Below are positions 1-64,000 of a stretch of DNA of 64,000 nt, in pieces. How positions within the stretch are numbered: position 1 is the stretch's first letter; every line of letters starts with the position of its first letter. Source of the stretch: a phage. The stretch is from NCBI GenBank assembly GCA_020619395.1, contig GCA_020619395.1_4860.1; one strand, given 5' to 3'. A program made the position numbers and the translations under genes. The notes beneath the pieces are model-generated. The model was given only the letters and a program-made list of their open reading frames with translations. It was not told where the DNA came from and made no database searches.

Positions 1-3000
1 CTAATGGCTCTGTTGTGTTGGCGTGTGGGTATGCCGACACTACTGGAACCGCCCGGTTTATGGAGTGGAAAGCAGGCAACAATACATTACGTATTGAGTC
101 GACTGGCAGTGCCTTGGGGATGGATAAGCTGACGCTTAATGGTACGACGTTACTGACCACAACTGCTCTCATGGGCTATCAACAAGACCCTGGTACCGGC
201 GGTGGTACCGTTGACCCGGATGACAACAAACTGTACATTAGCGGGGTGAACGGCATTACTTTCACGGGTAAAGGGTCAAAAGCCGATCCCGTCACCGGGA
301 AGGTCACAGCCAAACCCGCGACGACCTCTGAACCTGGCGTTGTGACGCTGACTGATAAGCCGAGCGATGTAGTCAAGGGACAAGCAGTCACCCCAGCTTC
401 GCTCTTACCGTACGAGGGTGATCTGTCTTCGTACGTCAGGAAAACAACGCTGCTGAATAACCAGCCGATGGACACTGGTAGCCGAACGCTAACGAAAAAG
501 GATTTGGGTCTGGACTTGGCTGATAACACAGCTGACGTCGATAAACCACTTTCTGATGCGTTGGCAGAAGCAGTTACCGGTCTTAGTGATAAAGATCACC
601 ATCACAACTTCGCCGATTTACAGATCCCAACGGCTTCTCAAACAGTTCCCGGTATCGCTCGATATTCTACCAACCTAAACGGCTTGTCGGATAATCGCGG
701 CGTTACCCCGAACGTTCTGAACGATTTGTCAAAACGTTTAGACGTAGTTGCAGCTGCGCTAGCAAACGCGAAAGAGGATTCCGTGACCGATTTTGCCGCT
801 GTGCGCGGTAAGACTTGGACTGTGGGATCTACACGTACCACCCTCGCCGTAACGGATTTGAATTATTTCTATCTGTTAAATGGTGCACGTAAAGAGGGGA
901 CGGTATCTGGTTCGATAGACTTGCAAACCACCCCGATGTTCCAGTGGTTCTCTCCAGATAACCGTATGGAAAGAACGTGGCAGAACGCGGTAATTAATAC
1001 CGGTGCCGGTATTGATTTTAGTGGGTTTGAGGTTGCCGTCCCGGAAACGAACTACGGTGCGCAGATTGGGTTAACGACAACCGGAATGGGTGATTTGTCG
1101 GTCGTTAACCTCTTGGCGAAAACGTGGGTTCGTTGCGACTCTGGTAAGCTGCGGATTTGGGTTCGTGGCGGTGGTGCTGTTTCTGTTTATCTGGACGGTG
1201 AAATTATCGGTGCGGGTATTACAGAAGCGGGGTATCTGGAGGCGAAGGTCAAGGAGGGGTGGAAGCAACACTGCTTAGCATTCCGTGCCGAGTGTAACGA
1301 TAGCGCTAAAGCAGCCGCAATTCGTTTCACAATTTACGACGGTGACTTTGCGGTTGGGGCCTCGGATAAAAACACCAAAGTTGCCCGCCTGCAGGAGTTT
1401 GTTAAGACGCCGAACGGTTTAAGGCATTACCTTTACGTGAACATGATAACCGATGCGTTATATTCGCGCGCCGAACCTATTGTGGACACGGAAGGTATTA
1501 ACCTGGAACGTGGGTATATCGGCCACATTGATGTCCCTGACGCGGGATTGGTTGCAGGCACGACTTACGAGTTTGAAACGACGTTTGATTTTGGCATGGC
1601 GTCCGAACTTAAACGGCACTTCGAAACACGTCTAGCACACGGGGTGAGTAACACCGACTGGTCGTTGACGGATAACCCGAAAATGCTGCCGTTGAATAAG
1701 GTTGATCCATTACCTAAACAATGGCTGTATGCGTATCCAACTAACCCGTCTGTTTCTGGGGATAACCTCGTTCGTTTAGATCGTGGGTTATTTGATTATA
1801 AATTCGTAAGTGCCACCTCGCTTAGGATTCTTCTTGCGGCGGTTGTTTCCACTGAAAACGCGTCCCCGTATTGCTGGTTTACACCAAGCAACCCGAAAGA
1901 AAATGGTATGGCGACATTCGAGGGTTCGGTGGTAATCGACACTGATTATCCTGAAGTCCCAAAAACCTCGGACGTCGAAGTTTCATTAAACTTCATGACC
2001 CCTTCTGCTGATGGGAAAGGTAAAACCAGAGTCCTGCGGTGGAGTAACACCAAGACCAGTTTAAATTGTGGCTTTATTGCCGCGCCGTACGATAAACCAA
2101 CCGGAAGAATTGCCAGCACACAATCCAGCGTTACTAATACGCTGGTTGATGCTCCTCGTGTAATCAAGAGCGTGGATGTTCAGTCGCCTGACTGTTTAGA
2201 CTATCTCCCGGTTTCAATCGCTAGCGAGTTCGCAGCCATTGGTTCGCGCTGGCTTATTCGTTATCGCTATATTGTTGATACGCAGATACTGCGAATATCG
2301 ACGATTAGTAAGATAGGTGGCCAGGCTTCGGCAACTGTTCGTGAGATAGAATACGACGTTCCGTTTGACGCGATTGATTATTTTAAAGGTGGCGCTTTAT
2401 CGATTAGTGTTACTGGCATCGAAACTGGTGAAGGCGTCACAATCAACCACGGTTTGATGGACCCCTCCACAACAGAAGTAGATTTAAATCGTTTCCATTA
2501 TCTACGCTCACTATTTGAGTCGTATATTGAGCGTTCTCCAGACAGCCAGTCTTCTGGGCATGAGGAGATGTCGATATCAACCGTCACGTTCGCGAACTTT
2601 GGAGATAACGTCGATAACCCGGTTACGGAATACATCACGATGTCTGCTGCAAGTGAGGGTTATCCGGAACTTGCACCGAACGGTAAACTCCCCGCACCGT
2701 TTTACAAAGGGCTGCAGAAACGTGGTGCTCCGCTACTTGAGTCGGCTCCTGCAGACTATACGTCTAACGGTGGTGAATGGAAGTACGGCTTTATGCGGGC
2801 TTATCGCCCAACTCAAAATGAGCGTTTTGTGTCGGTAAATGGGACAATGCTCTCTAACTACCCTGGATATATCATCGTGGGTAGTGAGAAAATTCCGGGT
2901 AATGTTATACCTTTCAGTGCATCGACAACAGCTGTTCAGATATCTGGGACTCTTGCCCGCACGAAACCGATGCAGCCAATTCACATCGTGTTCGTGCCTC

Positions 3001-3242
3001 CGGAAGGTTCTGTGCCGCCGCTGCAAGCGAAGTTCACTATTAATGGCGTGGGCAGTAGTGGTAATCCGATGTTCGTGATTACTGAAACGACACCGGTGGA
3101 ACTTCGCACTGGTGGCGAGACGATTCTCATTGAGAAGCGTAATCCATTCCACATCCCCACCAGGACATGGGATTGGATTTTACAAACGTTGGATACTGAA
3201 CGTAGAAACGAAGGCAACAACTCGGGTGAGTGGGCCTCTTAG
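1..3242 (+). CDS. Large tail fibre protein, 5' end probably outside window
   Basis: ORF open to window edge (no in-frame stop from nt 3; tracked GTG at 15 has no SD). 1075 codons. DKDHHHNFADL..TVPGIARYS motif recurs in the next gene. Fibre call is by size, composition and context. Confidence 0.6.
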   Translation, partial: NGSVVLACGYADTTGTARFMEWKAGNNTLRIESTGSALGMDKLTLNGTTLLTTTALMGYQQDPGTGGGTVDPDDNKLYISGVNGITFTGKGSKADPVTGKVTAKPATTSEPGVVTLTDKPSDVVKGQAVTPASLLPYEGDLSSYVRKTTLLNNQPMDTGSRTLTKKDLGLDLADNTADVDKPLSDALAEAVTGLSDKDHHHNFADLQIPTASQTVPGIARYSTNLNGLSDNRGVTPNVLNDLSKRLDVVAAALANAKEDSVTDFAAVRGKTWTVGSTRTTLAVTDLNYFYLLNGARKEGTVSGSIDLQTTPMFQWFSPDNRMERTWQNAVINTGAGIDFSGFEVAVPETNYGAQIGLTTTGMGDLSVVNLLAKTWVRCDSGKLRIWVRGGGAVSVYLDGEIIGAGITEAGYLEAKVKEGWKQHCLAFRAECNDSAKAAAIRFTIYDGDFAVGASDKNTKVARLQEFVKTPNGLRHYLYVNMITDALYSRAEPIVDTEGINLERGYIGHIDVPDAGLVAGTTYEFETTFDFGMASELKRHFETRLAHGVSNTDWSLTDNPKMLPLNKVDPLPKQWLYAYPTNPSVSGDNLVRLDRGLFDYKFVSATSLRILLAAVVSTENASPYCWFTPSNPKENGMATFEGSVVIDTDYPEVPKTSDVEVSLNFMTPSADGKGKTRVLRWSNTKTSLNCGFIAAPYDKPTGRIASTQSSVTNTLVDAPRVIKSVDVQSPDCLDYLPVSIASEFAAIGSRWLIRYRYIVDTQILRISTISKIGGQASATVREIEYDVPFDAIDYFKGGALSISVTGIETGEGVTINHGLMDPSTTEVDLNRFHYLRSLFESYIERSPDSQSSGHEEMSISTVTFANFGDNVDNPVTEYITMSAASEGYPELAPNGKLPAPFYKGLQKRGAPLLESAPADYTSNGGEWKYGFMRAYRPTQNERFVSVNGTMLSNYPGYIIVGSEKIPGNVIPFSASTTAVQISGTLARTKPMQPIHIVFVPPEGSVPPLQAKFTINGVGSSGNPMFVITETTPVELRTGGETILIEKRNPFHIPTRTWDWILQTLDTERRNEGNNSGEWAS

Positions 3243-3277
3243 GACGGACTGCCTACGGGCGGGTAGTCCGTAGGTAA

Positions 3278-3317
3278 ACCGCCCTTCCGTTATTGGGAGG
3301 GCGGTCTCCGTTTTATT
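3278..3317 (+). terminator. Rho-independent terminator after fibre gene 1
   Basis: 11-bp stem ACCGCCCTTCC/GGGAGGGCGGT, loop GTTATT, then CTCCGTTTTATT. A second hairpin (ACGGACT..AGTCCGT) lies at 3243-3273. Confidence 0.5.
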
Positions 3318-3337
3318 ACAGATTAGGAGTGTTTGCA

Positions 3338-6300
3338 ATGCCGAGAGAAGATGCGGCGCAGTTTAACGGTACCCTCAGTACCGCTACTTACCCGAACCGT
3401 TATTCGACGGTCATTCCCGTCGAAGCACCGTTCTATCGCATCGGGTTAACGTTAACCGTTACCGATAAAACAACCGGAACCAAACGCAAGTTAATAGAAG
3501 GTCTTGATTATTTCTTAGGACATTACTTCCAGGAATTAGCCGAGGCTGAGAACGATGCAATATACGGCAGCATAATGCTGCTGAACGCCACAGAGGTAGA
3601 ATACGAGTTGTTGTCGGTTGGTCGACAGTATCGCATCCCTGCTTCTGAAATCGGCAAGTATCTGGTTAAGACAGATATGAAAGACCCGCGTAACTGCGAT
3701 TGGTCTGAGCTGATGAAATATCCGCCGATTATCTCGCCAATCGACCCGCCAAAAGATCTCGAAGAAGCCATCCTTCGCGATGAGATTGTAAAGGCGCTGG
3801 AAGATATCCGACTGGGCATTTTAGAACGTGCCCACGAACTGGATGAGGCTTTTGCCGAAGTTACCGATTTGATTTATCAGAACGGTAAACAGGTGTTTGA
3901 TGACGAAATGTATCAACACCACCTGATTAAAAATGCACATGGTTACACCTGTGGCGATATCGGTGCACTCCCTGTGCTCGGTAAGGCCGTGGATGCGACT
4001 AAGGCGTTTGGACGTACACTGGCAGAGCTAGTGACGTTAATGTCTACCAGCGGCATCCAACAGAAACACGTTGACATGCTTCTGGATAATACCCTGGGTG
4101 ATTTACTGGGCCGTATGCGTGTTCTGAATAACGACGCGATTACGTTCCAAACAACGTCTGGTCACGTTATCAGCATGAAGGGTGAGAAGTTCATTATCAC
4201 CTCGACAAAACCGCTGGTATTAAAAGCTGACCAGGATAACAACGAACCGGGTATCGCTACGGAGTTCAGTGCTGGTCTGAACACGCTTTGGGTTCACTCG
4301 GGTAAAGCAGGTGACAAGTGGGGCGCTTATGATGCAGGTGTGCTTGCACCTGTATATAACAGCGTGTATCTCGTTACACCGGATATGGTTAAGATGTACT
4401 TGACCTCGGTGAAGATACTTCCAGCAAACGCCTACTTCAAGTCCAGCGACACGTTGAAGATTTACGGCTCTGGTAAAGAAACAAACAAAGTTTACATGAA
4501 TGCGGAGCTGCCTGCAGCAACCACAACTGTGCAGGGTTTGTTTGCGATTACTAACCTCTCGGCATCCGCTGCAGCGTCCACAGCGATTTCCCAAAAAGCT
4601 GTTACTGACTTGAAGAACAAACTCGACGGATATGTGGACGACACGTATACAGTCAATGGTAAAGGGTTTGTATTAGATTCAAACGGGCAGATGCATCTGA
4701 CCTTAACCGCGGCAGATTTCGGTATTGAGAAGATGAACAATACCGGACCGCTGGAGAAACCGGTTACTAATGCGTTGCGCACCGTGCTATCAGGCAAAGC
4801 GCTTACAACGCACACCCACACCATTGCAGATCTCGATAACGTGCCGTACGCATCCACGTCTGTTACAGGTTTGGCTAAACTGTGGGATGCAATCGACACT
4901 ACCTCGGATAAGATGGTCACTTCGCGTCAGGGCTTCTTGCTTGAACAAAAGATTGACACACTGAATGACAAGATTGCTACGCTGTTGCCCGCATGGACTG
5001 TCGGCGGATCATCGTACGGCAACAATAACTTCTTGCCTATACCTGTCCAGGGGAACTACGAAGGGTATACCAAAAACCAAACCTGGCAGAAAGGTTTGGC
5101 GCGTTACGAGTCTGGTAAGGTTTACTCGCTCCGTAACGGTTCTAACGGGAATCCACCAGGTGACTGGGCTATCTATTACGCCTATGCTGATGTGTCGCCA
5201 AGCAATACGCTGGAAAATATGCAGCAGACGTCCGTACGTTATCGACCCGCTGGAATGTCGGCGTATCCTGGGGTGAATCTGGTTGCTATTGTGATTACCG
5301 GTACCGATGCAATGATCTGCTTAGGCAGTGACGGTGCGTACTACCTGGTCATCTTCGATGGGACGATTGACCATGCAAAACATCATCGTGTTGTTAAAGT
5401 GGTGTTGGGTGATTACAAGAACGGTAATGGTGCGGGCACAGTAACGACAGCACCGTGGGCTCCAAACGCTTCTACAGACGATTTGATTGTTTGTAATGAG
5501 CGTGTCTACCTGTTGCGTACGGTGCTTACCTCCGGTGACTATTTCGTGAGTATGCGTAGCATCGCACTCAACGAACTTAATCCGGGTGGTAGCAACACGT
5601 TTGTGGCGGATGCGTTAACAGGCGGGATATTAACGTCGGGTGAAAACGTTTATCTACGACAGGGACAGAAACGTGCAGCTTCCGATGCGCTCCCAGCACC
5701 AGTTACACAGATCTACGCAGACGCGTTAGCGAAATGGAACAATGCAATCAACTTTGTACATGGCCCTGAGTGTAATCACGCGATTGGTGTTGATGGGCTG
5801 AAATTTCGTGTTGGTTTAACGCCAACAGTCTGGTTTGCCTCCTCCACAGGACAGACGATTAACTTTAAACAGTGGACGTCAAGCTTTGTTGTCGACTGTA
5901 GCGCATTAACGGTAACTCTGGAAGGCGCTGATCGATTCCCTATTGTGGCTGATCTTACCACGGTTCGTTATAACAGTGGTGCTGAGATTGGGATTCCGAG
6001 CCGGAAGTGGGGCGAAGGCCAAGCTAATAACAAAACCTTTGCAACATCGCAAGACAAGTATATTGTTTCGCAAGGACATGCAGGCGATCGCGACCTAATG
6101 CCTTATGTCACGATTACAACGTTAGATGACGGTGTGAGTTGGTACGAGTACCTGTCGTGCGACTACAACTTCACTGCCAGAAGTTTTAGTGCGGTAATGT
6201 TAAACCAAGGTCGTGGTTCTATCTACGAGCTGGGTATGGCGTATCCGCTGACTCTGGGAGCGAATTCCAGACTTATCTGGTTGTCACAACCGCGTTCCCG

Positions 6301-8521
6301 TTTGGCAATTGAAGTTGAGTTTGATCCGAACACCACTTACTCAGGTAAGGCGGGGTATGGCCCAACTAACAATCGTCGTGTAGTAGATTCTATCACGTAT
6401 GAGAATCTGTCGCAGATGTGCCACATTGTTACACCGGCGTCGCCTGGTACAGAGTTAAACGGCTGGTATTGCACAGGACCAGAAACATTCCCTTATCACA
6501 ACGTTTCTGGCACTTTCACGATTCATGCCGATCGGTTGACGCTGTCACAAGCCGAATGGGATAAGATGAAGCAGATGATCATCGACGGTGCACCGGCTGG
6601 CGCTGCGAATGGTTATGCTTCGGAATTTATCCTTGCCGCAAATAACGCAGGAAAGGCATTGTTCTCCGTTTGGTTCATCGGCATTGGTACGGCCACACCG
6701 CTCACGTTAGCACAAGTAGCATGTACGCGTACTGTGAACAACGTTAACGTGTTGGATATCTACTACTTTACACTGAAACCAACAATCAGCAACGGGCAGG
6801 TAACATTCCCCGCAGCGATATTGGCTTTGTTTGACTTCTATAACAACCTCGACTATGGCTTGAACTATGCTACGTTGGGTGAGATAACGGGAGGAAAAAC
6901 ACGCCGGCCGGGACAACCTACACTGGTGTCGGTAGATGGTACTCGGTTCGGGTTGTATCTTCCACACACGTTAACCTTGCGCCTGATTGGCGACTTGGGT
7001 GCGCTTAACTACGCTGTTGGTCTTACGCTGTCTAATGGTACTTGGACGCGTTCTTCTGCTCCACACGGCGTTGGACGTATGGCACCGGCACACACTCCAG
7101 TCAGTCCAGCTTATCTGGCCCATCGCGATCAAGTGATGCTACACAACTCATCTCTCGACTACGTCTACTGTGGTGGTATCGCAACGTCGTCGAGTGATTT
7201 TGTCGCGGCTCCTAATTTTAGTGGCCCGACTGAATCGGTTGTCATTGCTGGTGTGGAAACAGCTGAAGGTTGGCTGGTATATGTGACTGAGGAAGTTGAC
7301 CTGCGTTTCGGCTCGAGCACTTATAAGCTGCCTACGTGGTATATTGACCTCAGCGCAGCATTTCCAACAAACCATCAGAACCGGACATTCTACCTGCACG
7401 CCAAGGTAGAAAATGGTACACCGAAGTACGTAATGGACGTGATTCAACATCCAGACACTGAAACGGAACTCTATATCGGGTATGTTAAAACGGGCTCGTC
7501 GCGAGTCGTCGAGACTAACGTCGAACATGCTAAGCGATTAGGGGCGGTGAAACAACTGTTGGAACATGCGGCGGTTGAGAATAAGCATGATGTGGAGGTG
7601 GGAAGGGATGCAGCAACGGGCAGACTGGCACCATTGCGTAAAGAAGCGATGGGTCCTTTGTCGATCGATGCTACGAAAGGCTATCTGGATAGTCAGTTGC
7701 TTTATACCGTATCCGACGCACAGCGTCGCGGTAAAGCGATGGTGTCCAAACGTTTCGAAGGCTTGAAAACTTTGCCGGCGTTTACTCAGGCAAACAAGTC
7801 GGGGGCGTTTTGGAAACATCCTACAACAATTGCGACGGTAACGGCCGATGAGAACAGTGAAGCGACATCGTTGGGTATGGAGTGGGTAGGTATTCCAACG
7901 CCCGCTTTCGCTCCGACCTCAACAAACCTGATGGTGGTGGTGCAAAGTAAATTCGTCGTCCCAGGTACACCGGGAGTAGAAACGACCTTTAATGTCCACG
8001 TTGCCCCATGGGAGGCGGTGGATGGCTTTTTCTACAACGTCGAGGCGGAAGGTACGGATGTTAACATTGATGAAAATCCAGAAGTGTTATTGCCGTCACC
8101 ACATACCGTGCACCACAAACAGCACTCTCTGCCAGCAGGCGTGCCGTGTACCTTTACATTTGTCGCGGCGGTAAGTTCTTCAGCGCTCGAAACAGCTAAC
8201 CAGCATATTTGCTCTTGGCTTTTCACTGACGCTGGGGGACTACCAATCACCACCGATCTTTCGGATAGTAAGATTCAAATCTTACCACAGCCGGGAGAGA
8301 CCAACGGCACACCAGTTGTTCTGAACAGTCGTAGCTACACGTTTACGAATGTGACAGGTGCAATCCCGGTTGTTACCACGGGCGCTCAGGGTTTATTCCC
8401 ACCACCGATCGTGGCGTGGGATGGCGATGATCTTACGTTAACGATTGCGCACGATTGGGTGAACGAGAGGGGACGTCAACAGCCTGATGTTATCCAGGTC
8501 AATCTTATGTTCCGTACCTAA
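3338..8521 (+). CDS. Very large tail fibre protein (1727 aa)
   Basis: Start moved to ATG 3338 (AGGAG 8 nt upstream) from tracked 3293. TTHTHTIADL..SVTGLAKLW motif shared with upstream gene. Confidence 0.7.
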   Translation: MPREDAAQFNGTLSTATYPNRYSTVIPVEAPFYRIGLTLTVTDKTTGTKRKLIEGLDYFLGHYFQELAEAENDAIYGSIMLLNATEVEYELLSVGRQYRIPASEIGKYLVKTDMKDPRNCDWSELMKYPPIISPIDPPKDLEEAILRDEIVKALEDIRLGILERAHELDEAFAEVTDLIYQNGKQVFDDEMYQHHLIKNAHGYTCGDIGALPVLGKAVDATKAFGRTLAELVTLMSTSGIQQKHVDMLLDNTLGDLLGRMRVLNNDAITFQTTSGHVISMKGEKFIITSTKPLVLKADQDNNEPGIATEFSAGLNTLWVHSGKAGDKWGAYDAGVLAPVYNSVYLVTPDMVKMYLTSVKILPANAYFKSSDTLKIYGSGKETNKVYMNAELPAATTTVQGLFAITNLSASAAASTAISQKAVTDLKNKLDGYVDDTYTVNGKGFVLDSNGQMHLTLTAADFGIEKMNNTGPLEKPVTNALRTVLSGKALTTHTHTIADLDNVPYASTSVTGLAKLWDAIDTTSDKMVTSRQGFLLEQKIDTLNDKIATLLPAWTVGGSSYGNNNFLPIPVQGNYEGYTKNQTWQKGLARYESGKVYSLRNGSNGNPPGDWAIYYAYADVSPSNTLENMQQTSVRYRPAGMSAYPGVNLVAIVITGTDAMICLGSDGAYYLVIFDGTIDHAKHHRVVKVVLGDYKNGNGAGTVTTAPWAPNASTDDLIVCNERVYLLRTVLTSGDYFVSMRSIALNELNPGGSNTFVADALTGGILTSGENVYLRQGQKRAASDALPAPVTQIYADALAKWNNAINFVHGPECNHAIGVDGLKFRVGLTPTVWFASSTGQTINFKQWTSSFVVDCSALTVTLEGADRFPIVADLTTVRYNSGAEIGIPSRKWGEGQANNKTFATSQDKYIVSQGHAGDRDLMPYVTITTLDDGVSWYEYLSCDYNFTARSFSAVMLNQGRGSIYELGMAYPLTLGANSRLIWLSQPRSRLAIEVEFDPNTTYSGKAGYGPTNNRRVVDSITYENLSQMCHIVTPASPGTELNGWYCTGPETFPYHNVSGTFTIHADRLTLSQAEWDKMKQMIIDGAPAGAANGYASEFILAANNAGKALFSVWFIGIGTATPLTLAQVACTRTVNNVNVLDIYYFTLKPTISNGQVTFPAAILALFDFYNNLDYGLNYATLGEITGGKTRRPGQPTLVSVDGTRFGLYLPHTLTLRLIGDLGALNYAVGLTLSNGTWTRSSAPHGVGRMAPAHTPVSPAYLAHRDQVMLHNSSLDYVYCGGIATSSSDFVAAPNFSGPTESVVIAGVETAEGWLVYVTEEVDLRFGSSTYKLPTWYIDLSAAFPTNHQNRTFYLHAKVENGTPKYVMDVIQHPDTETELYIGYVKTGSSRVVETNVEHAKRLGAVKQLLEHAAVENKHDVEVGRDAATGRLAPLRKEAMGPLSIDATKGYLDSQLLYTVSDAQRRGKAMVSKRFEGLKTLPAFTQANKSGAFWKHPTTIATVTADENSEATSLGMEWVGIPTPAFAPTSTNLMVVVQSKFVVPGTPGVETTFNVHVAPWEAVDGFFYNVEAEGTDVNIDENPEVLLPSPHTVHHKQHSLPAGVPCTFTFVAAVSSSALETANQHICSWLFTDAGGLPITTDLSDSKIQILPQPGETNGTPVVLNSRSYTFTNVTGAIPVVTTGAQGLFPPPIVAWDGDDLTLTIAHDWVNERGRQQPDVIQVNLMFRT

Positions 8522-8568
8522 CAGATAGCGCTATGGGGCAAGGAAGCCCCAATCAAAGGAGTTTGGCA

Positions 8569-9771
8569 ATGGCCGAAATCATTTATCAGTACCCGCTTGA
8601 CCTTACCGGGACATTAACGTCGAACGCCGTTACACGGCGTATTACGTTAGGTTCTGGTAAAGTTAACCGGGCTTTTGCTTTTCCTGACGGAGCTTTCTAC
8701 GCGGATACCTTCCGCTTGGCAGCTGCGAATAAACCAGGTGTCTACCCGTACAAACGCGGCACAGACTACGAACTGATTTTTGCACATACTGCATATCAGA
8801 AAATGACCAAGAACCGCGAAGTGGTCATGGGTGTGGTGGTAACTAACTCGGCCATTCCTACTGATATCGAAGTCTCTGCGCAAGTCGTTGGTGGTTTTCA
8901 GTCCGCGAACGTCGAAGGTATCCGACAAGCGATTGCGTCGCTGAAAATTGAAGACCGTGTGGTGGACTTCAAGGATCTTCGAAACGTACCTGATACGTTC
9001 CCATCCGCCCCGACGTATAAAGACCTTGGCGATATCTACGGTTTTGAGTATATCATTACCGTACTCGCTGGGATTAAAGATGCGATTAACTCCGGCTCTG
9101 CAGTACAGCTGGAAGAAATCAAAGGTATTCTGGACGGTCTGAAAAACGACTTCCTCGATGCCTTAAATGCCCACATCAACGCCGAAGGTAACGTACACAA
9201 TCTCGACATTCATCAGGTTAATGGCCTGACGGAGACGGAGATTCGTGCTCTGATTCAAAGTGTACAGACTGCCATTGACGCCACTATCAAAGATATCGGC
9301 GACTTAAGAGCAGCAGACACGGCGTTGGGGCAACGCATCGATGCAATTGTGGCTTCGTTAGCCGCGTGGAACGACCAGCTTAATGTAGTTGCTCAAAATT
9401 ACCAGAAAATGTCGTTAGCATTAGCTAACCTTAATTCTCTGGTGTTGCAATTACAGAAGATGGTTAACGATCTTCAGTCTGCACTGAATGAAACAAATCA
9501 GCGCGTCACGGATCTTGAGAATCAGGGCAAAGACTTCCAACAGCAAATTGATAACCTGCAAGGACAAATCAACAGTCTTAAAACTCAGGTTATAAACAAC
9601 ACCAACGCAATTTCGCAGGCAAACCAGAATCTGGCGAACCATGCGGCTGCGGATAACCCACACCCGAATTACCTCCATAAACAGTATGGCGGTGTTGTGC
9701 AGGCTGCTGTTCACGTCAACAACAGCCTCACCTCGCGCGACGATGTTCAAGCTGAAGCGGGTACTAAGTAA
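8569..9771 (+). CDS. Fibre-associated protein with C-terminal coiled coil
   Basis: ATG 8569 with AAGGAG upstream (tracked start 8533). C-terminal heptad-like region LQKMVNDLQSALNETNQRVTDLENQGKDFQQQIDNLQGQINSLKTQ. Confidence 0.6.
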   Translation: MAEIIYQYPLDLTGTLTSNAVTRRITLGSGKVNRAFAFPDGAFYADTFRLAAANKPGVYPYKRGTDYELIFAHTAYQKMTKNREVVMGVVVTNSAIPTDIEVSAQVVGGFQSANVEGIRQAIASLKIEDRVVDFKDLRNVPDTFPSAPTYKDLGDIYGFEYIITVLAGIKDAINSGSAVQLEEIKGILDGLKNDFLDALNAHINAEGNVHNLDIHQVNGLTETEIRALIQSVQTAIDATIKDIGDLRAADTALGQRIDAIVASLAAWNDQLNVVAQNYQKMSLALANLNSLVLQLQKMVNDLQSALNETNQRVTDLENQGKDFQQQIDNLQGQINSLKTQVINNTNAISQANQNLANHAAADNPHPNYLHKQYGGVVQAAVHVNNSLTSRDDVQAEAGTK

Positions 9772-9784
9772 CTTGTTTACGAGC

Positions 9785-9820
9785 CGGACTATGTTTATGG
9801 ACATAGTCCGCTCGTTCTAC
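9785..9820 (+). promoter_or_regulatory. Hairpin between fibre gene and first Cys-repeat peptide gene (attenuator or terminator-like)
   Basis: CGGACTATGT/ACATAGTCCG 10-bp stem, loop TTATGG, followed by CTCGTTCTACTTTTT. Confidence 0.35.
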
Positions 9821-9836
9821 TTTTTAAGGAAGCGTA

Positions 9837-10229
9837 ATGGCGATATCTATTAAAGACGTCAGAAACCGCGTCCAGATAGTCGAAGCTAACATGGCGACAG
9901 GCCCCCGCATCGAGGCGCAAGTGGCCTCTAAAGCCCATAATGCAGCAGACCGATTTGGGGGTTGGACGAAAGCACAGCTAGATTGCGGCGGGACATGTTC
10001 TTGGACGTGCTCTAACGGTTGCTCGCATGGCTGTTCGAGCTGTTCAGGAAGCTGTTCTGCTTCTTGTATCGGTAGCTGTTCTTCGACGTGTGGCGGTAAC
10101 TGTTCTGGTTGCTCTGGTTGTTCTGGTGGTTGCAGTAGTAGCTGTACCGGTAACTGTTCAGGTGGTTGCGGCGGCTCTTGTTCCGCAAACTGCTCCGGGG
10201 CCTGCTCCGGCGGCTGTTCAGGTCGCTAA
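9837..10229 (+). CDS. Cys-repeat peptide 1 (130 aa): leader plus core with 21 Cys mostly at 4-residue spacing
   Basis: RBS AAGGAAG 5 nt before ATG. Leader MAISIKDVRNRVQIVEAN.., core CSWTCSNGCSHGCSSCSGSC... Candidate radical-SAM substrate. Confidence 0.6.
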   Translation: MAISIKDVRNRVQIVEANMATGPRIEAQVASKAHNAADRFGGWTKAQLDCGGTCSWTCSNGCSHGCSSCSGSCSASCIGSCSSTCGGNCSGCSGCSGGCSSSCTGNCSGGCGGSCSANCSGACSGGCSGR

Positions 10230-10625
10230 GGGGGATTAAATGGCAATTGGATTAAAAGAACTGAATAACCGATTAAACGCGATCGATGCAAACGCTTTAA
10301 AGAACACCACGAATGTGCAAAACTACATTCGCAATAAAGCTACGAATAACGCCGACTTGTTCGCAGGTCAAGGCCGTTCGCACTATGACTGTGGTGGCAC
10401 ATGCTCTTTTAGTTGCTCGAGTTGTTCTGGCGGGTGTACTGGGTCTGCTACGGGCGGTTGTGGGTCGACTTGTTCCGCAAACTGTGTATCGGGCTGTAGC
10501 AGTAGCTGTACGGGCTGTAGCTCTTCGTGCTCGGGTGGTTGTAGCGGAACGTGTACTGGTAACTGTTCTGGGGGTTGTGGTAAATCCTGCTCCGCAAACT
10601 GCTCCGGCGCGTGTTCTGGTGGTTG
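10000..10625 (+). repeat. Low-complexity codon repeats (TGC-TCN-GGN-GGN) within the Cys-repeat peptide genes
   Basis: Reiterated tgctctggttgctctggttgttctggtggttgc-type strings encoding C-S-G-G-C repeats; coding, not an array. Confidence 0.6.
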
Positions 10626-10641
10626 TTCAGGTCCTAACTGA
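10240..10641 (+). CDS. Cys-repeat peptide 2 (133 aa), paralog of peptide 1
   Basis: RBS GGGGGA before ATG. Leader MAIGLKELNNRLNAIDAN.., 20 Cys, CSANCSGACSGGCSG tail shared with peptide 1. Confidence 0.6.
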   Translation: MAIGLKELNNRLNAIDANALKNTTNVQNYIRNKATNNADLFAGQGRSHYDCGGTCSFSCSSCSGGCTGSATGGCGSTCSANCVSGCSSSCTGCSSSCSGGCSGTCTGNCSGGCGKSCSANCSGACSGGCSGPN

Positions 10642-10652
10642 CGGAGGCTTAT

Positions 10653-10859
10653 GTGATCAGTCTCAAGACTATTCGAAACCGTCTCGTTACGGTAGAAGGT
10701 TACATTACAACCGCACAGGCAAACAACTATATCGCTAACCAGGGCACCGTGTCGACCACAAATAACCTGGCTGGCTTACCGCTTTCTCACTATAACTGTA
10801 ATGGTGGGTGTAGCTGGTCCTGCAGCGGAAGCTGTAGCCGTGGAGCGGGGAATCGATAA
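10653..10859 (+). CDS. Cys-repeat peptide 3 (68 aa), short paralog
   Basis: GTG start with GGAGG 5 nt upstream. Homologous leader ISLKTIRNRLVTVE.., core CNGGCSWSCSGSCS (4 Cys). Confidence 0.45.
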   Translation: MISLKTIRNRLVTVEGYITTAQANNYIANQGTVSTTNNLAGLPLSHYNCNGGCSWSCSGSCSRGAGNR

Positions 10860-10881
10860 CAGAAAACGTTCGGAGTATTAA

Positions 10882-11769
10882 ATGAAAAACGATTTGCATC
10901 TTGCGTATAAAACCACATTCAACCACCCGCTGCATCTATCTTCCCCAGATTCAGTGCGTGCGCACCTTGCTGACAAAGTCAGACTGATTGCACAGATTCC
11001 TGGTGAGTGGCCAAAGGTTCGTGGTCGCTTCTTGACCGACAAGAAGAACTACACCGTAGAAAATACGTTTAAGATCCGTGATATGGTTGCAGAGGCCATC
11101 GTTATCTTTAACGGCGATGGTAACTCTCGTGGCGTGTTAGTCGACGGTAAGTATTTCTTCAGTGAAGGGATTTTGAACAACAGCGTCGATTTAGAACTGA
11201 TGTTTACACCGTTTGACGAACTTGAAGCAAAACCGATGGCGCGCCGTTGGTGGAGTCCGGACTATCTGGGCTCGTTCCCTTACTACTTTGTACTGGTACC
11301 TGCCGATACGGAAACGTATTTCGACACCGAACCGTACATCGATATCGAGGGATATAAAGAACTCGGCATCACCCGTTTAGCGGACATGATGGCGTATAGC
11401 TATAAGTTCGTGTGGGATAAAAAGCGTTCTGTCTGGTATGCGTTGACTGACGATTTTGAAATCACCAAACGTATTCGTAAGCCGTGGATGCAACACCTGG
11501 TTCAAACCCGATATGGGGATTACCCGGCGACAGAAGCGGATTTGAGTAAGCTGGTAAGCTTCCTCTTAACGAAGGTGGATTTAACGAAAGAAGAAGCAGA
11601 AGCTGTTTCTGAGATTCGTAGTCGTTCGGTAACGTTGGCCGATTTGAAACGCTTGAACGAAAGACACGCCGACCTGAACAAAATTTTAGCTGCCTATCAC
11701 GACCCGATGTTACTGGTGCCTGGCGCTAATGTAGACGAAGATCCTTTATTCGCCATTGATTATATTTAA
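10882..11769 (+). CDS. Hypothetical protein in Cys-peptide/rSAM cluster (295 aa)
   Basis: ATG with GGAG upstream. No recognisable motif; co-oriented and tightly spaced with the rSAM genes. Confidence 0.6.
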   Translation: MKNDLHLAYKTTFNHPLHLSSPDSVRAHLADKVRLIAQIPGEWPKVRGRFLTDKKNYTVENTFKIRDMVAEAIVIFNGDGNSRGVLVDGKYFFSEGILNNSVDLELMFTPFDELEAKPMARRWWSPDYLGSFPYYFVLVPADTETYFDTEPYIDIEGYKELGITRLADMMAYSYKFVWDKKRSVWYALTDDFEITKRIRKPWMQHLVQTRYGDYPATEADLSKLVSFLLTKVDLTKEEAEAVSEIRSRSVTLADLKRLNERHADLNKILAAYHDPMLLVPGANVDEDPLFAIDYI

Positions 11770-11791
11770 AAATATACTGGAGCAACCTGCA

Positions 11792-12706
11792 ATGACAGAT
11801 CAAGTAGAATCCAGGATCTCGTCTGAACTGTACGACAAACCGTCAATTCTGTCGGTTGTCGCAACTTCTAAGTGTAACTTAGACTGTAGCTTCTGTGGAG
11901 GGGCTTATTACATGGATAGAGAAGATACTTCTCGTGAGTTTCAACGCGAAGAGATTCTCTCGATTTTAGAGAAGAATCCGGATATCGGTGAGATTCATTG
12001 GACGGGCGGTGAGCCGCTGTTAGCGCAGCGTAAGATTGAAGACTTCGTGAACGAGTTGAAGGAGTCTCATCCGAACCTCCGTCATCACATGTACACCAAC
12101 GGTTTAAAGATGCGTAAATCACATCTGCCGTTGCTGAAACAGTTCGACCTTATCTTTGTGTCCATTGACGGCTACAAGAAGTCGGAACGTCCGTTTATGA
12201 ACTTTGTAAACGGTGGTAATCACGAAGCGCTGGAAGTGCTGTACGAGCTGGACAACTATTACACCTGGGGTGTGATGACGCGTGACCAGTTAGGTGATAA
12301 ACGCTGGTACGAAGATTTCATCGAGCTGCACCGAGCAATCTATCATTACCGTCCAGGTGGTGTGTCGTTGTTGTTTGATGCGATGATGCCGAAACCGTTA
12401 TCGCCAGACCACGTCATGAACTTCATGTACGGGTATTGGAAAATACTCGACAATATCGAACGCCTTAACATGCAGAACGATTCTGAATGTGGGCTCGCGA
12501 TCAGTAAAATGTTCGATACCGAGTGCAACACGTGCAGTGAAGTGCTGTGGCTTAACGCCGACGGTACGCAGGAGCAAATTCAGAACGCCCCAGAGATATT
12601 GGAAGTCGGCTGTAATCGCCTGGCGCGTTCTATCGGCGTTGATGCGTATAACTACATCAACCGTGTAATTTCTGCTAAGCGTAAACGGGCGGCGAACAAT
12701 GAGTAA
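11792..12706 (+). CDS. Radical SAM enzyme (304 aa)
   Basis: CNLDCSFCGG CxxxCxxC motif near N-terminus; additional C-terminal Cys cluster (ECNTCSE..VGC). Start moved to ATG 11792 (tracked 11756). Confidence 0.75.
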   Translation: MTDQVESRISSELYDKPSILSVVATSKCNLDCSFCGGAYYMDREDTSREFQREEILSILEKNPDIGEIHWTGGEPLLAQRKIEDFVNELKESHPNLRHHMYTNGLKMRKSHLPLLKQFDLIFVSIDGYKKSERPFMNFVNGGNHEALEVLYELDNYYTWGVMTRDQLGDKRWYEDFIELHRAIYHYRPGGVSLLFDAMMPKPLSPDHVMNFMYGYWKILDNIERLNMQNDSECGLAISKMFDTECNTCSEVLWLNADGTQEQIQNAPEILEVGCNRLARSIGVDAYNYINRVISAKRKRAANNE

Positions 12707-14027
12707 TAGCGAACAGCAAATCCAGTACACACCACGCACGTATCAGGTTGTGACTAACCTGTCATGTAACCTGGACTGCGAATACTGCTACGAGCGTAAA
12801 TATCCGCGTAACAACAAAGTAGCAGACGTGATTGATTTTATCCACGCTTGTTTCGAGCGCGATAAAGATATCCCGAACGTTGAAGTCATCATCGATATCA
12901 TCGGTGGTGAGCCGTTCATGCAGCCTAAACTTCTTTTGGCGGCCTTTGAAACCGCAGAGAAGTTATGCGCAGAACACAATCGCCCGTATATGTTCAGTAT
13001 CTCCACGAACGGTACGCTTCTGGACCGTCCGCTGAACAAAGAAATTATCGAGCGCTGGAAAGACAAACTGTCTATTGGGGTCTCCATCGATGGTTTACCT
13101 GAAGTCCATGACAAATATCGTATCTTTACCACGACGCGTGAAGGGTCGTACGAAGCTGCGGTACGCGGTTACAATTATCTGAAGAGTGTTGGCATCGCTG
13201 AACTGGGCGTAAAAGCGACGTTTACGATCGATACATTGCCGCACTATGCCGCCAGCATGAAATCGTTAATTGACATGTCCGGCGGTGGTACCATTTCTGG
13301 TAATGTAACGTACGAAGATATCCTGCCGCGCCATATGGCGTTGGATATCGCGAACCAGATGATGGACGTGATGGACTACTGGATTGAGAAGGGTCTGCAC
13401 ACCAACCCGCGTAACACGATTACACACATCATCCCGGATGGCCTGAACTTTATGGCAACTTGGGACCCGGATTGGCGTGACAAACTCTTACACGACGACT
13501 CTGTTCGTCTCGACCCAGAACGCCTGAAACCGTACTGCGGTACGTTGACGCACATGACCTGTCTCGGCTTTGATCGCAAGATTTACGGTTGTAACCGTTT
13601 CATGTCCACGGTAACTTCCCGCTCTGCTGTAGCGGAACTGGTCGGTCGTGAGTTTGTGAGTCTGGACGGTGGTAAGCTGTTAGAAGAGATTCAAACGCAG
13701 TACACCAACTACCCAGAAACCTGTTTAGGGTGTCCGATGAAACACAGCTGCGGTAGCTGCGCAGCGGCATCGTACGAAAACGGTGAAGGTACACTGGAAG
13801 ACCGTAAAGCGTATCACGCCGAGCGTCGTCAGTGTGGTTGGACTACTGCGAAGCTGATGGCGGCGGAATATTGGTATCAGAAAACTGGTACGACTCGCGC
13901 ATCAGATTTGCACGATAAATCCATGTGCTATTGTTCACGTTGTGTACGCCAACGTGCCGAAGCAGAAAAATTACAAAACGGAGCCCAGAATGAAGTCAAT
14001 ACTGATTCACAATTTTACGAAGCGTAA
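12699..14027 (+). CDS. Radical SAM enzyme with SPASM/twitch-like C-terminal Cys-rich domain (442 aa)
   Basis: CNLDCEYCYERK CxxxCxxC motif; C-terminal CLGCPMKHSCGSCAAAS..CGW..CYCSRC cluster typical of auxiliary Fe-S domains. Confidence 0.75.
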   Translation: MSNSEQQIQYTPRTYQVVTNLSCNLDCEYCYERKYPRNNKVADVIDFIHACFERDKDIPNVEVIIDIIGGEPFMQPKLLLAAFETAEKLCAEHNRPYMFSISTNGTLLDRPLNKEIIERWKDKLSIGVSIDGLPEVHDKYRIFTTTREGSYEAAVRGYNYLKSVGIAELGVKATFTIDTLPHYAASMKSLIDMSGGGTISGNVTYEDILPRHMALDIANQMMDVMDYWIEKGLHTNPRNTITHIIPDGLNFMATWDPDWRDKLLHDDSVRLDPERLKPYCGTLTHMTCLGFDRKIYGCNRFMSTVTSRSAVAELVGREFVSLDGGKLLEEIQTQYTNYPETCLGCPMKHSCGSCAAASYENGEGTLEDRKAYHAERRQCGWTTAKLMAAEYWYQKTGTTRASDLHDKSMCYCSRCVRQRAEAEKLQNGAQNEVNTDSQFYEA

Positions 14028-14556
14028 ACTGCACTTGGTCGATCGCTTCCTGCGCAAAAGCAAGCTGTACAATGTGCACGCAATTGTGGCAGGGGAAGAC
14101 TTCACTGATGAAATCCAAAGCCTGTTGATTAAATACGGGCTGAATGTGATGATCCCGGTCTACTGCGTTGAGAAAGGACACGAGTCTGTCGCGGAAATCG
14201 AAAAGCGCAACCCTGGCTTTGAGAAGCGACTGCTTGCATACCCACGCCACAAAATCGAACTGCTACGTCACTCTATTGATGAAGCCAGTCCTGAAAGTTT
14301 AGTGGCATTGGGCTTGTCATTCCCGCGGATGCGTATTCGTAACTTACGCTCCAATAACCCGGTTGACGCTTATTACACAGAACGTCAAATCTTCGAAGAA
14401 CACCTGCTCCCGCAGTTGGAAGAAGAAGAGCAACACAACATTTCTCTGTTGTGGGCCGGTAACCTCGATCAGGACTTCCAGATGCTGGACTTCGGTTTGT
14501 TGTTAGAACTTGGCCTGATTGAGGAGGACGAATGTCTGTTACTGACAAAAGCTTAA
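13990..14556 (+). CDS. Hypothetical protein, cluster member (188 aa)
   Basis: ATG 13990 with GGAG upstream (tracked start 13942 overlaps the rSAM gene). No assignable domain. Confidence 0.5.
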   Translation: MKSILIHNFTKRKLHLVDRFLRKSKLYNVHAIVAGEDFTDEIQSLLIKYGLNVMIPVYCVEKGHESVAEIEKRNPGFEKRLLAYPRHKIELLRHSIDEASPESLVALGLSFPRMRIRNLRSNNPVDAYYTERQIFEEHLLPQLEEEEQHNISLLWAGNLDQDFQMLDFGLLLELGLIEEDECLLLTKA

Positions 14557-15203
14557 CGAACGAAGAGATCCGCGCCCGTTATTTCCAGCGTGATTTGCCG
14601 ATTGATCGTCACGGTAATTTCATGGAACGAATCGGTGCGCAGGATCAGGGTCGTACCGGATTTTGTGCATTACTCCATTACCATCTCATCGAAGGGATGT
14701 CTGATAAAGAAGCCCTGGCACGCATGAAGCTGTATGAGATGTCGGAGATTGAAGCTAACTTCACATTGAAACGCACGAAAGAGTTTATTGCTAATGTGCT
14801 GGAGATTGACCTCGACGAAATTCGCGGGAATCTGAAATCTACCGCACGTTACATTTACGAAGACGTGCAGAAGATGCTGTTGGAACTCGACCACCGCTAC
14901 GAAGATGAGCGCCATGGTTATATCGAGTTTGAAGGTAGTCACTTTCAAGCCGATGAATCGTCGCGCACCATCCTCGGTCAATACATTCAGGCAGATACCG
15001 CACCAGAATACTGGCTCGATACGCTGAATACTAAGCACAGTCCGTTTACAGTAGCCCAATGTAAAGCGTTGCTGGCCGCTATTGTTGCACGTGACCAAGT
15101 GTTGCACTCAGCAATGGCAGATAACAAACGCCAAATCCGTGAGTTAGCTGAAAAGCGCGATTACACTGGATTAAAAACATTGTCCGAGTCACTCGGCATG
15201 TAA
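14532..15203 (+). CDS. Hypothetical protein, last gene of cluster (223 aa)
   Basis: GAGGAGG 4 nt before ATG; 25-nt overlap with upstream gene suggests coupling. Confidence 0.6.
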   Translation: MSVTDKSLTNEEIRARYFQRDLPIDRHGNFMERIGAQDQGRTGFCALLHYHLIEGMSDKEALARMKLYEMSEIEANFTLKRTKEFIANVLEIDLDEIRGNLKSTARYIYEDVQKMLLELDHRYEDERHGYIEFEGSHFQADESSRTILGQYIQADTAPEYWLDTLNTKHSPFTVAQCKALLAAIVARDQVLHSAMADNKRQIRELAEKRDYTGLKTLSESLGM

Positions 15204-15217
15204 GCAAAGAAAATAAA

Positions 15218-15258
15218 GGCCCTACCTCCCCGAAGGGAGGTAGGTACCTTTTATTTAT
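15218..15258. terminator. Bidirectional rho-independent terminator at convergent junction
   Basis: CCTACCTCCC-CGAA-GGGAGGTAGG hairpin flanked by A-run (left) and TTTTATTTATTT (right). Confidence 0.75.
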
Positions 15259-15284
15259 TTCTTAGAAACTACTAAGTTGTTTTG

Positions 15285-15812
15285 TTAAACGAATCCGTCC
15301 AGTTCACCGTTGGTGGTGCTCAGGTCAGTTTTAACGATTGGCTGCGTTACAGTATAAACTGCAAGGCTGGCAGGCTGGTATTTAATGTGGCCTTCTTTCA
15401 CCATAACAGTGATGATTTTCTCACCACTGTCGCCGTCCTCGCGTGAAATGGTGAGTTCAGACAATGCAAACGCATCTTCCGTTTTACCGGCGGCAATTAG
15501 ATCTGCGTTGACAAAAGCAAGCACTTCTTCATCGGTATCCCATTCTGCCTGGTCAGCGGTAACTGCTTTCGCACCGATGATGTTCAATGAATCGAGGCGG
15601 GTATAATGCAGCTCTTTCTCGCCAGTAAAGTTAGCGGATTCCGCGGTGGCAGTGATGGTGAGTTTGGAGTTGCGAGTGTCTCCAGAATCTGCTGGTGAAT
15701 AGTCAGCAACAGCGCCGAATGTAACGTCAGCAGAAGTTAACGGACTAGACAGTCCGCTGTTTGCAGCATTAAACAGCGCAACGAGTTGGTCTTTTGCAGA
15801 GATGACTGCCAT
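15285..15812 (-). CDS. Short member of fibre-module family (175 aa)
   Basis: N-terminal module (LVALFNAAN..RNSKLTITA..ELHYTRLDSL) plus C-terminal TNGELDGFV shared with C-type paralogs. Confidence 0.65.
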   Translation of the reverse strand: MAVISAKDQLVALFNAANSGLSSPLTSADVTFGAVADYSPADSGDTRNSKLTITATAESANFTGEKELHYTRLDSLNIIGAKAVTADQAEWDTDEEVLAFVNADLIAAGKTEDAFALSELTISREDGDSGEKIITVMVKEGHIKYQPASLAVYTVTQPIVKTDLSTTNGELDGFV

Positions 15813-15892
15813 GGTTGTTTCCTTATAGTAGGTTTGTGGTGCATACTAAATCGTTCTAAAAACAACATAGTGGGCTTAATATGACAGTAAAG

Positions 15893-15920
15893 TTGGCTGT
15901 TAAACGAGAAATTTTATACC
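15893..15920 (+). promoter_or_regulatory. Possible sigma70-like promoter for lipoprotein gene
   Basis: TTGGCT, 16-nt spacer, TATACC about 15 nt upstream of the RBS. Weak match. Confidence 0.25.
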
Positions 15921-15935
15921 ACTGAAAGGTACTCT

Positions 15936-16427
15936 ATGAAACGTCTATTTATCGTATTCGCGATTATAAACCTGTTGGCCGGTTGTGTTCAGTCGCCAAG
16001 CAACATAGGACAATTTAGCGCCACACCAGTAAAGAATCACGACTTGGTGATTTATACATGCACAGGGACGCAGGAGAAGTTTATAGACTACCGTCCGGTT
16101 CTGGACAATCTACAGATGATGCCGCGGTCAGTAACAGTAATGGATGTGGGTGCAAACTGGGTAGCAACGTGGGACGGTGGCAAACTAGAGTCACCGATGA
16201 TGTTTAAAGATACAATTGGCAAAATCGACGGGAATGTTAACACCACCACAGGTGAGCGTTATTACCGTATTAATAAAACCGTAAACGATAGCCCCACTTA
16301 CTCTTTTTCGGATGTGAACCCGTATACCGGCGAAGGTAAAGGGATGACATTCTTTCGCTGCAGCAGCGGGTTTATCGGTGAAGTTCCTACTCCGATTACG
16401 ATTGTTCCGTTAGAAGAAAATAAATAA
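15936..16427 (+). CDS. Lipoprotein (163 aa)
   Basis: Signal peptide MKRLFIVFAIINLLAGC with lipobox LAGC. Lone plus-strand gene between minus-strand genes, with its own terminator. Confidence 0.7.
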   Translation: MKRLFIVFAIINLLAGCVQSPSNIGQFSATPVKNHDLVIYTCTGTQEKFIDYRPVLDNLQMMPRSVTVMDVGANWVATWDGGKLESPMMFKDTIGKIDGNVNTTTGERYYRINKTVNDSPTYSFSDVNPYTGEGKGMTFFRCSSGFIGEVPTPITIVPLEENK

Positions 16428-16429
16428 TG

Positions 16430-16470
16430 CTTACCCACTCCCGTAAGGGGAGTGGGTAAGGGCTTTATTT
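16430..16470. terminator. Bidirectional terminator
   Basis: 13-bp stem CTTACCCACTCCC/GGGAGTGGGTAAG, loop GTAA, then GGCTTTATTT; A-rich on the other side. Confidence 0.7.
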
Positions 16471-16552
16471 ACCCTCTAAAACGCTCTGTAACGCTCTCTA
16501 AGCGCATTAAACGTATCAAATGATAAATGATATTACTTTTGATTAAAGTGGC

Positions 16553-17068
16553 TTAGATTTTAACTAGCTTGCTCCAATCGATGGGTTGTTGCTTAACCAC
16601 TTTAACGGTACCACGTGTCGGTGACCAGAAGGTGATATCAGGCTGGTTGCGTACGTCAACATGCAACCAGGTAATATCGCACTCGATAAAGTGAATAAAC
16701 GGAAACTCGTTAGGGTTCGCGGCAATATAGTCGTGTACTTTCTGCAACGGAGTATCAAGCATTGTTGCATCAAACGCATTACCGAATTTATGCATACTGC
16801 CTGATTCGGCGTACAGTTTGTTTGCACGAGTTTGCCAATCTCCACCCTTTGGTTTCTCTTGATTAATAAAGAACTGCAGGGTACGCAGACTACGCTGTTG
16901 CTGGGAACTGGTTAAAATCACCATCCGCCCAAAACGATTACGAATCTGTTGGAGCGAGATTAGCAGTAACGGATTAAGGAAACGAATAGCACCTTCACCG
17001 TATTTCGCGATGTACTCCTGCGGCATCAACTCTTTTAACGCGAAGTTGGCAGGATTCGGATGAAACAT
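16553..17068 (-). CDS. Peptidase M15-like (candidate L-Ala-D-Glu / D-Ala-D-Ala peptidase, endolysin-type)
   Basis: SMHKFGNAFD (H-x6-D) and WLHVDV (second His) resemble zinc-ligand motifs of M15/VanY peptidases. AAGGAG RBS. Confidence 0.5.
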   Translation of the reverse strand: MFHPNPANFALKELMPQEYIAKYGEGAIRFLNPLLLISLQQIRNRFGRMVILTSSQQQRSLRTLQFFINQEKPKGGDWQTRANKLYAESGSMHKFGNAFDATMLDTPLQKVHDYIAANPNEFPFIHFIECDITWLHVDVRNQPDITFWSPTRGTVKVVKQQPIDWSKLVKI

Positions 17069-17077
17069 TTTTTCTCC

Positions 17078-17719
17078 TTAAGGGGCAGTCAGGAACGCAC
17101 GTTTGATATTCAAATACTGCACGTTTACCGGTTGCCCATTAGTAATGTCAACACGTTCGTGTTCAGGAATCGCTAACGTACGAGATGTTCTAAAGAACAG
17201 GTAGTTGCGATTATAGGACAACGTCTTTTCTACCGGCCGGCTATAAACCACCTTAGAGTTATCGTCTACATAGGACGGCCAACCAAACTCGTGAACGGCA
17301 TGGTAGAAGGACTTACGAATAAAGGTGTCAACGCCTAATGCCTCCATGATGCGTAAGAACATCAGGTCAGCGAATGTTTTGTCACATGCACGAGATAGAT
17401 TACCTTCGACAGTGTCAGGGTAAAAGCCTACCGATGAACGTTTCTGGTAAAACAAATCATGCACACAAGCGGCAGCGGCCCAAGGCCCATCCGGATGCAG
17501 GATAGGACGTAACGCTTCTGGAATGCTTGCCAGGTCCGTCACAAATCCTCTCGGTACCGTTACCCATAACGGGGTATCCGGATGCACACCTGCTAATGCT
17601 ACCATCGCATCCATTCCGGTCTGTTCACGATAGAGGCTGCGCAACGTAAACTCGAAATGGAAATCATCCGTGAGGATAAACCACGGCTTCTCTAACAACG
17701 TATACTTAAGTGCTTCCAT
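17078..17719 (-). CDS. DUF1353-like protein
   Basis: VPRGFVTDLASIP..AAACVHDLFY matches the DUF1353 signature as recalled. Confidence 0.5.
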   Translation of the reverse strand: MEALKYTLLEKPWFILTDDFHFEFTLRSLYREQTGMDAMVALAGVHPDTPLWVTVPRGFVTDLASIPEALRPILHPDGPWAAAACVHDLFYQKRSSVGFYPDTVEGNLSRACDKTFADLMFLRIMEALGVDTFIRKSFYHAVHEFGWPSYVDDNSKVVYSRPVEKTLSYNRNYLFFRTSRTLAIPEHERVDITNGQPVNVQYLNIKRAFLTAP

Positions 17720-17782
17720 ACTGACCTCACGTCATATAACGCACGAGCATCGTGAGGACCATTAATCCCAGTAAAATGGACA

Positions 17783-17935
17783 TTAAGCCTTTCGGCCAGT
17801 CGTCGTTGTCGTATTGCATGGCTTTACCCTCCGACAGAAGATCGCGCGTAATAGTTTGAAGAACCCAGAATCGTAATACGTTTCCGGAACGGTTTGTACT
17901 TCGGGGAACTTAGGCGGAGTTGGACGGTGGGTCAT
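17783..17935 (-). CDS. Small hypothetical protein (50 aa)
   Basis: ATG with AAGGAG 9 nt upstream; below ORF-track size cutoff. Followed by an 18-codon hydrophobic micro-ORF (17727-17783) overlapping via TAATG. Confidence 0.3.
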   Translation of the reverse strand: MTHRPTPPKFPEVQTVPETYYDSGFFKLLRAIFCRRVKPCNTTTTTGRKA

Positions 17936-18007
17936 TACGTTTTCTCCTTGCGGCAAAAACAAGGGCGCGCCAGATAGCTTTCATTAAGGCAGCAAACCAA
18001 TTCTGTT

Positions 18008-18625
18008 TCATTTGCACATCCCCAACTTAGCCACGTAGTCTGGCATTTCCTGATAGACGCGGCCATACCAGCCGTAAGTAAACTCTTCGTTATCCTCACG
18101 CCCTTCACTGATTTCCGTGTAGTACGCAACCTGATGACAGGTTAAAGCGAACATCAGTCGATTCAGGCCCTCTTCCCCACGGGCTTTGATGAAGCCTTCT
18201 AACGCTGTTAACGTACGTGGCCCGATACCACCATCGGCATCGATATCATCGTATAGTTTACCCTGACGGTTTAATACGTTCAGAATACGTTGCAGGGACT
18301 TGATACAGTTACCGCGTCCTGCGTTGATGCCGAAATCAAACATTCGGTCAGCTAGCAGGACATTCATTTTCATAATCTGGTCTAAACGCATCCGCTGCCA
18401 CCAGAGCTTGTTGTAAATGTCTAACGCGATTTCTAAGCTCAGGTCACGCATATCCCCTTTATAGCCATATTCGCGCGCAGTGAGTTCGGTGACACCACGG
18501 TTCGTTGCTTTGCCCAAATCTTTCGGGTTATTAACGTAACCGGCTTCGATGTTTACTTTGGCACGAATAATGCCCTCTTTACTCCAACGATCGACCACGA
18601 TAACCTCCTGAGTTGATAGGGTCAT
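18008..18625 (-). CDS. GH108-like muramidase with peptidoglycan-binding domain (endolysin or virion lysozyme)
   Basis: EAGYVNNPKDLGKATNRGVT matches the GH108 EGGYVNDPxDxGGxTxxGIT signature; C-terminal DGGIGPRTLTAL region PG-binding-like. Start uncertain: ATG 18625, or GTG 18598 with AGGAGG 5 nt upstream. Confidence 0.6.
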   Translation of the reverse strand: MTLSTQEVIVVDRWSKEGIIRAKVNIEAGYVNNPKDLGKATNRGVTELTAREYGYKGDMRDLSLEIALDIYNKLWWQRMRLDQIMKMNVLLADRMFDFGINAGRGNCIKSLQRILNVLNRQGKLYDDIDADGGIGPRTLTALEGFIKARGEEGLNRLMFALTCHQVAYYTEISEGREDNEEFTYGWYGRVYQEMPDYVAKLGMCK

Positions 18626-18657
18626 AAAAAGAAAGCCTCTTCCCCGTGGGGAAGAGG
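18623..18657 (-). terminator. Hairpin with U-tract after 725-aa gene (leaky terminator or attenuator)
   Basis: CCTCTTCC..GGAAGAGG stem then CTTTCTTTTTAT on minus strand; overlaps the possible lysozyme start. Confidence 0.4.
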
Positions 18658-18703
18658 GCATGGGTTATCTTCAGGCTTTAAACCCGTCAAGTTCCTCGTT
18701 AAA

Positions 18704-20881
18704 TTACGATAACGGTATCGTTGGCCGCACCCACGGTTTAGGGGCAGATTTGGTATACGGATTACATTCCATCATTTTACCGAGATACGCATCGTAATAC
18801 ACGAAGCGATCGACATAGAACCTCTCCACCGGTGTACTACTGGTAGCCGATTTCACCCGGTTGCGTTCCACAGCGAGGCCAATCACCCCGGTAGGCGCGG
18901 GTTTTAGGGTGAACATTACCGCACGGTTGTAACGCCAAGTGTCGTGCACAATATCAAACTCCGATACACTGTGTGCCATGATACCAAACAATGTGGTGGC
19001 TGGTAAGTTGGCTACAGCATCGCCGTATGGTGTTCCCACCAAACCGCCGGGTATGTTTTGCTTTTTGAACAGCGTACCTGAAATAATCGTACCTAAGAAC
19101 TCCACAACTACAGGTTTGGTTGGGTCGGTGACTTTATCTATCCCATCCGCACTGGCCAATCGGTTGGCATCTAAATCTGCGAGGTAGTCGAGGAACTCTT
19201 GGTACTCGTCGGTGACATTCGGTTTCACCGTTCCGACGGATACCCAGTTGACGATACTTTTATTCCCACCGACGGCTTCGCCTGCCATCCCAGGGCGAGT
19301 CCATGACATCCCGTCTTCACGACCGTAGACATAGACCGGCGAGCCGGTAGCCGGGGTGTTCCATTGCTCGAACGCTGTATATCGTCCCGGCTGGCCCCAA
19401 TCGCCACCAGGACCGCCATAGTAGCGACTCTGGTAGCCGGTAAATTGTGCGACGACTAACTGGGTAGCACCGCCTTTGTCACGGGACCCAGCTAAGCCGT
19501 TACGGTTATTGGTGCCGCTGGGTACCGCCGCGCCTGGCCCGAGAGGCGCACCACCAGCTCCACCGATCTTGGTGGTGCTAAACGCATAGTAGTCGCCCCC
19601 ACCCCCACCTCCGGCGATGGTGCCGTAGTTTTCGATGGTGACTTTGCCGCGGAAGGCATCGGTAATGTGGATTGCGTCAGCTCCGTCTGCTGATGTGTTC
19701 GCAGGCAGAGAATAGACCATACCCGAACCACCACGACCAAGAATGGTTCCCCGGTTAACGAAGTTCCAAACCACCTCGCCAATTTGCGGCAATTCGTCGA
19801 TAACGAACGTCGGTTTCAGGTTGCTGTCGCGATAAACGAAAGCCCCCGCATCTACGGTCACGTTAACAAACAAACGCCCGCACGCCGCATGGTTGGTCAA
19901 CGTCGTGGCCCAGTAGCTGTCCGAAACTTGCGACGTAGTTGTGTAGTTCAGGTTAAGGGTTTGCTCGTTATCTTGATAGCGTGCCACATTCAACGTGGCA
20001 CTGCCCATGACTTTGTACGAACCCTCCACAGGTGCCAATTGCACTTGTCTTGGCCACTCGCCTGCCAGGTCCTCTACGGGAGCAATTTCGTTTACATCAA
20101 AAACACTCCGAATGCCGAGTGTCTCGATGGCCAGAGCATCATGCAGGCTACCGGTGAAATCATCCGGGACGTATGTGGTTTTGCCTGCATATGTCTCGAG
20201 TTTGTTACGTGAAAAGAACACATACTTCGTTCCAAACATCCCGCTCCCCGGTCTAGCGGTCAAAGCCACGACGCTGTTATACGCAGAGGTTTGGCCTATA
20301 TCCTCCGGGGACATCGGGGCGCTGACATCGACTTTATCAAGATCCACGATCCGTTTGGTTGCATTAGAGTAGAAGTTAATCCACTGCTGTTTATTCGCAG
20401 CCTTTAGCGTGAGAATGATGTTGGTAACAGTGTAGACGGTGTTGATATCCACGTCACCGTTTATCACATCTAGCGTTTGGCTGCCGTACCAGACAAGACT
20501 TGTCTGTTTCGCCTGGAACGTGATGCGCGCAGCATTGTTTGTCCAAGTGATAGGCAGGTCTTCAAAGTCGTCGGTTAAAAAGGTAATCCCCAGTAAAGTG
20601 TCTAAATGCGGCAACAGTTCGTGAATGGATGCACAAGTGGGAATGGCATCCAACTTAACCTTAGCGAAATAATCAGCAATATTTTGCTTCGTGACTTGGG
20701 CCGTAATTTGACCGTAATTTGAATACCCCGGACCCCCTGTCAGTGTGACGTCTAGGGTTTTTTCGTCACGATGCGCCACGGACACCAGGCGTACGTTAGC
20801 GGGGTCTACTGCTTTGGCGACCGCGTTTTTACGGTTGAGCGACCGAATCACGGTCGCCACTAAATCGGGAGTGTAGGACAT
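18704..20881 (-). CDS. Fibre-module family protein with Gly-rich region (725 aa), candidate receptor-binding protein
   Basis: N-terminal family module (RKNAVAKAVDPANV..YGQITAQV); AGGGGGGDYY..GGAGGAPLGPG Gly-rich block; C-terminal NPYTKSAPKPWVRP shared with 20896-22215. Confidence 0.65.
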   Translation of the reverse strand: MSYTPDLVATVIRSLNRKNAVAKAVDPANVRLVSVAHRDEKTLDVTLTGGPGYSNYGQITAQVTKQNIADYFAKVKLDAIPTCASIHELLPHLDTLLGITFLTDDFEDLPITWTNNAARITFQAKQTSLVWYGSQTLDVINGDVDINTVYTVTNIILTLKAANKQQWINFYSNATKRIVDLDKVDVSAPMSPEDIGQTSAYNSVVALTARPGSGMFGTKYVFFSRNKLETYAGKTTYVPDDFTGSLHDALAIETLGIRSVFDVNEIAPVEDLAGEWPRQVQLAPVEGSYKVMGSATLNVARYQDNEQTLNLNYTTTSQVSDSYWATTLTNHAACGRLFVNVTVDAGAFVYRDSNLKPTFVIDELPQIGEVVWNFVNRGTILGRGGSGMVYSLPANTSADGADAIHITDAFRGKVTIENYGTIAGGGGGGDYYAFSTTKIGGAGGAPLGPGAAVPSGTNNRNGLAGSRDKGGATQLVVAQFTGYQSRYYGGPGGDWGQPGRYTAFEQWNTPATGSPVYVYGREDGMSWTRPGMAGEAVGGNKSIVNWVSVGTVKPNVTDEYQEFLDYLADLDANRLASADGIDKVTDPTKPVVVEFLGTIISGTLFKKQNIPGGLVGTPYGDAVANLPATTLFGIMAHSVSEFDIVHDTWRYNRAVMFTLKPAPTGVIGLAVERNRVKSATSSTPVERFYVDRFVYYDAYLGKMMECNPYTKSAPKPWVRPTIPLS

Positions 20882-20895
20882 GGTGACACCTTAGT

Positions 20896-22215
20896 CTATA
20901 GCGGTGGATACCAAGGGACCGGGGCGGTTTTGCTATATGGACTGTAGACCATATAGCCGCCTTTGCTTGGGTCGTAATAGATGAAATAGTTACAGTAATT
21001 CGAGTAAATGCTCGTCATTTGTTTGGATTGGTATCCGTTACGGTATAGTCCCTGGTAAGTAATAGCTGATGTCGTGGTGGTGTAAGCAGTGTGGTACAGT
21101 ACCCGACGCCGGTTAGCAATACTTTCTTGGAACATTTCTTCGGTCGGAAACGCGTGTTGCATCAGCCGTCGAATACTCCCGGTACAGTATCGAGTGCCAT
21201 ACGGGGAACCCGTTAAATCATCCGCAGTTTCAGGCGATTCTGCCCGAGTCAACACGTACTCGTTTTGATACAACGTGACGCTCATCGAATTTGGGCTGGT
21301 TTCCCGGAAACTCATGTAACGCGCATAACGTTCGACGTCCTCTTCCTGCGCCAAATAGGCCACGTTATTTTTCGGACCAAAGTGCAAGAAGAACGGACGG
21401 CGGAGATTACCCATATCCTCAGGTGGCGTCAACTTCACGCAGTAATTGTACTCCCCACGCATATCAGGGTCTAAGCCTGGGTTGTTATTGCGTGTAGCGA
21501 CATACCCATAGAGGTCATACGGGTTATCAGTAGCAGCATTACCGATAGTGAACGGGATGCCCGACCATGCCGACAGCGCCGCGATGAACTGGGTCATGTA
21601 CGAGTTACTGTTTAGTCGCAGCGGGGTACCCATCGGGATATTGATTATCTGTTGGGTGTACATGCTCCAGTCGAGTCGATAGACCGTGCTGTAAACATCC
21701 ATGGGTTCCCAAGCTCCGGTTTCGGTGGTGTGGTACAAGTCGGCAAAGCTGGGCTCTTCACGAATAAAGCTAATAGGAATGTGACCCGTGAATGCGGGGT
21801 TATCCGATTTAATCGCCACCGTCCGATCGCCCGTTGCCACAGTGATCATTGCAAACTGGCTGTCAGGATACGTTAAATCGTCAGCAGTAAGCACCAGCCC
21901 ACAAGCTGCGGAAATCCGGTCGATGATGTCGCGGTAGGACGTCGCCCGATAAGGTACTTTAACCGGTACGCTGACGCCTTTAAAATACTGCGAAAGGTTT
22001 AAGCGGTCGTAGTAGATGTCCATCTTACCGCTGTAACCGCCACCCTGTAATCCGTTTACCACTATACGGCTGTTGCGGCCATCGCGCAAGGCATTGGTTA
22101 AAGGACCTTGTAATAACGCCACGTTGGTTGCGTTGAGTGGTTTCTTGAGCTGCGGGTTATCACGATTAATCTGATCCCAAACCAGCTGCATGACAGGTTT
22201 GTTATAGTTGATCAT
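20896..22215 (-). CDS. Fibre-module family protein (439 aa)
   Basis: N-terminus MINYNKPVMQLVWDQINRDNPQL..RNSRIVVNG..IYYDRLNLSQYF; C-terminal SPYSKTAPVPWYPPL. Confidence 0.65.
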   Translation of the reverse strand: MINYNKPVMQLVWDQINRDNPQLKKPLNATNVALLQGPLTNALRDGRNSRIVVNGLQGGGYSGKMDIYYDRLNLSQYFKGVSVPVKVPYRATSYRDIIDRISAACGLVLTADDLTYPDSQFAMITVATGDRTVAIKSDNPAFTGHIPISFIREEPSFADLYHTTETGAWEPMDVYSTVYRLDWSMYTQQIINIPMGTPLRLNSNSYMTQFIAALSAWSGIPFTIGNAATDNPYDLYGYVATRNNNPGLDPDMRGEYNYCVKLTPPEDMGNLRRPFFLHFGPKNNVAYLAQEEDVERYARYMSFRETSPNSMSVTLYQNEYVLTRAESPETADDLTGSPYGTRYCTGSIRRLMQHAFPTEEMFQESIANRRRVLYHTAYTTTTSAITYQGLYRNGYQSKQMTSIYSNYCNYFIYYDPSKGGYMVYSPYSKTAPVPWYPPL

Positions 22216-22225
22216 TGCAACGTCC

Positions 22226-22262
22226 TAAAAAAAGAAAATAGGCCCTTCAGGGCCTATTTTTA
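22226..22262. terminator. Bidirectional terminator
   Basis: TAGGCCC-TTCA-GGGCCTA hairpin flanked by A-run and TTTTT. Confidence 0.6.
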
Positions 22263-22289
22263 GCTGTTATGGTGAAGTACGCTATCCCT

Positions 22290-22382
22290 TTAACTCCAGC
22301 TGATTCGACCTGCGTGTTGGGGATTATCCCGCTGAATGAGCCGACACAACAGCTCAAGTGCAGTGGATGAGTAAAACCCCAT
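22290..22382 (-). pseudogene. 30-codon remnant of a C-type fibre-module gene
   Basis: Translates to MGFYSSTALELLCRLIQRDNPQHAGRISWS*, matching the N-termini of the C genes (MGLYSAPELELLCQQVVRDNPELAGRIS..). AGGAG RBS retained; stop after codon 30. Confidence 0.6.
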
Positions 22383-22393
22383 ATTAGCTCCTG

Positions 22394-23296
22394 TTAGCTA
22401 AGAACCAGTTCGATAACGTGGACTACCGACGCGCTATTGGTCGAAGAGGTGTACGATGGTGTGTCTGGTGAGTTGCTGCGATAGTACCAGGGGGTGGCGT
22501 TGTCATAACCGTTGGCAAACAATGTTGCGCTTGAATCGGTTGGACTACCGCCGGAGCGCGCCGGTAAGTCGCCAAAACGTCTTACGACGCCCGCGTAGCG
22601 GAACAAGCTTGCGAACGTGTTGTGCCACTCGCCATCTTGAAAATAACCACCGCTGCTTAGGTAGGTGCTGTGCCCATAACTGTAGTCTCCGAGTCGAGGC
22701 AAACGTACCACATACTCGTAACCGTCTTTATTAAATGTCCGACGCTGGTTAGTGGTAGCGACGCCCCGTGGCGGGAAACCGTAGTCATCTGTTCCCCAGG
22801 CCAGACCTTGCTGGTATTGTTCGTTCCACGTCGTCCCTAAACGGGTCACCGTGTCAGGAATGAACAGAATGCGTCCTTTGAAAACGAATTTATGGAACAA
22901 TGTTGGAGCTTGGTTCCAGGCATTAAAGCCAATTAAACCATTCAGCTCGGCATGGTTAAGAATAAATTCTTCGTTTGTCAGTGTGCCAAAGTAGCCACGA
23001 TGCCAATCGCCACGAATAAGTTCCTGTGGGCCGGGCCCTGTCATTGGAAAGTCGCCCTGTACAATCGGCAGCCCCATAACCTTTTCAGTGCCCTTTACCG
23101 CCACGATGCGATATTGATACGTTTTATACGCCTCGGTGGTCGTGTCCTCGTACGTCGTTGTGTTACCTGGTAGTGTTACAATAGGTTCCCCCGGTGCTAC
23201 TGGGTTAACACTTTGTCTGGGGTTGTCGTAACGATAGATTTCAATGGAATCTAAAGTCTGACCTGGCTGTTGTTTCCAGTTTAAGATAATCGACAT
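22394..23296 (-). CDS. Fibre-module paralog type A, triad 3 (300 aa)
   Basis: FN3-like N-terminus (TTYEDTTTEAYKTYQYRIVAV) and central GPGPQELIRGDWHRGYFG..ELF..HKFVFKGRILF domain. Confidence 0.7.
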   Translation of the reverse strand: MSIILNWKQQPGQTLDSIEIYRYDNPRQSVNPVAPGEPIVTLPGNTTTYEDTTTEAYKTYQYRIVAVKGTEKVMGLPIVQGDFPMTGPGPQELIRGDWHRGYFGTLTNEEFILNHAELNGLIGFNAWNQAPTLFHKFVFKGRILFIPDTVTRLGTTWNEQYQQGLAWGTDDYGFPPRGVATTNQRRTFNKDGYEYVVRLPRLGDYSYGHSTYLSSGGYFQDGEWHNTFASLFRYAGVVRRFGDLPARSGGSPTDSSATLFANGYDNATPWYYRSNSPDTPSYTSSTNSASVVHVIELVLS

Positions 23297-23299
23297 GTT

Positions 23300-24298
23300 T
23301 TACTCCACTAACTCGATAACGAATGCGTACAAACCGACCTTCTCAGCACTGTCAATTAACGTAACTTGGGAGAGGTTACGTTTCGACGTATTGGTTATGC
23401 TTGAATCGATAGGCGCAGACCCGCGAACCAGAACTAATCCCGATTCAGGATCACGTTCTTGGCACAAGAAACCTTTGCCTTGGTAAGCGCTACCGCTCCC
23501 ATAAATGGACGCTGGACTAATATTAGTCCAGTTAGGGAGCATTTGTTTGTTAGGGATACAATCTCCGAACGGATAAACAAAATCGTTATATTCGCAGCGA
23601 CCATATTCCAAGTCATCATGGTCTGCGTTTCGCAACGATTCATCCAATGTCATTACTGTCGGTTCGTCCCCGTCGGTTAAACCGCGCAGCAATCGCATCC
23701 GATAGGTGTCGCCTTGCCATTCAAACAACCCACTCTGGTCAACACCTGCCAAATCCCCACGTCCGTTATCAGGACCAAATCCATCAACACCGTACACAAG
23801 CCCCGCGTTATAAATGTCATTCCACGAGTAAAGTGTAGAGTTAAATCGTCCGCCGCTGTTCATCATGTAGTAAACTTTACCATGTCGATAAAACTTGTTC
23901 ATGATTAGCGTGCCCGTGCCCGATATCCCTGTTAATGCACGAAAGCCTGCAGGCAACGCGTCATAGGTCATCTGTTCTTCGAACGGCAACTGCCCCAGAA
24001 ACGCCAAGTCGTCAGTATCGGAATAGTTAATCTGGTCGACGCCACCCACACCACGACGGTTTTTAATGACAATGGATTTTTGTGGACTACCTACGGTACG
24101 GCCGTTAACAGTTACTGTTAAAAGATACCAGTAACGGGTGTTAAGAATAACGGTTTCGTCCGTCCATTCCGTTTCGCCATTACTTAAAGTTGCAATAGGG
24201 GCTGGTAATGCGGCTGTATTTATTTTAGCCGTGCCCCGATAAATGTTAACAATTGAACCTGCCGGATTTTCATTTTTCCAGCGTAGTGTGAATGCCAT
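23300..24298 (-). CDS. Fibre-module paralog type B, triad 3 (332 aa)
   Basis: MAFTLRWKNENPAGSIVNIYRG.. N-terminus; AAGGAG RBS; 3-nt gap to A gene. Confidence 0.7.
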   Translation of the reverse strand: MAFTLRWKNENPAGSIVNIYRGTAKINTAALPAPIATLSNGETEWTDETVILNTRYWYLLTVTVNGRTVGSPQKSIVIKNRRGVGGVDQINYSDTDDLAFLGQLPFEEQMTYDALPAGFRALTGISGTGTLIMNKFYRHGKVYYMMNSGGRFNSTLYSWNDIYNAGLVYGVDGFGPDNGRGDLAGVDQSGLFEWQGDTYRMRLLRGLTDGDEPTVMTLDESLRNADHDDLEYGRCEYNDFVYPFGDCIPNKQMLPNWTNISPASIYGSGSAYQGKGFLCQERDPESGLVLVRGSAPIDSSITNTSKRNLSQVTLIDSAEKVGLYAFVIELVE

Positions 24299-24308
24299 CT
24301 GTTACTCC

Positions 24309-25751
24309 TTAGAAGCCGTTCAACTCACCGTTCGCGGTTGCTAAATCTGTTTTAAGTGGAGGTTCTGCCTGAGTAGGCGGTAGTGGACGCGGTGCGTCGA
24401 CGTGTGGTTCAAGTACAACCATCGGCCTAACTGTACCTACGCTGTTCGACACTGTCGATAACGGCAGCGCAGTATCGACGTTTGGTTCACCCACCACAAT
24501 CGGGCTGATAGGTTCTTCCACCTGTTCCGCAGTTGTTGCTAGAGGTCTCGGCGCATCTGTTGTCGCAACCTCGACTGCAAGAGGGCGAATGCTATCAGGT
24601 TGTGGTGATGGTACATTAGGAATAACCCTAACGCGCCACACAACATCCCCTTCCACATCAGCTAAAGATAAGACGATGTCGTCCTTATTGATTTCCTCTA
24701 AAACAGGCCACCAGTAAGTGGTATCTGTAAGGGTTACCCATTCAACTGAGCCACCGCGCATATTGCAACGTTGTACTTTAACAGGGTTACCCCCGGTTAA
24801 CAGTTGTTGCGTGAAGAAGACGGTGGTTCTGGTTAACGTGGTGTCATTTGCCCAGTCGCCGCCCGTAGAACCGTCACCGAGTTGTGAAATAAGCCACAAC
24901 GGTGTGGCCTTTGATAAATCAGGGCTAACCGGAACGGAGACGCGGTAATAATGCGTCTTGTTATTCTCAGTTTTCGTGACAATCAAAGCCTGGTCAACAG
25001 GTTCGATACCGTCTGGATACGGACCAGTGTCACCTGTACCGAAAATGGCACCCGCTTGATAAAGGGCCGTCCAGGTTGCTGTTAACGTTCCGGTAGTCGG
25101 TAGATAAACAATCTTACCATCCTTGAAAAATTTCAACCATTCGAAAGTCATTTTCGTTGGGGCAACATCAGGACGAATTAGGTTGTTTAGTTCAGCAAAG
25201 GTAAATAACTCTTGCTGAGAAACGTGGCCGAAGTATCCGTTTGTGCTGTCCCCTGCCAACAAATATTTATTGCCTGGCCCAGAATCTGGATAGTAGCCCA
25301 CGGCTTCATTCAAATAATCGACCGGGATATAGCCGCGATAGCATACGCTATTATACGCGGTTAAATTAATACGTGTTGGCGTTGCCAGCGATTTGATAGG
25401 CGCGTCTACCGACTGTACACTGCTATCAGATAACCAAACACCGTATAAATCGCGTAGAGCTGGGAGAAGATCCCGCACGGTCTTGGCCGTTTGTGGTACG
25501 TAGACGCGCGGAGCTATTTTAAATAGATCTGATAATGTTAAACGGTCGTAATAAACCGTGCACTCCCCAGAGAAACCTTTACCGGGTTTACCTACCAACG
25601 TAATTACCGTGTTACGACCATTCTTAGTGGTCTCGGCAGGAATACCCCTCACCCCAATCGAATCAGCGCTGATTCTTCCTGCGAGTTCAGGGTTATCCCT
25701 TACGACTTGTTGGCAGAGCAATTCCAGTTCGGGTGCGCTATACAATCCCAT
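24309..25751 (-). CDS. Fibre-module paralog type C, triad 3 (480 aa)
   Basis: N-terminal family module (VRDNPELAG..GRNTVITLVGKPGKGF..VYYDRLTLSDLF), central GPG..GYFG..ELF domain, DAPRPL repeats, C-terminal TANGELNGF. Confidence 0.7.
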   Translation of the reverse strand: MGLYSAPELELLCQQVVRDNPELAGRISADSIGVRGIPAETTKNGRNTVITLVGKPGKGFSGECTVYYDRLTLSDLFKIAPRVYVPQTAKTVRDLLPALRDLYGVWLSDSSVQSVDAPIKSLATPTRINLTAYNSVCYRGYIPVDYLNEAVGYYPDSGPGNKYLLAGDSTNGYFGHVSQQELFTFAELNNLIRPDVAPTKMTFEWLKFFKDGKIVYLPTTGTLTATWTALYQAGAIFGTGDTGPYPDGIEPVDQALIVTKTENNKTHYYRVSVPVSPDLSKATPLWLISQLGDGSTGGDWANDTTLTRTTVFFTQQLLTGGNPVKVQRCNMRGGSVEWVTLTDTTYWWPVLEEINKDDIVLSLADVEGDVVWRVRVIPNVPSPQPDSIRPLAVEVATTDAPRPLATTAEQVEEPISPIVVGEPNVDTALPLSTVSNSVGTVRPMVVLEPHVDAPRPLPPTQAEPPLKTDLATANGELNGF

Positions 25752-25762
25752 GAAGTCTCCTG

Positions 25763-26662
25763 TTAAGGCAGAACGAGTTCAAGTACCGCAATGGAGCGTA
25801 TTGTAGTGGTACCGTAGTTACTCCATGCCGGCGACTCAGGGTAAGGTGGACGGTTGTACCACTGACTGGACGTGTTATTCATAGCCGCAAAGAATGCAGA
25901 TTGTTGGGCAGTAACCGAATCGATTGAACCGACCGGAAGGTCGTCAAAGCGCGGAAACTGCCCACTGTAGTTGTACAGGCGCGCGAAGGTGTTAAACCAC
26001 TCACCGTCGAGATACAACTCAGTGTTACCGCTTCCAACGTAAGACGTCCAGTATTTGTAGTCGAACAAATACGGCAAGCGCACCACGTATTCGTAACCGT
26101 TCTTCGCCACCGTGCGGCGTTGGTTACGTGCAGTAGCCCAGCCCGGTACATATCCATTGCCATCCTGGCCGTACATCATCCCCTGGTTATAAATGAACTG
26201 CGGGCTAGCGTTTATTATCGAGTTATCGGACATAAACAGAATACGGTTTTTGTAAATGAATTTATGCCAGGCACCAACGGCGGAACTGAACATATTCACC
26301 ACGAGGCCGTTCAGTTCCGTGTTAGTGAATAACTCTGCTGGCGTTACTGTTCCAAAGTATCCAGCGTGCCAGTCGCCGTATAACAGTTTCTGGGGGCCAG
26401 GCCCGGTGTCTAAAAAGAACCCTTGGGCGGTAGGGGTGTTGAAGACACGCTCACCGTCTTTAACCGCAGCTATCCAATAACGGTAAGTGGTGTTGTTTTC
26501 CACAGCGTTGTCTTCGTACGATGTAGCGTCACCCGGAAGGGTTGCCAGAGGCGTTCCCGGTGCATTAACATCAATTGTGGCGTTGCCCGGCGTCTTGCGA
26601 TAGATTTCGATGTTATCGAGCGCCTGTGGCTTCCGTTGTGCAAAGTGTAATGTAATAGGCAT
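25763..26662 (-). CDS. Fibre-module paralog type A, triad 2 (299 aa)
   Basis: Start set to ATG 26662 (MPITLHF..), 2 nt after upstream stop; tracked 26698 start overlaps. About 60% identity to the other A copies in the central domain. Confidence 0.7.
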   Translation of the reverse strand: MPITLHFAQRKPQALDNIEIYRKTPGNATIDVNAPGTPLATLPGDATSYEDNAVENNTTYRYWIAAVKDGERVFNTPTAQGFFLDTGPGPQKLLYGDWHAGYFGTVTPAELFTNTELNGLVVNMFSSAVGAWHKFIYKNRILFMSDNSIINASPQFIYNQGMMYGQDGNGYVPGWATARNQRRTVAKNGYEYVVRLPYLFDYKYWTSYVGSGNTELYLDGEWFNTFARLYNYSGQFPRFDDLPVGSIDSVTAQQSAFFAAMNNTSSQWYNRPPYPESPAWSNYGTTTIRSIAVLELVLP

Positions 26663-26664
26663 GA

Positions 26665-27654
26665 TTAATCCTCGATAAGCTCGATTACTGGAATCCAAAT
26701 ACCGCCCACGGTCGCACCAGGGACATGTTGTATACGCTGGAGGTTATCCACGGTATCAGTGGAATCCGCCGCCGCCAATCCGCGCGTCAGCCCCAACTTA
26801 CGTTCTGGGTCAAACTCCTGACAATGCGCCCCACGGCCTGCCACCAGCGATCCATTTCCGAATATGCTGGAGTTCGACCACTTTATCAGGGACATCACTT
26901 TTTTCTTTTCTGGGAACCAGCTACTTATCCCATAGATGAGTCGGTTGTATTCGCTATCGGCAGTATACGGTGACGCGTCATGGAGTTTACCGTCCCACTG
27001 TGCATCGAGTGTCATGACCGGGCTTTCACTGTCGAGTGTTAAACCGCGCAGCAGGCGCATCCGATAGCGGTCACCCAACCACGTAAACTCCCCAGCCTGG
27101 TCAACGTCAGGTAAATCGCCATGACCGCCTTCCGGACCAGGTCCCGCCACACCGTACAGCAAACCCGCGTTATAAATCGCATCACGGCTATACAGCGTGT
27201 TGCCGTTCACACGAAGACCACTAAACAGATACAGAATTTTACCGTCTAGCTGGAACTTCATCAAGCCCGGCTTAACAGTTGGGTCGTATCCAGAAAGGGC
27301 CACAAACCCTGGCGGATAATCACCCGCGCTAGGTAATTCACCGTACGCCACGTACCCGTAATACGCAAAGCGGTCATCACCGTACTGTGGAGCCACGATG
27401 CCGATACCGCGACGGTTCTGAATTAGAATTGATTTCTGCGGACTGAACAGTGTCCGACTTCCCACTGTCACGGTGGTCATGTAGTAATACGTTGTCCCCA
27501 GTATCGCTGTTCGGTCAGTATACTCAGTTTCCCCGTTAGTGAACGTTGCCAGGGGTTCAGGTAATGCCGTACGCACCAGAGGTTTGGTGTCGCGGTACAG
27601 CTTCACGGTCGAAGCCCCAGGGTTATTGTTCGTCCAACGAATTGTAAAAGCCAT
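26665..27654 (-). CDS. Fibre-module paralog type B, triad 2 (329 aa)
   Basis: MAFTIRWTNNNPGASTVKLYRD.. homologous to the other B copies. Confidence 0.7.
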   Translation of the reverse strand: MAFTIRWTNNNPGASTVKLYRDTKPLVRTALPEPLATFTNGETEYTDRTAILGTTYYYMTTVTVGSRTLFSPQKSILIQNRRGIGIVAPQYGDDRFAYYGYVAYGELPSAGDYPPGFVALSGYDPTVKPGLMKFQLDGKILYLFSGLRVNGNTLYSRDAIYNAGLLYGVAGPGPEGGHGDLPDVDQAGEFTWLGDRYRMRLLRGLTLDSESPVMTLDAQWDGKLHDASPYTADSEYNRLIYGISSWFPEKKKVMSLIKWSNSSIFGNGSLVAGRGAHCQEFDPERKLGLTRGLAAADSTDTVDNLQRIQHVPGATVGGIWIPVIELIED

Positions 27655-27666
27655 TGTCGTTACCTC

Positions 27667-29163
27667 TTATTGGAATCCATCCAACTCACCGTTAGTATCG
27701 CCCAGAGTAATTTTTGAAGGTTGGGCGATTTGGTCAGTCGTGAGAATAATCGGTCTAATCTTAACGCTAGCCATGCCTGTTACCGCGACGGAATATGCAC
27801 GTTCATCATTGTCCGTCGTGGCAAGCAGAGGACGTGGTGAGTCTGATGACGCTTCCCGCAGCCAGGCAGGGGTGGCAGTTTCGGTGTTGTCGGTGTTGAA
27901 AACTAACGGACGTGGATTCGCTGCGGCGGAGGTTTCCGTAATAGGCACCACACGAAGCGATTCATTTTGGTCGATGTCCGTCAGAGTAACCACGGACGGT
28001 GCCCATGTTAGCTCTGCACCTTCGTCAATCAACGGCACAGGTTCATTGGCAACATCAAACATCTCCAGGATTGGCCAAAAGCCAGAAGAGGTGTAGATGT
28101 AGGTGTTTGAACGATAGCTCGCGCTGATAGACTGGTAATACGCTTGGTCGGCACCGAACTGGTGTCGTAACCACACGTAATCCAGGAAGTTAGCATCAGT
28201 CGTGCTAAGAGTTCCCCACTCCCCATATACGTTCACCGACCCCAATTTGCTGGTCAGTGACAGGATAGAGGTGATTGACGGCGGTTTACTCCAATCAGGC
28301 GCGGCGGCGTTCTCGGTGTAATACGGGATAGACATTCTGAAATAATGCGTTCCTTCATCATCCCGTTTTACCATGTATTTCAACTGTTCAACATCGACAG
28401 GTGTGTAAGTCGACTTCGGGCGAGGTCCTGCGTCTCCGGAATCAAATATTGCACCCTTGTTGTACAGGTCTGCCCAGGTAACGTTGCAAATCGCACGGGT
28501 CGGAACAAACACTACCGCCCCATTCAGAAAGAATTTGAGCCACTTGATAGCGTAGCGGTTAGGCCAGTTGGTGCCGTTATAAAGGGCATACACCATTTCA
28601 TCAGATGTGAATAACTCTTCCGCGCTTACCAGCCCAAAGAATCCGTATAACTCATTACCAGCCATTAATCCTTTTGGCCCAGGACCCGACTTCGGATACA
28701 TCGCAATCGGTTCGTAAACATAGGTCATCTTGCATGACCCGGTATAGCACAAGGAGTTAGCGTGCGCCGTCAGAGTTACAGTTTCCGGCGTAGCGTATTT
28801 CATTAATGCAACGTTTGGACTGGTGATATCACTCGCGGTTAAGTTCAACCCGTTCAATTCATTGAACGCCGGTAACGCTTCCGCATGGGTTTGTGCGCTA
28901 CGTGGAATACTCACCATATTCGGGCCAGACTTAAATAGACTGGCCAGATTCAACCGGTCGTAATATACCGTTATTTCCCCAGCAAATCCTTTACCGGGTT
29001 TTCCTACCAACGTAATCTGAGTGTTTCGTCCGTTAACGTTTTTCGCAACAGGAACACCCCTGACCCCAATGGAGTCAGGGGTGATTTTTCCTGCTAAACC
29101 GGGATTGTCACGCACAATTTGTTGGCAGAGCAGTTCCATTGAAGGTTCTGTATACAACCCCAT
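27667..29163 (-). CDS. Fibre-module paralog type C, triad 2 (498 aa)
   Basis: N-terminus about 75% identical to the triad-3 C copy; NPRPL/SPRPL repeats; C-terminal TNGELDGFQ. Confidence 0.7.
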   Translation of the reverse strand: MGLYTEPSMELLCQQIVRDNPGLAGKITPDSIGVRGVPVAKNVNGRNTQITLVGKPGKGFAGEITVYYDRLNLASLFKSGPNMVSIPRSAQTHAEALPAFNELNGLNLTASDITSPNVALMKYATPETVTLTAHANSLCYTGSCKMTYVYEPIAMYPKSGPGPKGLMAGNELYGFFGLVSAEELFTSDEMVYALYNGTNWPNRYAIKWLKFFLNGAVVFVPTRAICNVTWADLYNKGAIFDSGDAGPRPKSTYTPVDVEQLKYMVKRDDEGTHYFRMSIPYYTENAAAPDWSKPPSITSILSLTSKLGSVNVYGEWGTLSTTDANFLDYVWLRHQFGADQAYYQSISASYRSNTYIYTSSGFWPILEMFDVANEPVPLIDEGAELTWAPSVVTLTDIDQNESLRVVPITETSAAANPRPLVFNTDNTETATPAWLREASSDSPRPLLATTDNDERAYSVAVTGMASVKIRPIILTTDQIAQPSKITLGDTNGELDGFQ

Positions 29164-29176
29164 GGTATTTACTCCA

Positions 29177-30100
29177 TTACGGTAAGACTAATTCAAAAGC
29201 AAAGAATATCGTGGCCGAGTTCCCGACACCTGCGGTGTTACTAATCCCCATAGGCACGGTGCCATACGCATAAGCGAATATGTTGTTGCTCCACAAAGGA
29301 GCTAATACAGCGGCACCTGACTCATTCGGCTGCGCAGTCGCGCCTTGTCTTTCAAGTGAGTCAATCGCACCAAGACCGAGGGCTGCGTACTGTGCACCGA
29401 CAGGATACAAACGGCCCATTGTGTTTCGCCATTCACCGTTGTTGTAATCCTGTCCTGAGAGTGCCGCGTCGTACGGGACTGCGTAAGGTAATCGGATACG
29501 GTACGTACGACCATCCTTCGTGACCTTACAATCTTGTTTAGTCGCCGTGGCTCCCTGCGGAACAATACTTCCGACATCATCGGTCCCGTACATCATGCCG
29601 TACTGATACGCCATTTGTACCGAGTTGCTTTTCGAATGCATCGTCGCTGGGAAGAAGACAATTCGCCCACGGAAAATAAACTTGTGCCATTCCTGAGGGT
29701 CGTAAGTAAACATGTTTCCCTGCTGCGCGGTTAACATGAGTTTTAACTCGGCAGTATTAAAGAACTCGGTATTAGATACCGTACCGAAATAGCCTGACGC
29801 CCAATCGCCACGCAAAATAGTTTGTGGCCCCGGTCCAGTGTCCGGATAGAACCCTTGCGTAATCGGATTGCCGATAAGTCGTTCACTATCTTTCACAGCA
29901 GCTACCCAGTAACGATAAGTTGTATTCTTCGTCAGGGTATCGATATTATCTACGAACTCTACCGCGCTACCGGATAAGGTGGCGTGGGGTGTACCTGGGT
30001 TGTAAACGTCGATTGTTGCGTTCCATCCTTCCTTGCGGTAGATTTCAATCGCGGTAAGACCTTTGCTGGCTTGGGACGGCCAGCTTAACCGTATAGTCAT
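29177..30100 (-). CDS. Fibre-module paralog type A, triad 1 (307 aa)
   Basis: GPGPQTILRGDWASGYFG..EFF..HKFIFRGRIVFF central domain; AAGGGG RBS. Confidence 0.7.
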   Translation of the reverse strand: MTIRLSWPSQASKGLTAIEIYRKEGWNATIDVYNPGTPHATLSGSAVEFVDNIDTLTKNTTYRYWVAAVKDSERLIGNPITQGFYPDTGPGPQTILRGDWASGYFGTVSNTEFFNTAELKLMLTAQQGNMFTYDPQEWHKFIFRGRIVFFPATMHSKSNSVQMAYQYGMMYGTDDVGSIVPQGATATKQDCKVTKDGRTYRIRLPYAVPYDAALSGQDYNNGEWRNTMGRLYPVGAQYAALGLGAIDSLERQGATAQPNESGAAVLAPLWSNNIFAYAYGTVPMGISNTAGVGNSATIFFAFELVLP

Positions 30101-30109
30101 GACTGCCCC

Positions 30110-31108
30110 TTACTCGACCAGTTCAAAGATAGGGTAGTAGCGCCCTTTCGTGGTGGGTGATAAATAGTTTATACGCTGAATCGTGGATACGGGTGTTCCA
30201 CCGGCATTGTTAAAAATACCACGATGGAGCACACGGTCTTCCGCGGTATCGTGTTCCATACAGAGAACACCACCGCCGAAATACTGTGCCAAGGTTCCCA
30301 AAGTACCTTGCCCCAGATAAGTATAACCGATTGTTGCCCAGTTAGCCCAACGCTGTTTCTTCGGCACCTCGTTAACCATCGTGTAAAGTAAATCGTTATA
30401 CTCACACGGGTTGGTTAGAGAAGCGATTTCATCATGGGTTTTCCCATTATAGTCAGCTACGAAAGGATACGCAGGAGGCTCGCTAGACATCGTCAGGCCG
30501 CGAGGAAGACGCATGATGTACGTATCCCCTTTGTGGACTATCTTAGCGTCTTGTGGAGTGGCCGGTAGCGTTCCATGGCCGTTCTCTGGACCAGCATCGC
30601 CCGTACCATAGACTAAACCAGCTTGATAGAGGGAAGCCCAGTCCACAGGCGTATTCGGGAACTGCGACGTGCTAGATAGCATGTAATAGATCTTCCCGTT
30701 TCGGGTAAATTTATACAACGCCACACGATCGGTTAGTAGGTTAGGGAACATCGCCAAAAATGCAGGTGGCATTTGCGACGGAAGCCACTGTTCGTCGTAA
30801 GGAACCGCACCCATAAACCCTAAACGGTCGTCACCGTTTAGAATAGTCATTGGACCGATCCCACGCTTTATCTCAATGGTGTATTTCTGGCTAGACGATG
30901 CCACTGTTTTACCGTTGGCGGTTACCGTCAGAAGGTAATAATAGGTTGCGCCTGGTGTGGCGGTGGTATCACGCCATTCTGTCTCGCCATTTGAGAGCGT
31001 TGCAATCGGTTCAGGCAAAGCGCTTGGTGTGATATCTTTAACATCACGGTAGATTTTTACTACCGTAGGGATTACGTTTGGATTTTTCCAACGCAAAGTA
31101 AAAGACAT
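30110..31108 (-). CDS. Fibre-module paralog type B, triad 1 (332 aa)
   Basis: MSFTLRWKNPNVIPTVVKIYRD.. homologous to the other B copies. Confidence 0.7.
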   Translation of the reverse strand: MSFTLRWKNPNVIPTVVKIYRDVKDITPSALPEPIATLSNGETEWRDTTATPGATYYYLLTVTANGKTVASSSQKYTIEIKRGIGPMTILNGDDRLGFMGAVPYDEQWLPSQMPPAFLAMFPNLLTDRVALYKFTRNGKIYYMLSSTSQFPNTPVDWASLYQAGLVYGTGDAGPENGHGTLPATPQDAKIVHKGDTYIMRLPRGLTMSSEPPAYPFVADYNGKTHDEIASLTNPCEYNDLLYTMVNEVPKKQRWANWATIGYTYLGQGTLGTLAQYFGGGVLCMEHDTAEDRVLHRGIFNNAGGTPVSTIQRINYLSPTTKGRYYPIFELVE

Positions 31109-31119
31109 AGATGATACCT

Positions 31120-32532
31120 CTACTTAAAGCCGTCCAGTTCACCGTTAAGAGACGTTAACGTTGTCTTGTCAGGGGGCGTATACATTTCAGCGGTAGCCGC
31201 AATAGGTTGGAAGTCGACTGTCTTCGGCAGCATTAAAGCAGGCGGATGCAGTGCGAAACTGTTTTCTGAAGTAACAACTACCGGTTCGAAATCGGTAGTA
31301 TCCGGATTACCGAGCACTAACGGCTTGAGACTAAATGTGTTTTCTGCGGACACGCTGCACGGTTGGAGACTGTAATCTGCCGTACCGTGGATATCTTCTA
31401 AACCCAAGGTAACTGTGGACTTATCCACCAACTCCAGCACCGGGAACCAGTAGTAGTTGCCCGCACTCGATGATTTTTCTAAGTTTGTCCAACTTGCTCC
31501 AGACAACGTCGCCATGCGATGATTGGCGACGTTGGTCTTCAGTGTATCTTTCAATAAACAGAACAGCGTCCAGTAACTGTTAATCGGTTTGTCCCACGTT
31601 CCATTATACAGAAAGTTGAACATCTCAAACTCACTACCTGCTAACTCAGCGGCAGTTGGGGTGCCGCTGACGTATGGGTCTTTCCCGGCACTAGGTAGAC
31701 GAACGCGGAAGTAAAACCTTTTGTTGTCTGCGCCTGTAAAGCTAATGATGCGTCCCTGGTTAACGGGCGTCGCCGCAGGGTATTTACCATTATCGTCTGT
31801 TCCGTAAACGAGTCCGTTTGTATATAACGTATTCCAGGAGATGGAGCTAGCGACAGGACTGATCGGAAGGTAAATAACCCTACCCTGGTAAAAGAACTTG
31901 TACCAACCTTCGGCACCAGAATGTACCGGTGGTAACGCACCGGCCGATATAGTGGCATTAAGAAGTTGAGAGTGTGTAAACAACTCTGCAGTTCTGGTTG
32001 TTCCGAAATAACCCGCGATAGTGTTACCTTGCAGCAACGTTTTAGGGCCAGGTCCAGAATCGGGGTAAATTGCACCACTCGGGACGGTATAACGTATCGT
32101 TAAGCTGCCTGTAAACGCAGGGCAATTGCCTGAGATATTTAATTTCAACGTCTGCGGCGAAACGCTCGGTTTAGGTAAACTTGCGTCAGGTGACTGCAAA
32201 TCAGAAGCAACTAATGTAAGCCCCAATGCGTCGTTTATTGCAGGTAGCGCGTCTCGTACCGTTAAGACTGTATCTTTGATAGCCACAGTCGGCACAAAAT
32301 TAAATAAAGTGGCCAGGTTAATCCGGTCGTAGTACACGGTAACATTACCTTGTACACCTGTCCCTGGATACCCGGTGAAAACAGCTTTGGTGTTACGTTG
32401 GTTTAACGTAACTGAAGTTGGGCCACTGGTTAAAGCAGCGATAGCCGGCGTCAGCTTAACAACTAAATCAGGGTTATCCCGATTGACTTGGTCGTATACA
32501 AGCAGTGCCGACTCCTTCGAGTAAAATAGCAT
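31120..32532 (-). CDS. Fibre-module paralog type C, triad 1 (470 aa)
   Basis: VNRDNPDL..RNTKAVFTGYPGTG..VYYDRINLATLF N-terminal module; C-terminal LNGELDGFK. Confidence 0.7.
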   Translation of the reverse strand: MLFYSKESALLVYDQVNRDNPDLVVKLTPAIAALTSGPTSVTLNQRNTKAVFTGYPGTGVQGNVTVYYDRINLATLFNFVPTVAIKDTVLTVRDALPAINDALGLTLVASDLQSPDASLPKPSVSPQTLKLNISGNCPAFTGSLTIRYTVPSGAIYPDSGPGPKTLLQGNTIAGYFGTTRTAELFTHSQLLNATISAGALPPVHSGAEGWYKFFYQGRVIYLPISPVASSISWNTLYTNGLVYGTDDNGKYPAATPVNQGRIISFTGADNKRFYFRVRLPSAGKDPYVSGTPTAAELAGSEFEMFNFLYNGTWDKPINSYWTLFCLLKDTLKTNVANHRMATLSGASWTNLEKSSSAGNYYWFPVLELVDKSTVTLGLEDIHGTADYSLQPCSVSAENTFSLKPLVLGNPDTTDFEPVVVTSENSFALHPPALMLPKTVDFQPIAATAEMYTPPDKTTLTSLNGELDGFK

Positions 32533-32545
32533 AGGGACTCCGCAT

Positions 32546-32576
32546 CGCCAAAAGAGGGGGGCTCCGAAGAGCCCCT
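32546..32576 (-). terminator. Hairpin terminator between short-paralog genes and triad 1
   Basis: Minus-strand GGGGCTC-TTCG-GAGCCCC followed by CCTCTTTTGG. Confidence 0.45.
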
Positions 32577-32580
32577 ACAC

Positions 32581-33408
32581 TTAGCTGTTATAGTGGTAGT
32601 ACGCCACGCCTTTCACGCCTTCCTCATCGATACCCGTTTGGATAACCACGCGGTCGTACGATTTGTTAGCGAACTGAGCGGTGGATGTCGGCACATCCTG
32701 AACGGTGTTACTGTTCAGTGGCCCCGCGTAGTTCGGAATACCCAGGTCATCCAACACCTTACGCAAACCAGCCCACTGCGGTAGGCCAGAAGCATCTACT
32801 GTCAGTAGGTTTTTATACGCGGTAAAGTCAATACCGTACGTCAACAAATCAATACACTTCTTACCGAGAGACGGTGAAATAGGCTCTTGAATCGCATTCA
32901 AGACATCTGATTTCACCGAAGTGTCTAGTACCGGTAAACCACGGTTATAACGCAACGTCGCAGAACCGATATAAGCCGGAGATGTCGATAGCGCTGCAAT
33001 GGTCTGTGTATTGGTGTAATTTGGGGTATTGGCACCAAACAGTGAGTAGTTTTGGATATCGATTGCGGAGAAGTTTACTCCGTAAGTATCCAAGAGCACC
33101 GAAAAGGCTGAGTGGAGGTTGGGCGCGTCAAACGTGACGAACTGCGCCTGGACAGAAGGACCCCACGGCAATAACCGCGCTAAGTTCACACGGTCGTAGT
33201 AAACGGTGATTGCGTCTCGAAATCCGGAACCCTGAATACCGCGCAAGCGTGCCGACGTATTGCGGTTGTTGGAAGCTGCATTAACGGGAACCTGCGTCAC
33301 TTTCTCCACGTAGCAGTTTGCCGGCGACGCTTTAATAGGTAGGTTTGGGTTATCCCGGTTAATGAGGTCAAAGACCAACTCGTTTGACGGCTTAGCATAG
33401 TTGATCAT
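32581..33408 (-). CDS. Fibre-module family short paralog (275 aa)
   Basis: ATG 33408 (tracked TTG 33411). N-terminal module INRDNPNL..RNTSARLRGIQGSGF..VYYDRVNLARLL; C-terminal YYHYNS. Confidence 0.65.
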   Translation of the reverse strand: MINYAKPSNELVFDLINRDNPNLPIKASPANCYVEKVTQVPVNAASNNRNTSARLRGIQGSGFRDAITVYYDRVNLARLLPWGPSVQAQFVTFDAPNLHSAFSVLLDTYGVNFSAIDIQNYSLFGANTPNYTNTQTIAALSTSPAYIGSATLRYNRGLPVLDTSVKSDVLNAIQEPISPSLGKKCIDLLTYGIDFTAYKNLLTVDASGLPQWAGLRKVLDDLGIPNYAGPLNSNTVQDVPTSTAQFANKSYDRVVIQTGIDEEGVKGVAYYHYNS

Positions 33409-33411
33409 CAA

Positions 33412-34299
33412 TTATACCTCGCTTGGATCGTCCAGATCGTTGAACTGGAGATACAACGTTCCGACGATGGTGGTACAGGTAACAGGCAGTTTCAACACCA
33501 GCGCATACTTGTACTTCGCGTTTGTCGGCATTGCAACAGGGTCATTCAGACCAACGCTGATAACCTCCGCGCCCGCCAAACCGTAGGAAGCGGAGGTGGT
33601 CGCTACCCATGCAGTACCCGTGATATCTTTCAGCAGGTTAACCATATCCGTTAACGGCTGTCCGGACAGAATACCCGGCACGTATGCCAGCAACTCATCA
33701 CGGTATTTGGTGAAGTTGTACGGGTAGGAATAAACCTCTGCAATGACCGCAGTAACGGTTTCGGAACCCATCTGACCGTTCGGGTATTTCAGACCGGTCA
33801 GGACGTTAGTGGTGACCGCAGAGACTAACGACTCATCGCCTTTCACGACTTTAAATGTCGCCTGTCCAACCCAACCGATAGACTCAGGATGTGCAACAAC
33901 ACGCACAGTTCCTTCGGTCTTATCACCGTTCCATTCGATATCTGCGTCCTGCAGGTCAGCTTCTTCCAGAACAAAACCGTAACGTTGGTTCAGTCCAGGA
34001 ATGGCCGCATACAAGGTTTCGTTGGATGGGCCGATCGCCAACGTGTCACCAATCAGCACTAACAAGTCTTCGATTTTCATGCGGTTGTAGAAGACATTTT
34101 TCTTACCCGACCAGGTAGAGCCCGTTACCCCATCTGCCGTAATTTTAATTTGCGTGTTACGGTTAGTCAGCGTTTCCTTCTCCGTACCACGGATGTCCTT
34201 TGGCGAGGACCAGATGATGTCAGTCATCTTAACAGCAAGCGAGTTCTGTGCGTTCACTGCTGCCAACAGGACGTCTTTAGAAGGTTGATAAATAGCCAT
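33412..34299 (-). CDS. Fibre-module family short paralog (295 aa)
   Basis: N-terminal module (NRNTQIKITADGVTG..FYNRMKIEDLL); C-terminus LYLQFNDLDDPSEV. Confidence 0.65.
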   Translation of the reverse strand: MAIYQPSKDVLLAAVNAQNSLAVKMTDIIWSSPKDIRGTEKETLTNRNTQIKITADGVTGSTWSGKKNVFYNRMKIEDLLVLIGDTLAIGPSNETLYAAIPGLNQRYGFVLEEADLQDADIEWNGDKTEGTVRVVAHPESIGWVGQATFKVVKGDESLVSAVTTNVLTGLKYPNGQMGSETVTAVIAEVYSYPYNFTKYRDELLAYVPGILSGQPLTDMVNLLKDITGTAWVATTSASYGLAGAEVISVGLNDPVAMPTNAKYKYALVLKLPVTCTTIVGTLYLQFNDLDDPSEV

Positions 34300-34309
34300 T
34301 CGCTAATTC

Positions 34310-35149
34310 CTAGTTGTTGTAGTGCAACATACACTCGCCGATTACTTTCGGGTCGTTCTGAATGCCGGTAATCAGCAATACGTTATCGTACGCTTTATTG
34401 GCGGTCGCCAACTCACTCGTTTTGTAGCGGGTAATTGTGCAGTTCGTCGGATCAAACGACGGTACCCCACGTGCGACCAATGTGGCCATCAGATTGGACG
34501 TGTAACCCAAATCAAAGTTACTTCCTACGTCCATTCGCCCGTTCTTAAACGAGGCCATAACCTGCACTTCATCAGTAAAGTCTTCCCCGTACGTCAAGAA
34601 GCCCATGTATTTCTTACCAGTGCTTGCTGCTGCAGGGTGGTTCAAAGCCGACAAGATGTCGTTTACCACGAGGTCTTCGAGACTATTCTTACCCCGGATA
34701 GACATAAAGGTGATGCTGCCAGTGTATTGGATACAGCTAGCGTTAATGCGCATCGTGTTGTTTACGTTCAGATAAACGTATTGTTCTGGGATATCGTCTG
34801 CAACCAGGTTTAATCCATAACGACCGTTCAGGTTCTGCGCAAACGCAGTACGTTTCGACTCCACGTTCAACCAACCGTAGGCATTCGGTGCAGTTACCTG
34901 AGGTGTCATGTTCTTAAATAAGTCGTTCAGCGACAAGCGCTTATAACGGAACGTCTGAGGACCGATATAGCCACGACCTTGACGACCACGAATGATAATC
35001 TCAGTATTGGCACCGCTTGCTGTCGGTGTGATTGCTTTCGGCGTACCGATGATAGCATTGTCTAAACCCATCGGTAGAACAGCATCCGGGTTTTCGGCAT
35101 TAATCGCATCGTACAGATATTGTCGCTGAGACAGACTATATAAAGCCAT
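34310..35149 (-). CDS. Fibre-module family short paralog (279 aa)
   Basis: ATG 35149 (MALYSLSQ..) with GAGGAGG 5 nt upstream; tracked 35167 start would translate the RBS. C-terminal MLHYNN. Confidence 0.65.
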   Translation of the reverse strand: MALYSLSQRQYLYDAINAENPDAVLPMGLDNAIIGTPKAITPTASGANTEIIIRGRQGRGYIGPQTFRYKRLSLNDLFKNMTPQVTAPNAYGWLNVESKRTAFAQNLNGRYGLNLVADDIPEQYVYLNVNNTMRINASCIQYTGSITFMSIRGKNSLEDLVVNDILSALNHPAAASTGKKYMGFLTYGEDFTDEVQVMASFKNGRMDVGSNFDLGYTSNLMATLVARGVPSFDPTNCTITRYKTSELATANKAYDNVLLITGIQNDPKVIGECMLHYNN

Positions 35150-35167
35150 AATAGCCTCCTCGGCCAA

Positions 35168-35206
35168 AAAAGAAAGGAGTAGCCAGGAGGAGGATTTCCT
35201 CCTCCC
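35168..35206 (-). terminator. Hairpin terminator-like element
   Basis: GGAGGAGG-ATTT-CCTCCTCC stem-loop; U-run begins 9 nt downstream on minus strand. Confidence 0.35.
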
Positions 35207-35218
35207 AGCGAGGCCTAA

Positions 35219-36130
35219 TTAGGCATTAAAGTGCAGGTACATGACGCCCTGGAAGTTGGTGCACAGAGTGTCATCCAGCTGCAGCAGCAGAACCTGGTTG
35301 TAAGCAGTGTTTGCACCTTCAACCGGTTTCTTAGGATCGTCGCCTGAAGCAGTGCCATCGTCAGTAGTAGAACCAACGTACAACACGTTAGCACCTTTCA
35401 GGTTATAATCCGCAGGCTCATCAGATGCAACCCACAGTTCCGGCACAACTTTATTCAGCTCAACCGGGAATGCAGAGTCGCCAGCGATAACACCTTTCGC
35501 CTGTACTTTCAGGAATGCTGCGATTGCTGTGCAGTCTACACCGTAAGAGTAGATGTAGCCCTGACCCTTCGCTTCGCTTGGACCATCTGGGTAAACCAGG
35601 CCGTCGAGCTTGGTTTGTGTTACCACCAGACTCAGACGTTCACCAACCTGAGGCTTAGCACCGATTTTAACCGGGATGCTGCCCAGATATGCGTAGCAGT
35701 CTTCTTTGAAGGTAATGACATGGTCAACCGGTGCTGGGTCCGGATCGTTCGGGTTAGTCAGCGGCGGGTTGGTATTTTCCGGAATAGCCGCCGGAACGAT
35801 ATCGTCTTCGGTCAGCTTCAATCCATATTGGTTGTTCAGGGTCGTCAGCAGGTCTGTGGTGGTTTTCGGCAGTTTAACGTCGAGGTATGCTGTTACGTTA
35901 CGGAACAGCGCACCGCCTTCCAGGCGATTATAAGTCACGTCCTGAGTACCGATGTACCCGGAGTTCTTTTTCGCAGTCAGGGTCATGCTGGTATTGCGAT
36001 CGGCACCTCCATCGATAATAGGGGTCGGTGTGCCGAGCGTTATTTTAGAAAGTTCCAGTTCTGCGTCTGGGTTTTTCTCATTAATAAAATCCAGAACCAG
36101 CTGATCGGACGTTTTGTTTAAAGGTTTCAT
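35219..36130 (-). CDS. Fibre-module family short paralog (303 aa)
   Basis: N-terminal module (INEKNPDAEL..DRNTSMTLTAKKNSGYIG..TYNRLEGGALF); C-terminal MYLHFNA. Confidence 0.65.
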   Translation of the reverse strand: MKPLNKTSDQLVLDFINEKNPDAELELSKITLGTPTPIIDGGADRNTSMTLTAKKNSGYIGTQDVTYNRLEGGALFRNVTAYLDVKLPKTTTDLLTTLNNQYGLKLTEDDIVPAAIPENTNPPLTNPNDPDPAPVDHVITFKEDCYAYLGSIPVKIGAKPQVGERLSLVVTQTKLDGLVYPDGPSEAKGQGYIYSYGVDCTAIAAFLKVQAKGVIAGDSAFPVELNKVVPELWVASDEPADYNLKGANVLYVGSTTDDGTASGDDPKKPVEGANTAYNQVLLLQLDDTLCTNFQGVMYLHFNA

Positions 36131-36151
36131 TCTTACTTCCTTTACTCAGGA

Positions 36152-36997
36152 TTAATCAGGGTCGTTGTAGTGCAAATACAAACGCCCGCCAAAATTCAGA
36201 CAGTACAACGACAGCTCCACAATCAGCACGTTGTCGACTGCTGGGTTGGTTGGTAATTCCGCTTTGTTACGCCCGTTATAGACGACGACGGCTTCACGAA
36301 GGTTAAAGTCGATTGGGTTACGGTACGTTGTCCAGTTATCACCGGTGACCGTTTTGAGAATCTGTGCCAGACGTTCTGCGGTTATCGCAGCACCTAGTCG
36401 TTGAAATTCCTCCGCGAAATTATCAAAGCGCCAGGGATACGAATAAACTGCACCTTGACCGACCTTGATGTTAAAATACGGATACTCGTAAGGTGTTACT
36501 GTTAAGGGTTCGAAGTTTGCAGGAAGCAACGCATCGCCTGGTAACAGCTGTACCTGTTGTTGCCCTATCCAACCTAAAGAAGTGGGCGTGGCAATCAGAT
36601 CCACACGCCATGTCTTCCTGTCGATTTCGGTATTCACCACATCTGCAGGTTTAAGGCTGAGACCGTAATACTGGTTAATTAACCCGACCACGTCATGCAT
36701 CTGGTAAACGGCATCGAGACGTGCAGGAACACGTAGAGGTTGAATCCCGTCTGGGTCGGTAAACATGTCTGCGAAGTCAACACGATCGTAATACACGGTA
36801 GTGGCACCGATAGCATTAGCGGTGGCCAATGCCTGAATGCGCACCATCGCGTTATGACCATTGGCTTTTGCCAGGTCTTCGTCAGACGTCGGAATCGCAG
36901 GGACACCGAAAACCACATCTTCGACTTTTAAATCGAGATTGTTTTCGACGTTAACCTCCGCGATAATAATCTTTTCAGCAGTGGCTAAAAGTGGCAT
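36152..36997 (-). CDS. Fibre-module family short paralog (281 aa)
   Basis: Divergent N-terminal module ..TTVYYDRVDFADMF; C-terminal LYLHYNDPD. Confidence 0.6.
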   Translation of the reverse strand: MPLLATAEKIIIAEVNVENNLDLKVEDVVFGVPAIPTSDEDLAKANGHNAMVRIQALATANAIGATTVYYDRVDFADMFTDPDGIQPLRVPARLDAVYQMHDVVGLINQYYGLSLKPADVVNTEIDRKTWRVDLIATPTSLGWIGQQQVQLLPGDALLPANFEPLTVTPYEYPYFNIKVGQGAVYSYPWRFDNFAEEFQRLGAAITAERLAQILKTVTGDNWTTYRNPIDFNLREAVVVYNGRNKAELPTNPAVDNVLIVELSLYCLNFGGRLYLHYNDPD

Positions 36998-37007
36998 GTC
37001 AAAATCC

Positions 37008-37850
37008 TTATATCGGGAGATAGTGAAGGATGAGATTACCGGCGTAGTTGCTGTCCGCAGCTAGCTTGATAATCGCCACACGCTGATAATCGGGGTTGTA
37101 ACTATCGTTCGGTGTGACTGAAGTTATCCCCATAAATCGCGCACCTTGGAGTGCAATTTGTTCAGGTTGCGCAGTCGCCCCCGTCACATATGCAAACTTT
37201 AATGGCACCACTTCGTTCAGCAATTCAACATCCGCCGCGGTGATTGCGCGGTTGTAAGCCCAATCGGTAGTGAACTGTTTTTGCAGTTCAGTCCAATCGT
37301 AACCATACGCCACATACTCAGCCTGTGGTTTACTAGCAACCACGAACGGCGCGATAATTGCGCTGAGGTCAACATCCGTCACCACATCCGCCAAGTTCGG
37401 GAAGAACTTCGCAAAGCGTAAACGGAAACCACCTTGCCAGGCCAAGCAACCAGGCTTAATAGTCACATCGATTAACCAGCTTTCTCCCAAATCTTTTACT
37501 GACTGGTCAACGATATCGTCGGCAACTAAAGACAAGCCGTATTTCGCATTCAGAAACGGCAACAACTCAGAGAGTTTATTTACCGGGTCGGCAACGACTA
37601 CCGGTATTACGTTCCTGAACAGAATTTCCATTTCGATACGGTCGTATTCGAGCGTAACGTTGCCTTTGTAGCCCTTGCCGTTCAACCCGTATAAGAGCAC
37701 ACGCGTATTCCGGTCAGCGCCAGGCGTTTGGACAGACTCAGGGAAGCCAGTTGCAACCTGCTCCCATGTGAGTGGATTGGCCGTTAATCCGTTCTGTCGG
37801 TTAATAGCATCTAACAACATCTCTTTCGAGGGCTTATCGTAAATAGACAC
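37008..37850 (-). CDS. Fibre-module family short paralog (280 aa)
   Basis: GTG start with AGGAGG 8 nt upstream. INRQNGL..DRNTRVLLYGLNGKGYKG..EYDRIEMEILF; C-terminal LILHYLPI. Confidence 0.65.
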   Translation of the reverse strand: MSIYDKPSKEMLLDAINRQNGLTANPLTWEQVATGFPESVQTPGADRNTRVLLYGLNGKGYKGNVTLEYDRIEMEILFRNVIPVVVADPVNKLSELLPFLNAKYGLSLVADDIVDQSVKDLGESWLIDVTIKPGCLAWQGGFRLRFAKFFPNLADVVTDVDLSAIIAPFVVASKPQAEYVAYGYDWTELQKQFTTDWAYNRAITAADVELLNEVVPLKFAYVTGATAQPEQIALQGARFMGITSVTPNDSYNPDYQRVAIIKLAADSNYAGNLILHYLPI

Positions 37851-37860
37851 CTATACCCTC

Positions 37861-38658
37861 CTAGTTGTTAAAGTGTAGGTTGAGGCTGCCCTGGAAGTTC
37901 GTACATTTATCGGTCAGTTGCACTGACACGACTTTCGCGAACGCCGTATTTGCTCCCGGCAAGTCTGCAGGTACGCCGTCGAATACGACAGTGGCACCAC
38001 GCAGGTTATACGGGGATGGGGTATCTTCAGCTACCCAAATCTCAGGAACACATTTGTTGAGTTCGATTGCCAACGCCGTGTCATCTACCTCGATACCGAC
38101 CGCTAAGAGGCTCAGGAAACGAGAGATGTGGCTACAATCGATGTCACGCGAATAGATATACGCCTGACCCAACTGGATGTCCTGGTGATCCGGGTACAGA
38201 AGACCGCTCAACTCTGTATTGGTTACTACTTCTGCCAGAGGTGTAGCAGGTTTCAGCTCGATGACCGCTTGACTTCGCCACTCGTGGGAAGTTTCAACAG
38301 CAACGACTGTGTGCGTCTGTCCATCAATGGGGTTATCTTCGATATCCTCAGGTAAGATAGACAGATTAAAACGCTCGTTAATCGCCGCGAGTAAGTCGTG
38401 CGTGGTTTGCACGTCCTCGTCTCCAAAGGCAACATCGCCTTTAAGGTAGTCCTCTAATGGACGACGATGGTAGTCCACAATCACTTGCGTACCTTCATCA
38501 CCGCGCATCTTCGAGGTAAGGACTACCTCCGAATCACGACCGTCTACTGACACAACCTCCGGCAGTCCGATATCAACATCGTCAAAGGTAAGCGGTGGGC
38601 TTATCTTATTCTCTTCGTTGATGAGTTTTAGCAGATTCTGTTTTGAAGTAAAAGACAT
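37861..38658 (-). CDS. Fibre-module family short paralog, first gene of array (265 aa)
   Basis: ATG 38658 preceded by palindrome TTAACTCGAGTTAA and no clear SD; C-terminal LNLHFNN. Confidence 0.6.
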   Translation of the reverse strand: MSFTSKQNLLKLINEENKISPPLTFDDVDIGLPEVVSVDGRDSEVVLTSKMRGDEGTQVIVDYHRRPLEDYLKGDVAFGDEDVQTTHDLLAAINERFNLSILPEDIEDNPIDGQTHTVVAVETSHEWRSQAVIELKPATPLAEVVTNTELSGLLYPDHQDIQLGQAYIYSRDIDCSHISRFLSLLAVGIEVDDTALAIELNKCVPEIWVAEDTPSPYNLRGATVVFDGVPADLPGANTAFAKVVSVQLTDKCTNFQGSLNLHFNN

Positions 38659-38760
38659 CGCGTTAACTCGAGTTAAGGGATTATTGAGGTCGTAAGATTT
38701 TTAGACCCCCTGCCAGCATATTAAAAGCGTAGTGCGTACCAGAATCTGAACAAGAGCAAA

Positions 38761-38810
38761 CAAAAAAAAAGAAAAGGAAACAAAAAAAGAAGGGGAGCCG
38801 AAGCTCCCTT
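38761..38810 (-). terminator. Strong rho-independent terminator upstream of the paralog array
   Basis: Minus-strand GGGAGC-TTCG-GCTCCC hairpin followed by a long T-rich run (CTTCTTTTTTTGTTTCCTTTTCTTTTTTTTT). Confidence 0.7.
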
Positions 38811-38814
38811 TTCT

Positions 38815-39246
38815 TCACGACTTCGACTGCTCCCATTCAGGATAGACGAAGTTTCCATTGTGTTCTTTGTAGTGTTTGTAGAGTTCCTGGACAAGATCAG
38901 AAATCTTATCCCCGCAATCATGAAACCAACTATCCCAGCAAAAGTGCGGGAAGTCGTTCCACGAATAAGATACCTTGTCATTGAAAGCTTCCCAACTGAC
39001 ATACCACCAATAGCCCTTCTGCAGTTCATAGGCATCCCAGAACTTATACCCACTAGACGTTTCGTATACCACGATAATCCATTTGACATCGTTCGTCCCT
39101 TCGTCGCAGATACCGAATGCGTGGTCGGTGGTGTCGAACGTGTAGTCCGTCTTATAGGGTTTGTTTTTGTTGTTTATCCGAATACGTGCACCCTTCGGCA
39201 TCAGAGCATGGAAAGTATCGCCGTTCAGCTTTTTGATTACGTTCAC
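38815..39246 (-). CDS. Hypothetical protein (143 aa), Trp/Tyr-rich
   Basis: GTG start with GAGGA 9 nt upstream; no recognisable domain. Confidence 0.5.
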   Translation of the reverse strand: MNVIKKLNGDTFHALMPKGARIRINNKNKPYKTDYTFDTTDHAFGICDEGTNDVKWIIVVYETSSGYKFWDAYELQKGYWWYVSWEAFNDKVSYSWNDFPHFCWDSWFHDCGDKISDLVQELYKHYKEHNGNFVYPEWEQSKS

Positions 39247-39267
39247 GACTTTATCCTCAATCGTCGA

Positions 39268-39486
39268 TTAACAGACCCACACAAGGCCGTTATTCTTTGG
39301 GCGGTCTTTAACACCGTAGGTTACTTCAACATTGTCAATCATTTTATCGCCGTCTTTCATTGTTTTCATGAAAGCTTTGGCTTCTGCTGCAGACATTTTC
39401 AGCAGCAGGTCAATCATGTCAGGCTTACGTTTGGCGGTGGTTTCAACAACAGGTTTGATTTCAGATTTGGAGAAGAGGTTGCGCAT
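39268..39486 (-). CDS. Hypothetical small protein (72 aa)
   Basis: ATG with AAGGA 9 nt upstream. Confidence 0.45.
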   Translation of the reverse strand: MRNLFSKSEIKPVVETTAKRKPDMIDLLLKMSAAEAKAFMKTMKDGDKMIDNVEVTYGVKDRPKNNGLVWVC

Positions 39487-39547
39487 GGGATATTCCTTTT
39501 TTGTAGATTGCAGGTTGATTGGCGGGACTTTGCCCGCCGAGTTATTA

Positions 39548-39994
39548 TTAGTGTACTTCTTTTTCTAAACGCAGGCGATGTGTTGCTAAGGCAACCGCGC
39601 GGTTTTCGAATTCAAGACTGAATGGGCTGATTTGTGCCATGTATTTCTTTACGATGTCGTCAGAGACAACTTGACGACGATAATCACGAATCATTTCAGC
39701 AAAGCTGCTAGTAGGAAGTTCATCGTATTCGATTTCCATACCACGTCTATTGATGTAGTACGAAGCAACCATGTCGTTAAACATTACATCGCCGGCTTCA
39801 CCTAGGGGGAACTCGTCGCGGGTAGGTTCTGTGGTCTGGAACGTGGCTTCTTTGGCGTTAGCGATAATCTCTTCGAAGACCTCAGTAGTGAATTCGCTAG
39901 GGTCTTGTTTGTTGGCCGCCATCACGATTAGGAAAGAAATCATAATCGGGTTTTTGCTAGCGTACTTAGTAAGTTCGTTATTCAGAATGTACAT
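39548..39994 (-). CDS. Hypothetical protein (148 aa)
   Basis: AAGGAG 8 nt before ATG; preceded by the conserved leader cassette. Confidence 0.6.
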   Translation of the reverse strand: MYILNNELTKYASKNPIMISFLIVMAANKQDPSEFTTEVFEEIIANAKEATFQTTEPTRDEFPLGEAGDVMFNDMVASYYINRRGMEIEYDELPTSSFAEMIRDYRRQVVSDDIVKKYMAQISPFSLEFENRAVALATHRLRLEKEVH

Positions 39995-40025
39995 GTTAAA
40001 ACTCCTTAAGATAATGGTCGAGTAA

Positions 40026-40072
40026 GAGAGTTAATGGTTAACTCTCACCTAAGTAATATATATCTGAAAATT
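40026..40072 (-). promoter_or_regulatory. Conserved upstream motif plus leader hairpin (copy 1 of duplicated leader cassette)
   Basis: Plus-strand AACTCTCACCTAAGTAATATATATCTGAAAA and hairpin GAGAGTTAA-TGG-TTAACTCTC; about 75 nt near-identical to 58103-58180. Confidence 0.45.
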
Positions 40073-40087
40073 ATTGTAATCGGACTA

Positions 40088-40127
40088 GACAAAAAAAGAA
40101 GAAACCCTACTCCCGAAGGAGTAGGGT
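40088..40127 (-). terminator. Rho-independent terminator
   Basis: Minus-strand CCCTACTCC-TTCG-GGAGTAGGG followed by TTTCTTCTTTTTTTG. Confidence 0.7.
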
Positions 40128-40167
40128 GCTGCTTTATTGACCGCTTTTGGGATAAGTGCCTCTCAAG

Positions 40168-40608
40168 TCAATCGGCCACGTAATCACGTAAGAGTTTCCG
40201 GGCTGCTACTGTAGCAGAAACTTGCTCTTTATTAGCGTTAATGCCGATACCATTAAAACGTTTTAGTTTGTCTAAGAAAACGCTAATGTTTTCTTTCGGC
40301 ATAGGGCGTGGGAACTTACGCAGAAAATAAAGTTGTTCGCGGCCAGGCACCCAACTGAGTACCCAGCACGCTTTCAGTGTACGGAAGATATCACGGTAGG
40401 GTTTCTTCTCTTGAAAGAAGTCCCCTTTTAACTGACAACGGTCTTCAACCATTGCCTGGAGTTGAGTGGCTACGTTGGCCATTGCCGGCCAGGTGATAAG
40501 ACGACTACGGTGTTTACCCACGTAGAGACGTCCACCTGTAATACGACGAGACTGTGGATGTACTATTTTGACAAACTGTAATCTTTTCTGTTTGCGTGGC
40601 TTTAACAT
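40168..40608 (-). CDS. Hypothetical basic protein (146 aa)
   Basis: AAGGAG 8 nt before ATG; Lys/Arg-rich; no confident domain. Confidence 0.55.
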   Translation of the reverse strand: MLKPRKQKRLQFVKIVHPQSRRITGGRLYVGKHRSRLITWPAMANVATQLQAMVEDRCQLKGDFFQEKKPYRDIFRTLKACWVLSWVPGREQLYFLRKFPRPMPKENISVFLDKLKRFNGIGINANKEQVSATVAARKLLRDYVAD

Positions 40609-40635
40609 TTAAATACTCCTTAAGGGGCTATGACA

Positions 40636-40968
40636 CTACGGCCGTACAGTTAACATTTCTCTCAGATCGGTCACATCGAGCTTAGCAATCATGGGTGACG
40701 TCGTGATGTGTGCGCAACGAGGCTGTACTCGGTACGCCTCAAGTGGAAAAGGTTTGTTAAATGCTTTTATCTGGTCGCGGCGGAGCTTCTCCATCGCACG
40801 TTTGGCTAATGTCCTTTTTAAAGGTGACCACTTCGCTGCTAAACCGAGAATGATAACATCGACGATTAGCTGGTTCTCTTGATACTCGAATGTACCAATG
40901 AGTTTCTTACCTTTATAGAGTCGCGCACGTCCCTGCTGGAACACGACTGACGTTCGTTTCGTTTTCAT
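40636..40968 (-). CDS. Hypothetical protein (110 aa)
   Basis: ORF in operon orientation; weak RBS. Confidence 0.45.
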   Translation of the reverse strand: MKTKRTSVVFQQGRARLYKGKKLIGTFEYQENQLIVDVIILGLAAKWSPLKRTLAKRAMEKLRRDQIKAFNKPFPLEAYRVQPRCAHITTSPMIAKLDVTDLREMLTVRP

Positions 40969-41011
40969 TGCTTGTGGTTTCCATGGTTAAAGGGAAAACA
41001 AACTGTTATTT

Positions 41012-41413
41012 TTACTCATCTTTTACCTCGAAACCGTGACTACGAAAATACTCGATGGCCGCAGAACGTCTACCTACGCAGGAGAGTTTTTCATAGAGTA
41101 ACTCAAGGAGTGTCTTTGGTTCCCAACGCTGCTCTATGAAATAGATTAGGGCACCCAGGTTCCATCCCAACATCTTATCACGCAGATCCGCATCTCGTCG
41201 GGCATCTCGTAGCTCGTCTTCGAGTTTCCGGTTCTTAGACTGTTCCTCAGAAAGTAATCGTGTAAGCTTACGGCGTTCTTCGAAAGATTCATCGAGATTT
41301 CTCTTCCACGCTTCTTTCGAAATTTCCAACTCAGTCTTTGAGAGGCTGAGTTCCAATTCCAGTATTTCTAATTGGCGACGCAATTGTTTTTTCTCCTGAA
41401 ACAGGCCGAACAT
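41012..41413 (-). CDS. Hypothetical coiled-coil protein (133 aa)
   Basis: ATG 41413 with AAGGAG 7 nt upstream (tracked 41428). Heptad-rich LRRQLEILELELSLSKTELEISKEAWKR. Confidence 0.55.
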   Translation of the reverse strand: MFGLFQEKKQLRRQLEILELELSLSKTELEISKEAWKRNLDESFEERRKLTRLLSEEQSKNRKLEDELRDARRDADLRDKMLGWNLGALIYFIEQRWEPKTLLELLYEKLSCVGRRSAAIEYFRSHGFEVKDE

Positions 41414-41478
41414 GTTTTCTCCTTGCAATAGCTCTATCGATTCTGTTACGAACTTCTGCTAACGATAATGGTTCCCAC

Positions 41479-41799
41479 TTAAAATCCATTGCGACCTCCC
41501 TGTGCGATGTATAACGCACATTTCGCATTGAGTGCTTCGATATTAGCGATAAGTATCATCACCCCGCCGAGTGTGCGCGGTACGCGAACTGCTTCGTATT
41601 CACGCCCTTGCGTGCGGACACAATATTCATCGCCCAGGAACGCGATTTCGTAATACTCAGCACGTAACGGTACAAATGACTGTAGCAACATATCTGCGGT
41701 TTGATAGTCGTCAGTCAGTTTCCCGCCCTCGAGTAAATATTTCTGAATCTCGTGAATGGTCAATCCCTGTAATGAAATAGACACCGGCTTCTCCTTCAT
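41479..41799 (-). CDS. Hypothetical protein (106 aa); start uncertain
   Basis: Overlaps upstream ORF by 89 nt in a different frame; no SD at either candidate start. Confidence 0.35.
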   Translation of the reverse strand: MKEKPVSISLQGLTIHEIQKYLLEGGKLTDDYQTADMLLQSFVPLRAEYYEIAFLGDEYCVRTQGREYEAVRVPRTLGGVMILIANIEALNAKCALYIAQGGRNGF

Positions 41800-42136
41800 G
41801 GTCGATTAATAACAGTTCAGGTGGCACGTCATAGTCGATGGGTGCGGACTCCTCCATCGCGCTATATAATCGCTGATAGAACTCTCTGGAAGTTTCCAGG
41901 TGCCCTCTTGACACATGTCTGACATGCGGTATGTTAGGATGATAAAACTCGCCGTAGGTTATCGCTAACTCAACAAACCATAGACACAGTTCTCTTGGCC
42001 CGTACCGGTTATAAAACTTTATCACCCCAACATCAAACATCTTGTTGTAATGCGGTAAATCACGATAACGAAGTTTTAGTGTACCTACGCCGATGCGTTG
42101 AAGCTCGATAGAGATAGCTACGTCTATGGTTACCAT
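41711..42136 (-). CDS. Hypothetical protein (141 aa)
   Basis: ORF with weak AAGGG RBS. Confidence 0.45.
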   Translation of the reverse strand: MVTIDVAISIELQRIGVGTLKLRYRDLPHYNKMFDVGVIKFYNRYGPRELCLWFVELAITYGEFYHPNIPHVRHVSRGHLETSREFYQRLYSAMEESAPIDYDVPPELLLIDHEGEAGVYFITGIDHSRDSEIFTRGRETD

Positions 42137-42159
42137 TCACAATTACCCTTATCTACCGA

Positions 42160-42543
42160 TCAGTTAAATCCGGTATATTCGTTGATGCTACCGTCCTTGA
42201 TATACACGCCTGGCGTCAGTGCAACTTTACGTGGATCGTTATCAGCACGCTCGCCGTTACACTGAACGTTCCACTCGTTGACTAAGCGCTCCATTTCGCG
42301 CGATGCATATAGGCGCACGTCTGTAACCAGCTCGCTGGCCTCACCCAGATGCGTTGCGTGAAGCACGCTATTCTCCAGGCCGTAGAGTTTAGCGAGCAGG
42401 ATTTTGTTAAGTTCTAACGCTGCTTTTGCAACGAGCGCGTACCCTTGACGTTGTCCATCTATGTCTGCGTTCAGTAACGTCAGCTGATGATTTTTCATGT
42501 GCTCGATAGCCAGTGCTAAATCGGTGTTCGGTGGTGTTTCCAT
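42160..42543 (-). CDS. Hypothetical protein (127 aa)
   Basis: Start overlaps upstream stop (TAATG coupling). Confidence 0.55.
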   Translation of the reverse strand: METPPNTDLALAIEHMKNHQLTLLNADIDGQRQGYALVAKAALELNKILLAKLYGLENSVLHATHLGEASELVTDVRLYASREMERLVNEWNVQCNGERADNDPRKVALTPGVYIKDGSINEYTGFN

Positions 42544-42863
42544 TAGTCTTTATCCTCACGTTTACTAAATTCTTCTAACATCTCGTCGTACGCACTCCTG
42601 GTATCTTTTAATCCCTGAACGGCCGCGTCATAGGCACGCCGCGCAGGGGACGTAAGATGGTAGTGCCCAATACGTTCGATAATGTCGTGACAGCGACTTA
42701 TGTGCGTGCAGAGCCTACTCGCATTAACGCCCAGTTCCGCGAGGTCGTGTCTTAACTGCAAGTTATCGGCCTGTACACGACGGTTAGCGGCAGCTAATTC
42801 TCGGTTTTCTTCGTACAGTTGTTTTTGTCGCTTGTTAATCAGCGCCAGTAACCAGTTCAACAT
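42543..42863 (-). CDS. Hypothetical coiled-coil protein (106 aa)
   Basis: AAGGGGGA RBS before ATG. Confidence 0.55.
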   Translation of the reverse strand: MLNWLLALINKRQKQLYEENRELAAANRRVQADNLQLRHDLAELGVNASRLCTHISRCHDIIERIGHYHLTSPARRAYDAAVQGLKDTRSAYDEMLEEFSKREDKD

Positions 42864-42873
42864 CCTGTCCCCC

Positions 42874-43392
42874 TTAACGCTTCAGATAGATAACGTTATG
42901 GTTTTCGTACTTCGCGTCTACCCAGGAAAATTCCCAGTAATGTCTCGGACGATCGGCGATTTTCATGTCCAGTTCCAGTATACCGTCCATAGGTACCTGT
43001 CTGAGCACCTCTACGATGCTCTGCAGCTCGTTACGAGGCCGGTCGTGGATTAGCTCCAGATAACGCTCCAAACGCGCAGGCGTCGCTACAGTGCGAATAT
43101 GAGTACGTTTATCATCGTCGTGCAGGTAAAGGAAGTTTGGTGTGCGTGGAACGTACCAGTGCCAGGTACCGATATACGGACCAGGCTGATAATCAGACAG
43201 TTGTTTGATTGCATTTAATACCGACGAACAACGGAAATACCAGATGTCCCATTCATCACGAGGGAACAGTTCCGCGACTTTCACTTTCAATGGGTCGATA
43301 CTAATATCCCCCGCAGCCAATACTTCCGGGGCAACGCCAGATTCTAAAACGTTACGTTCCCGTTTGGTATACAGGTTCATGATAATATTCAC
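42874..43392 (-). CDS. Hypothetical protein (172 aa)
   Basis: GTG 43392 with AAGGAG 8 nt upstream. Confidence 0.55.
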   Translation of the reverse strand: MNIIMNLYTKRERNVLESGVAPEVLAAGDISIDPLKVKVAELFPRDEWDIWYFRCSSVLNAIKQLSDYQPGPYIGTWHWYVPRTPNFLYLHDDDKRTHIRTVATPARLERYLELIHDRPRNELQSIVEVLRQVPMDGILELDMKIADRPRHYWEFSWVDAKYENHNVIYLKR

Positions 43393-43419
43393 TTAATGCT
43401 CCTTAGGATTTAAAATAGC

Positions 43420-43704
43420 TTACTGTTTAGCCCAGTATTCGGCTAACGTTTGGTCACCTTTACCGATGCGAGCATGAATGCCCATTTTACGCAGCCGGTA
43501 CAGTTCAAGGGACATGGTGTTTAGTTTGATAAGATTTACGTCTGTTGGACTCTTAAGGCAATCGTCTAATACATTAACGAATTTATCCAGCGCCTCTTGC
43601 GGAACTTTACCTTCTGGGTAGTCGTACAGTGTTATCACTTTAAAGGTGTAACCGTCGATATTCGACAACTGTTTTACAGCTTCACCGATATCACGATTTA
43701 TCAT
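43420..43704 (-). CDS. Hypothetical protein (94 aa)
   Basis: ATG 43704 with AGGA 7 nt upstream chosen over tracked 43773, which overlaps the upstream gene. Confidence 0.4.
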   Translation of the reverse strand: MINRDIGEAVKQLSNIDGYTFKVITLYDYPEGKVPQEALDKFVNVLDDCLKSPTDVNLIKLNTMSLELYRLRKMGIHARIGKGDQTLAEYWAKQ

Positions 43705-43747
43705 TGGTGTCCTATTGAGACGCATTGGTCTGGCAACACCGATTACT

Positions 43748-44080
43748 CTACTCATTGACCACCCCCAAACCACTTACAGTGGATGCTGCGGGGACATCCA
43801 GGTTATTCATCCATAGCGACAGCTTGTTCATCTTCGCTGCGGTCTCTGGGCTAGGGTTATTGCGCAATTCACTTAAAGCCATCGCATACTGGGTTGCCAG
43901 TATTTGACTGCCGTAGAAAGCACCACGGCTTACAGGCAGCGCTTCGAAGCGTGCATCGAAATTGTTTGCTTGGTTAAGTTCTTTAACAGTGCTCAGAATG
44001 GCTTCTTGCATTCGAAGTTCACCGTCGCCTTCAAGGTCAGTTGCCTGACGCAATACCGCAATGTGATAGACTTTAGACAT
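43748..44080 (-). CDS. Hypothetical protein (110 aa)
   Basis: AAGGAG RBS; preceded by conserved upstream motif and terminator. Confidence 0.6.
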   Translation of the reverse strand: MSKVYHIAVLRQATDLEGDGELRMQEAILSTVKELNQANNFDARFEALPVSRGAFYGSQILATQYAMALSELRNNPSPETAAKMNKLSLWMNNLDVPAASTVSGLGVVNE

Positions 44081-44140
44081 TTTAATTGCTCCTTAATACA
44101 TGACATAAGTTCTGATTGAAACGTAAATTTCAGAGGTTCA

Positions 44141-44162
44141 CTGAGATAACATCTATCTGAAA
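44141..44162 (-). promoter_or_regulatory. Conserved upstream motif (GAGATAACATCTATCTGAAA class)
   Basis: Plus-strand CTGAGATAACATCTATCTGAAA 60-80 nt upstream of the ATG at 44080; same core at 51581, 59856, 40040, 58148. Confidence 0.4.
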
Positions 44163-44202
44163 TAAAATAAAGCGTACCAGCCACCCCGAAGGATAGCTGG
44201 TA
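44163..44202 (-). terminator. Rho-independent terminator
   Basis: Minus-strand CCAGCTATCC-TTCG-GGGTGGCTGG (two G-U pairs) followed by TACGCTTTATTTTATTT. Confidence 0.6.
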
Positions 44203-44207
44203 TACAC

Positions 44208-45020
44208 TTAGTTAGTTTCGAGTGGATCGTCTGGAATAGTAAACGTTATATCAAGTGAAGCTGTTGTGTGGTTGGGGATTGCCAAGTCGTGATAGATATC
44301 ATGCCCTGCACCATGTTCTTTATAGAGGAGATACAACCCGATTGCACGCATCGCTTCCCCGGTATAAAACCCAAAGGCTTGACCGTTATCCGTAGTAGGG
44401 TTTGCCCACGGAGACCAGGCACCGTTAATGGCTTTTCCTGGAATGTCTGTGACGGTGAAGTTGTCACCCATCTCTTTCATCCCCATATCCATAATTCGGT
44501 CTAACCCATCCACCGTACAACCGGCCATTGCTGCGTAAGCACTGCCTGCTATCCAGAGCGCACACATATGTGCTGTGAAATCATTCTCTACCCATACCGG
44601 TTTATTTGGTGCCGTAGGGAATTCATTCGGGGTGTGGTTGTCAAAGCGGTCTAAGAACCCTACGAGCCACTTAGCCCAATTTTCAACGTACACTACTAGC
44701 TCAGGTGGAACCTCTTTACCACGCACCACCAACTCGTACCAACAACGCGCAGCGGCGTTATACGCGCGCGGCTGATAACCTGCCCACGGATGTCCATCGC
44801 CCCAATGGAACGTTGTCCACGTATCTGCCGGACCGTAAGGGTAGTTATCCCAACGGTTCCAAATATACGCCGCACAACCTGGACCTAACTCACCTATCTG
44901 CGTTTGGTAGTTGGTTTGTGAATCGTGCATAAACCGAATCTGATTTAAGAGCCAGTCTTTGTAGCGATCATCGGTGTGTATGGTGTACATAAACGGATAC
45001 TGATAGCCGGGATACGGCAT
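44208..45020 (-). CDS. Hypothetical protein (270 aa), Trp/His-rich
   Basis: Long ORF in operon orientation; no assignable motif. Confidence 0.55.
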   Translation of the reverse strand: MPYPGYQYPFMYTIHTDDRYKDWLLNQIRFMHDSQTNYQTQIGELGPGCAAYIWNRWDNYPYGPADTWTTFHWGDGHPWAGYQPRAYNAAARCWYELVVRGKEVPPELVVYVENWAKWLVGFLDRFDNHTPNEFPTAPNKPVWVENDFTAHMCALWIAGSAYAAMAGCTVDGLDRIMDMGMKEMGDNFTVTDIPGKAINGAWSPWANPTTDNGQAFGFYTGEAMRAIGLYLLYKEHGAGHDIYHDLAIPNHTTASLDITFTIPDDPLETN

Positions 45021-45034
45021 CCCGTGCCATGCAC

Positions 45035-45313
45035 CTAGCTGATACGTTCCTTCCGAATAAATGTTCGAGAACGGTATCGTACCTGGACAATACGCGAGCG
45101 AGTCAAGACGGTAATCTTCTTACCGTTAGGTTTACGTGCTTTCGCAATGTACGCTTGCGAGGTACGGGCACTTTCAACACCTAAGTCGATTGGCCCTACT
45201 CCGCTTATCACAATCTCGTCAGGCGATAATGACAAGCCGTTATCGTGATTAATCAACGCCACGACAAGCGCTTTCGACGAGAGTGTTAGGTCGGGCTGAT
45301 AGCGGTCTGCCAT
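45035..45313 (-). CDS. Hypothetical protein (92 aa)
   Basis: ATG 45313 with GGAGG 6 nt upstream, immediately after a terminator; tracked 45349 start lies inside the hairpin. Confidence 0.45.
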   Translation of the reverse strand: MADRYQPDLTLSSKALVVALINHDNGLSLSPDEIVISGVGPIDLGVESARTSQAYIAKARKPNGKKITVLTRSRIVQVRYRSRTFIRKERIS

Positions 45314-45326
45314 TAACGCCTCCAGA

Positions 45327-45370
45327 AACAAAAAAAAATAAGCTACCACACATATGATCGTGTGGTAGCC
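45327..45370 (-). terminator. Rho-independent terminator
   Basis: Minus-strand GCTACCACAC..GTGTGGTAGC 10-bp stem followed by TTATTTTTTTTTG. Confidence 0.75.
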
Positions 45371-45383
45371 TACTCGTACGGTG

Positions 45384-45779
45384 TTAGTGCAGTGTAGCGC
45401 TGTGCACTACAGTTAACCCGCGACGTCCGATTTCATCCGCGATGGATTGCAACAGCTTATCGTAACCCACCTTTACAAATTCAGGTAAGCCGCGGTCAAC
45501 CATCTCCATCTCGGTGATTTCTTCACGGAAAACTTGACAACAGCCTTCTAAATAACGTTTAGCTTCTGTCACGTCATCGACATACCGCGCATAACTCAGG
45601 GCGATCGCGTAACCTTCTGCAATAAACGCATACTTCATGAAGACTTCAGGGTCGAGTTCTTCAACTGCCACGTCTAGACGTGAAGCGGTCTGACGTACAG
45701 AGTTACGTAATGATTCAGAAAACAGTGTAGTCGTAACCATATCCTGATTAGGAACGGTTTTAGGCATAATCAATTTCAC
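45384..45779 (-). CDS. Hypothetical protein (131 aa)
   Basis: GTG start with AAGGAG about 9 nt upstream. Confidence 0.55.
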   Translation of the reverse strand: MKLIMPKTVPNQDMVTTTLFSESLRNSVRQTASRLDVAVEELDPEVFMKYAFIAEGYAIALSYARYVDDVTEAKRYLEGCCQVFREEITEMEMVDRGLPEFVKVGYDKLLQSIADEIGRRGLTVVHSATLH

Positions 45780-45790
45780 GAGGACTCTCC

Positions 45791-46174
45791 TTACGATAAC
45801 TCGCCCATGTAAATTACTTCATAACCGAACCACTCACCGATTTCAATAAGGTAAGAAACTAGCAAGTGGCGATGACAGAATTTCCCCGGTGGGCAATAGC
45901 ACATTAGTACGACCTCGCCCTGGCGGAGAATCTCTATCAACTTATCAGTGTCTTCATCAAACAACCGACTAAGTTTCTGCAGGTAGCGTTTGGTATACGC
46001 AGCTTCTGCGTCGGGGCCTTTGTCAGACTTCTTGTAGTCCATCAGAAAGTCCCAGTCAGGTGCCAAATATTTCAGCCCCGACTTAACCGTTATATCCAGC
46101 TTTGGCAAATTCCGTTTTTCAGCTATCCGCCACTTCGCCAGTTGGAGCGTCCACAGCTTTACTTGCTTTGGCAT
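45791..46174 (-). CDS. Hypothetical protein with CYCPPGKFCHRH motif (127 aa)
   Basis: Start set to ATG 46174 (MPKQVKLW); Cys/His cluster near C-terminus; overlaps 3' end of upstream gene by 56 nt. Confidence 0.45.
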   Translation of the reverse strand: MPKQVKLWTLQLAKWRIAEKRNLPKLDITVKSGLKYLAPDWDFLMDYKKSDKGPDAEAAYTKRYLQKLSRLFDEDTDKLIEILRQGEVVLMCYCPPGKFCHRHLLVSYLIEIGEWFGYEVIYMGELS

Positions 46175-47126
46175 TTTTCGCTCTCTCTTTTTCTTTCTCC
46201 TGAAGCGCTTTAAAATGCGGTGCATATTCGCACCACTCTTCTGCTGTAAATGACGTGATAAACAGTCTTTCGGTATCTTCAGTTACCGTAAAGGTTGTGT
46301 GATTTCTTTTCGGGTCCTTAAAGTTAGCAAAAGTCGGTACGTCCAAACCCATAGCAGAAATAGCACCACCAAGAGCAGAGCACCATACCCGTCTGTAAGC
46401 ATCGTTGATTTTAATCTCCCATCCCACAGACGGTGTAATACCAAGACTACGATAATTCTGCGACTTTGCCGACGGATGGGCATAAACGATGAGCATGTTA
46501 TTCTCACGGTCTATCGCGAATTCGTAGTTGTTGTAGTTACTGACCTGCACCAATCTACGAATGTCTTCCGGCAACTCCTGCCACATTTCCAGTTTCTCTT
46601 TATCCCACGCAGGTGTTAGAAGCGGTGGAACGCGGCCGGCATGATCTTGGAAATACATCAGTTCGCTATAAAGGTTCTTTAAGCGAGCGTACTCGTCTAA
46701 TGTCCAATCTCCCAGCTCTAGACTATTCTCCAACGCATCTAGCTTATTCCAGCCAACAACTGCATAGGCGTGGTGCTGTTTGCGTGTAATGTCGCACATC
46801 AGTTTAGCGAGACCGTTAACAACATTGCCTTGCTGAACCAGAGGCGACCAGCCGTTAGCGTAGCCGGCGCTAACGACAGGCGGAAAGTTCTCTTCCCCGA
46901 GCACCGCCCATGTAACACGATCGGTTTGTGCGTGGTATCTGTCCATTAACCGTTCAACAATGGCCACACTACAAAGAATTTCCATGAAGTTCGCGTTACC
47001 TCCATTCCACATGGAGAAATATGCAGGACGGACATGTCGCGCTTCATTGGCCGGTGCTTTGCACAACAGCTGATACATTATCCAGGTGGAATCCAACCCT
47101 GCTGAAAACGAAACGAGCTTCGTCAT
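46119..47126 (-). CDS. PP-loop superfamily ATP pyrophosphatase-like enzyme (335 aa)
   Basis: N-terminal SFSAGLDST resembles the SGGxDS PP-loop (QueC / PAPS-reductase-like families); GAGG RBS. Confidence 0.55.
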   Translation of the reverse strand: MTKLVSFSAGLDSTWIMYQLLCKAPANEARHVRPAYFSMWNGGNANFMEILCSVAIVERLMDRYHAQTDRVTWAVLGEENFPPVVSAGYANGWSPLVQQGNVVNGLAKLMCDITRKQHHAYAVVGWNKLDALENSLELGDWTLDEYARLKNLYSELMYFQDHAGRVPPLLTPAWDKEKLEMWQELPEDIRRLVQVSNYNNYEFAIDRENNMLIVYAHPSAKSQNYRSLGITPSVGWEIKINDAYRRVWCSALGGAISAMGLDVPTFANFKDPKRNHTTFTVTEDTERLFITSFTAEEWCEYAPHFKALQEKEKERAKNAKASKAVDAPTGEVADS

Positions 47127-47134
47127 CCTTTACC

Positions 47135-47467
47135 TCACTTTTGTTTCTGTTTTTCTTCACGCATCAACTTAGCGTTCAGGTCGACCATGTAACCCGGTTT
47201 TTCCATCACCTGCACTTCTTCCCAGTTGCTTCCCACCGTCATTTTGAGTGTTCCTTGACGTACCGCGATTTCTTTTGCAGTGTCACGGCAGACCTCTAAC
47301 GCTTCGTCCAAATCGTTAAAGGTTGTCTTCTGTGGTCCGTTAAAGGTTTTAGCGCATTCCAGGAATACACGTTCGTAAACATCCTGGTCGAGTAAGAGTG
47401 GTTTGTCCGCAGCGTGGGCAACCATAGGCGCAACGAGTGCGCCTAACAGAACTAAAACTTTCTTCAT
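47135..47467 (-). CDS. Secreted/periplasmic small protein (110 aa)
   Basis: Start set to ATG 47467: MKKVLVLLGALVAPMVAHA signal peptide with AHA-A cleavage-like site. Confidence 0.55.
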   Translation of the reverse strand: MKKVLVLLGALVAPMVAHAADKPLLLDQDVYERVFLECAKTFNGPQKTTFNDLDEALEVCRDTAKEIAVRQGTLKMTVGSNWEEVQVMEKPGYMVDLNAKLMREEKQKQK

Positions 47468-47557
47468 TGTTTCACCGTGCGTATAAGTTGATAACGTAGG
47501 GTTAAAATTAAATCCATGTAACCTAGGGTCAATAGCGCACATGCGGCGCTATTAGCA

Positions 47558-49318
47558 CTATGCTTTCTCTGTCCAAGCGTGACCACGCAGCGTTTCACCA
47601 CGTATGTCGTATTGCTTATATTTCGAAGAGTCGTAAGACGCAGGTAAGAAGATCTGATGAACAATATCCGCCAGTCGACGAGCACCAAGGTTCTCTACAG
47701 CATTGGCTTCCATTGTTTTCTCAGCGATGAACGTATAGGTGTCCATGTCGTACTGCGTTTCCACCCCTTCGGTTTTCAACAACTTAATCATGCCGTGGAA
47801 CTCACTGTTATCCAACTTACAGATAGCAATCAGTGCCTCGGTATCCAGCGAAGACATTTTCGCCCTTAACGGAAAACGTCCCTGGAGTTCTGCCATGAGT
47901 TTAGAAACAGGCGCTTGAGCAAACGACCCAGCAGCGACAAAAAGCACATTGGTTGTGTCAACGCCATGATAAATACCTCCTTCAACCATTTTCAACAAGC
48001 TACGCTGCACACCACTACGGGATACACGTGCAGAGTGTTGCGTGTCAACCTCGATAAGTTTGTCAAACTCATCCAGGAACACCACCGCAAAGTTCTCAAC
48101 GAAATCATGCCCATTACAGTTGGGTAGTTTCTTGAGGTCTTTGCGGCTGACTGTTTCTTTTTCTGGTGCAACTGTTTCAGGTATCTCGTAATGCCAGAGT
48201 CGTTCATCAGCGTATTTGGTAAATTCTGGAGAACCTTCGAACACGTCATCCCACCAACGACACCACTTCTCAGGATCTTCCAAACGAGACAACATGCGAA
48301 TAGTAAACGCTGCAGCGTCGATCGGGAACCAATTAATGCCCACCGGCTCGGCGTCCTCGTCGTCGCCGTTAAACGTGTCGAACAAATCGTAGAAATCTGA
48401 GCCATCGGCACATGAGAGCGGAAGGTTATTCGACATCAACTTTTGACCAGCATCAACGTATAAGTCAATCTGTTCGCCTAAAGCCATCAGCGACATAAAC
48501 TCACCCATATACCCAATCGTGCCCGGTATATCGCCACCCATTAACTCATCGACTTGACTTTCAAGTTCTTCACTATTTAACAGTTCAGAAATTGACGAGA
48601 CACCGAGCAGACTCCTTGCGATTTCCGACATCTTATCTATCCATTCCTGCACAGTACGACCACCGAGCGCAACAGAATAAATATCGAAGTCTTCGTAGGT
48701 TAAATTATGTTGACGGCAATAGCCAACCATAAACGCGCGAAGACAATAGATGTCTTGGTATTCTTCGTACAACTCCTTCGGATCGAGTATACCCTGACGC
48801 CGTAATAGTTCGGTGTGTTCACGTTTAGCTTGATACCGCAGCTGGCGCTCAGCGGCGCGCTCGTCTAGTTCACGTTCAACTTCCTTGCGGGATTCACGCT
48901 CCCACTCTTCTCGAGTAAGACGATTACCGTCTACTTCCGACTCGACACGACGTTTGGTACGCAGTTCGATATACCAGTCGGGCAATTCGACAGAACGCGC
49001 TAAGTCGGCTAAGTCCTTGCCGATTGATGTAACTTCCCGGCCTACGTAGCCCGATTCTGTAAACGCGGTCATGTCGAGTTCCAGTACGGGTAAACCGAAT
49101 TTAGTTTTCAGTACCCGCATCAACGCCGTTTTACCCGTGCCTGTTGGACCTTCTATTAAAAGGTTCTGTTTGTGGACCGACATACGGTCCACTACGTTGA
49201 GTTTGTTGGCACGATATCGATTACGTAGCGCAATCGCCAGCATTTTCTTTGCCTGCGTTTGTCCGTATACGTAACGGTCGAATAGCGCCACTATCTCAAT
49301 CGGCGTAAGGTTTTCCAT
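47558..49318 (-). CDS. HslU/ClpX-family AAA+ ATPase (586 aa)
   Basis: N-terminus TPIEIVALFDRYVYGQTQAKKMLAIALRNRYR..LIEGPTGTGKTALMR..FTESGYVGREV and C-terminus VFLDEFDK..GVQRSLLKMVEG..ENLGARRL parallel E. coli HslU block by block (from memory). Confidence 0.75.
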   Translation of the reverse strand: MENLTPIEIVALFDRYVYGQTQAKKMLAIALRNRYRANKLNVVDRMSVHKQNLLIEGPTGTGKTALMRVLKTKFGLPVLELDMTAFTESGYVGREVTSIGKDLADLARSVELPDWYIELRTKRRVESEVDGNRLTREEWERESRKEVERELDERAAERQLRYQAKREHTELLRRQGILDPKELYEEYQDIYCLRAFMVGYCRQHNLTYEDFDIYSVALGGRTVQEWIDKMSEIARSLLGVSSISELLNSEELESQVDELMGGDIPGTIGYMGEFMSLMALGEQIDLYVDAGQKLMSNNLPLSCADGSDFYDLFDTFNGDDEDAEPVGINWFPIDAAAFTIRMLSRLEDPEKWCRWWDDVFEGSPEFTKYADERLWHYEIPETVAPEKETVSRKDLKKLPNCNGHDFVENFAVVFLDEFDKLIEVDTQHSARVSRSGVQRSLLKMVEGGIYHGVDTTNVLFVAAGSFAQAPVSKLMAELQGRFPLRAKMSSLDTEALIAICKLDNSEFHGMIKLLKTEGVETQYDMDTYTFIAEKTMEANAVENLGARRLADIVHQIFLPASYDSSKYKQYDIRGETLRGHAWTEKA

Positions 49319-49527
49319 TATTTTTCCTCTTTCAATATCTCAGCAACCGCTTTGCGACACGCGTTCACCGCGTCAGGATAAGTGCTATTGTTCGGGTCTA
49401 CTCGATCAATACACATTCTGAACGTACTGGTTGCGGTCTCGCGACGTTCTGCAGTGCGGGTACTGGTACTGACGGCGATATAAATACAGAACAACACAGC
49501 AGCTGCAATCGGCCAACGTAAGTTCAT
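49318..49527 (-). CDS. Small membrane-anchored protein (69 aa)
   Basis: Hydrophobic N-terminus WPIAAAVLFCIYIAVS; start and stop overlap neighbours by TAATG-type coupling. Confidence 0.45.
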   Translation of the reverse strand: MNLRWPIAAAVLFCIYIAVSTSTRTAERRETATSTFRMCIDRVDPNNSTYPDAVNACRKAVAEILKEEK

Positions 49528-50225
49528 CAGTAATCCCCCGTTGCCCCTATCGCAGTCGCTACTTTACTGGCAACCTCGTCAACCGGAAGCACCACCTCGT
49601 CTTTCTTGCTCACAATCTCTGGCACTTCTTTGACATGTTCAACGGTCACGTCAAATTTCCGAGTATAACCAACAAGTAACTTTGCCATTTCTGCACGACT
49701 AACGAACTGTTGTTCTTCTGACAGATGCAACGACGTATCAAGTAGTCCGGAATGCATGAAGTTTTCAATGAGTTGGTCTTCTTCTGCTTTGAAGTCGTAC
49801 CGCTCGTTCGGTGCAGCCACAAATGCATAACCGAAATACTTCCCCTCTTCCTGTTCAGGGCGTAACGATTTAACTAACTCCTCAGCGTGTTCACAGAAGT
49901 CCGCCAAAGTATAATCGTCAAGTGTGGCAACTGCGGTTTCTGTTACAATTTCACCGCTGTCGAGTTCGGTGAGGTGCATCACCCACAGGTGCCATGGGCG
50001 CGGTTGGTCGAACAGCCCACCGACTAACATGTCTGTGGCGATAGCACGAATACGTGGACTTGCTGTAAAGTGAAAACCGCGGCCCGCGTACGGGCCGAGA
50101 CGGCGAATGGAGCTGCCAATAAAGGTGATGCGGTTCAGCGCGTTTTCAGCGATGGTGTGCGCTGTACGCTCTGTAGCAGCTTTTGGGTTATACTTTTTGT
50201 TACGGGGTTTCTTTTGCTTAGCCAT
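49527..50225 (-). CDS. Hypothetical protein (232 aa)
   Basis: ORF directly upstream of the HslU-like gene; no HslV-like motifs. Confidence 0.55.
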   Translation of the reverse strand: MAKQKKPRNKKYNPKAATERTAHTIAENALNRITFIGSSIRRLGPYAGRGFHFTASPRIRAIATDMLVGGLFDQPRPWHLWVMHLTELDSGEIVTETAVATLDDYTLADFCEHAEELVKSLRPEQEEGKYFGYAFVAAPNERYDFKAEEDQLIENFMHSGLLDTSLHLSEEQQFVSRAEMAKLLVGYTRKFDVTVEHVKEVPEIVSKKDEVVLPVDEVASKVATAIGATGDY

Positions 50226-50695
50226 TACTTAAAAACCTTTTTGCAAACTGTGTGGAATACTTTACGAATTTCACGAAGGGATTGTTCGGTGTGCAGATAA
50301 CGATACGTTATCTTCCACGCGTTATACGTGTTTTTCAGGGTGATTTCGCTGAGGTCATAAACGAAATCATCATCAGGGTACATGAGTCTCGCCATGGATA
50401 AATCCCACAATGGTGGAATATCCGCTTTCATTAACTCAGCGACAAGCTCATGTGCTTTGTGTTCAAAGCCGATGCCAAGAACGAACACCACATGAAATTC
50501 CCCCGGTGTGTTCTTTTTAGAATATGGTCCGTGTCCATGACACGACCAGATTGTCGTGGCACCAGGATAACTACAAATGACCTCACACGCATCCCGTACG
50601 CCTTTCTCAACCCAACCGTTTACGAGCGCCTTAGACGTTCGTAGTTTAAACCGACCCAGAACATCCAGGTCCACGCCACCGTATAAAACTGGCAT
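50225..50695 (-). CDS. Hypothetical protein (156 aa)
   Basis: AAGGAG RBS; no assignable domain. Confidence 0.55.
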   Translation of the reverse strand: MPVLYGGVDLDVLGRFKLRTSKALVNGWVEKGVRDACEVICSYPGATTIWSCHGHGPYSKKNTPGEFHVVFVLGIGFEHKAHELVAELMKADIPPLWDLSMARLMYPDDDFVYDLSEITLKNTYNAWKITYRYLHTEQSLREIRKVFHTVCKKVFK

Positions 50696-50723
50696 CTTTA
50701 ATTCTCCTTAAGGGTGTCTTCAT

Positions 50724-51176
50724 TTAATGGTTATGTTCTGTAAAAATTGCGAGTGCGAGCCAGTGCTCCATCACTCTTTCCATCACATCCGGGTCAGGTC
50801 GATAGTTGAGTCTAAACGTCCAGCTTGGATAACAGAGGTTCGCGTTGCCTTCTTGACGCAGCCAAGTAAAGTTTAACTGAAAACGTTTCCCGTATTCGTG
50901 CGGCTGCCATCCTTCTAATAAATGATTAATGTCTTTAAGACCCGCCTCGGTTGCCACAAATGTTAAGCTGTGGTGTCTACGTGTACGAAGCTTGTCTCCG
51001 TCTTTGCGAACTTCTCCCGTGAATGCCCAAACGGTTGCGATATTCGGCCATTCGCTAAATGCCCTAATGATTGCACGCGTTTTAACATCGACTGGTTTTT
51101 CAGCATCCAGCGCCCGGATTGTGCGCTGCTTGTACGCGGCCAATTCCGCATCATTGACGACTGAACATTGAAACAT
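50724..51176 (-). CDS. Hypothetical protein (150 aa)
   Basis: ORF with G-rich RBS. Confidence 0.5.
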   Translation of the reverse strand: MFQCSVVNDAELAAYKQRTIRALDAEKPVDVKTRAIIRAFSEWPNIATVWAFTGEVRKDGDKLRTRRHHSLTFVATEAGLKDINHLLEGWQPHEYGKRFQLNFTWLRQEGNANLCYPSWTFRLNYRPDPDVMERVMEHWLALAIFTEHNH

Positions 51177-51196
51177 GGTATACCCCCCAAAGGGTT

Positions 51197-51237
51197 AAAA
51201 ATAAAAAGAACCCTACCTAACCGAAGTTAGGTAGGGG
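51197..51237 (-). terminator. Rho-independent terminator
   Basis: Minus-strand CCCTACCTAAC-TTCG-GTTAGGTAGGG followed by TTCTTTTTATTTTT. Confidence 0.75.
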
Positions 51238-51242
51238 ACTAC

Positions 51243-51548
51243 TTAAGCGACAGCGCGTTTGCGTTTATCGACGACTTTCTTGGTTGCTTTCGCTGCCTTC
51301 TTACTGGCAGGGATAGTATCAACCGGGGTGTCGGCTACCAAGGCACGCTCTACACCGTCTGCACGTACGACGCGCAGATTCTTCGCCTGTGGTAAGCCTT
51401 TGAAAGTGATGGTCAAACCCGCGCGGAGACCTTGATACAGAAACCCTTGCAGGTTCAGTTTCTTGGCGGTTGCAGTGTTCTCACAACCTTTCTCCACGTA
51501 CAGCAGAGTCGTACCTGCGCGTTTAACAATTGTGTATTGTTTAGCCAT
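51243..51548 (-). CDS. Small basic protein (101 aa), possible nucleic-acid-binding
   Basis: Lys-rich C-terminus KKAAKATKKVVDKRKRAVA; preceded by conserved upstream motif. Confidence 0.55.
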   Translation of the reverse strand: MAKQYTIVKRAGTTLLYVEKGCENTATAKKLNLQGFLYQGLRAGLTITFKGLPQAKNLRVVRADGVERALVADTPVDTIPASKKAAKATKKVVDKRKRAVA

Positions 51549-51580
51549 CTACTTTTTCCTTTCTTTACAGTTAGGTTCAG

Positions 51581-51602
51581 TAAAATAACATCTATCTGAA
51601 AA
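51581..51602 (-). promoter_or_regulatory. Conserved upstream motif
   Basis: Plus-strand TAAAATAACATCTATCTGAAAA about 35-55 nt upstream of the ATG at 51548. Confidence 0.4.
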
Positions 51603-51610
51603 GTCGTGCG

Positions 51611-51943
51611 TTAGACCATCATCTCTAAGCGCACATACTCTTTACGGCTAGGATGTACCTGCGCCATAATCCGATGATGTACACGGTCGATGAGCAGCGT
51701 TTCGTTTACGCGCGGAATAAACCGAAATACGTTTAACGGTAACGTGAACTCAACACCCGTCACAATATTAGACAGTGTCATTAGTTCTTCGCCGATACCT
51801 TTAACTTCTGCAACCACGGAACGATCGTGTACCTCACCACCTAACGGGGGTGTGAACGCCCGAATAAAGCGGACGTGCAGTTCCTGGTGCGTCAGTGTGG
51901 GCTCAATGGGGTTTAGGTTCGACATGAAGCTGTCCTGGGGCAT
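51611..51943 (-). CDS. Hypothetical protein (about 110 aa); start uncertain
   Basis: Tracked 183-aa ORF overlaps 51903-52220 in another frame; only the C-terminal part looks protein-like. Start at MPQDSF (51943) or MSNL (51925). Confidence 0.35.
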   Translation of the reverse strand: MPQDSFMSNLNPIEPTLTHQELHVRFIRAFTPPLGGEVHDRSVVAEVKGIGEELMTLSNIVTGVEFTLPLNVFRFIPRVNETLLIDRVHHRIMAQVHPSRKEYVRLEMMV

Positions 51944-52220
51944 ACGCGGTACCTTTTTCATTGGTTGTGTTAGCAACGCACCACATCCACTGTTTAGTTT
52001 CTTTGTCTTGCCAAGAAAACAAGATAGAACCCTCGCGGATTTCAGACGCATCAACTTCGGGATGGAATAACATGAATTCGTTTTCATCGTTGTCCACCAC
52101 GACATACTGCCCTTCTTCCATACGGTCGAAGTTAGCGACACCAACGGTAATCGGTTCCGCATCGACAGAAAGAGTCACTTCACGTTTTGGCAGGTCACGA
52201 TGAATAGCACTTAACCACAT
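51903..52220 (-). CDS. Hypothetical acidic protein (105 aa)
   Basis: AGAGGA RBS; downstream of terminator. Confidence 0.5.
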   Translation of the reverse strand: MWLSAIHRDLPKREVTLSVDAEPITVGVANFDRMEEGQYVVVDNDENEFMLFHPEVDASEIREGSILFSWQDKETKQWMWCVANTTNEKGTAYAPGQLHVEPKPH

Positions 52221-52271
52221 TCTCTTAATTCCTCTTTACGTGGGTTGTTTCACATAAGTTAGTGGACTGAT

Positions 52272-52310
52272 GTAAATAAAAAGGGACCTCCTTACCCGTG
52301 GGCAAGGAGG
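52272..52310 (-). terminator. Rho-independent terminator
   Basis: CCTCCTT..AAGGAGG interrupted stem followed by TCCCTTTTTATTT on minus strand. Confidence 0.55.
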
Positions 52311-52316
52311 CAAACC

Positions 52317-52799
52317 TTACAGTTGGTTTTCTTCGCGGTCGTCTGTCAGGACGGCTGCGCAGATAAAGCGCGCGAGTTTCAATTTCGCAGCCGCCGTCTC
52401 CTCTGCAGTCGGATTCGGGTCAACCGGCGCAGCCAAATCGACATCTGCCAGCTCTTCCGCGTATTTCTCAGCAGCTTCATCGAAGCCTGCACGGATACCT
52501 GCCAGAAGGTCTTGTACTTCATCGCTTGGCACAGGACCATCGATAAGAATCTTCTGAGCGTCAGACGGCTCTACATCGGCAAAGTTCATTTCGTTCAACA
52601 TGCCAATGCGTTCTGCGTTAGAGGTGATGAGTTGTGCCAACAGTTTTTCAAAACGGTTGATGTGTTCATCGTCCAACGGTTGACCGGTCAGTAGCTCGTA
52701 GTAGCGGGCCATAAGTGTGTTCGCGTCGGCCCCTTCCTCATGACGCACGCCTAAATCAAAATCGTGCTGAGGGAGCTGACCTAATTCGATCATATCCAT
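52317..52799 (-). CDS. Hypothetical highly acidic protein (160 aa)
   Basis: ATG 52799 with GAGG 7 nt upstream (tracked TTG 52811). Asp/Glu-rich. Confidence 0.55.
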   Translation of the reverse strand: MDMIELGQLPQHDFDLGVRHEEGADANTLMARYYELLTGQPLDDEHINRFEKLLAQLITSNAERIGMLNEMNFADVEPSDAQKILIDGPVPSDEVQDLLAGIRAGFDEAAEKYAEELADVDLAAPVDPNPTAEETAAAKLKLARFICAAVLTDDREENQL

Positions 52800-52839
52800 A
52801 GTTAACCTCAACGGTGTTTAAGGGTCATACAATGGCGAA

Positions 52840-53118
52840 TTACGCCGTTACCGGAACAGGGGTGATTAACAGCTCCCCTTCCACCTCACGTAACTGATAA
52901 CCGTACATAACGTTGTAGGATTTAATGCCGTCGCGTTGTTTGGCTTTCGCGACGAGCTTTTCCAACACGCGGCTATGTGCGCGAGTCATTTCTTCTTTCG
53001 AATAAACGACTTGGAGTACGTGCTGTTCGTCAATAACGGCACGGAACTGCATTACGTCGCCGTCCTCAACGTTGTAAACGACTTCTTTAGACTTCGACAC
53101 TGTACGATTAATTTGCAT
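52840..53118 (-). CDS. Hypothetical protein (92 aa)
   Basis: ATG 53118 with GGAG 8 nt upstream (tracked 53130 lacks SD). Confidence 0.5.
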   Translation of the reverse strand: MQINRTVSKSKEVVYNVEDGDVMQFRAVIDEQHVLQVVYSKEEMTRAHSRVLEKLVAKAKQRDGIKSYNVMYGYQLREVEGELLITPVPVTA

Positions 53119-53920
53119 TATTTTCTCCATTAGTAGTTTTCAGGGCACGTCCGTACACATAACTTTCGGGTAGCCAACCATTTTCTAATAACCACATTGC
53201 GGCTGGTCCCCCAGTATATTGGTGGTAAGTGTAAACTAATTCATCCCCCACCGGTAATTCAGACTGGATACAGTGCATCAACAGTCCGAACTCCTCTCGA
53301 GTTAGAGTAACCACCCCTTCTGCGGTAAACCATCCACCAATAACCCAGCGTCGTCCACGATGTGAGAGCACTGTCAGTTTGTAACTATCGCTGCTCCGCC
53401 ATGACATCATCCTCCCGCCCATGACAAGCGTTGAGTAGATAGAGCTTGTACCGTAAAGCATCCTAACCCAATCCAAGAACGCTTTCTTACTATCGAACAA
53501 CGAACTGACATCCCCACAGAAATCCTCATCGTGGCTAGGCACCGATGTATTAATTTTGCGGTAGTTTATCGTTTCGCAACAAAAGCCCATGCGCGAATAT
53601 TCGTCCCCTTCCGAACGAGTAAAATGCATCGCGTAGTTACACCCCGCTGAGCGGAGTAAAGCATCCGCAAGCGAGGTTAACTGGGCGTCTAAAGCACGAA
53701 CCATATTGATAACTTCTAACATGTATCCGTGGTCCAGACAGAGCACGATCGCATCAGGCGCAACTGTGTCCCGACTGAATACTTCAAAGATTCGGTAGTA
53801 AAGACGACGTTCATCTTGTAACGTGGAAGGATCGATATCATTTAACAACGATAACGCTTTACGGTCTTCCAACCACGTTCGGTCCAGAATCCTCTCCGTG
53901 CGTTCGATAACTCTCAGCAT
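53108..53920 (-). CDS. Hypothetical protein (270 aa)
   Basis: AAGGAGAG RBS. Confidence 0.6.
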   Translation of the reverse strand: MLRVIERTERILDRTWLEDRKALSLLNDIDPSTLQDERRLYYRIFEVFSRDTVAPDAIVLCLDHGYMLEVINMVRALDAQLTSLADALLRSAGCNYAMHFTRSEGDEYSRMGFCCETINYRKINTSVPSHDEDFCGDVSSLFDSKKAFLDWVRMLYGTSSIYSTLVMGGRMMSWRSSDSYKLTVLSHRGRRWVIGGWFTAEGVVTLTREEFGLLMHCIQSELPVGDELVYTYHQYTGGPAAMWLLENGWLPESYVYGRALKTTNGENNAN

Positions 53921-53929
53921 ATTCTCTCC

Positions 53930-54733
53930 TTACGCAAGGGTGTAGTGATGCGTGATTACACGATACTCTAACCCTTCGATAGAAGGAAACTCGTGCTCTA
54001 TCGCAACGCCCATGTTGACCTTCTTACCTTTCTGTCCCGCCAAATGCAAAATGGCGTGGTAGTGTTTTAGAAACTCTACCGAGTAGGCAATCGGGTCAAA
54101 ACTTTGGCAGCAGAATTGCTCAGTAATGATGCTCTTCGGGAACTCCTTATAGAGCATTAATGAAAACGGTTTCTGGCCGTGTAACCCTACAAACGCGGAA
54201 ACAAAACCATTTGCTAATTCACCCAACATCTCACGCGTTCCTGCGTCTTTTAGCGTGGGCCGCATTAGATAGCAAACATCTTGGGTTTGTTCTAATGACA
54301 ATGTCTCCAACGGGACAACTGATGGGTCTGACGTAAAGCCGTATTTCGGACTAACAGTAATCTCCACACGCTTCGTTACAGCTTCGAACCCCAGACGTTG
54401 GTACAATGCCGCATGTTCGGTGTCATGCGGAAAACAGGTAATATCAAGCATCTGCACTTCCAGGAGTCGCGTTAAACGCTTCCACTCGTGGAACAGGGGC
54501 TCGGAAAGCACGTGCAACTCGTAGATGTAGTAAACAATACCTGAACGACATCCACGAAAATACATTTGCGCACGACCGCTATTGCTCAACACTAACCAAT
54601 GATCATCTTCTTGGTCTGCGACGGGTCGCAAATCTTGAATCCGTTCACGGAGTTGCCCCAAGGTGGTCAATCGACCACTAAACTCTACGGTCAGGTCATT
54701 ATTGTCCATACCGTATAGATTAAATAGTTGCAT
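53930..54733 (-). CDS. Hypothetical protein (267 aa)
   Basis: ORF tightly packed in operon. Confidence 0.6.
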   Translation of the reverse strand: MQLFNLYGMDNNDLTVEFSGRLTTLGQLRERIQDLRPVADQEDDHWLVLSNSGRAQMYFRGCRSGIVYYIYELHVLSEPLFHEWKRLTRLLEVQMLDITCFPHDTEHAALYQRLGFEAVTKRVEITVSPKYGFTSDPSVVPLETLSLEQTQDVCYLMRPTLKDAGTREMLGELANGFVSAFVGLHGQKPFSLMLYKEFPKSIITEQFCCQSFDPIAYSVEFLKHYHAILHLAGQKGKKVNMGVAIEHEFPSIEGLEYRVITHHYTLA

Positions 54734-54743
54734 GTAAGGTACC

Positions 54744-55562
54744 TTATAAGGTGCCGATTAGCTCTGTCACTGATTTACGTTTATTCGCGTCGGCGGACAT
54801 ATATCGACCTACCTGAACTTCACGCCAGGTAAAACCGTAGTAGATGTCACGTGTGAGTAACGTATCTGCGTTTGACAGAACGACCTTATTGCCATCGGCA
54901 GCTTGTTGTTTTAAAAGTTTCGCTAACTCGCGGTGGTCAGCTTGTGAAAATTCCTTGCTGTGATACTGCGCATGTTTAGCCGTATCCGAAAGTGGGATGT
55001 ATGGCGGGTCAGCGTATATCACTGCGTTAGATGGGCACTTATTTAGGATGTCGCGGAAGTCGGCGCAGAGCAGCTCGACGTTGGTTTCCGAACAACGTTT
55101 TGCCCACGCCAGAATTTCCTCTTCAGGGAAATAGACACCGTTCGGATGTTGACCATAGGGCACGTTAAACCCACCCGACCGATTGTATCTGCACAAGCCG
55201 TTGTAACCATGACGTGTAAGATACAGGAACATCGCAGCGCGCTGGAGATTAGGTTTCCCCGTGGTTGTCTCGCTGTTAAATTCCTCACGCCGTTTCATGT
55301 ACAGACCGCGGTCCAGCCCATTTGCAAAGAGCGCCTTTGCTTCCAGTATCAACGCCTCCGGACGATCACGCGCCATGGTCAATAACTCGATTAAGTCCGG
55401 GTTCGTGTCGCCGAGAATATAGTTCGGGTATTTAGTGTTTAAAAACACTGACCCTGCACCCACAAACGGTTCAACGAAATACTCAGCATCCGGAAGCACC
55501 TGTAGAAGCTCGGGCAGTACACGACTCTTACCACCCATCCATTTTAAAATTGGTCTTATCAC
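54744..55562 (-). CDS. dam: DNA adenine methyltransferase (Dam family, GATC-type N6-adenine MTase)
   Basis: LKWMGGK, VEPFVGAGSVFLNT, FLYLTRHGYNGLCRYNRSGGFNVPYG, DPPYIPLS: near-collinear with E. coli Dam motifs (from memory). GTG start. Confidence 0.85.
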   Translation of the reverse strand: MIRPILKWMGGKSRVLPELLQVLPDAEYFVEPFVGAGSVFLNTKYPNYILGDTNPDLIELLTMARDRPEALILEAKALFANGLDRGLYMKRREEFNSETTTGKPNLQRAAMFLYLTRHGYNGLCRYNRSGGFNVPYGQHPNGVYFPEEEILAWAKRCSETNVELLCADFRDILNKCPSNAVIYADPPYIPLSDTAKHAQYHSKEFSQADHRELAKLLKQQAADGNKVVLSNADTLLTRDIYYGFTWREVQVGRYMSADANKRKSVTELIGTL

Positions 55563-55565
55563 CCG

Positions 55566-56567
55566 TTAGCATCCTCTCATGCCAGATTGAAACATGTCAT
55601 TAATCGTTGGTCTGGGGTTGGTCTCCACCGGGAGGCTAGGTTCTTCTTTCAGCACTCGGTCGGCGCGGTTCCCTTTTACGCGTTTCCAGCTAATAAGCTC
55701 AGGGTCGCGTTTCAACGTTAGTGTACGCAGTACCTGTTTGCAACGTAGGATGTTGCCATACAGGTGATTTGCTGGATTATTATCAGCAGCTGTTTCAATA
55801 TAGACTTGGTCGGAATGACGTTGTGCGAAATCGAATAGCGCGCCCATTAACCGGCGACCAATGTCACGTTTACGATGCGTAGGTGCAACCGTCAAGCCAG
55901 AAAGTTCAACGACGCCTGGTGTAACCAAGCGCATCTGGGCAATACCGACGATATCGCGGCCGTCTCGCCAAATTGCAGTCTCCACATTAGCGTGCTGAAT
56001 TCTTGCTATTACTGTTTCTGCTAACGGACCAATGTGCGTATAGTGGCCGCGCACATCGTACTCTAGCTCTTCGCAAATTGCACCACTGACCAGATTCAGG
56101 ATAACGTCTTTGTCGTCCTTGGAAAGTTCTGCGTATGCGTCACCAGAAATAATCTTGATTTCCGATGCAGTTATTACTTTATCAAACAGTTTAGAATGAC
56201 ATGCCCAGACGATATCTGAAAGAACAAACCCTTTTTCGACCAGTTTTTGTTCAACATCGTCAGTAGGTGCTGGACATGACATATATTCGAATCCGGTATG
56301 GTCTAGCACAAGGGATAAACCAACTTTATCGAATGCCCCAGGTACAAACTCCTCAAAATAGTGACAGGTTAGTGTGGGGTCACCGTGTCGATAAGTGGCC
56401 ACTAAATAACCCTCCCAGGTTTCTTTATTCTGTACCACGTAAACAGAATAAGTCTCGTCCTTTAGAAACTCTTTTAGGCGGCGTGCTCGTACAGTATCGG
56501 TACCGACGTTATTTTGGAACTCGGCAGAGCGAATGCTGCTGCGGAACAATTTAGCCACAGTTTTCAT
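55566..56567 (-). CDS. GNAT-family acetyltransferase-like protein (333 aa)
   Basis: ATG 56567 with GAGGG 8 nt upstream (tracked GTG 56597 lacks SD). C-terminal VELSGLTVAPTHRKRDIGRRLMGALFDFA resembles GNAT acetyl-CoA motif A. Confidence 0.6.
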   Translation of the reverse strand: MKTVAKLFRSSIRSAEFQNNVGTDTVRARRLKEFLKDETYSVYVVQNKETWEGYLVATYRHGDPTLTCHYFEEFVPGAFDKVGLSLVLDHTGFEYMSCPAPTDDVEQKLVEKGFVLSDIVWACHSKLFDKVITASEIKIISGDAYAELSKDDKDVILNLVSGAICEELEYDVRGHYTHIGPLAETVIARIQHANVETAIWRDGRDIVGIAQMRLVTPGVVELSGLTVAPTHRKRDIGRRLMGALFDFAQRHSDQVYIETAADNNPANHLYGNILRCKQVLRTLTLKRDPELISWKRVKGNRADRVLKEEPSLPVETNPRPTINDMFQSGMRGC

Positions 56568-56613
56568 TGTAATGCCCTCAAAAGGTAATGCTGTCACAAC
56601 ATGAGGATAACGC

Positions 56614-56654
56614 GTAAAAAGACAAAAAATTAAGGGGTCCGAAGACCCCTTAAT
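56614..56654 (-). terminator. Rho-independent terminator
   Basis: Minus-strand TTAAGGGGTC-TTCG-GACCCCTTAA followed by TTTTTTGTCTTTTT. Confidence 0.75.
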
Positions 56655-56656
56655 GA

Positions 56657-57313
56657 TTACAGTTCAGGTTTGGAGACAAGCGCCGTCCAAGTTTCAGAAT
56701 GTTTGACACTGACGTGCGCCAAGCGATTCACCATGAACGCAAATTTGTCCATATGCTTCTGCACTTCGTTATCAGTCAGATTACCAGCGATAACTTTACC
56801 GTCTTTGGTCAGCACGATATAACCGTGGTTGTTGTCTACCGTAGTAAACGCCACGTCAATCGTAACTGGGTACAGTTTCACCAGCGTCGGCAGAATATGA
56901 CCAACACGATCCGCCATACCCGCAAGCTGACCACAAAGGTCGGCTTTATCCTGCATAAACAAACGCAACATCGCTACTGCAAACACCGGATAGATGTTTT
57001 CGATTTGCGTGTCGTAACGAGACAGACCGATAACTTCATCACCACGTGTTAGCACCATGTTGTTCAGATGCGCGCCTTTATAGATGGTAAAGCGTACGTC
57101 GCTACCAAGGTTAACCGCAACGATTTCCTGACCAAGGTCAATCGGATATTCGCGCTCGATGTGAATTGTTTTCAGACGTTCACTGATTGGTACAATTACA
57201 TCCGGTTTAGGAATGGTAGGTGAACGCGGAGATTCGGTAGTACGCGTTTTTGTGGCTTTAATCGCGTTGCTTGCCATTGAATCTTTTGCTACAGTTTTAG
57301 GGGCCTTCGCCAT
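56657..57313 (-). CDS. Hypothetical protein (218 aa)
   Basis: ATG 57313 with AAGGAG 7 nt upstream (tracked 57391 overlaps upstream gene). Confidence 0.55.
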   Translation of the reverse strand: MAKAPKTVAKDSMASNAIKATKTRTTESPRSPTIPKPDVIVPISERLKTIHIEREYPIDLGQEIVAVNLGSDVRFTIYKGAHLNNMVLTRGDEVIGLSRYDTQIENIYPVFAVAMLRLFMQDKADLCGQLAGMADRVGHILPTLVKLYPVTIDVAFTTVDNNHGYIVLTKDGKVIAGNLTDNEVQKHMDKFAFMVNRLAHVSVKHSETWTALVSKPEL

Positions 57314-57335
57314 GATATACTCCTTAAGGGTTATA

Positions 57336-57725
57336 TTAGTTATCCCAGAAAGCTGCTTCTGGAAAGTCGTGTTCAAATGCCCGACGGTCATTCTCTACAC
57401 GGTTTAAATGTGTCGGTAAAGACACGCAGTTATTACAGATACAAAGTTCTTTATCCCCTTGACTGGGGTCAAAGTCGTACCATTTCCACTCAACAGTATC
57501 CCGTTTCGGGAAGGTACCTTTGCAATCGTCGCAGACCACTTCTTCAGCTGCAATTTCAGCCTGCAGCTTTTCCCAGCAGTTCTCGCACATGTAATACGTT
57601 TCGCGGCCCCATGGGTCGCACTCTGCCGTATAACGTGGAGCTATAGACCCCACTTTAAGATGTTTACATCGATCATCCTCTTCCGTCATTACACGACGGG
57701 TGATACCATTTACAAACCAATTCAT
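57336..57725 (-). CDS. Cys-rich zinc-ribbon-like protein (129 aa)
   Basis: Paired Cys motifs CENCWEK, CDDCKG, CICNNC. Confidence 0.55.
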   Translation of the reverse strand: MNWFVNGITRRVMTEEDDRCKHLKVGSIAPRYTAECDPWGRETYYMCENCWEKLQAEIAAEEVVCDDCKGTFPKRDTVEWKWYDFDPSQGDKELCICNNCVSLPTHLNRVENDRRAFEHDFPEAAFWDN

Positions 57726-57736
57726 ACGTTTGCTCC

Positions 57737-58102
57737 CTACATCACTGCAGAAGGTTTACGTGCCATGACTTTAAGTCCTGTTTCTCGTACCCGGATAGGA
57801 CAGTTATTCATGTAGTCGATGCAGGATTCAATTTTGAAGCTATGGCGGCATTTGCCGTTGATGGAACGGTAAACGATTTCGTAATTCAGGCGCAGTGTAT
57901 CGGCAACACGCATCAGAGTTTCGATAGTCACGGCTTTCTCGCGTTCATTTTTAATCGCAGAGATTTGTGACGGTGAGCAGCCTACCAACAATGCAATGTC
58001 TTTCTGCGTAACATCCTTCGCAGTGACACGAGTAATAATGTAAGAGAGACGAACCAGAAATGCTTTCTTTGCCAACACAACAGTTTGATGTTTAAAACGC
58101 AT
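57737..58102 (-). CDS. HTH (XRE-like) transcriptional regulator
   Basis: KDIALLVGCSPSQISAIKNEREKAVTIETLMRVADTL fits helix-turn-helix_3 pattern; AAGGAG RBS; first gene after the conserved leader cassette. Confidence 0.65.
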   Translation of the reverse strand: MRFKHQTVVLAKKAFLVRLSYIITRVTAKDVTQKDIALLVGCSPSQISAIKNEREKAVTIETLMRVADTLRLNYEIVYRSINGKCRHSFKIESCIDYMNNCPIRVRETGLKVMARKPSAVM

Positions 58103-58133
58103 TAGAATACTCCTTTAGATTAATAGTCGATTA

Positions 58134-58177
58134 GAGAGTTTAACGACAACTCTCACTAAGGTAATATATATCTGAAA
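58134..58177 (-). promoter_or_regulatory. Conserved upstream motif plus leader hairpin (copy 2 of duplicated leader cassette)
   Basis: Hairpin GAGAGTT-TAACGAC-AACTCTC and AACTCTCACTAAGGTAATATATATCTGAAA; 58103-58180 near-identical to 39995-40072. Confidence 0.45.
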
Positions 58178-58217
58178 TTTAGTGGACTGGAAGCAAAAAG
58201 CATAGGACTGTTCTGAT

Positions 58218-58259
58218 CTGTAAAAAAGACAATGCCCTCTTACCCGAAGGTAAGAGGGG
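58218..58259 (-). terminator. Rho-independent terminator
   Basis: Minus-strand CCCTCTTACC-TTCG-GGTAAGAGGG followed by CATTGTCTTTTTTACAG. Confidence 0.7.
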
Positions 58260-58264
58260 TACAA

Positions 58265-58888
58265 CTAACCTGCCAGAATACGTTCAACGATACGGGCGGC
58301 CTGTAACGCCATATCGTCGTCTGCTGTAATTCGCATCAGTGGAAACTTATCACCACCGTCTGTAGTGATGTGGAACGCAAAACGGTAATGGTCGCGTAAG
58401 GCGTCCCAATCGGTCTGTGAGCGCAGATACTTCGCTGTCAGTACCTCATCATCCCAGTGCTTACCTTGTGCTTCTACGCGCTTCTTAAAGCGTTCTGTGG
58501 CGGTTTCGTAAGATACATCGGTTGCCACGTAAAGCTTTGGTGCGTTAATGTGGTCTAATACTCGCGAACGGAAAACTTCCCCTTTACCATCTACGCCCTG
58601 GTAGACAATGGTCGATTGACAAAAACGGTCAAAAATAACGACATCGTGCTCTGGTACAACGAAATCCATTGTATATTGGAAATCCAGACACATCGCTTTG
58701 GCAATACGTTCATTAGAGGCGTGCTGGATAACCAGAGAGCGTGCACTAATACCGGCTTCAGTGGTATTCGTCGGGTGATTGACGATGGTGACATTAACGC
58801 CAGCGGAGCGCAACATCGCTTGAATCATTTTCGCGAGTGTTGATTTGCCAGAAAAGTCCGGACCATCCAGCGCCACTGAGTTTAACAT
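58265..58888 (-). CDS. tmk: Thymidylate kinase-like dNMP kinase (207 aa)
   Basis: P-loop ALDGPDFSGKST and DRFCQSTIVYQG (DRY..AYQG-like) typical of dTMP kinases. ATG 58888 with GGGGAAG upstream (tracked GTG 58930 lacks SD). Confidence 0.65.
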   Translation of the reverse strand: MLNSVALDGPDFSGKSTLAKMIQAMLRSAGVNVTIVNHPTNTTEAGISARSLVIQHASNERIAKAMCLDFQYTMDFVVPEHDVVIFDRFCQSTIVYQGVDGKGEVFRSRVLDHINAPKLYVATDVSYETATERFKKRVEAQGKHWDDEVLTAKYLRSQTDWDALRDHYRFAFHITTDGGDKFPLMRITADDDMALQAARIVERILAG

Positions 58889-58948
58889 TTTATTCTTCCC
58901 CAAAAGTTTAATTAATTGTAGTGGTGTCACAATATAGCGAGCATACGT

Positions 58949-58986
58949 AAAGAAAAAAAATAATAGGCACTCCGAAGAGTGCCTAG
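58949..58986 (-). terminator. Rho-independent terminator
   Basis: Minus-strand TAGGCACTC-TTCG-GAGTGCCTA followed by TTATTTTTTTTCTTT. Confidence 0.75.
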
Positions 58987-58991
58987 CTTAC

Positions 58992-59756
58992 TTAGAAGTC
59001 AACTCGCGTTTTCGATTTTTCCTCAATGCCTTCTGGCCATGAATCAATCCACGCCTGCAGCACCGCAGCTACACGGGGCTCAGCTAAGAACTTCTTCAAC
59101 AACGGCCATGACTGGAGAGGATATAAAAACTTCAACGAAACTTGACCTGGGTCAAACTCATTCCGAACAGTAAACGGTAAACGGAAATCATAAGTTACCT
59201 GAACAACTGGCTCACTGAAAGGCTGGCCAAAGAAACTCAGGTTCCGAGTTACCGAAAGGACGTGCCCTGCAAACTCACCCCGAATCAGTTCGCTGCTCTT
59301 AACGGAGACAAACGAATAACCGTCGGTGTTCGGCTTACGCAGTCGTTCGGTTTTCATCACGTTAGCGAAGAAGTTATCAATCACTTCTTCGACCAATACG
59401 TAATTCAGACACTCCCCACGCAACGCCTCGAGATTGTGTTGAGACCATGCATCCCATAGCGCCGGTTTTCTGGCAATCAGCTTAAAGAACAGACGTGCAG
59501 AAACCGCCCGGAGTTCGCCGAGCATTTTCTTGGTCAGTTCAGTTTGATCCCAACTAGGGGCACAAAAGATTGTCCTTCCGCCGGAACCTACTAAGGTGGC
59601 ACCGGTCACGCTGTTAATCAGTTTGTGACTTAACATGTGCGGAATACCTTTTGGTGTCAGGTCATTTTCGTTATACGTGAATACGTAGCGATACTGACCA
59701 TCTGCGGTAGGTACGGAAAGCCATTCTTTGGTTGCTGCTTTATTGAGTTTTGACAT
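58992..59756 (-). CDS. Hypothetical protein (254 aa)
   Basis: ORF following conserved upstream motif. Confidence 0.55.
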   Translation of the reverse strand: MSKLNKAATKEWLSVPTADGQYRYVFTYNENDLTPKGIPHMLSHKLINSVTGATLVGSGGRTIFCAPSWDQTELTKKMLGELRAVSARLFFKLIARKPALWDAWSQHNLEALRGECLNYVLVEEVIDNFFANVMKTERLRKPNTDGYSFVSVKSSELIRGEFAGHVLSVTRNLSFFGQPFSEPVVQVTYDFRLPFTVRNEFDPGQVSLKFLYPLQSWPLLKKFLAEPRVAAVLQAWIDSWPEGIEEKSKTRVDF

Positions 59757-59855
59757 TTTGTTTACTCGCTTTTAAGTTTAAGTTGGTGAGTTTTAACCGA
59801 CTCACAACGGCTTCTAGCATATGCTAAGGATGAAACGTAATTTTTGCACGTCTCC

Positions 59856-59879
59856 CTAAGATAACATCTATCCAAAAAA
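59856..59879 (-). promoter_or_regulatory. Conserved upstream motif
   Basis: Plus-strand CTAAGATAACATCTATCCAAAAAA, with TGAAACGTAATTT shared with the 44101-44140 copy. Confidence 0.35.
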
Positions 59880-59880
59880 G

Positions 59881-59913
59881 AATAGAGTCGACCCACTCCC
59901 GAAGGAGTGGGTA
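59881..59913 (-). terminator. Rho-independent terminator
   Basis: Minus-strand ACCCACTCC-TTCG-GGAGTGGGT followed by CGACTCTATTCTTTTTTGG. Confidence 0.6.
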
Positions 59914-59917
59914 TAAC

Positions 59918-60514
59918 TCACTGATGATCAACTGTCGGTTCAGACCACTCGGGAACTGTCGGAAGTTTAATATCAGCTGCGTATTCTGAAGGTACTGCAA
60001 GTGTGGTAAATCCACGACATGCTAAATAGTGCTGCATTCGTGCTGCCTGGTTTGGTGTGTCAGTAATCACCAAATGGGTCTTACGCATAAGTGCGAGTAC
60101 CGCCTGTCCTTCTTGCGGTGTAGGCGTACGTGGATGCTTACTGATAATGCTCATTAACCAGTCACGTGCAATACCACCTACATTACAACTGGCCTCACGC
60201 AAATCAACCACACCTTCTCCCTCACCGACCACCTGTTTGGTGGAGTTAGGATAAAAGCGATACGGTGCACGACGACGCTTACGACGTACTTCTGAAATAG
60301 CACGCCCGAGTATCATCTGTGCATGTTTAACGCTACAGCCTTCCACCGGTCTACGCATGTTCGTTACTAAACAGGCAATCTCTAGTACCTTACCGATTTG
60401 ATAACGACGCTTAAAGCCATGACGACTTATGTCTACGTATTCTGGAAGATTGCCGTTTTTATTGATGTTTGCAACCGTAATCAAAAACAGCGAATCGAGA
60501 ATCATCTCAGACAT
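59918..60514 (-). CDS. Hypothetical protein (198 aa)
   Basis: ATG 60514 with AAGGGGAG 6 nt upstream. Confidence 0.55.
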   Translation of the reverse strand: MSEMILDSLFLITVANINKNGNLPEYVDISRHGFKRRYQIGKVLEIACLVTNMRRPVEGCSVKHAQMILGRAISEVRRKRRRAPYRFYPNSTKQVVGEGEGVVDLREASCNVGGIARDWLMSIISKHPRTPTPQEGQAVLALMRKTHLVITDTPNQAARMQHYLACRGFTTLAVPSEYAADIKLPTVPEWSEPTVDHQ

Positions 60515-60526
60515 CACAGTCTCCCC

Positions 60527-60898
60527 TTAAAACCCCGCAACGACTGCAGCCATAAAGTCATGCACGACTTTACGTTGTTCTGCAAGCGGGTAGCCAAATT
60601 TAGTAATGTCGTGCATCCACCGAACCCGGTGAGTCCGACCATCGTGACTGAATGTGGAGCGCAGTACCAGGAAATAATCCGCACTGACTCGAAAATGTAA
60701 CGAGCAGCTGCCATGTTTGGCTCGCACGGTCAACTGAATACGCTTTACACCGCCGCCTAAATACTTAGCGTCGATGTCGACCTGGTCAACCTCCGACACA
60801 GCCCGTAAGGCTTGCGCGACGTCTTCCAGGTCCCCGTTCTTGCTCACATTAGCGCCATGGAGCGCTGCGGTACAGAGTTGAAGCTCTCGATAGAACAT
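60527..60898 (-). CDS. Hypothetical protein (123 aa)
   Basis: AGGAGA RBS; 55-nt overlap with upstream gene. Confidence 0.5.
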   Translation of the reverse strand: MFYRELQLCTAALHGANVSKNGDLEDVAQALRAVSEVDQVDIDAKYLGGGVKRIQLTVRAKHGSCSLHFRVSADYFLVLRSTFSHDGRTHRVRWMHDITKFGYPLAEQRKVVHDFMAAVVAGF

Positions 60899-61452
60899 CC
60901 TTCTAGTCTCCTGTCCCTCCCATAGTTCAAGGGATTTTTATAATACCAATCTTCATGCACAGGAGTCACGCGGATATACCGGCTGTAAAACAACAAGTAT
61001 TTGTAGAAGGTATCAATACTGACGTCTTTGTCTACCGATAGAAAGTAGTTTAAAGACGGGTCGTCTGGGAACGACACAAAGATACCGGTGAAGTACGCAT
61101 CGGCATAGGGGCCATTAAACGGCGTCACTTCACACCTCAGGCAAGGTAAGCCAACCTGAAACGCGTTCTGTCCTGTCCAGTAAATTCCACGTGTGGTTGC
61201 ATCGCGTGTTTTCCCATCGGGACGACAAACAACCCCTGCTATAAAACTGGACCGTTGACTTGGGTCAGCCGCATTTAAGAACTGGGCTATTCTGTCTACT
61301 GAAAAATATTTTAACGTGCCGGGCGGTAATTGCCAGAACTGTCCCATCGCACGTACCACCTTCCAACCAGGGCGATTTCTTGCCCCAAAACGCTTTACAC
61401 AAAAAGTATATCGCGAGCCAGTCTGATGTGGCACGCTGCGGACAGCTACCAT
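60844..61452 (-). CDS. Hypothetical protein (202 aa)
   Basis: ORF coupled to upstream GNAT gene. Confidence 0.55.
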   Translation of the reverse strand: MVAVRSVPHQTGSRYTFCVKRFGARNRPGWKVVRAMGQFWQLPPGTLKYFSVDRIAQFLNAADPSQRSSFIAGVVCRPDGKTRDATTRGIYWTGQNAFQVGLPCLRCEVTPFNGPYADAYFTGIFVSFPDDPSLNYFLSVDKDVSIDTFYKYLLFYSRYIRVTPVHEDWYYKNPLNYGRDRRLEGCSIESFNSVPQRSMALM

Positions 61453-61453
61453 G

Positions 61454-61921
61454 TTAAAGCTCCTTTACCATATCCTGGTATTCAGTTCGGAATCCGAAAC
61501 GTTCATAAAACGCAATAGCACGGTCGTTATTACCGAGCACGTTAAGCTGCATCCATGCGCAGCCTTTTGATTTGCCATAGTTCTCTACGGCTTCGATCAG
61601 TTCATGACCAACGCCTTGTGAACGAACCGATTCATCTACAAAAAAGTTATATACCCAGAGGAAACGTTGTCCCTTTTTGGTGTAGCCAAAGGTGATGAAG
61701 CCAACAGCCACATCACGGTCATCAACGGCGCAAGCGCACAGCGTACCTTCACCCCAAACCTCCTCCAGTTTTGAGATTTGATTAAACCCTTCACGACCGT
61801 TTAAGTCGGCAAGTTTTATTTTCTGATCGTCGTATAACTTGTTGTGTAGTCCTAACAAGTCGGCGTAATATTTCTTTCCATACGGAGAGTTGGGCTTGGT
61901 GACAAAAACAATTTTCATCAT
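61454..61921 (-). CDS. GNAT-family N-acetyltransferase (155 aa)
   Basis: FFVDESVRSQGVGHELIEAVENYGKSKGCAWMQLNV..AIAFYERFGF matches GNAT motifs A/B. Confidence 0.75.
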   Translation of the reverse strand: MMKIVFVTKPNSPYGKKYYADLLGLHNKLYDDQKIKLADLNGREGFNQISKLEEVWGEGTLCACAVDDRDVAVGFITFGYTKKGQRFLWVYNFFVDESVRSQGVGHELIEAVENYGKSKGCAWMQLNVLGNNDRAIAFYERFGFRTEYQDMVKEL

Positions 61922-63051
61922 TTCACCTCAGCCAACGATTGCTTCGTCCACTCCATTAGACCCTCCGCCACACGTACCAACGCCGTGGTGAAAGCGTCTT
62001 CCATCGCCATTGCATTACGGTAACGTAACGTGGCCTCCTTCAGCTCATCCCCTTCTAGGTTCTTAAGCTCGGACTTCATCGCTTCCACTTCTTCGTAAAT
62101 GCCGGTGTAGCCCACAACACGGTTCTTTGTTCCACGTGCAGCAATAGATTTGATAAGTGCTTCCACAGCCTCTATTGCTTTCCCACACTGATGCATATCC
62201 AGCGATTTAATGGTTTCACCATACTCACCGTCACGCGCAATTGCCCAACTGACCTTACCACTATGGTGCTCAACCACAACGATATTTCCAGGGACAGGAA
62301 AAGCTTCCACCTTTTTAAAGGGATCGATGATGCCAAGCAACCCAGCAGCACGCTTAACTGCCCAGTTCGTGGACTTGCTGATTTGTTTTAAGCCCGGCCC
62401 TTCGAATGCTTTGCTTTTCTTCAGAGCGGTGCGTGTGTAAACCGTGTACTTTTGCACGACGCCTTCGTACGCATTTGTTTGTTTAGAAAACTTAACACAC
62501 GCTTCAAAATCGGGTCGATCTTCAAAGCAAATTTTAGACGTCCAGCTACTCGTGTGAACGTCGACCGCAGCGAGTGTTTTGTGGTCATCTAACAGCGACA
62601 TTCGCGTTTTAAGCTTATTGAGCTTACGTTCCATGAAAGCAGCTTTCGAAGTTATTTCTTTCAAACGGTCGGCTTGTTCTTTCGCTAGCGCTTCCGCGAA
62701 ATCGTAAAAGCGTAATGCGAGCTTTTTCGAAAGTTTACCCGCGCCCTTTGCGGTTGCACCTAGTCCAGCACCCACTAACTTTCCAGTACCTTTAACAGCT
62801 TTCGCAGTAATGCGCCCTGCTGCGCGATGGATGCCAGCCCGCGGGTCAGTATCAGTCATAAACTGAGCACGCTCCATCGCTTCGCGCGATTCACGAGCAA
62901 CCAACATATCTTCACCGTCGTCGGTTAAGCACCAACGCTGACGAATCGCGCAAACCGCAGGGAAGTCGGGCTTAACTCCCAGACCTTCGAGTGCGACCAG
63001 GCGATCGTAGTCGTCAGTCAGGACTTCTAAATCTAAATCGAGCGTCGACAT
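61918..63051 (-). CDS. Hypothetical protein (377 aa)
   Basis: Long ORF; Lys/Ala-rich central segment. Confidence 0.55.
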   Translation of the reverse strand: MSTLDLDLEVLTDDYDRLVALEGLGVKPDFPAVCAIRQRWCLTDDGEDMLVARESREAMERAQFMTDTDPRAGIHRAAGRITAKAVKGTGKLVGAGLGATAKGAGKLSKKLALRFYDFAEALAKEQADRLKEITSKAAFMERKLNKLKTRMSLLDDHKTLAAVDVHTSSWTSKICFEDRPDFEACVKFSKQTNAYEGVVQKYTVYTRTALKKSKAFEGPGLKQISKSTNWAVKRAAGLLGIIDPFKKVEAFPVPGNIVVVEHHSGKVSWAIARDGEYGETIKSLDMHQCGKAIEAVEALIKSIAARGTKNRVVGYTGIYEEVEAMKSELKNLEGDELKEATLRYRNAMAMEDAFTTALVRVAEGLMEWTKQSLAEVK

Positions 63052-63061
63052 CCCCTGCTCC

Positions 63062-63334
63062 TTACATCTGCGTCAAAGTATAGTAGTAGTTGCGATGTGG
63101 CCATCGAACACACAAGGCAAATATCTCTCCCGTATCCGGCGTGGTGTAAACTGTCTGAATTGGGTCATTTTCTTGTGGTGCGACTTTCGAATCAAAACCG
63201 TGGCGTTCCAGGTAATCGAAGAACTCATCCTCGGAGCCTGGGAACAAGCGAAGGCTAGTCACCTTCTTAATCGGTTTTGACGGCGTAGGGAAGAATGCTT
63301 CCCACAAACGACGAGCTAAACTGGTAGTTTGCAT
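63062..63334 (-). CDS. Hypothetical protein (90 aa)
   Basis: ORF in operon orientation. Confidence 0.5.
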   Translation of the reverse strand: MQTTSLARRLWEAFFPTPSKPIKKVTSLRLFPGSEDEFFDYLERHGFDSKVAPQENDPIQTVYTTPDTGEIFALCVRWPHRNYYYTLTQM

Positions 63335-63364
63335 AATAGCGACCTCTGATTAAAGGCAACGTGG

Positions 63365-63964
63365 TCATAATAAGCACAAGCTCTCAAGCCACAGATGTCC
63401 TTCAAGCGCATGGTGGTAACAAGGAATACCACACTGCTTAGCGTATTTCACGCCCATGGCAGTACCGCCGGTCGGATTACCTTGTTTATCTAAAGGCGCA
63501 GAGTAATAAACTGCGTCTACAGGCGTTGCTAAATCATCGCCCATAATTATATTCAGATTACGGCCATGAAGCGCCCAGGCGAACTCCTGGAGCTTTTCTG
63601 GCGCGGGATGAAGCTTACCTACTATCTCACGATAGCGGTCATCCTGAGGGATTACACGGAACTCTACGTTGGGATTCTGTTTCTTGAGCCAGAGCTTTTT
63701 CTCATCGGGTAGGTAACAAATGAACTCATCATCCCACACCACTTTCTTGCCGGTATCTTGGTCGATTGTATTCGCCCACTGTCGGGCAAATCGGAATTGC
63801 AATTGGTCTGGACCACACCAGCAGCCGCCAGAGGAAAAATGAATCGTGTAATCTTTGGCGTGCAGCGCATTAAACCCACGTAACAGTCGCATGTACATTT
63901 CAGACATGGTATCTTCATCAGTCTTCCGAGAACCGATTACCGCAATTTTATAAATCTTTTTCAT
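63365..63964 (-). CDS. Hypothetical protein, possible Rossmann-like nucleotide-binding fold (199 aa)
   Basis: N-terminal KIAVIGSRKTDE..FSSGGCWCGPDQ pattern; fold assignment tentative. Confidence 0.4.
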   Translation of the reverse strand: MKKIYKIAVIGSRKTDEDTMSEMYMRLLRGFNALHAKDYTIHFSSGGCWCGPDQLQFRFARQWANTIDQDTGKKVVWDDEFICYLPDEKKLWLKKQNPNVEFRVIPQDDRYREIVGKLHPAPEKLQEFAWALHGRNLNIIMGDDLATPVDAVYYSAPLDKQGNPTGGTAMGVKYAKQCGIPCYHHALEGHLWLESLCLL

Positions 63965-64000
63965 GGACTTACCTCCTATACGGAGTGGACGATTCGTAAG

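Follow-up and report, generated by a model that had tools for sequence, protein, structure and literature searches.

Ten hairpins capped by C(UUCG)G in a 64,000-nucleotide stretch of phage DNA (the window) are best explained as factor-independent (intrinsic) terminators for the minus-strand genes of a SPN3US-like jumbo phage, a reading drawn from sequence to which we assign a probability of roughly 80%. Judged by sequence, the source of the window is a SPN3US-like Salmonella jumbo phage (Seoulvirus) and a close relative of SPN3US, and identity between the window and SPN3US-like phages is 95-98%. A 2.9 kb deletion was noted in the tail genes. In the SPN3US record, eight genes are given as RNA polymerase beta-type subunits, and a promoter scan of the window revealed no enrichment of sigma-70-like promoters.

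A preliminary description of this DNA had reported intergenic hairpins with plus-strand CGAA loops, reading UUCG on minus-strand RNA, at positions 15231, 32565, 38799, 40114, 44187, 51222, 56640, 58245, 58973, and 59900. CGAA proved to be the loop of an inverted repeat at every one of these positions, and the UUCG reading was borne out with a C-G closing pair in 10 of 10 cases, which gives cUUCGg on the minus-strand RNA. The intergenic placement also held, as all ten hairpins lie between annotated CDSs of the SPN3US RefSeq record, and at each site the stop codon of a co-directional minus-strand gene is found 3-41 nt upstream of the hairpin. The sites are as follows.

15221..15244, minus strand: cUUCGg hairpin of 10 bp, -19.6 kcal/mol, with U-runs on both strands, the sole truly bidirectional candidate of the ten; the site (15231) is 41 nt past the stop of minus gene 15285..15812 and 18 nt past plus gene 14532..15203.
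32558..32575, minus strand: cUUCGg hairpin of 7 bp, -14.1 kcal/mol, with the weak tail CCUCUUUUGG, 6 nt past a stop and flanked by two virion-structural genes.
38790..38811, minus strand: cUUCGg hairpin with a 6 bp GC core and an A-U extension, then CUUUUUUUG; the site (38799) is 4 nt past the stop of the SPN3US gp129 homologue, and its plus side also carries TTTTCTT.
40102..40129, minus strand: cUUCGg hairpin of 10-12 bp, -16.1 kcal/mol, z-score -6.0, then UUCUUCUUUUUUU.
44172..44205, minus strand: cUUCGg hairpin of 15 bp including two G.U pairs (minus RNA only), -20.6 kcal/mol, then UUUAUUUUAUUU; 3 nt past a stop.
51211..51236, minus strand: cUUCGg hairpin of 11 bp, -18.3 kcal/mol, z-score -5.6, then UUCUUUUUAUUUUU; 7 nt past a stop.
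56629..56654, minus strand: cUUCGg hairpin of 11 bp, -16.6 kcal/mol, then UUUUUUGUCUUUUU; 3 nt past a stop.
58235..58258, minus strand: cUUCGg hairpin of 10 bp, -17.2 kcal/mol, with the tail CAUUGUCUUUUUU; 7 nt past the stop of the thymidylate kinase gene.
58962..58987, minus strand: cUUCGg hairpin of 9-11 bp, -12.8 kcal/mol, then AUUUUUUUUCUUU, with 8 U in 8; 5 nt past a stop.
59891..59912, minus strand: cUUCGg hairpin of 9 bp, -16.7 kcal/mol, within an extended outer stem, 6 nt past a stop; the U-run UAUUCUUUUUU (UUUUUU) begins past the outer stem, and 4 U in 8 directly follow the inner stem.

Nine of the ten stems are perfect, with 6-11 bp; at 44187, the exception, two positions that are C.A mismatches in the plus strand pair as G.U in the minus-strand RNA. 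Such G.U pairs occur in the sense orientation only, both in the window (5 of 77 pairs) and in SPN3US (16 of 244). With our own criteria, an RNA-level scan of the window counted exactly ten hairpins with a UUCG loop; every one is on the minus strand and outside the ORFs. When chance was estimated from 200 dinucleotide-preserving shuffles for stems of at least 6 bp, nine perfect CGAA/TTCG tetraloop hairpins were observed against a mean of 0.16 and a maximum of 2 in the shuffles. The preliminary description had proposed folding energies as a check, and in ViennaRNA the minimum-energy fold was the UUCG hairpin at each of the ten sites, with energies of -16.8 to -27.5 kcal/mol in contexts of 56-66 nt and -10.0 to -20.6 kcal/mol for the hairpins by themselves. 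Six sites fold better than all 200 shuffles; weaker by this measure are 38799 (z-score -1.05) and 32565 (z-score -1.70), which are only marginally better in context. The mean fold energy is -16.8 kcal/mol for the sense strand versus -15.0 kcal/mol for the antisense strand (ViennaRNA, tetraloop bonus applied).

The tails follow the same strand. A strong U-tract (at least 6 U in the 8 nt 3' of the stem) follows eight of the ten hairpins and only a weak one is found at 32565 (5 of 8) and 59900 (4 of 8). The U-rich tail lies 3' on the minus-RNA side and is one-sided, with two cases of plus-side T-runs taken up below, and a terminator scan of the window places the UUCG hairpins at top rank. Minus-strand terminators therefore stand as a prediction based on the stable GC-rich hairpin, the position after the stop codon, the one-sided U tail, the sense-only G.U pairs, stem covariation, and orientation by gene direction. 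Two details of the original proposal went too far. The first, a uniform terminator design, was too strong, since UUCG loops are present in ten of the window's roughly 15 terminator-like hairpins on the minus strand, and the five other good ones, which carry different loops, make UUCG dominant and not universal.

16428..16462, both strands: non-UUCG hairpin, bidirectional and terminator-like, of 13-15 bp, flanked by convergent genes, with a loop that reads GUAAG in plus RNA and CUUAC in minus RNA.
18634..18659, minus strand: CACG-loop (YNMG-type) hairpin of terminator-like form, with a U-tract.
22235..22260, minus strand: UGAA-loop hairpin, likewise terminator-like and with a U-tract.
45334..45377, minus strand: terminator-like hairpin with the 8-nt loop GAUCAUAU, stem and loop conserved in three relatives.
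52286..52311, minus strand: terminator-like hairpin that has a U-tract and whose loop, CACG in the window, reads UGCG in Erwinia phage pEa_SNUABM_29.

The second detail was that several of the ten are bidirectional. Only 15231 has convergent genes together with T-runs on both sides; a plus-side T-run is also present at 38799, where there is no plus-strand gene for it to terminate, and the other eight are without a plus-side T-run. The 15 candidates in the window and about 49 in SPN3US provide a map of likely transcription-unit ends for SPN3US-like phages.

Across the whole SPN3US genome, 36 UUCG hairpins were found, 33 of them intergenic, with the loop orientation tracking the gene strand and a U-run on the sense side after 27 of the 33. 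The cUUCGg loop caps 24 of 49 strict terminator-like hairpins in SPN3US (C-G closure in 24 of 24), and of the 41 tetraloops among these strict terminators YNMG accounts for 31 and GNRA for none. Inside the ORFs of SPN3US, UUCG caps only 3 of 422 hairpins. The hairpins have also been maintained in relatives. For the tmk terminator (58245), 97% of cells are paired across 7 orthologues, three pairs have changed on both sides, and the loop is invariant. Sites orthologous to 44187 have unrelated stems and still present UUCG, and 56640 has undergone compensatory stem changes with loops of UUCG, UUUU, or UUUUC. At 40114 the relatives preserve the stem but not the loop, which goes from UUCG to UCACG to UCCU, and at 51222 the relatives have UCCG or a 6-nt loop. 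The loop is thus not strictly required, as orthologous sites go to UUUU, UCCU, UCACG, or a 6-nt loop with stem and tail kept. The 15231 loop of the window phage is exactly inverted in its close relative SPN3US.

A conserved, AT-rich promoter-like motif is found within 100 nt after many of the UUCG terminators, as in this example.

40048..40065, minus strand: promoter-like motif AGATAKATRTTAYCTYAG, just downstream of terminator 40114 in the transcription direction.

Further copies in the window are at 44141, which abuts the 44187 hairpin, at 51580, at 58156 (after 58245), and at 59856 (after 59900), and in SPN3US the motif occurs 22 times, almost always in the direction of the genes. Because the motif comes shortly after so many terminators, the region is probably organized as short terminator-promoter cassettes.

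From the established thermodynamics of this sequence, the C(UUCG)G loop is expected to be extra-stable and to nucleate quickly, with a characteristic fold built on a trans U.G wobble with a syn G. We infer that, once the inverted repeat is transcribed, the RNA would fold into a GC-rich stem under this cap, and the hairpin together with the weak rU:dA hybrid of the U-run would bring about release of the transcript. The hairpin would then stay on the transcript as a 3' cap and should slow 3'-to-5' exonucleases. By analogy with phiKZ, SPN3US-like phages are expected to have their own virion and non-virion multisubunit RNA polymerases for transcription, and these would be the likely readers. phiKZ transcribes its genes independently of the host, with hairpin terminators at the majority of its mapped 3' ends (PMC10914365). 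Terminators of 201phi2-1 function in vivo (PMC11512511), and termination in AR9 occurs at predicted intrinsic terminators (PMC5312081). Extending the phiKZ picture (PMC10914365, PMC7598289), the hairpins are probably read by a multisubunit RNA polymerase of the phage and not by that of the host. If so, they suggest that canonical hairpin-plus-U-run signals act on the split, sigma-less multisubunit polymerases of nucleus-forming jumbo phages. The hairpins leave the current understanding of termination unchanged, and the UUCG terminator design has precedents in the CUUCGG hairpins of T4 and in terminators of E. coli. As compact and presumably strong terminator parts, they may be usable in enterobacterial synthetic biology, as with the 201phi2-1 terminators.

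T4 supplies the basis for a different reading, in which the hairpins serve mainly as RNA-stability or processing elements, either 3' or intercistronic caps against exonucleases or marks for RNase cutting, and polymerases read through them. The C(UUCG)G motif is common to both phages, is mostly intergenic, and lies on the coding strand (Tuerk et al. 1988 PNAS 85:1364, as summarized in PMC8948821), and the density of UUCG hairpins per 50 kb is similar, at 6 in a 50 kb sample of T4, 7.8 in the window, and 7.5 in SPN3US. The T4 hairpins in this sample are mostly intercistronic and without U-tracts, and the roles described for them in PMC8948821 include stabilization of gene 32 mRNA, so a UUCG hairpin alone is no proof of termination. 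A stability role would also fit the several hairpins of the ten whose flanking co-directional genes are only 40-150 nt apart and the 3'-5' exoribonuclease and ribonuclease encoded by SPN3US. A pure stability hairpin, however, needs no U-run, and a sense-side-only U-run follows 8 of 10 hairpins in the window and 27 of 33 in SPN3US, versus a U-tract after 1 of 6 in the T4 sample, which ties the motif in the window phage to terminator architecture. The promoter-like motif after many of the hairpins is likewise what is expected where transcription units end. We therefore consider a mainly stabilizing or processing function unlikely, although termination and stability roles are not mutually exclusive.

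With termination as the preferred reading, there is still the question of why UUCG is favored. The hairpins resemble bacterial Rho-independent terminators in their GC-rich stem of 6-15 bp, tetraloop, immediate 3' U-run, and position a few nt after the stop codon, but the loop choice in SPN3US is far more one-sided, with about half cUUCGg and no GNRA. The E. coli terminator compilation of d'Aubenton-Carafa et al. (1990) reportedly has both UUCG and GNRA tetraloops as common caps. In a small 100 kb sample of E. coli K-12, taken as a host proxy, 1 of 13 hairpins had UUCG (U.G-closed) and several were GNRA-type, which places the Salmonella/Erwinia phage lineage much further towards cUUCGg. A phage polymerase or RNA-binding protein might recognize the cUUCGg/YNMG cap as a lineage-specific termination or 3'-end code, and the bias over this E. 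coli sample, the lack of GNRA among the 41 SPN3US terminator tetraloops against 31 of YNMG type, the retention of UUCG at 44187 orthologues despite replacement of the whole stem, and loop changes that stay within the class (UUCG to UCCG, CACG to UGCG) would all be in keeping with such a code. Other orthologous loops nevertheless leave the class (UUUU, UCCU, CUGUCC) with stem and tail intact, and UUCG is absent from one third of the terminator-like hairpins in the window. The stability and fast folding of UUCG probably suffice for a preference shared with T4, E. coli, and engineered T7 terminators (the last from PMC9157156), and a dedicated loop code is decidedly improbable. It would be a long shot, too, that in SPN3US-like, perhaps all phiKZ-like, jumbo phages the cap is a specifically recognized signal and not just a stability optimum. 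Such recognition would explain the total absence of GNRA and the survival of UUCG through stem replacement; the cap might be recognized by the phage's divergent multisubunit RNA polymerases or by one of its proteins with affinity for mRNA 3' ends, with possible roles in termination, protection, or export from the phage nucleus.

An origin at the DNA level, as a dispersed repeat (REP-like or mobile), cruciform, or protein-binding site with no RNA role, is scarcely credible: inverted repeats are symmetric in DNA, some SPN3US stem words recur (CCCTCTTACC three times, CCCACTCC-like stems several times), and the loop flip at 15231 by inversion is a DNA-level event, but the G.U pairs (A.C on the other strand), the one-sided U-run, and the gene-direction-dependent loop orientation point to RNA. 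A dispersed REP-like repeat was rejected, as the copies are alike in structure with 5' arms of only 33% mean pairwise identity and only C-UUCG-G and the U-run tail constant, and a search of the 64 kb window against Rfam gave no family match above the gathering threshold.

Among known designs, the same logic of UUCG cap, GC stem, and T-run is found in engineered T7 RNA polymerase terminators (Mairhofer et al. 2015, as described in PMC9157156). According to PMC9157156, T7 RNA polymerase terminated more efficiently once a terminator had been given a UUCG loop. Those terminators are synthetic and act on a single-subunit polymerase, whereas the design in the window phage is natural and genome-wide. 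The related jumbo phages phiKZ and 201phi2-1 have RNA polymerases of their own and numerous hairpin terminators of stereotyped form, with the conserved motif BCCYCCCCHWWDGGGRRGGBYTTAT (PMC10914365, PMC11512511). A search of the window for this motif, tolerating up to 3 mismatches, gave no match. In phiKZ a stereotyped stem is combined with varied loops and a short TTAT(G) tail, whereas the window phage combines varied stems with a stereotyped loop and a long canonical U-run. UUCG is also more frequent than any other single loop in the 50 kb of phiKZ sampled (5 of about 25 sites), and one phiKZ UUCG site follows the major head protein gene, as in SPN3US.

The plus-strand CGAA at each of ten intergenic positions (15231, 32565, 38799, 40114, 44187, 51222, 56640, 58245, 58973 and 59900) forms the loop of an inverted repeat, as the preliminary description had proposed. 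The closing pair is C-G in every case, so that the minus-strand RNA reads C(UUCG)G. Stems of 6-11 bp are perfect in nine of the ten hairpins. At 44187 two C.A mismatches interrupt the plus-strand stem; in the minus-strand RNA both are G.U pairs, a first sign that the functional form is the minus-strand RNA. An RNA-level scan of the window, tolerating G.U pairs and one mismatch, counted exactly ten hairpins with a UUCG loop, every one of them minus-strand and outside ORFs. The window contains nine CGAA/TTCG tetraloop hairpins whose stems reach 6 bp or more, against a mean of 0.16 (maximum 2) in 200 dinucleotide-preserving shuffles. When 56-66 nt contexts were folded with ViennaRNA, the UUCG hairpin was the minimum-energy fold at all ten sites, with energies from -16.8 to -27.5 kcal/mol. 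Six sites folded better than all 200 shuffles, and 38799 and 32565 only marginally better. Each hairpin begins 3-41 nt past a co-directional stop codon. In a loop-centred alignment of the ten, the only constant parts are C-UUCG-G and a U-rich block 12-25 nt past the loop. The 5' arms share a pairwise identity of just 33%, which rules out copies of a single repeat, and a search of the window against Rfam gave no matches.

The further suggestions that nearly all of the hairpins are followed by U-tracts, that their design is uniform, and that several are bidirectional fared less evenly. At least six U in the 8 nt directly past the stem were found at eight sites, but the tract is weaker at 32565, where the tail is CCUCUUUUGG, and at 59900, where a U6 run comes only after an outer stem. 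The U-run is one-sided; only 15231 lies between convergent genes with T-runs on both strands, and thus "several" shrinks to one. At 38799 there is a T-run on the plus side, yet no plus-strand gene is present there. Uniformity was overstated, because five good minus-strand candidates carry other loops:

16430, minus strand, terminator-like hairpin with loop CUUAC
18634, minus strand, terminator-like hairpin with loop CACG
22235, minus strand, terminator-like hairpin with loop UGAA
45334-45377, minus strand, terminator-like hairpin GCUACCACAC[GAUCAUAU]GUGUGGUAGC with 8-nt loop GAUCAUAU, then a U-run
52286, minus strand, terminator-like hairpin with loop CACG

UUCG, found in ten of about 15 candidates, is therefore dominant rather than uniform in the window. 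Under loose criteria, the totals of a terminator scan were no different from those of shuffles (24 versus 19.3; 11 versus 9.3), and only its top-ranked matches are informative.

The window is 95-98% identical to SPN3US-like jumbo phages of Salmonella, Escherichia and Proteus (genus Seoulvirus) and runs antiparallel to SPN3US over roughly 88-152 kb. The RefSeq record of SPN3US has no annotated terminators, and all ten hairpins fall between its CDSs. The complete SPN3US genome, obtained as five pieces, contains 36 UUCG-loop hairpins. The 33 that are intergenic lie 2-51 nt past the end of a same-strand ORF, and their orientation tracks that of the genes, with 29 plus-strand and 4 minus-strand hairpins. 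Strict terminator-like hairpins, defined as intergenic, at -10 kcal/mol or better, with at least 6 U in 8 and no more than 150 nt from a stop codon, total 49 in this genome. Tetraloops account for 41 of these, with 24 UUCG loops (all C-G closed), 31 loops of the YNMG class and none of the GNRA class. Equally stable hairpins inside SPN3US ORFs have a UUCG loop in only 3 of 422 cases. In the sense orientation, 16 of the 244 stem pairs of the SPN3US UUCG terminators are G.U. A restriction of these terminators to one temporal class was rejected, since they follow late genes, such as that for the major head protein in SPN3US, as well as small genes that look early.

Syntenic 50 kb regions of the Salmonella phage SPAsTU and of the Erwinia phages pEa_SNUABM_29 and Asesino, the latter from a different genus, contain 5, 6 and 8 UUCG terminators, respectively. 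At 56640 the loop is kept while the stem GGGGUC/GACCCC changes in a compensatory manner to GGGAGC/GCUCCC and to GGGGGC/GCCCCC. At 58245, the terminator of the thymidylate kinase gene (tmk), the loop is likewise kept over a compensatory T-A to C-G change with a U.G intermediate in Asesino. The entire stem is swapped at 44187 with retention of UUCG. Elsewhere the stem is kept and the loop changes, from UUCG to UCACG to UCCU at 40114 and from UUCG to UCCG to CUGUCC at 51222. A thymidylate kinase search for related loci returned three loci only, and covariation of the tmk terminator was therefore assessed on seven orthologous sequences, including two distant IMG/VR contigs with 62-64% protein identity; the stem is 97% paired, three pairs show double-sided change, and the loop is invariant. 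A cUUCGg hairpin is also the terminator just past the major head protein gene in both phiKZ (120600; 20600 in the phiKZ piece L016) and SPN3US (72436). Such a shared position hints at an ancient origin of some UUCG terminators within the phiKZ-like lineage, or at repeated selection after highly expressed genes. In contrast to the other terminators, where stems or loops drift, the hairpin at 45334-45377 keeps both its stem and its 8-nt loop in SPAsTU, pEa_SNUABM_29 and Asesino (GAUCUUAU). A GATC (Dam) site lies within its loop, and the phage genome has a gene for a DNA adenine methylase. This hairpin may be more than a terminator.

The reading of the ten hairpins as terminators holds on their stable stems, one-sided U-runs, post-stop positions, sense-only G.U pairs, gene-tracking orientation and compensatory evolution. 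This combination is the signature of intrinsic termination on minus-strand transcripts, and from it we infer termination itself. No transcriptome or 3'-end mapping for the SPN3US-like group was found in the literature. By analogy with phiKZ, 201phi2-1 and AR9, the responding enzymes would be the phage's own polymerases. phiKZ is transcribed independently of its host, with hairpin terminators at most of the mapped 3' ends (PMC10914365), the terminators of 201phi2-1 are functional in vivo (PMC11512511), and AR9 transcripts terminate at predicted intrinsic terminators (PMC5312081). Among the genes in the SPN3US record are eight for RNA polymerase beta-type subunits, consistent with the two multisubunit phage RNA polymerases described for the group (PMC7598289). 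The window shows no enrichment of sigma-70-like promoters (19 versus 25.7 expected; 8 versus 11.2). The simplest account of the UUCG preference would be the extra stability and fast folding of the loop, and introducing a UUCG loop improved termination by T7 RNA polymerase (PMC9157156). The hairpins likely serve also as a barrier to 3' exonucleases, a second role that does not exclude the first. It appears improbable that a phage polymerase, or a factor binding 3' ends, recognises the YNMG cap specifically.

The intergenic regions of T4 are classically known for C(UUCG)G hairpins (PMC8948821, citing Tuerk et al. 1988). The first 50 kb of T4 contain six, a density similar to that of the SPN3US-like phage, but only one of the six in this sample has a U-tract. 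A small 100 kb sample of E. coli K-12, taken without an intergenic filter, gave 13 terminator-like hairpins, one with UUCG (U.G-closed) and several with GNRA-type loops. No match to the published terminator motif of phiKZ occurs in the window. UUCG use was nevertheless dropped as a divider between the two lineages, because in a 50 kb sample of phiKZ no other single loop is as common as UUCG (5 of about 25 sites, alongside many other loops). The two differ in degree and in the type of tail, which is a short TTATG in phiKZ and a canonical long U-run in the window. The terminator design is thus already known; what is particular here is the strength of one-loop dominance and its tie to the canonical long U-run.

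The hairpin at 15221-15244 differs between the window and SPN3US by an exact inversion of its loop (15231-15234), CGAA in the window plus strand versus TTCG in SPN3US. These bases are the only four differences over 81 nt (38779-38859 of the SPN3US piece L001; SPN3US 138779-138859). Of the two convergent transcripts, one thus carries UUCG in the window and the other in SPN3US. The window form is matched at 100% identity by at least 18 related records, and Proteus phage 7 and Salmonella phage 1252 show identity values with the four mismatches that the SPN3US form would give; this polymorphism is read from identity values in the phage collection and is confirmed for SPN3US only. Exact-pattern scans of IMG/VR with both loop orientations matched SPN3US itself alone.

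A conserved promoter-like motif, tttcAGATAKATRTTAYCTYAGtgag, occurs five times in the window and 22 times in SPN3US, nearly always co-directional with genes. The window copies are:

40048-40065, minus strand, promoter-like motif
44141-44158, minus strand, promoter-like motif
51580-51597, minus strand, promoter-like motif
58156-58173, minus strand, promoter-like motif
59856-59873, minus strand, promoter-like motif

Four of the five lie no more than 100 nt downstream of a UUCG terminator, and the motif also follows the tmk terminator in L010 and L011, two distant relatives from IMG/VR. Probably it corresponds to the consensus of the AT-rich early promoters (virion RNA polymerase), reported to be predictable in all phages of this kind (PMC7598289). 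Two 5' leaders directly past the motif (40026-40070 and 58134-58170, minus strand) share the inverted repeat GAGAGUU...AACUCUC. SPN3US has further copies at 94239, 113986 and 165687 and, at 223277, the variant GAGCGUU...AACGCU. The repeat makes a small hairpin, conserved where transcripts are predicted to start. About 22 nt downstream of two motif copies stands the word AWTTACGTTTCA (44117-44128 and 59831-59842, minus strand). A 37-nt leader stretch of the gene at 58992..59756 (59775-59811) is 97% identical to an intergenic stretch of Erwinia phage ChrisDB, which had no other match in window 50000-64000 in the same search. The word and this stretch may represent a conserved leader RNA element. 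An intergenic hairpin without a U-run at 35186-35213, GGAGGAGG[AUUU]CCUCCUCC, overlaps the Shine-Dalgarno-like GGAGGA ahead of the gene that starts at 35167, whose ribosome-binding site it might mask.

At about 45106-45126 the window lacks about 2.9 kb present in SPN3US (106026-108926) and other relatives, comprising most of gp144-gp142 (virion structural, tail fiber and tail protein genes). The junction falls inside a 13-nt near-repeat (AGACGGTAAYCTT), and ORFs of 104 and 270 aa replace a 1005-aa tail protein. The gap could stem from an assembly artefact, or the genome could be defective or a natural deletion variant. The minus strand at 22394-38658 carries an array of paralogous virion-structural genes, in which a cassette of three genes (about 332, 470-498 and 307-311 aa) recurs, with about seven genes of 265-303 aa after the cassettes; between cassette copies, the 332-aa pair is 39% identical and the 480/470-aa pair 31%.

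Follow-up and report, generated by a model that had tools for sequence, protein, structure and literature searches.

How many proteins encoded in one stretch of a phage genome share a single N-terminal module, and what does that module do on the particle? The question is raised by positions 15285 to 38658 of a 64,000-nucleotide phage contig (GCA_020619395.1_4860.1; the window, meaning the whole stretch analysed). A preliminary description had counted at least 18 genes opening with a module of about 80 aa and had read them as a common anchor fused to varied distal domains, either an unusually branched adhesin apparatus or a previously uncharacterised decoration family. The window originates from an SPN3US-like Salmonella jumbo phage (Seoulvirus, classified within Chimalliviridae), with ∼99% identity to SPLA5c and SPN3US and a DNA identity of 98.7% to SPN3US over 30000-39000. 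Gene order and sizes are those of SPN3US, and a one-to-one gene table against gp138-154 and gp160 was obtained by orthology and synteny. Genes are called below by their SPN3US orthologues, and all coordinates refer to the minus strand.

Profile searches were employed to delimit the module. A leave-one-out HMM recovered 13 of 13 carriers (E = 3.5e-29 to 1.9e-6), and a profile built from the seven short paralogs alone recovered the other six (E = 1.5e-27 to 5.4e-8); judged by these profiles, the sharing is far beyond chance. The 13 intact genes encode proteins of 175, 725 and 439 aa, three "C" proteins of 480, 498 and 470 aa and seven proteins of 265-303 aa, exactly the carriers that had been named individually. 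The total of 18 or more was too high, with one further gene truncated, six interleaved genes devoid of the module and 16 N-module genes in the entire reference SPN3US genome. The module was also underestimated in length, its homology spanning ∼150 aa (about 145-160), which corresponds to positions 1 to ∼165 of Pfam DUF7941 (PF25613). On this profile evidence it is the N-terminal domain of DUF7941. PF25613, with a curated gathering threshold of 27 bits, scores 43-293 bits in 11 of the 13 proteins, i.e., all those scanned, and the remaining two, both short paralogs, match the short-paralog profile with E ∼1e-100. The short paralogs span all 276 positions of the PF25613 model, the longer proteins positions 1 to ∼165. 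The predicted N-domain fold matches residues 1-150 of the solved phiKZ gp127 (PDB 9XQD), which the sequence profile also matches with E = 1e-22; besides DUF7941 and gp127, comparison with known tailspike and tail-fibre attachment domains gave no match in Pfam, PHROG or PDB. Several proteins also share further modules, among them a putative C-type-lectin-like domain in central position, the peptide NGELDGF at the C-terminus and the C-terminal domain of the 439- and 725-aa proteins.

The family corresponds to the SPN3US "Paralog family B", published in 2016-17. The observation is genuine and the finding real, but not new, because the DUF7941 or Paralog family B virion proteins had already been described, and the label "previously uncharacterised" has to be dropped.

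The simplest members are the seven short paralogs, which are full-length DUF7941 proteins. The gp138 orthologue (265 aa, 37861..38658) matches PF25613 over residues 2-265 (E = 7.5e-68; leave-one-out E = 1e-8), with the N-module in its first ∼150 aa (38209-38658). It is followed by gp139 (280 aa, 37008..37850; PF25613 E = 6.6e-71, leave-one-out E = 8.6e-20), gp140 (281 aa, 36152..36997; short-paralog profile E = 8.6e-100, leave-one-out E = 7.6e-10) and gp141 (303 aa, 35219..36130; PF25613 E = 6.8e-85), the latter being the first sequence of the short-paralog profile. The remaining three are gp142 (279 aa, 34310..35149; short-paralog profile E = 3.9e-102, leave-one-out E = 2.7e-16), gp143 (295 aa, 33412..34299; short-paralog profile E = 5.8e-101, leave-one-out E = 4.9e-12) and gp144 (275 aa, 32581..33408; PF25613 E = 4e-87, leave-one-out E = 4.4e-20). 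In the gp139 orthologue, the N-module alignment begins at residue 1 of the reading frame opened by a GTG, which supports this start over the shorter one annotated in SPN3US. The gp142 orthologue likely starts at the ATG at 35149, the mechanical open reading frame beginning at a TTG at 35167. Aligned by hhalign, the seven match Goslar gp22 over their full length (probability 99.2%, E = 6.6e-20, 265 aligned columns) and share its organisation of N-domain, linker and C-domain. Pfam scan and fold comparison found no distal receptor-binding or depolymerase domain in these seven or in the 175-aa protein.

In the three C proteins, the module is joined to a different partner. The gp145 orthologue (470 aa, 31120..32532) has the N-module at 1-150, a putative C-type-lectin-like domain at ∼150-370 and a disordered tail at 378-470 ending in NGELDGFK. 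The same order of N-module, putative lectin-like domain and tail is found in the gp148 orthologue (498 aa, 27667..29163; PF25613 E = 4.6e-30, leave-one-out E = 3.5e-29), ending in NGELDGFQ, and in the gp151 orthologue (480 aa, 24309..25751; PF25613 E = 4.6e-22, leave-one-out E = 3.9e-23), ending in NGELNGF. Interleaved with them are six "A" and "B" genes (∼300-332 aa) in which the N-module was not found (HMM E ≥ 29, hhalign probability 0.2%). The A proteins are gp146 (332 aa, 30110..31108; HMM E = 220), gp149 (329 aa, 26665..27654) and gp152 (332 aa, 23300..24298), and the B proteins are gp147 (307 aa, 29177..30100), gp150 (∼299 aa, 25763..26662 or 26698) and gp153 (300 aa, 22394..23296). These proteins combine an Fn3-like N-terminus, matched in gp146 by 3mpc_A (E = 1.1e-4) and present also in gp147, with a putative C-type-lectin-like domain common to the three C proteins, and by BLASTP gp146 aligns with the C-protein central domain.

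The longest carrier is the 725-aa gp155 orthologue (18704..20881), which PF25613 matches in two stretches (E = 5.2e-23). Its N-module is duplicated in tandem (aa 4-156 and 179-307); behind the two copies come a gp38-type adhesin at aa ∼358-553 and, last, a C-terminal domain. The adhesin scores 66 bits against PF05268 GP38 (cutoff 25, E = 5.7e-18) and was aligned to S16 gp38 (6F45_D) and 9v85_A, with the glycine-rich motifs GRGG.G, GGGGG and GG.GG.PLG kept. The 439-aa gp154 orthologue (20896..22215) carries DUF7941 at ∼1-287 (PF25613 E = 1.5e-26), with phrog_1037 at 1-287 and phrog_6409 at 312-436; BLASTP aligned its residues 334-438 with 614-720 of the 725-aa protein, defining their common C-terminal domain. 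At the other extreme, the 175-aa gp160 orthologue (15285..15812; PF25613 E = 4e-11, leave-one-out E = 6.2e-7), 96.6% identical to SPN3US gp160, consists of the N-module and the C-terminal peptide KTDLSTTNGELDGFV without a C-terminal domain. Pfam DUF7941 and the short-paralog profiles align only its first ∼100 aa, whereas hhalign (probability 96.8% against the short paralogs) and the window's own N-module profile extend the match to nearly the whole length; its AF2 model (pLDDT 92.9) gave no match to 9XQD. Outside the 15285-38658 region, a truncated 14th N-module gene (45035..45349) keeps the first 69 codons of SPN3US gp122, with 68 of 69 residues identical by BLASTP, and was cut by a 2.9-kb deletion whose junction was mapped. 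Intact SPN3US gp122 is a 177-aa DUF7941 N-domain protein (PF25613 E = 8e-18). Within the window, the N-module precedes a gp38-type adhesin, a putative C-type-lectin-like domain or the DUF7941 C-terminal domain.

A second conserved element lies at the opposite end of several carriers. The peptide KTDLSTTNGELDGF occupies the extreme C-terminus of the 175-aa and the 470-498-aa proteins, and in full-length members a motif L-x-G-(L/F)-x-Y-P directly follows the N-domain. The C-terminal motif is the best-conserved part among 39 gp160-like proteins, and among C-protein orthologues conservation is highest in residues 1-80 (0.56) and the terminal 18 residues (0.55), compared with 0.35-0.42. Hhalign placed the C-terminal motif on the linker motif of full-length members; a small HMM made from the linker motif alone did not pick up the C-terminal NGELDGF motif. 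In monomer models the terminal motif is confident in the 175-aa protein (pLDDT 84-89) and disordered in the 470-aa protein. Among 3430 related protein clusters the module is nearly always N-terminal; in the best 150 of these 3430, it starts at most 25 aa from the N-terminus in 142, and 70 contain 2 to 12 tandem copies. Metagenomic relatives have a similar motif between tandem N-domains, and the fusion partners of the module in the long relatives tested are ConA-like lectin, gp38, sialidase/BNR, Ig, SPRY and propeller domains. The proposal of a common anchor with varied distal domains is broadly supported by the window architectures, by these clusters and by the location of phiKZ gp127 on the baseplate. 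By tblastn, all phages among the matches listed are of ∼197-322 kb and infect Erwinia, Salmonella, Serratia, Klebsiella, Cronobacter, Burkholderia and Xanthomonas; among these matches, the restriction of DUF7941 to phiKZ-like jumbo phages (Chimalliviridae) holds.

How such proteins may be assembled is suggested by a 2026 preprint on phage Goslar, in which host-recognition filaments are proposed to arise by head-to-tail polymerisation of DUF7941 proteins; purified Goslar gp22 formed filaments in negative stain (bioRxiv 10.64898/2026.04.21.720040). With moderate confidence, the DUF7941 proteins of the window are likewise read as the building blocks of external filaments, flexible and heteropolymeric, of a chimallivirus virion. 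The ∼150-aa N-domain would be an assembly module, anchoring to the particle or accepting the preceding subunit, and the conserved motif after the N-domain, or KTDLSTTNGELDGF at the C-terminus, would act as a donor engaging the N-domain of the next subunit, so that subunits would chain head-to-tail. The abundant small members (175-aa and 303-aa types) may be chain extenders, and the 470-498-aa proteins may add a bead with the putative C-type-lectin-like domain. Lacking the donor motif but equipped with two N-domains and a gp38-type adhesin, the 725-aa protein would close the chain as its tip. Chains of this kind could together form a net, multivalent and multi-specific, that makes the first contact with glycans or proteins of the host surface. 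The binding-type distal domains, predicted from sequence as GP38 in the 725-aa protein, Fn3-like in the A/B proteins and lectin, sialidase, Ig and SPRY in relatives, favour this filament model, as do the occurrence of the family in SPN3US virions and the high abundance of gp160 and gp141 there.

A classical branched tail-fibre apparatus, in which each paralog is a separate receptor-binding protein whose N-module docks on one baseplate adaptor, would equally have a constant N-terminus and a variable C-terminus, a gp38 domain in one member and phiKZ gp127 on the baseplate. Seven members, however, have no distal domain beyond DUF7941, the module does not resemble known tailspike adaptor domains, and the tandem arrays and filament formation indicate polymerisation. 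The numbers also disagree. In SPN3US virion mass spectrometry, gp160 and gp141 are the two most abundant family members, with SC/M values of 9.46 and 9.39, close to the tail sheath (264 copies), and at ∼300 copies/virion they are far above the number of baseplate sites. Fractionation with heads, described next, argues against it as well, and we consider such an apparatus highly improbable.

The SPN3US family B proteins were found in virions by mass spectrometry and co-purify with tailless heads (PMC5105663, PMC5694885, PMC10052503), and the domain is not enzymatic. When DNA-filled heads of the independent tailless mutants 64_112(am27) and 255(am107) were purified on CsCl, the normalised level of every family B member was equal or higher (PMC5105663, PMC10052503). 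These data speak against the simple branched tail-adhesin apparatus of the preliminary description, and a purely baseplate-anchored cloud is contradicted because the proteins stay with tailless heads. They may instead point to fibres or decoration anchored at the head or neck (capsid shell or collar, Hoc-type or head fibres) and showing lectin, Fn3 and gp38 domains. The gp160 and gp141 spectral counts per mass, near those of the 264-copy sheath, would also come close to the hexamer number of a T = 27 capsid, 10(T-1) = 260, and family member gp83 is encoded beside the portal gene, with gp237 alone re-assigned to the tail. On the other side, phiKZ gp127 was seen in baseplate density, sticky filaments could co-purify with heads, and more than 2500 copies are present on Goslar virions, yet the high-resolution capsid is without ordered density (bioRxiv 10.64898/2026.04.21.720040), which makes an ordered one-per-hexamer decoration unlikely. 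Head or neck anchoring is a tentative alternative, less probable than the filament model. The two differ solely in the anchoring site, on which the published data, head or neck versus baseplate, conflict.

The head fraction could also contain internal "ejection" proteins, packaged alongside the DNA and then injected into the host cell; the SPN3US authors labelled gp141, gp143 and gp160 "Head ejection?" (Table 1 of PMC5694885), and the family's abundance is high, like that of internal proteins gp53 and gp54. Against this, reports of processing by the prohead protease do not name the family, its predicted gp38 adhesin, C-type-lectin-like and Fn3 domains are typical of extracellular binding proteins, the phiKZ baseplate carries a homologue on its outer side, and the long filaments of the Goslar homologue are hard to square with passage through the tail tube. 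Ejection is very doubtful.

Compared with known systems, the window genes are direct orthologues of SPN3US Paralog family B (gp83, gp138-154, gp160 and gp237), already termed potentially the largest paralog family in one phage genome (Thomas et al., 2016; Ali et al., 2017). Because that family was defined by PSI-BLAST linkage, it unites N-module proteins and the six module-less Fn3/lectin-like proteins. Gp155, published as a head protein outside family B, has two N-modules here, and gp122, published only as a "candidate", is confirmed and is truncated in the window. The present analysis adds the gp38-type adhesin domain of the 725-aa member, the match between the conserved C-terminal peptide and the family linker motif, metagenomic relatives with tandem module arrays and lectin-type fusions, and the conflict between the published head and baseplate locations.

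Goslar has 10 DUF7941 members (gp22, gp23 and eight others), compared with 16 N-domain proteins in SPN3US-type phages. In architecture the 175-aa protein corresponds to Goslar gp23, with an N-domain and tail and no C-domain, and gp22-type and gp23-type proteins are the most abundant members in both Goslar and SPN3US. In both families some members carry binding or hydrolase domains, which are predicted as gp38-type, C-type-lectin-like and Fn3 in the window but are CBM, glycoside hydrolase and LRR in Goslar. According to the Goslar preprint, which leaves the SPN3US head-fraction data uncited, the filaments are located at the baseplate (bioRxiv 10.64898/2026.04.21.720040). In phiKZ the family is limited to two or three members (gp127, gp126), with gp127 on the outer baseplate (PDB 9XQD), one per "star lobe" (six lobes), and no adhesin fusions are known there, unlike in the 725-aa protein. 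Residues ∼358-553 of that protein resemble the T2/T6/S16 gp38 tip adhesin (PF05268; PDB 6F45), but lie behind two DUF7941 N-domains and before a further domain, whereas gp38 of those phages is a free protein on the gp37 fibre tip. CBA120 TSP1-4, G7C gp63.1/gp66 and RaK2 likewise combine conserved N-terminal attachment with exchangeable distal parts. The N-module has no sequence or fold similarity to their adaptors, and the copy numbers and tandem arrays of the window family indicate polymer formation, in contrast to the one-to-one docking of those systems.

Thirteen genes of the window share an N-terminal domain, the N-module, and belong to Pfam family DUF7941 (PF25613); 11 of them were scanned against Pfam, and the other two were assigned via the short-paralog profile. 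The N-termini of all 13 proteins align in MAFFT with the motif that the preliminary description had reported, so that a common module is upheld. In a leave-one-out analysis, every member was recovered by an HMM of the other 12, with E from 3.5e-29 to 1.9e-6 in a 2000-sequence database. A profile of the seven short paralogs (full-length family members of 265-303 aa, orthologous to gp138-gp144) found the remaining six at E 1.5e-27 to 5.4e-8. The module had been put at about 80 aa, which is too short. Homology extends over about 145-160 aa and includes, downstream of the reported motif, a conserved helix (L..LN..YGL.L...D) and then three strands; the 725-aa protein, gp155, has two tandem copies (residues 4-156 and 179-307). 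Likewise, at least 18 genes was too high a count, since the six interleaved A and B genes of 300-332 aa are without the module (HMM E>=29; hhalign probability 0.2%) and 13 genes carry it. A six-frame scan of the whole window gave only one extra, weak match at 45035-45349, which corresponds to codons 1-69 of SPN3US gp122, a DUF7941 N-domain protein of 177 aa. Using the window's N-module HMM, 16 genes were found in the complete SPN3US genome (gp83, 122, 138-145, 148, 151, 154, 155 with two copies, 160 and 237).

By megablast, region 30000-39000 matches SPN3US-like Salmonella jumbo phages, including SPLA5c, MET_P1_082_240, the SPFM series and SPN3US, with 98.5-98.9% identity at 100% query coverage; the genus Seoulvirus is classified in the family Chimalliviridae. 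The gp numbers follow the original SPN3US record JN641803, and a window coordinate equals that of locus L001 in NC_027402 (reverse complement) plus 13000. In this numbering, gp138 to gp154 lie on the minus strand from 37861-38658 down to 20896-22215, gp155 lies at 18704-20881 and gp160 at 15285-15812. The gp139 start in RefSeq SPN3US is 30 nt downstream of a GTG at window 37850 (window 37008-37850; L001 24008-24820). Because the N-module alignment begins at this GTG, RefSeq gp139 is probably 10 residues too short. Several of the SPFM5-15 assemblies (LR5359xx; P0065-P0071, P0096-P0100) have scrambled or chimeric ORFs in the paralog cluster, with gp141- and gp145-like protein segments out of order, which are probably assembly errors from paralogous repeats.

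The partial gp122 gene lies at a 2,920-bp deletion relative to SPN3US, with its junction at 45106-45126 (compared over window 44000-46500) and flanked by an overlap of ~21 bp (microhomology). The deletion removed the last 108 codons of gp122, the whole of gp123 and ~735 codons from the start of gp124; gp123 and gp124 are virion proteins in SPN3US mass spectrometry, without a head assignment. A 270-aa ORF at 44208-45020 was considered as a foreign replacement cassette and rejected, as it is the C-terminal end (last 270 codons) of SPN3US gp124 that remained after the deletion. None of 50,697 phage records matched the junction-spanning stretch collinearly, all of them matching in two separate places. 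A 586-aa AAA+ ATPase (Pfam AAA, AAA_2) is encoded at 47558-49318 on the minus strand and is annotated as HslU in Salmonella phage MET_P1_082_240. SPN3US has no comparably sized gene annotated at the matching position, and comparison of the annotations suggests an indel there between close relatives.

The cluster is ordered as seven full-length paralogs, three tandem C-A-B cassettes, the 439-aa (gp154) and 725-aa genes, a lysis-type island and the 175-aa gene (gp160). The cassettes, at 22394-32532 on the minus strand, each contain a C gene (gp145, gp148 or gp151; 470, 498 and 480 aa) for an N-module, a lectin-like domain and a tail, followed by A and B, both of which are Fn3-like plus lectin-like. 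The Fn3-like domain that opens the A and B proteins matches 3mpc_A (E=1.1e-4) and also Fn3 modules of 5g56 and 4u49, and their central domain recurs in the three C proteins of 470-498 aa (BLASTP, lowest E about 1e-19 to 1e-20). The cassettes are 30-47% identical to one another and represent an old triplication. In the lysis-type island (15936-18661), an endolysin at 18008-18661 combines GH108 and PG_binding_3; a DUF1353 protein is encoded at 17078-17719, a weak Peptidase_M15 match below threshold lies at 16553-17068, and the plus-strand ORF at 15936-16427 has a lipoprotein-like signal (LAGC). Beyond the cluster, two adjacent genes for radical-SAM proteins, the first of 316 aa and the other of 442 aa and Cys-rich at its C-terminus, occupy 11756-14027 on the plus strand, with a DUF4376 protein (14532-15203) downstream. 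At 15-8521 on the plus strand, 7 kb from the DUF7941 cluster, are two very large ORFs (1075 and 1742 aa); neither has a Pfam match, and they appear, by position only, to be SPN3US gp169/gp168 of the baseplate/fibre 'Paralog family C'.

Within the family, the short paralogs cover the whole 276-position DUF7941 model (E down to 4e-87), and the longer proteins cover only positions 1 to about 165. In PHROGs, the N-module proteins fall into 'head and packaging / virion structural protein' families. The short-paralog profile matches one solved structure, phiKZ gp127 (PDB 9XQD, E=1e-22). The AF2 model of the 175-aa protein has a pLDDT of 92.9, and its Foldseek comparison with the PDB returned no significant match, 9XQD included. 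For the 470-aa protein (34-sequence alignment, mean pLDDT 77), a confident N-domain at 1-150 and a confident central domain at 150-370 are followed by a disordered tail at 378-470. The terminal motif is confidently placed in the 175-aa model and disordered in the 470-aa model.

With a 160-aa N-module profile, nearly all proteins retrieved were of ~175 aa, and the diversity of architectures was therefore taken from an exhaustive search of 1.84 billion representative proteins. This search identified 3430 clusters with the N-module, 1774 of them at E<=1e-10. Among the best 150 of the 3430, the proteins range from about 150 to 2032 aa, and in 142 the module begins no later than residue 25; one copy is present in 80, two in 50 and three in 17, with single proteins having up to 12. 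Long relatives also carry Laminin_G_3, gp38, BNR/sialidase, arabinofuranosidase, Ig, SPRY and propeller domains.

The peptide KTDLSTTNGELDGF at the C-terminus is the best conserved part in 39 gp160-like proteins and also ends the three C proteins, whose orthologues are most conserved in residues 1-80 and the last 18 residues. In hhalign, it falls on the linker motif T.LdGL.YP of the full-length paralogs. Close to its C-terminus, Goslar gp23 reads ...ADGFV, Goslar gp22 has NLGNLTYVD in its linker, and a similar L.GF.YP element lies between the tandem N-domains of metagenomic relatives. The equivalence of linker and C-terminal motifs rests on hhalign, PHROG 2935 coverage and inspection of the tandem proteins; the C-terminal NGELDGF peptide gave no hit with an 18-column linker-motif HMM. 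This conservation pattern would fit a donor peptide and an acceptor domain. In gp155, which the SPN3US papers treat as a head protein and do not count as a family member, the two N-domains precede an adhesin domain of the gp38 type (PF05268; 66 bits, cutoff 25), whose glycine-rich motifs align to S16 gp38. Because it is without the donor motif, gp155 could cap a chain.

The preliminary description was right in shape, in that virion proteins share an N-terminal module and differ in their distal domains. The suggestion of an uncharacterised family was not right, as the literature already covers the family, its place in the virion according to proteomics, and a hypothesis for its mechanism. Ali et al., who gave Paralog family B its name and counted 20 members of function not known, placed the family's members among the 25 paralogous proteins of an SPN3US virion of ~83 proteins, and estimated >300 copies per capsid of gp141 and gp160 (Ali et al. 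2017, PMC5694885). For these two, spectral counts per mass of 9.39 and 9.46 compare with 8.84 for the 264-copy sheath. That the family members are internal 'ejection' proteins is highly improbable. In the 2023 work of the Weintraub group, the family stays with purified heads in a clean tail-tube amber mutant, and gp237 alone was reassigned to the tail (PMC10052503). Anchoring at the head or neck, to which retention on purified heads of two SPN3US tailless mutants points, is possible but somewhat unlikely. PhiKZ cryo-EM and the Goslar model put the family at the baseplate; two bodies of literature place the same family on different virion parts. In the Goslar preprint of 2026 (bioRxiv 10.64898/2026.04.21.720040), where SPN3US is nowhere mentioned, DUF7941 was 'identified' independently as a chimallivirus-specific family, with fusions to carbohydrate-binding, hydrolase and LRR domains. 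Goslar gp22 forms filaments in vitro, predicted to run head-to-tail with the linker and C-domain of one protomer docking on the next N-domain. The preprint proposes that a 'fiber cloud' of micron scale is attached to the peripheral baseplate, and it estimates >2500 copies per virion.

Most likely, the DUF7941 proteins are external, flexible filament subunits that would use the N-domain as assembly and anchoring module and the motif after it as connector to the next subunit, while the variable parts may bind host surface structures. Small abundant members would extend the chain, C proteins would act as lectin-like beads, and the gp38-bearing protein would form the chain end. This mechanism draws on homology, architecture, fold match and conservation pattern from the present analysis, and on virion presence, copy numbers, homologue filaments and the gp127 baseplate position from the literature; from these we infer polarity, the role of each paralog and host binding. 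A specific version for SPN3US-type phages, which we regard as rather doubtful, has combinatorial heteropolymer filaments anchored mainly at the head/neck, in which a universal ~14-residue C-terminal/linker peptide (KTDLSTTNGELDGF or L-x-G-F-x-Y-P) docks on the next N-domain, lectin-like subunits are internal beads and the 725-aa gp38-type protein, lacking a donor motif, is the chain-terminating adhesive tip. If this is true, virion-surface fibres would here be built on a new principle, and the conflict between the SPN3US and the phiKZ/Goslar data would be resolved. If the proteins do make up a host-capturing filament cloud, they would influence the adsorption kinetics of jumbo phages considered for therapy and biocontrol, and also their host range. 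The window yields no new family but testable details, namely the donor peptide, the gp38-tipped member and the lectin-like beads; the family is already known, and these additions are leads for specialists, not a discovery.

Along their full length, the seven short paralogs are homologous to gp22 of phage Goslar (hhalign 99.2%), and Goslar gp23 has the architecture of the 175-aa protein, an N-domain and tail with no C-domain, with weak homology (69%, E=4.4e-5). The neighbourhood is alike, the Goslar DUF7941 genes gp22 and gp23 adjoining gp24, which encodes a peptidoglycan-domain protein. In both Goslar and the SPN3US-type phage, the gp22 type and the gp23 type are the most abundant members.

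Follow-up and report, generated by a model that had tools for sequence, protein, structure and literature searches.

A hairpin-bracketed hydrolase operon as a candidate lysis module in an SPN3US-like giant Salmonella phage

In a 64-kb stretch of phage DNA (the window), two predicted murein hydrolase genes lie together with a DUF1353 gene and several micro-ORFs, and no recognisable holin gene stands beside them. Does such a group lyse the host late in infection, or does it open the envelope at entry? The window belongs to a Seoulvirus, with 99.5% identity to Salmonella phage 1252 and 96% identity to SPN3US, and the hydrolase group is equivalent to gp156–gp158 of SPN3US. Lysis by giant phages is poorly defined: no annotated holin was found in SPN3US, and a jumbo-phage review is silent on holins and spanins. 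We propose, with a probability of roughly one half, that positions 16430–18657 form one discrete late transcription unit that would serve as an envelope-degradation (lysis) module.

Operon layout and its three enzymes

All coding features at the locus lie on the minus strand (Table 1). Immediately after the tail-fibre operon come six co-directional genes, gp156, mu1, mu2, mu3, gp157 and gp158, with a terminator-like hairpin at either end; the genes are tightly spaced, with one ATGA overlap and strong SDs. The upstream hairpin sits between the tail-fibre/adhesin gene gp155 (stop 18704) and the endolysin gene gp156, and the downstream hairpin is common to the operon and a convergent lipoprotein gene. 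The unit adjoins gp155 on one side and a conserved outer-membrane-type lipoprotein gene, gp159, on the other.

Table 1. Features of the operon and its edges
Feature	Position	Strand	Remarks
Terminator-like hairpin, upstream operon edge	18636..18657	-	CCTCTTCCCCACGGGGAAGAGG then T-run
gp156, predicted GH108 N-acetylmuramidase with PG_binding_3, TtsA/Sen1395-like	18008..18625	-	Pfam and PDB matches
mu1, 33 aa	17910..18011	-	MKQNWFAALMKAIWRALVFAARRKRNDPPSNSA; ATG overlaps endolysin stop as ATGA
mu2, 50 aa	17783..17935	-	SD AAGGAG; annotated in EC001
mu3, 30 aa	17727..17819	-	GGAGGG SD 8 nt upstream; annotated in phages 1252 and SaP7
gp157, DUF1353, 213 aa, TtaP family, putative phospholipase-A2-like	17078..17719	-	PF07087
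gp158, LAS/M15 zinc peptidase, 171 aa	16553..17068	-	SD AAGGAG
Bidirectional terminator-like hairpin, downstream operon edge	16430..16460	.	13-bp stem, 8 GC pairs

The endolysin gp156 is a predicted GH108 muramidase of the N4 gp61/TtsA type. A Glyco_hydro_108 match (PF05838; 65 bits, cutoff 21.2; E 9e-18) is joined by a C-terminal PG_binding_3 domain (PF09374; 68.4 bits against 24.6, E 6e-19), and the best PDB matches are Sen1395 6v3z (2e-41) and 6v40 (5e-39), in agreement with the GH108-like muramidase and PG-binding domain named in the preliminary description. The N-terminal E-G-G-Y motif, seen as KEGGYV and REGGYV in these two structures, is aligned with IEAGYV in gp156: the Glu, the catalytic residue of GH108, is kept, and Ala stands in place of the first Gly. 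Neither a signal peptide nor a SAR or TM segment was seen in gp156. The RefSeq start, ATG 18625, has no SD, and the true start is probably GTG 18598, which has an AGGAGG SD upstream and is also indicated by the N-termini of the Asesino and Caitlin orthologues; ATG 18661 overlies the upstream hairpin and is therefore not the endolysin start.

The hydrolases were earlier suggested to be virion-associated, in which case they, possibly with the lipase-like gp157, would travel on the tail and open the host envelope during entry. A position directly after the tail-fibre genes would suit this role, as would the 2–3 spectra of gp158 in some SPN3US virion preparations, with none in tailless particles. 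However, the published virion spectral-count table of SPN3US jumps from gp155 to gp160, leaving gp156 and gp157 absent, and a later study judged the trace of gp158 non-specific, the protein being absent from the wild-type virion there. Moreover, the enzymes are small and free-standing without tail-attachment domains, and GH108 with PG_binding_3 is a widespread endolysin architecture (509 phage records were matched by gp156 in tblastn). The published proteomes thus speak against the suggestion, and an entry function is highly improbable.

The last gene, gp158, encodes a protein of LAS fold in which the motif H93-x6-D100...H136-x-D138 is invariant; the zinc ligands H93, D100 and H136, together with E129, D131 and D138, are unchanged in 15 homologues. 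Its match to phrog_894 ('endolysin') reaches 3e-26. The M15-type peptidase recognised earlier is supported by this fold and motif, though its Pfam score is sub-threshold (Peptidase_M15_3, 16.8 bits against a cutoff of 23.2). No export signal was found in gp158 or gp157.

The DUF1353 assignment of gp157 also stands, with a PF07087 match well above the curated cutoff (63 bits against 22.5, E 2e-17). The protein is 37% identical to a TtaP orthologue (E 2e-17), and H87, D88 and D118, invariant in 26 homologues, align to H70, D71 and D85 of TtaP; extra beta elements are present at both its N- and C-termini. PLA2 activity of TtaP, a member of the DUF1353 family whose gene adjoins TtsA in the typhoid-toxin islet, was shown experimentally and is abolished by D85A (PMC11525133). 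From this homology we infer that gp157 is a PLA2-like enzyme. In S. Typhi, TtaP gave no envelope phenotype and stayed cell-associated without overt lysis, and the TtaP study itself leaves the biological role of the enzyme open (PMC11525133).

DUF1353 adjoins lysis genes in unrelated phages, namely Fusobacterium JD-Fnp3 (M15, holin-like), Pseudomonas Bjorn (lysozyme) and Cygsa01 (endolysin). Enrichment across the family is modest, however: in 24 non-jumbo viral clusters, DUF1353 has 81 flanking genes, of which only about 10 are recognisable lysis genes. The closest phage relatives of TtaP (71–81% identity) are found not in lysis cassettes but at the tail-fibre/sheath 'moron' site of P2-like prophages, where tail-fibre and Tfa genes precede the TtaP-like DUF1353 gene. 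DUF1353 was therefore rejected as a general lysis-cassette gene, and a lysis role is argued from this operon and not from the whole family. A general GH108–DUF1353 module was likewise rejected, since among 80 bacterial or prophage GH108 loci the typhoid-toxin islet was the sole case with DUF1353 within 6 kb.

Other functions have been attached to these proteins. PHROG and RefSeq label DUF1353 'tail assembly chaperone'; no experimental basis for this label was found, and it appears to be positional. The label 'structural protein' given to the Arash DUF1353 protein was discounted because that proteome holds 116 proteins, including ligases and a primase. Opening of the chimallivirus early-infection lipid vesicle by gp157 was also set aside, as the protein is not in virions, its unit looks late and it was not found in phiKZ.

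Micro-ORFs and the search for holin and spanins

Two micro-ORFs, one of 50 aa and one for an 18-aa hydrophobic peptide, had been described in the group. Three were found: the 50-aa ORF is retained as mu2, the 18-aa peptide proved to be the C-terminal part of the 30-aa mu3, and mu1 had been missed. The latter is a homologue of Asesino gp172 (phrog_25143, 3e-12) and its annotation is absent in all 7 Seoulvirus records inspected. It carries a net charge of +6 on an amphipathic helix (muH 0.53). In mu2, a Pro-rich N-terminus homologous to that of Machinavirus gp167 (E 1e-6) is followed by a cationic amphipathic helix, GFFKLLRAIFCRRV, common to a 27–28-aa Erskinevirus ORF. An acidic N-terminus and a single C-terminal TM helix make mu3 tail-anchored; its counterpart by position is the TM half of Machinavirus gp167, to which its sequence is weakly similar (E 0.018). 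Variable sites among 7 Seoulvirus genomes fall at codon positions 1/2/3 in the numbers 1/0/5 for mu1 and 0/1/5 for mu2, and this third-position bias is a coding signature at the sequence level.

Wherever the endolysin and DUF1353 genes are neighbours in related lineages (Seoulvirus, Erskinevirus, Machinavirus, Wellington-like phages and one uncultured clade), micro-ORFs lie between them; where the endolysin is not adjacent (CR5/Derbicus and L006), micro-ORFs are missing. CR5 and L006 retain the DUF1353–M15 pair without the endolysin, and in two unrelated lineages a murein peptidase gene accompanies DUF1353. In at least four phage lineages, rearrangements have left the grouping of endolysin, micro-ORF(s) and DUF1353 intact. 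The predicted chemistry, two cationic amphipathic helices and one tail-anchored TM, fits membrane-active peptides. A part in lysis for the micro-ORFs, as proposed earlier, is plausible as far as sequence can tell and gains support from lineage distribution, coding bias and chemistry.

A Kyte–Doolittle scan of all ORFs recognised no holin in the window, and there is none in the SPN3US annotation. Every multi-TM ORF of the window collides with a longer ORF in another frame or on the other strand, and all were judged spurious; one candidate considered as a holin, a 122-aa 2-TM ORF at 38721–39089, was rejected because it overlaps an annotated 143-aa gene in another frame and has a junk-like composition. 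TM analysis of the small ORFs left one TM in mu3 and no credible 2–3-TM ORF in the window. Beside the endolysin, mu3 does not qualify as a canonical holin, having one TM, just 30 aa and no holin-family match; mu2 and mu3 matched no Pfam or PHROG holin, and mu1 no PHROG holin. Nor did the scan detect a spanin pair in the window, the lipoprotein gp159 being without an i-spanin partner.

Pfam, PHROG and NCBIfam name no SPN3US protein as holin or spanin. Outside the window, however, gp204 and gp205 of SPN3US fit the pattern of an adjacent i-spanin and outer-membrane lipoprotein; they are homologous to the curated CR5 spanins, gp204 being 38% identical to the i-spanin CR5_183 (E 2e-20), and lie about 44 kb from the operon in SPN3US coordinates. 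Other candidates there are gp198 (a signal-peptide SLT transglycosylase), gp200 (86 aa, 2-TM) and small TM clusters, one of them at 171.4–172.1 kb in SPN3US coordinates; these and the spanin pair could be what actually acts on the membranes in lysis. The initial remark that no classical holin or spanin pair is evident thus holds for the locus and the 64-kb window, and fails genome-wide for spanins; a canonical holin–endolysin–spanin cassette was not found elsewhere.

Large phages often scatter their lysis genes over the genome, and a missing adjacent holin is therefore not unusual in itself. In a less likely reading than the one we favour, gp156 would be an ordinary endolysin following tail-fibre genes, with holin and spanins elsewhere in the 240-kb genome, and the micro-ORFs and the other two enzymes would have accessory or unrelated roles, such as a tail-fibre-linked or 'moron' function of DUF1353 and murein remodelling by M15. 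Such an arrangement is seen in Goslar, where tail fibre, GH108 endolysin and terminator follow each other without DUF1353, M15 or micro-ORFs. It would also agree with the distant gp204/gp205, with the small 2-TM and 1-TM proteins and secreted SLT elsewhere, with the tail-fibre/Tfa neighbourhood of TtaP-like genes in P2-like prophages and with the 'chaperone' label of PHROG and RefSeq. However, the six genes form one hairpin-bracketed unit, the micro-ORFs co-vary with endolysin presence, and DUF1353 travels with a murein peptidase in two unrelated lineages; moreover, that label is without a detected experimental basis, and the alternative holin candidates are unrecognised by Pfam, PHROG and NCBIfam.

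A model for envelope degradation

According to the lysis model, the unit would be transcribed late by read-through of a leaky upstream hairpin. The micro-proteins would then permeabilise the inner membrane or time its opening, replacing a canonical 2–3-TM holin, and this opening would let the two cytoplasmic hydrolases reach the murein and cut its glycan and peptide bonds. The PLA2-like gp157 may subsequently hydrolyse membrane phospholipids to lysolipids and help to destroy the membranes, a step conceptually like that of mycobacteriophage LysB and like the outer-membrane perturbation needed for TtsA-dependent toxin release. Finally, the spanin pair gp204/gp205 may finish or parallel outer-membrane disruption.

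The model draws on the hairpin-bracketed anatomy, the GH108 and LAS identities, the TtaP-family match, synteny and the virion absence of gp156 and gp157, and small non-holin lysis peptides have precedents in the phiKT disruptin gp28 and LambdaSo Lcc6. Against it stand the lack of an envelope phenotype of TtaP itself in S. Typhi, the moron site of its closest phage relatives with the low share of lysis genes (about 10/81) in DUF1353 flanks, the restriction of DUF1353 near GH108 to the typhoid-toxin islet among 80 bacterial loci, and the presence of gp198, gp200, small TM clusters and the spanin pair outside the window.

The absence of an overt lysis phenotype for the cell-associated TtaP would also agree with a function after lysis or in exclusion, in which the peptidase and PLA2-like enzyme degrade receptor-bearing envelope debris or vesicles, or modify the envelope of the infected cell, which would keep progeny from being trapped or prevent superinfection. 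The neighbouring adhesin and lipoprotein genes and the 'moron' position of DUF1353 in prophages point the same way. However, gp157 and gp158 have no export signal and would therefore reach the envelope only after the inner membrane is breached, i.e. at lysis, and we consider this function improbable.

A stronger form of the lysis model, which is tentative and rather doubtful at present, is holin-independent lysis: translationally coupled cationic and TM micro-peptides would open the inner membrane to two murein hydrolases without export signals, and the TtaP-type PLA2 would be a new enzymatic class of Gram-negative lysis effector. If the PLA2-like gene and the micro-peptides do act in lysis, the known Gram-negative lysis proteins (holin, endolysin, spanin and disruptin) would be joined by a lipid-hydrolysing enzyme and by membrane-active peptides of very small size. 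Since SPN3US has an amber-mutant system, the operon offers a genetically tractable hypothesis for the role of TtaP. Two annotations also need correction, namely the 'tail assembly chaperone' label of DUF1353 and the omission of the 33-aa mu1 from 7/7 Seoulvirus records.

Comparison with known systems

Like the operon, the lambda S-R-Rz/Rz1 cassette has a soluble endolysin in the cytoplasm whose action depends on a lesion of the inner membrane, and small genes, here candidate membrane-active ones, adjoining the endolysin; it is expressed late beside structural genes, as the operon probably is. It differs in that the phage has no 2–3-TM holin or holin-family match, that its spanin pair lies about 44 kb away and that a second hydrolase and a lipase-like enzyme are added.

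Models for the micro-proteins may be found among lysis proteins outside the holins. The phiKT disruptin gp28 is a 56-aa cationic amphipathic lysis peptide, and by physicochemistry mu1 (33 aa, +6, muH 0.53) and the mu2 helix are similarly small, cationic and amphipathic, in a candidate lysis cluster; mu1 is shorter, however, and phiKT lacks spanins, whereas spanin homologues are present here. For mu3-type peptides, the likeness in size and TM character suggests Lcc6 of Shewanella LambdaSo as a precedent, a 65-aa TM protein outside known holin families that is needed at the holin step for endolysin release, although it acts alongside a pinholin and a SAR endolysin.

For gp157, mycobacteriophage LysB may serve as an analogy of mechanism only. 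LysB is a lipid-ester hydrolase encoded beside the endolysin, and performs a third lysis step on the outer lipid layer after murein breakdown. As a cutinase-like serine esterase acting on mycolyl-arabinogalactan, it is unrelated in fold and chemistry to gp157, a predicted His-Asp PLA2-like enzyme for glycerophospholipids in a phage of a Gram-negative host.

The TtsA–TtaP pair of the typhoid-toxin islet shares with the phage a GH108 and a DUF1353 gene side by side, enzymes without export signals, the 37% identity of gp157 to a TtaP orthologue with catalytic H/D/D aligned, and Sen1395 (6v3z) and 6v40 as the nearest solved structures of gp156. In the islet, the muramidase does not suffice on its own, and the outer membrane must also be perturbed. 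However, the islet genes are convergent, with ttaP co-transcribed with cdtB, whereas the phage genes run the same way in a single unit in which micro-ORFs intervene and an M15 peptidase gene follows. In addition, gp157, at 213 aa, is longer than its 125-aa counterpart, having extra domains and 16 residues inserted between the HD motif and the catalytic Asp, TtsA is nearer to prophage endolysins (up to 84% identity) than to gp156, and the islet mediates toxin release, not phage lysis. If true, the holin-independent reading would explain why TtsA and TtaP travel together, as a domesticated 'partial lysis' module of muramidase and lipase.

A six-gene unit with three micro-genes

Positions 15900-18700 share 99.5% identity with Salmonella phage 1252 and 95.9% with SPN3US, and match 36 records, almost all of Seoulvirus jumbo phages. 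In the gene numbers used by the proteomics papers the group is SPN3US_0156 to SPN3US_0158, and its genes are already deposited and in part annotated: RefSeq labels gp156 'endolysin', gp157 'tail assembly chaperone' and gp158 'hypothetical protein'. In several SPFM genome records (GenBank LR535903-LR535917) the region matches only in 40 fragments and the gp157 and gp158 proteins are frameshifted, which points to indel errors of sequencing or assembly in these deposits.

All features of the group lie on the minus strand, and two hairpins flank exactly the six genes. The upstream hairpin lies too close to the endolysin for a promoter to fit between them, and transcription presumably reads through into the unit from the late tail-fibre operon. 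The adhesin/tail-fibre gene gp155 is the last in a long series of tail-fibre-like paralogues with a common N-terminal DUF7941 domain (shown for 15285-15812, 18704-20881 and 20896-22215), and has in addition a Gly-rich domain resembling the T4 Gp38 adhesin (PF05268, 6e-18). The lipoprotein beside the adhesin gene lacks an i-spanin partner, and homologues of it adjoin the module in Caitlin (gp163) and in Asesino (gp174); superinfection exclusion is a possible role, or it could be an outer-membrane lipoprotein.

Features of the gene group and other loci discussed (last column, variable sites at codon positions 1/2/3 across seven Seoulvirus genomes)
Feature	Position	Strand	Description	Variable sites
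gp156	18008-18625	-	Glyco_hydro_108 9e-18, PG_binding_3 6e-19	4/6/54
mu1	17910-18011	-	33 aa, ATGA overlap with endolysin stop	1/0/5
mu2	17783-17935	-	50 aa, SD AAGGAG, two parts	0/1/5
mu3	17727-17819	-	30 aa, SD GGAGGG, acidic N-terminus and one TM helix	2/1/3
gp157	17078-17719	-	DUF1353, 2e-17	6/4/26
gp158	16553-17068	-	phrog_894 'endolysin' 3e-26, zinc-type motif	2/1/16
Upstream hairpin	18657-18636		hairpin then T-run, just past gp155	
Downstream hairpin	16430-16460		13 bp, bidirectional, common to group and convergent lipoprotein gene	
Lipoprotein gene	15936-16427	+	163 aa, lipobox LLAGC, Val at +2	
Tail-fibre-like array	18704-20881, 20896-38658	-	paralogous genes	
Repeat proteins	9837-10229, 10240-10641	+	two paralogues, ~130 aa	
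Radical-SAM locus	10882-14027	+	295-aa ORF and two radical-SAM genes (Radical_SAM + Fer4_12)	
Secreted protein	47135-47542	-	small, signal peptide MKKVLVLLGALVAPMVAHA	
Anchored protein	49318-49527	-	69 aa, N-terminal TM anchor	
gp198	SPN3US, outside window		240-aa SLT transglycosylase, cleavable-looking signal peptide	
gp200	SPN3US, outside window		86-aa 2-TM protein	
gp204/gp205	SPN3US, outside window		adjacent type-II membrane protein and lipoprotein	
Small TM protein cluster	SPN3US, 171.4-172.1 kb			
80-aa TM protein	SPN3US, after terminase gene			

The domain matches bear out the preliminary description of gp156 as a GH108-like muramidase with a PG-binding domain and of gp157 as a DUF1353 protein. 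The M15-type call for gp158 was also right, because of the phrog_894 match and the invariant H93-x6-D100 ... H136-x-D138 motif, though the score lies under the Pfam M15_3 cutoff. The solved structures nearest to gp156 are Sen1395 6v3z (2e-41) and 6v40 (5e-39), whose N-terminal catalytic-Glu motif it keeps. No TM, SAR or signal sequence was found in gp156, and this endolysin type is common (tblastn matches in 509 phage records). The RefSeq start, ATG 18625, directly follows the T-run without an SD, and GTG 18598 has AGGAGG upstream and agrees with the N-termini of orthologues. ATG 18661 was rejected as a start, since it overlies the terminator-like hairpin.

Three small genes, not two, lie in the 288-nt 'gap' that separates gp156 from gp157. 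The 50-aa ORF described previously is mu2, the '18-aa peptide' is the C-terminal part of mu3 read from an internal Met, and mu1 had been missed. mu1, an amphipathic helix (muH 0.53) with net charge +6, falls into phrog_25143, as does gp172 of Erwinia phage Asesino; none of the seven Seoulvirus records inspected for their annotation includes mu1. The Pro-rich N-terminus of mu2 is homologous to that of Machinavirus gp167 (E 1e-6), and its second part is a cationic helix, GFFKLLRAIFCRRV, which recurs almost unchanged in an Erskinevirus ORF of 27-28 aa. At this place Machinaviruses carry one ORF of 38-52 aa, and mu3 agrees with its TM half in position and, weakly, in sequence (E 0.018). Since mu2 matches the N-terminus and mu3 the TM half, the two Seoulvirus genes resemble a split or mosaic version of the Machinavirus gene. 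All three are intact in seven Seoulvirus genomes; the third-position excess in mu1 and mu2 is a coding signature, and substitutions in mu3 are conservative and hydrophobic.

A putative phospholipase beside a muramidase

The typhoid-toxin islet encodes the muramidase TtsA and, as its fifth gene, the 125-aa DUF1353 protein TtaP. The phospholipase A2 (PLA2) activity of TtaP was demonstrated and was lost in D85A, the catalytic residues are H70, D71 and D85, and the authors suggested that TtaP might perturb the outer membrane together with TtsA (PMC11525133). We recovered a TtaP orthologue from the S. diarizonae islet (order pltB-pltA-ttsA facing ttaP-cdtB), and gp157 is 37% identical to it (E 2e-17). 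H87, D88 and D118 of gp157 align with the TtaP catalytic residues and are invariant in 26 diverse homologues. Alignment with SvPLA2 by hhalign placed the motifs only weakly in register. From family membership and residues, not fold, we infer PLA2 chemistry for gp157. The nearest phage relatives of TtaP (71-81% identity) occupy a variable 'moron' slot of P2-like prophages (IMG/VR contigs L166 and L167), after tail-fibre/Tfa genes and before the sheath gene, which is probably the reason for the 'tail assembly chaperone' label.

The triplet of endolysin, micro-ORF(s) and DUF1353 is kept in Erskinevirus (Asesino, phiEaH2), Machinavirus (Caitlin, Huxley, ChrisDB), Wellington-like phages and an uncultured clade, also in genomes in which it has shifted relative to tail-fibre and radical-SAM genes. 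CR5/Derbicus and a metagenomic relative (L006), which have no endolysin next to the DUF1353-M15 pair, keep this pair and lack the micro-ORFs. DUF1353 also adjoins lysis genes in three phages outside the jumbo clade: Fusobacterium JD-Fnp3 (M15, holin-like gene, DUF1353), Pseudomonas Bjorn (lysozyme, DUF1353) and Cygsa01 (DUF1353, endolysin). This association is not general: recognisable lysis genes made up 10 of the 81 genes flanking DUF1353 in 24 non-jumbo IMG/VR clusters, none stood beside it in CP81 and Arash, and among 80 bacterial GH108 loci DUF1353 was near GH108 in the toxin islet only.

Just upstream of the 295-aa ORF and the radical-SAM genes, the C-terminal halves of the two paralogous proteins consist of Cys/Gly/Ser repeats (CSGGCSG...). 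This locus (9837-14027) looks like precursor(s) with radical-SAM maturases, possibly RiPP-like or thioether cross-linking.

Holin and spanin candidates and virion content

The absence of an evident holin or spanin pair, as described previously, stands for the window, where a hydropathy scan of all ORFs gave no credible 2-3-TM protein; the multi-TM ORFs listed share their DNA with longer ORFs read in another frame or from the other strand. It most likely does not stand for spanins genome-wide. No holin or spanin is named anywhere in the SPN3US RefSeq record, and our scan of that genome gave several candidates outside the window, none of them named by any of the curated libraries (Pfam, PHROG, NCBIfam). 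gp204 is 38% identical (E 2e-20) to CR5_183, which with its neighbour is listed as a separated two-component spanin in the census of Kongari et al. (PMC6139136 supplement), and because of this homology the phage most likely has spanins (gp204/gp205). With gp198 and gp200 they may make up another set of lysis genes, of a more canonical kind. These genes lie at NC_027402 175058-176688 and 180017-180976 (19058-20688 and 24017-24976 of the SPN3US locus L095). Within the window, the small secreted and anchored proteins flank a gene called 'head maturation protease' in RefSeq, and neither had family matches.

The alternative role proposed for the hydrolases, as virion-associated entry enzymes, fares poorly against published virion spectra. 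The SPN3US spectral-count table jumps from gp155 to gp160; gp158 gave 2-3 spectra in some virion preparations and zero in tailless particles, and a later study found it absent from wild-type virions and considered it non-specific. The entry reading is thus not supported for gp156 and gp157, and weak for gp158.

A putative late lysis operon

The best-supported explanation is that the group is a late lysis operon, to which we give a probability of about one half. The main rival is that gp156 is an ordinary endolysin behind tail fibres, with the holin elsewhere and gp157, gp158 and the micro-ORFs unrelated to lysis; Goslar likewise places its endolysin after tail fibres, and we consider this rival possible but rather unlikely. 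In the literature searched we found no description of a link between phage DUF1353 and the TtaP phospholipase, of the TtsA/TtaP family pair recurring in a phage operon, or of the three conserved micro-genes.

In a late lysis operon, gp156 and gp158 would act as signal-less murein hydrolases of different bond specificities, which would require an inner-membrane lesion, and the TtaP-type enzyme gp157 would hydrolyse phospholipids as well. The most economical candidates to make or time this lesion would be the micro-peptides, which are conserved and translationally coupled; such peptides have precedents in the phiKT disruptin and LambdaSo Lcc6.
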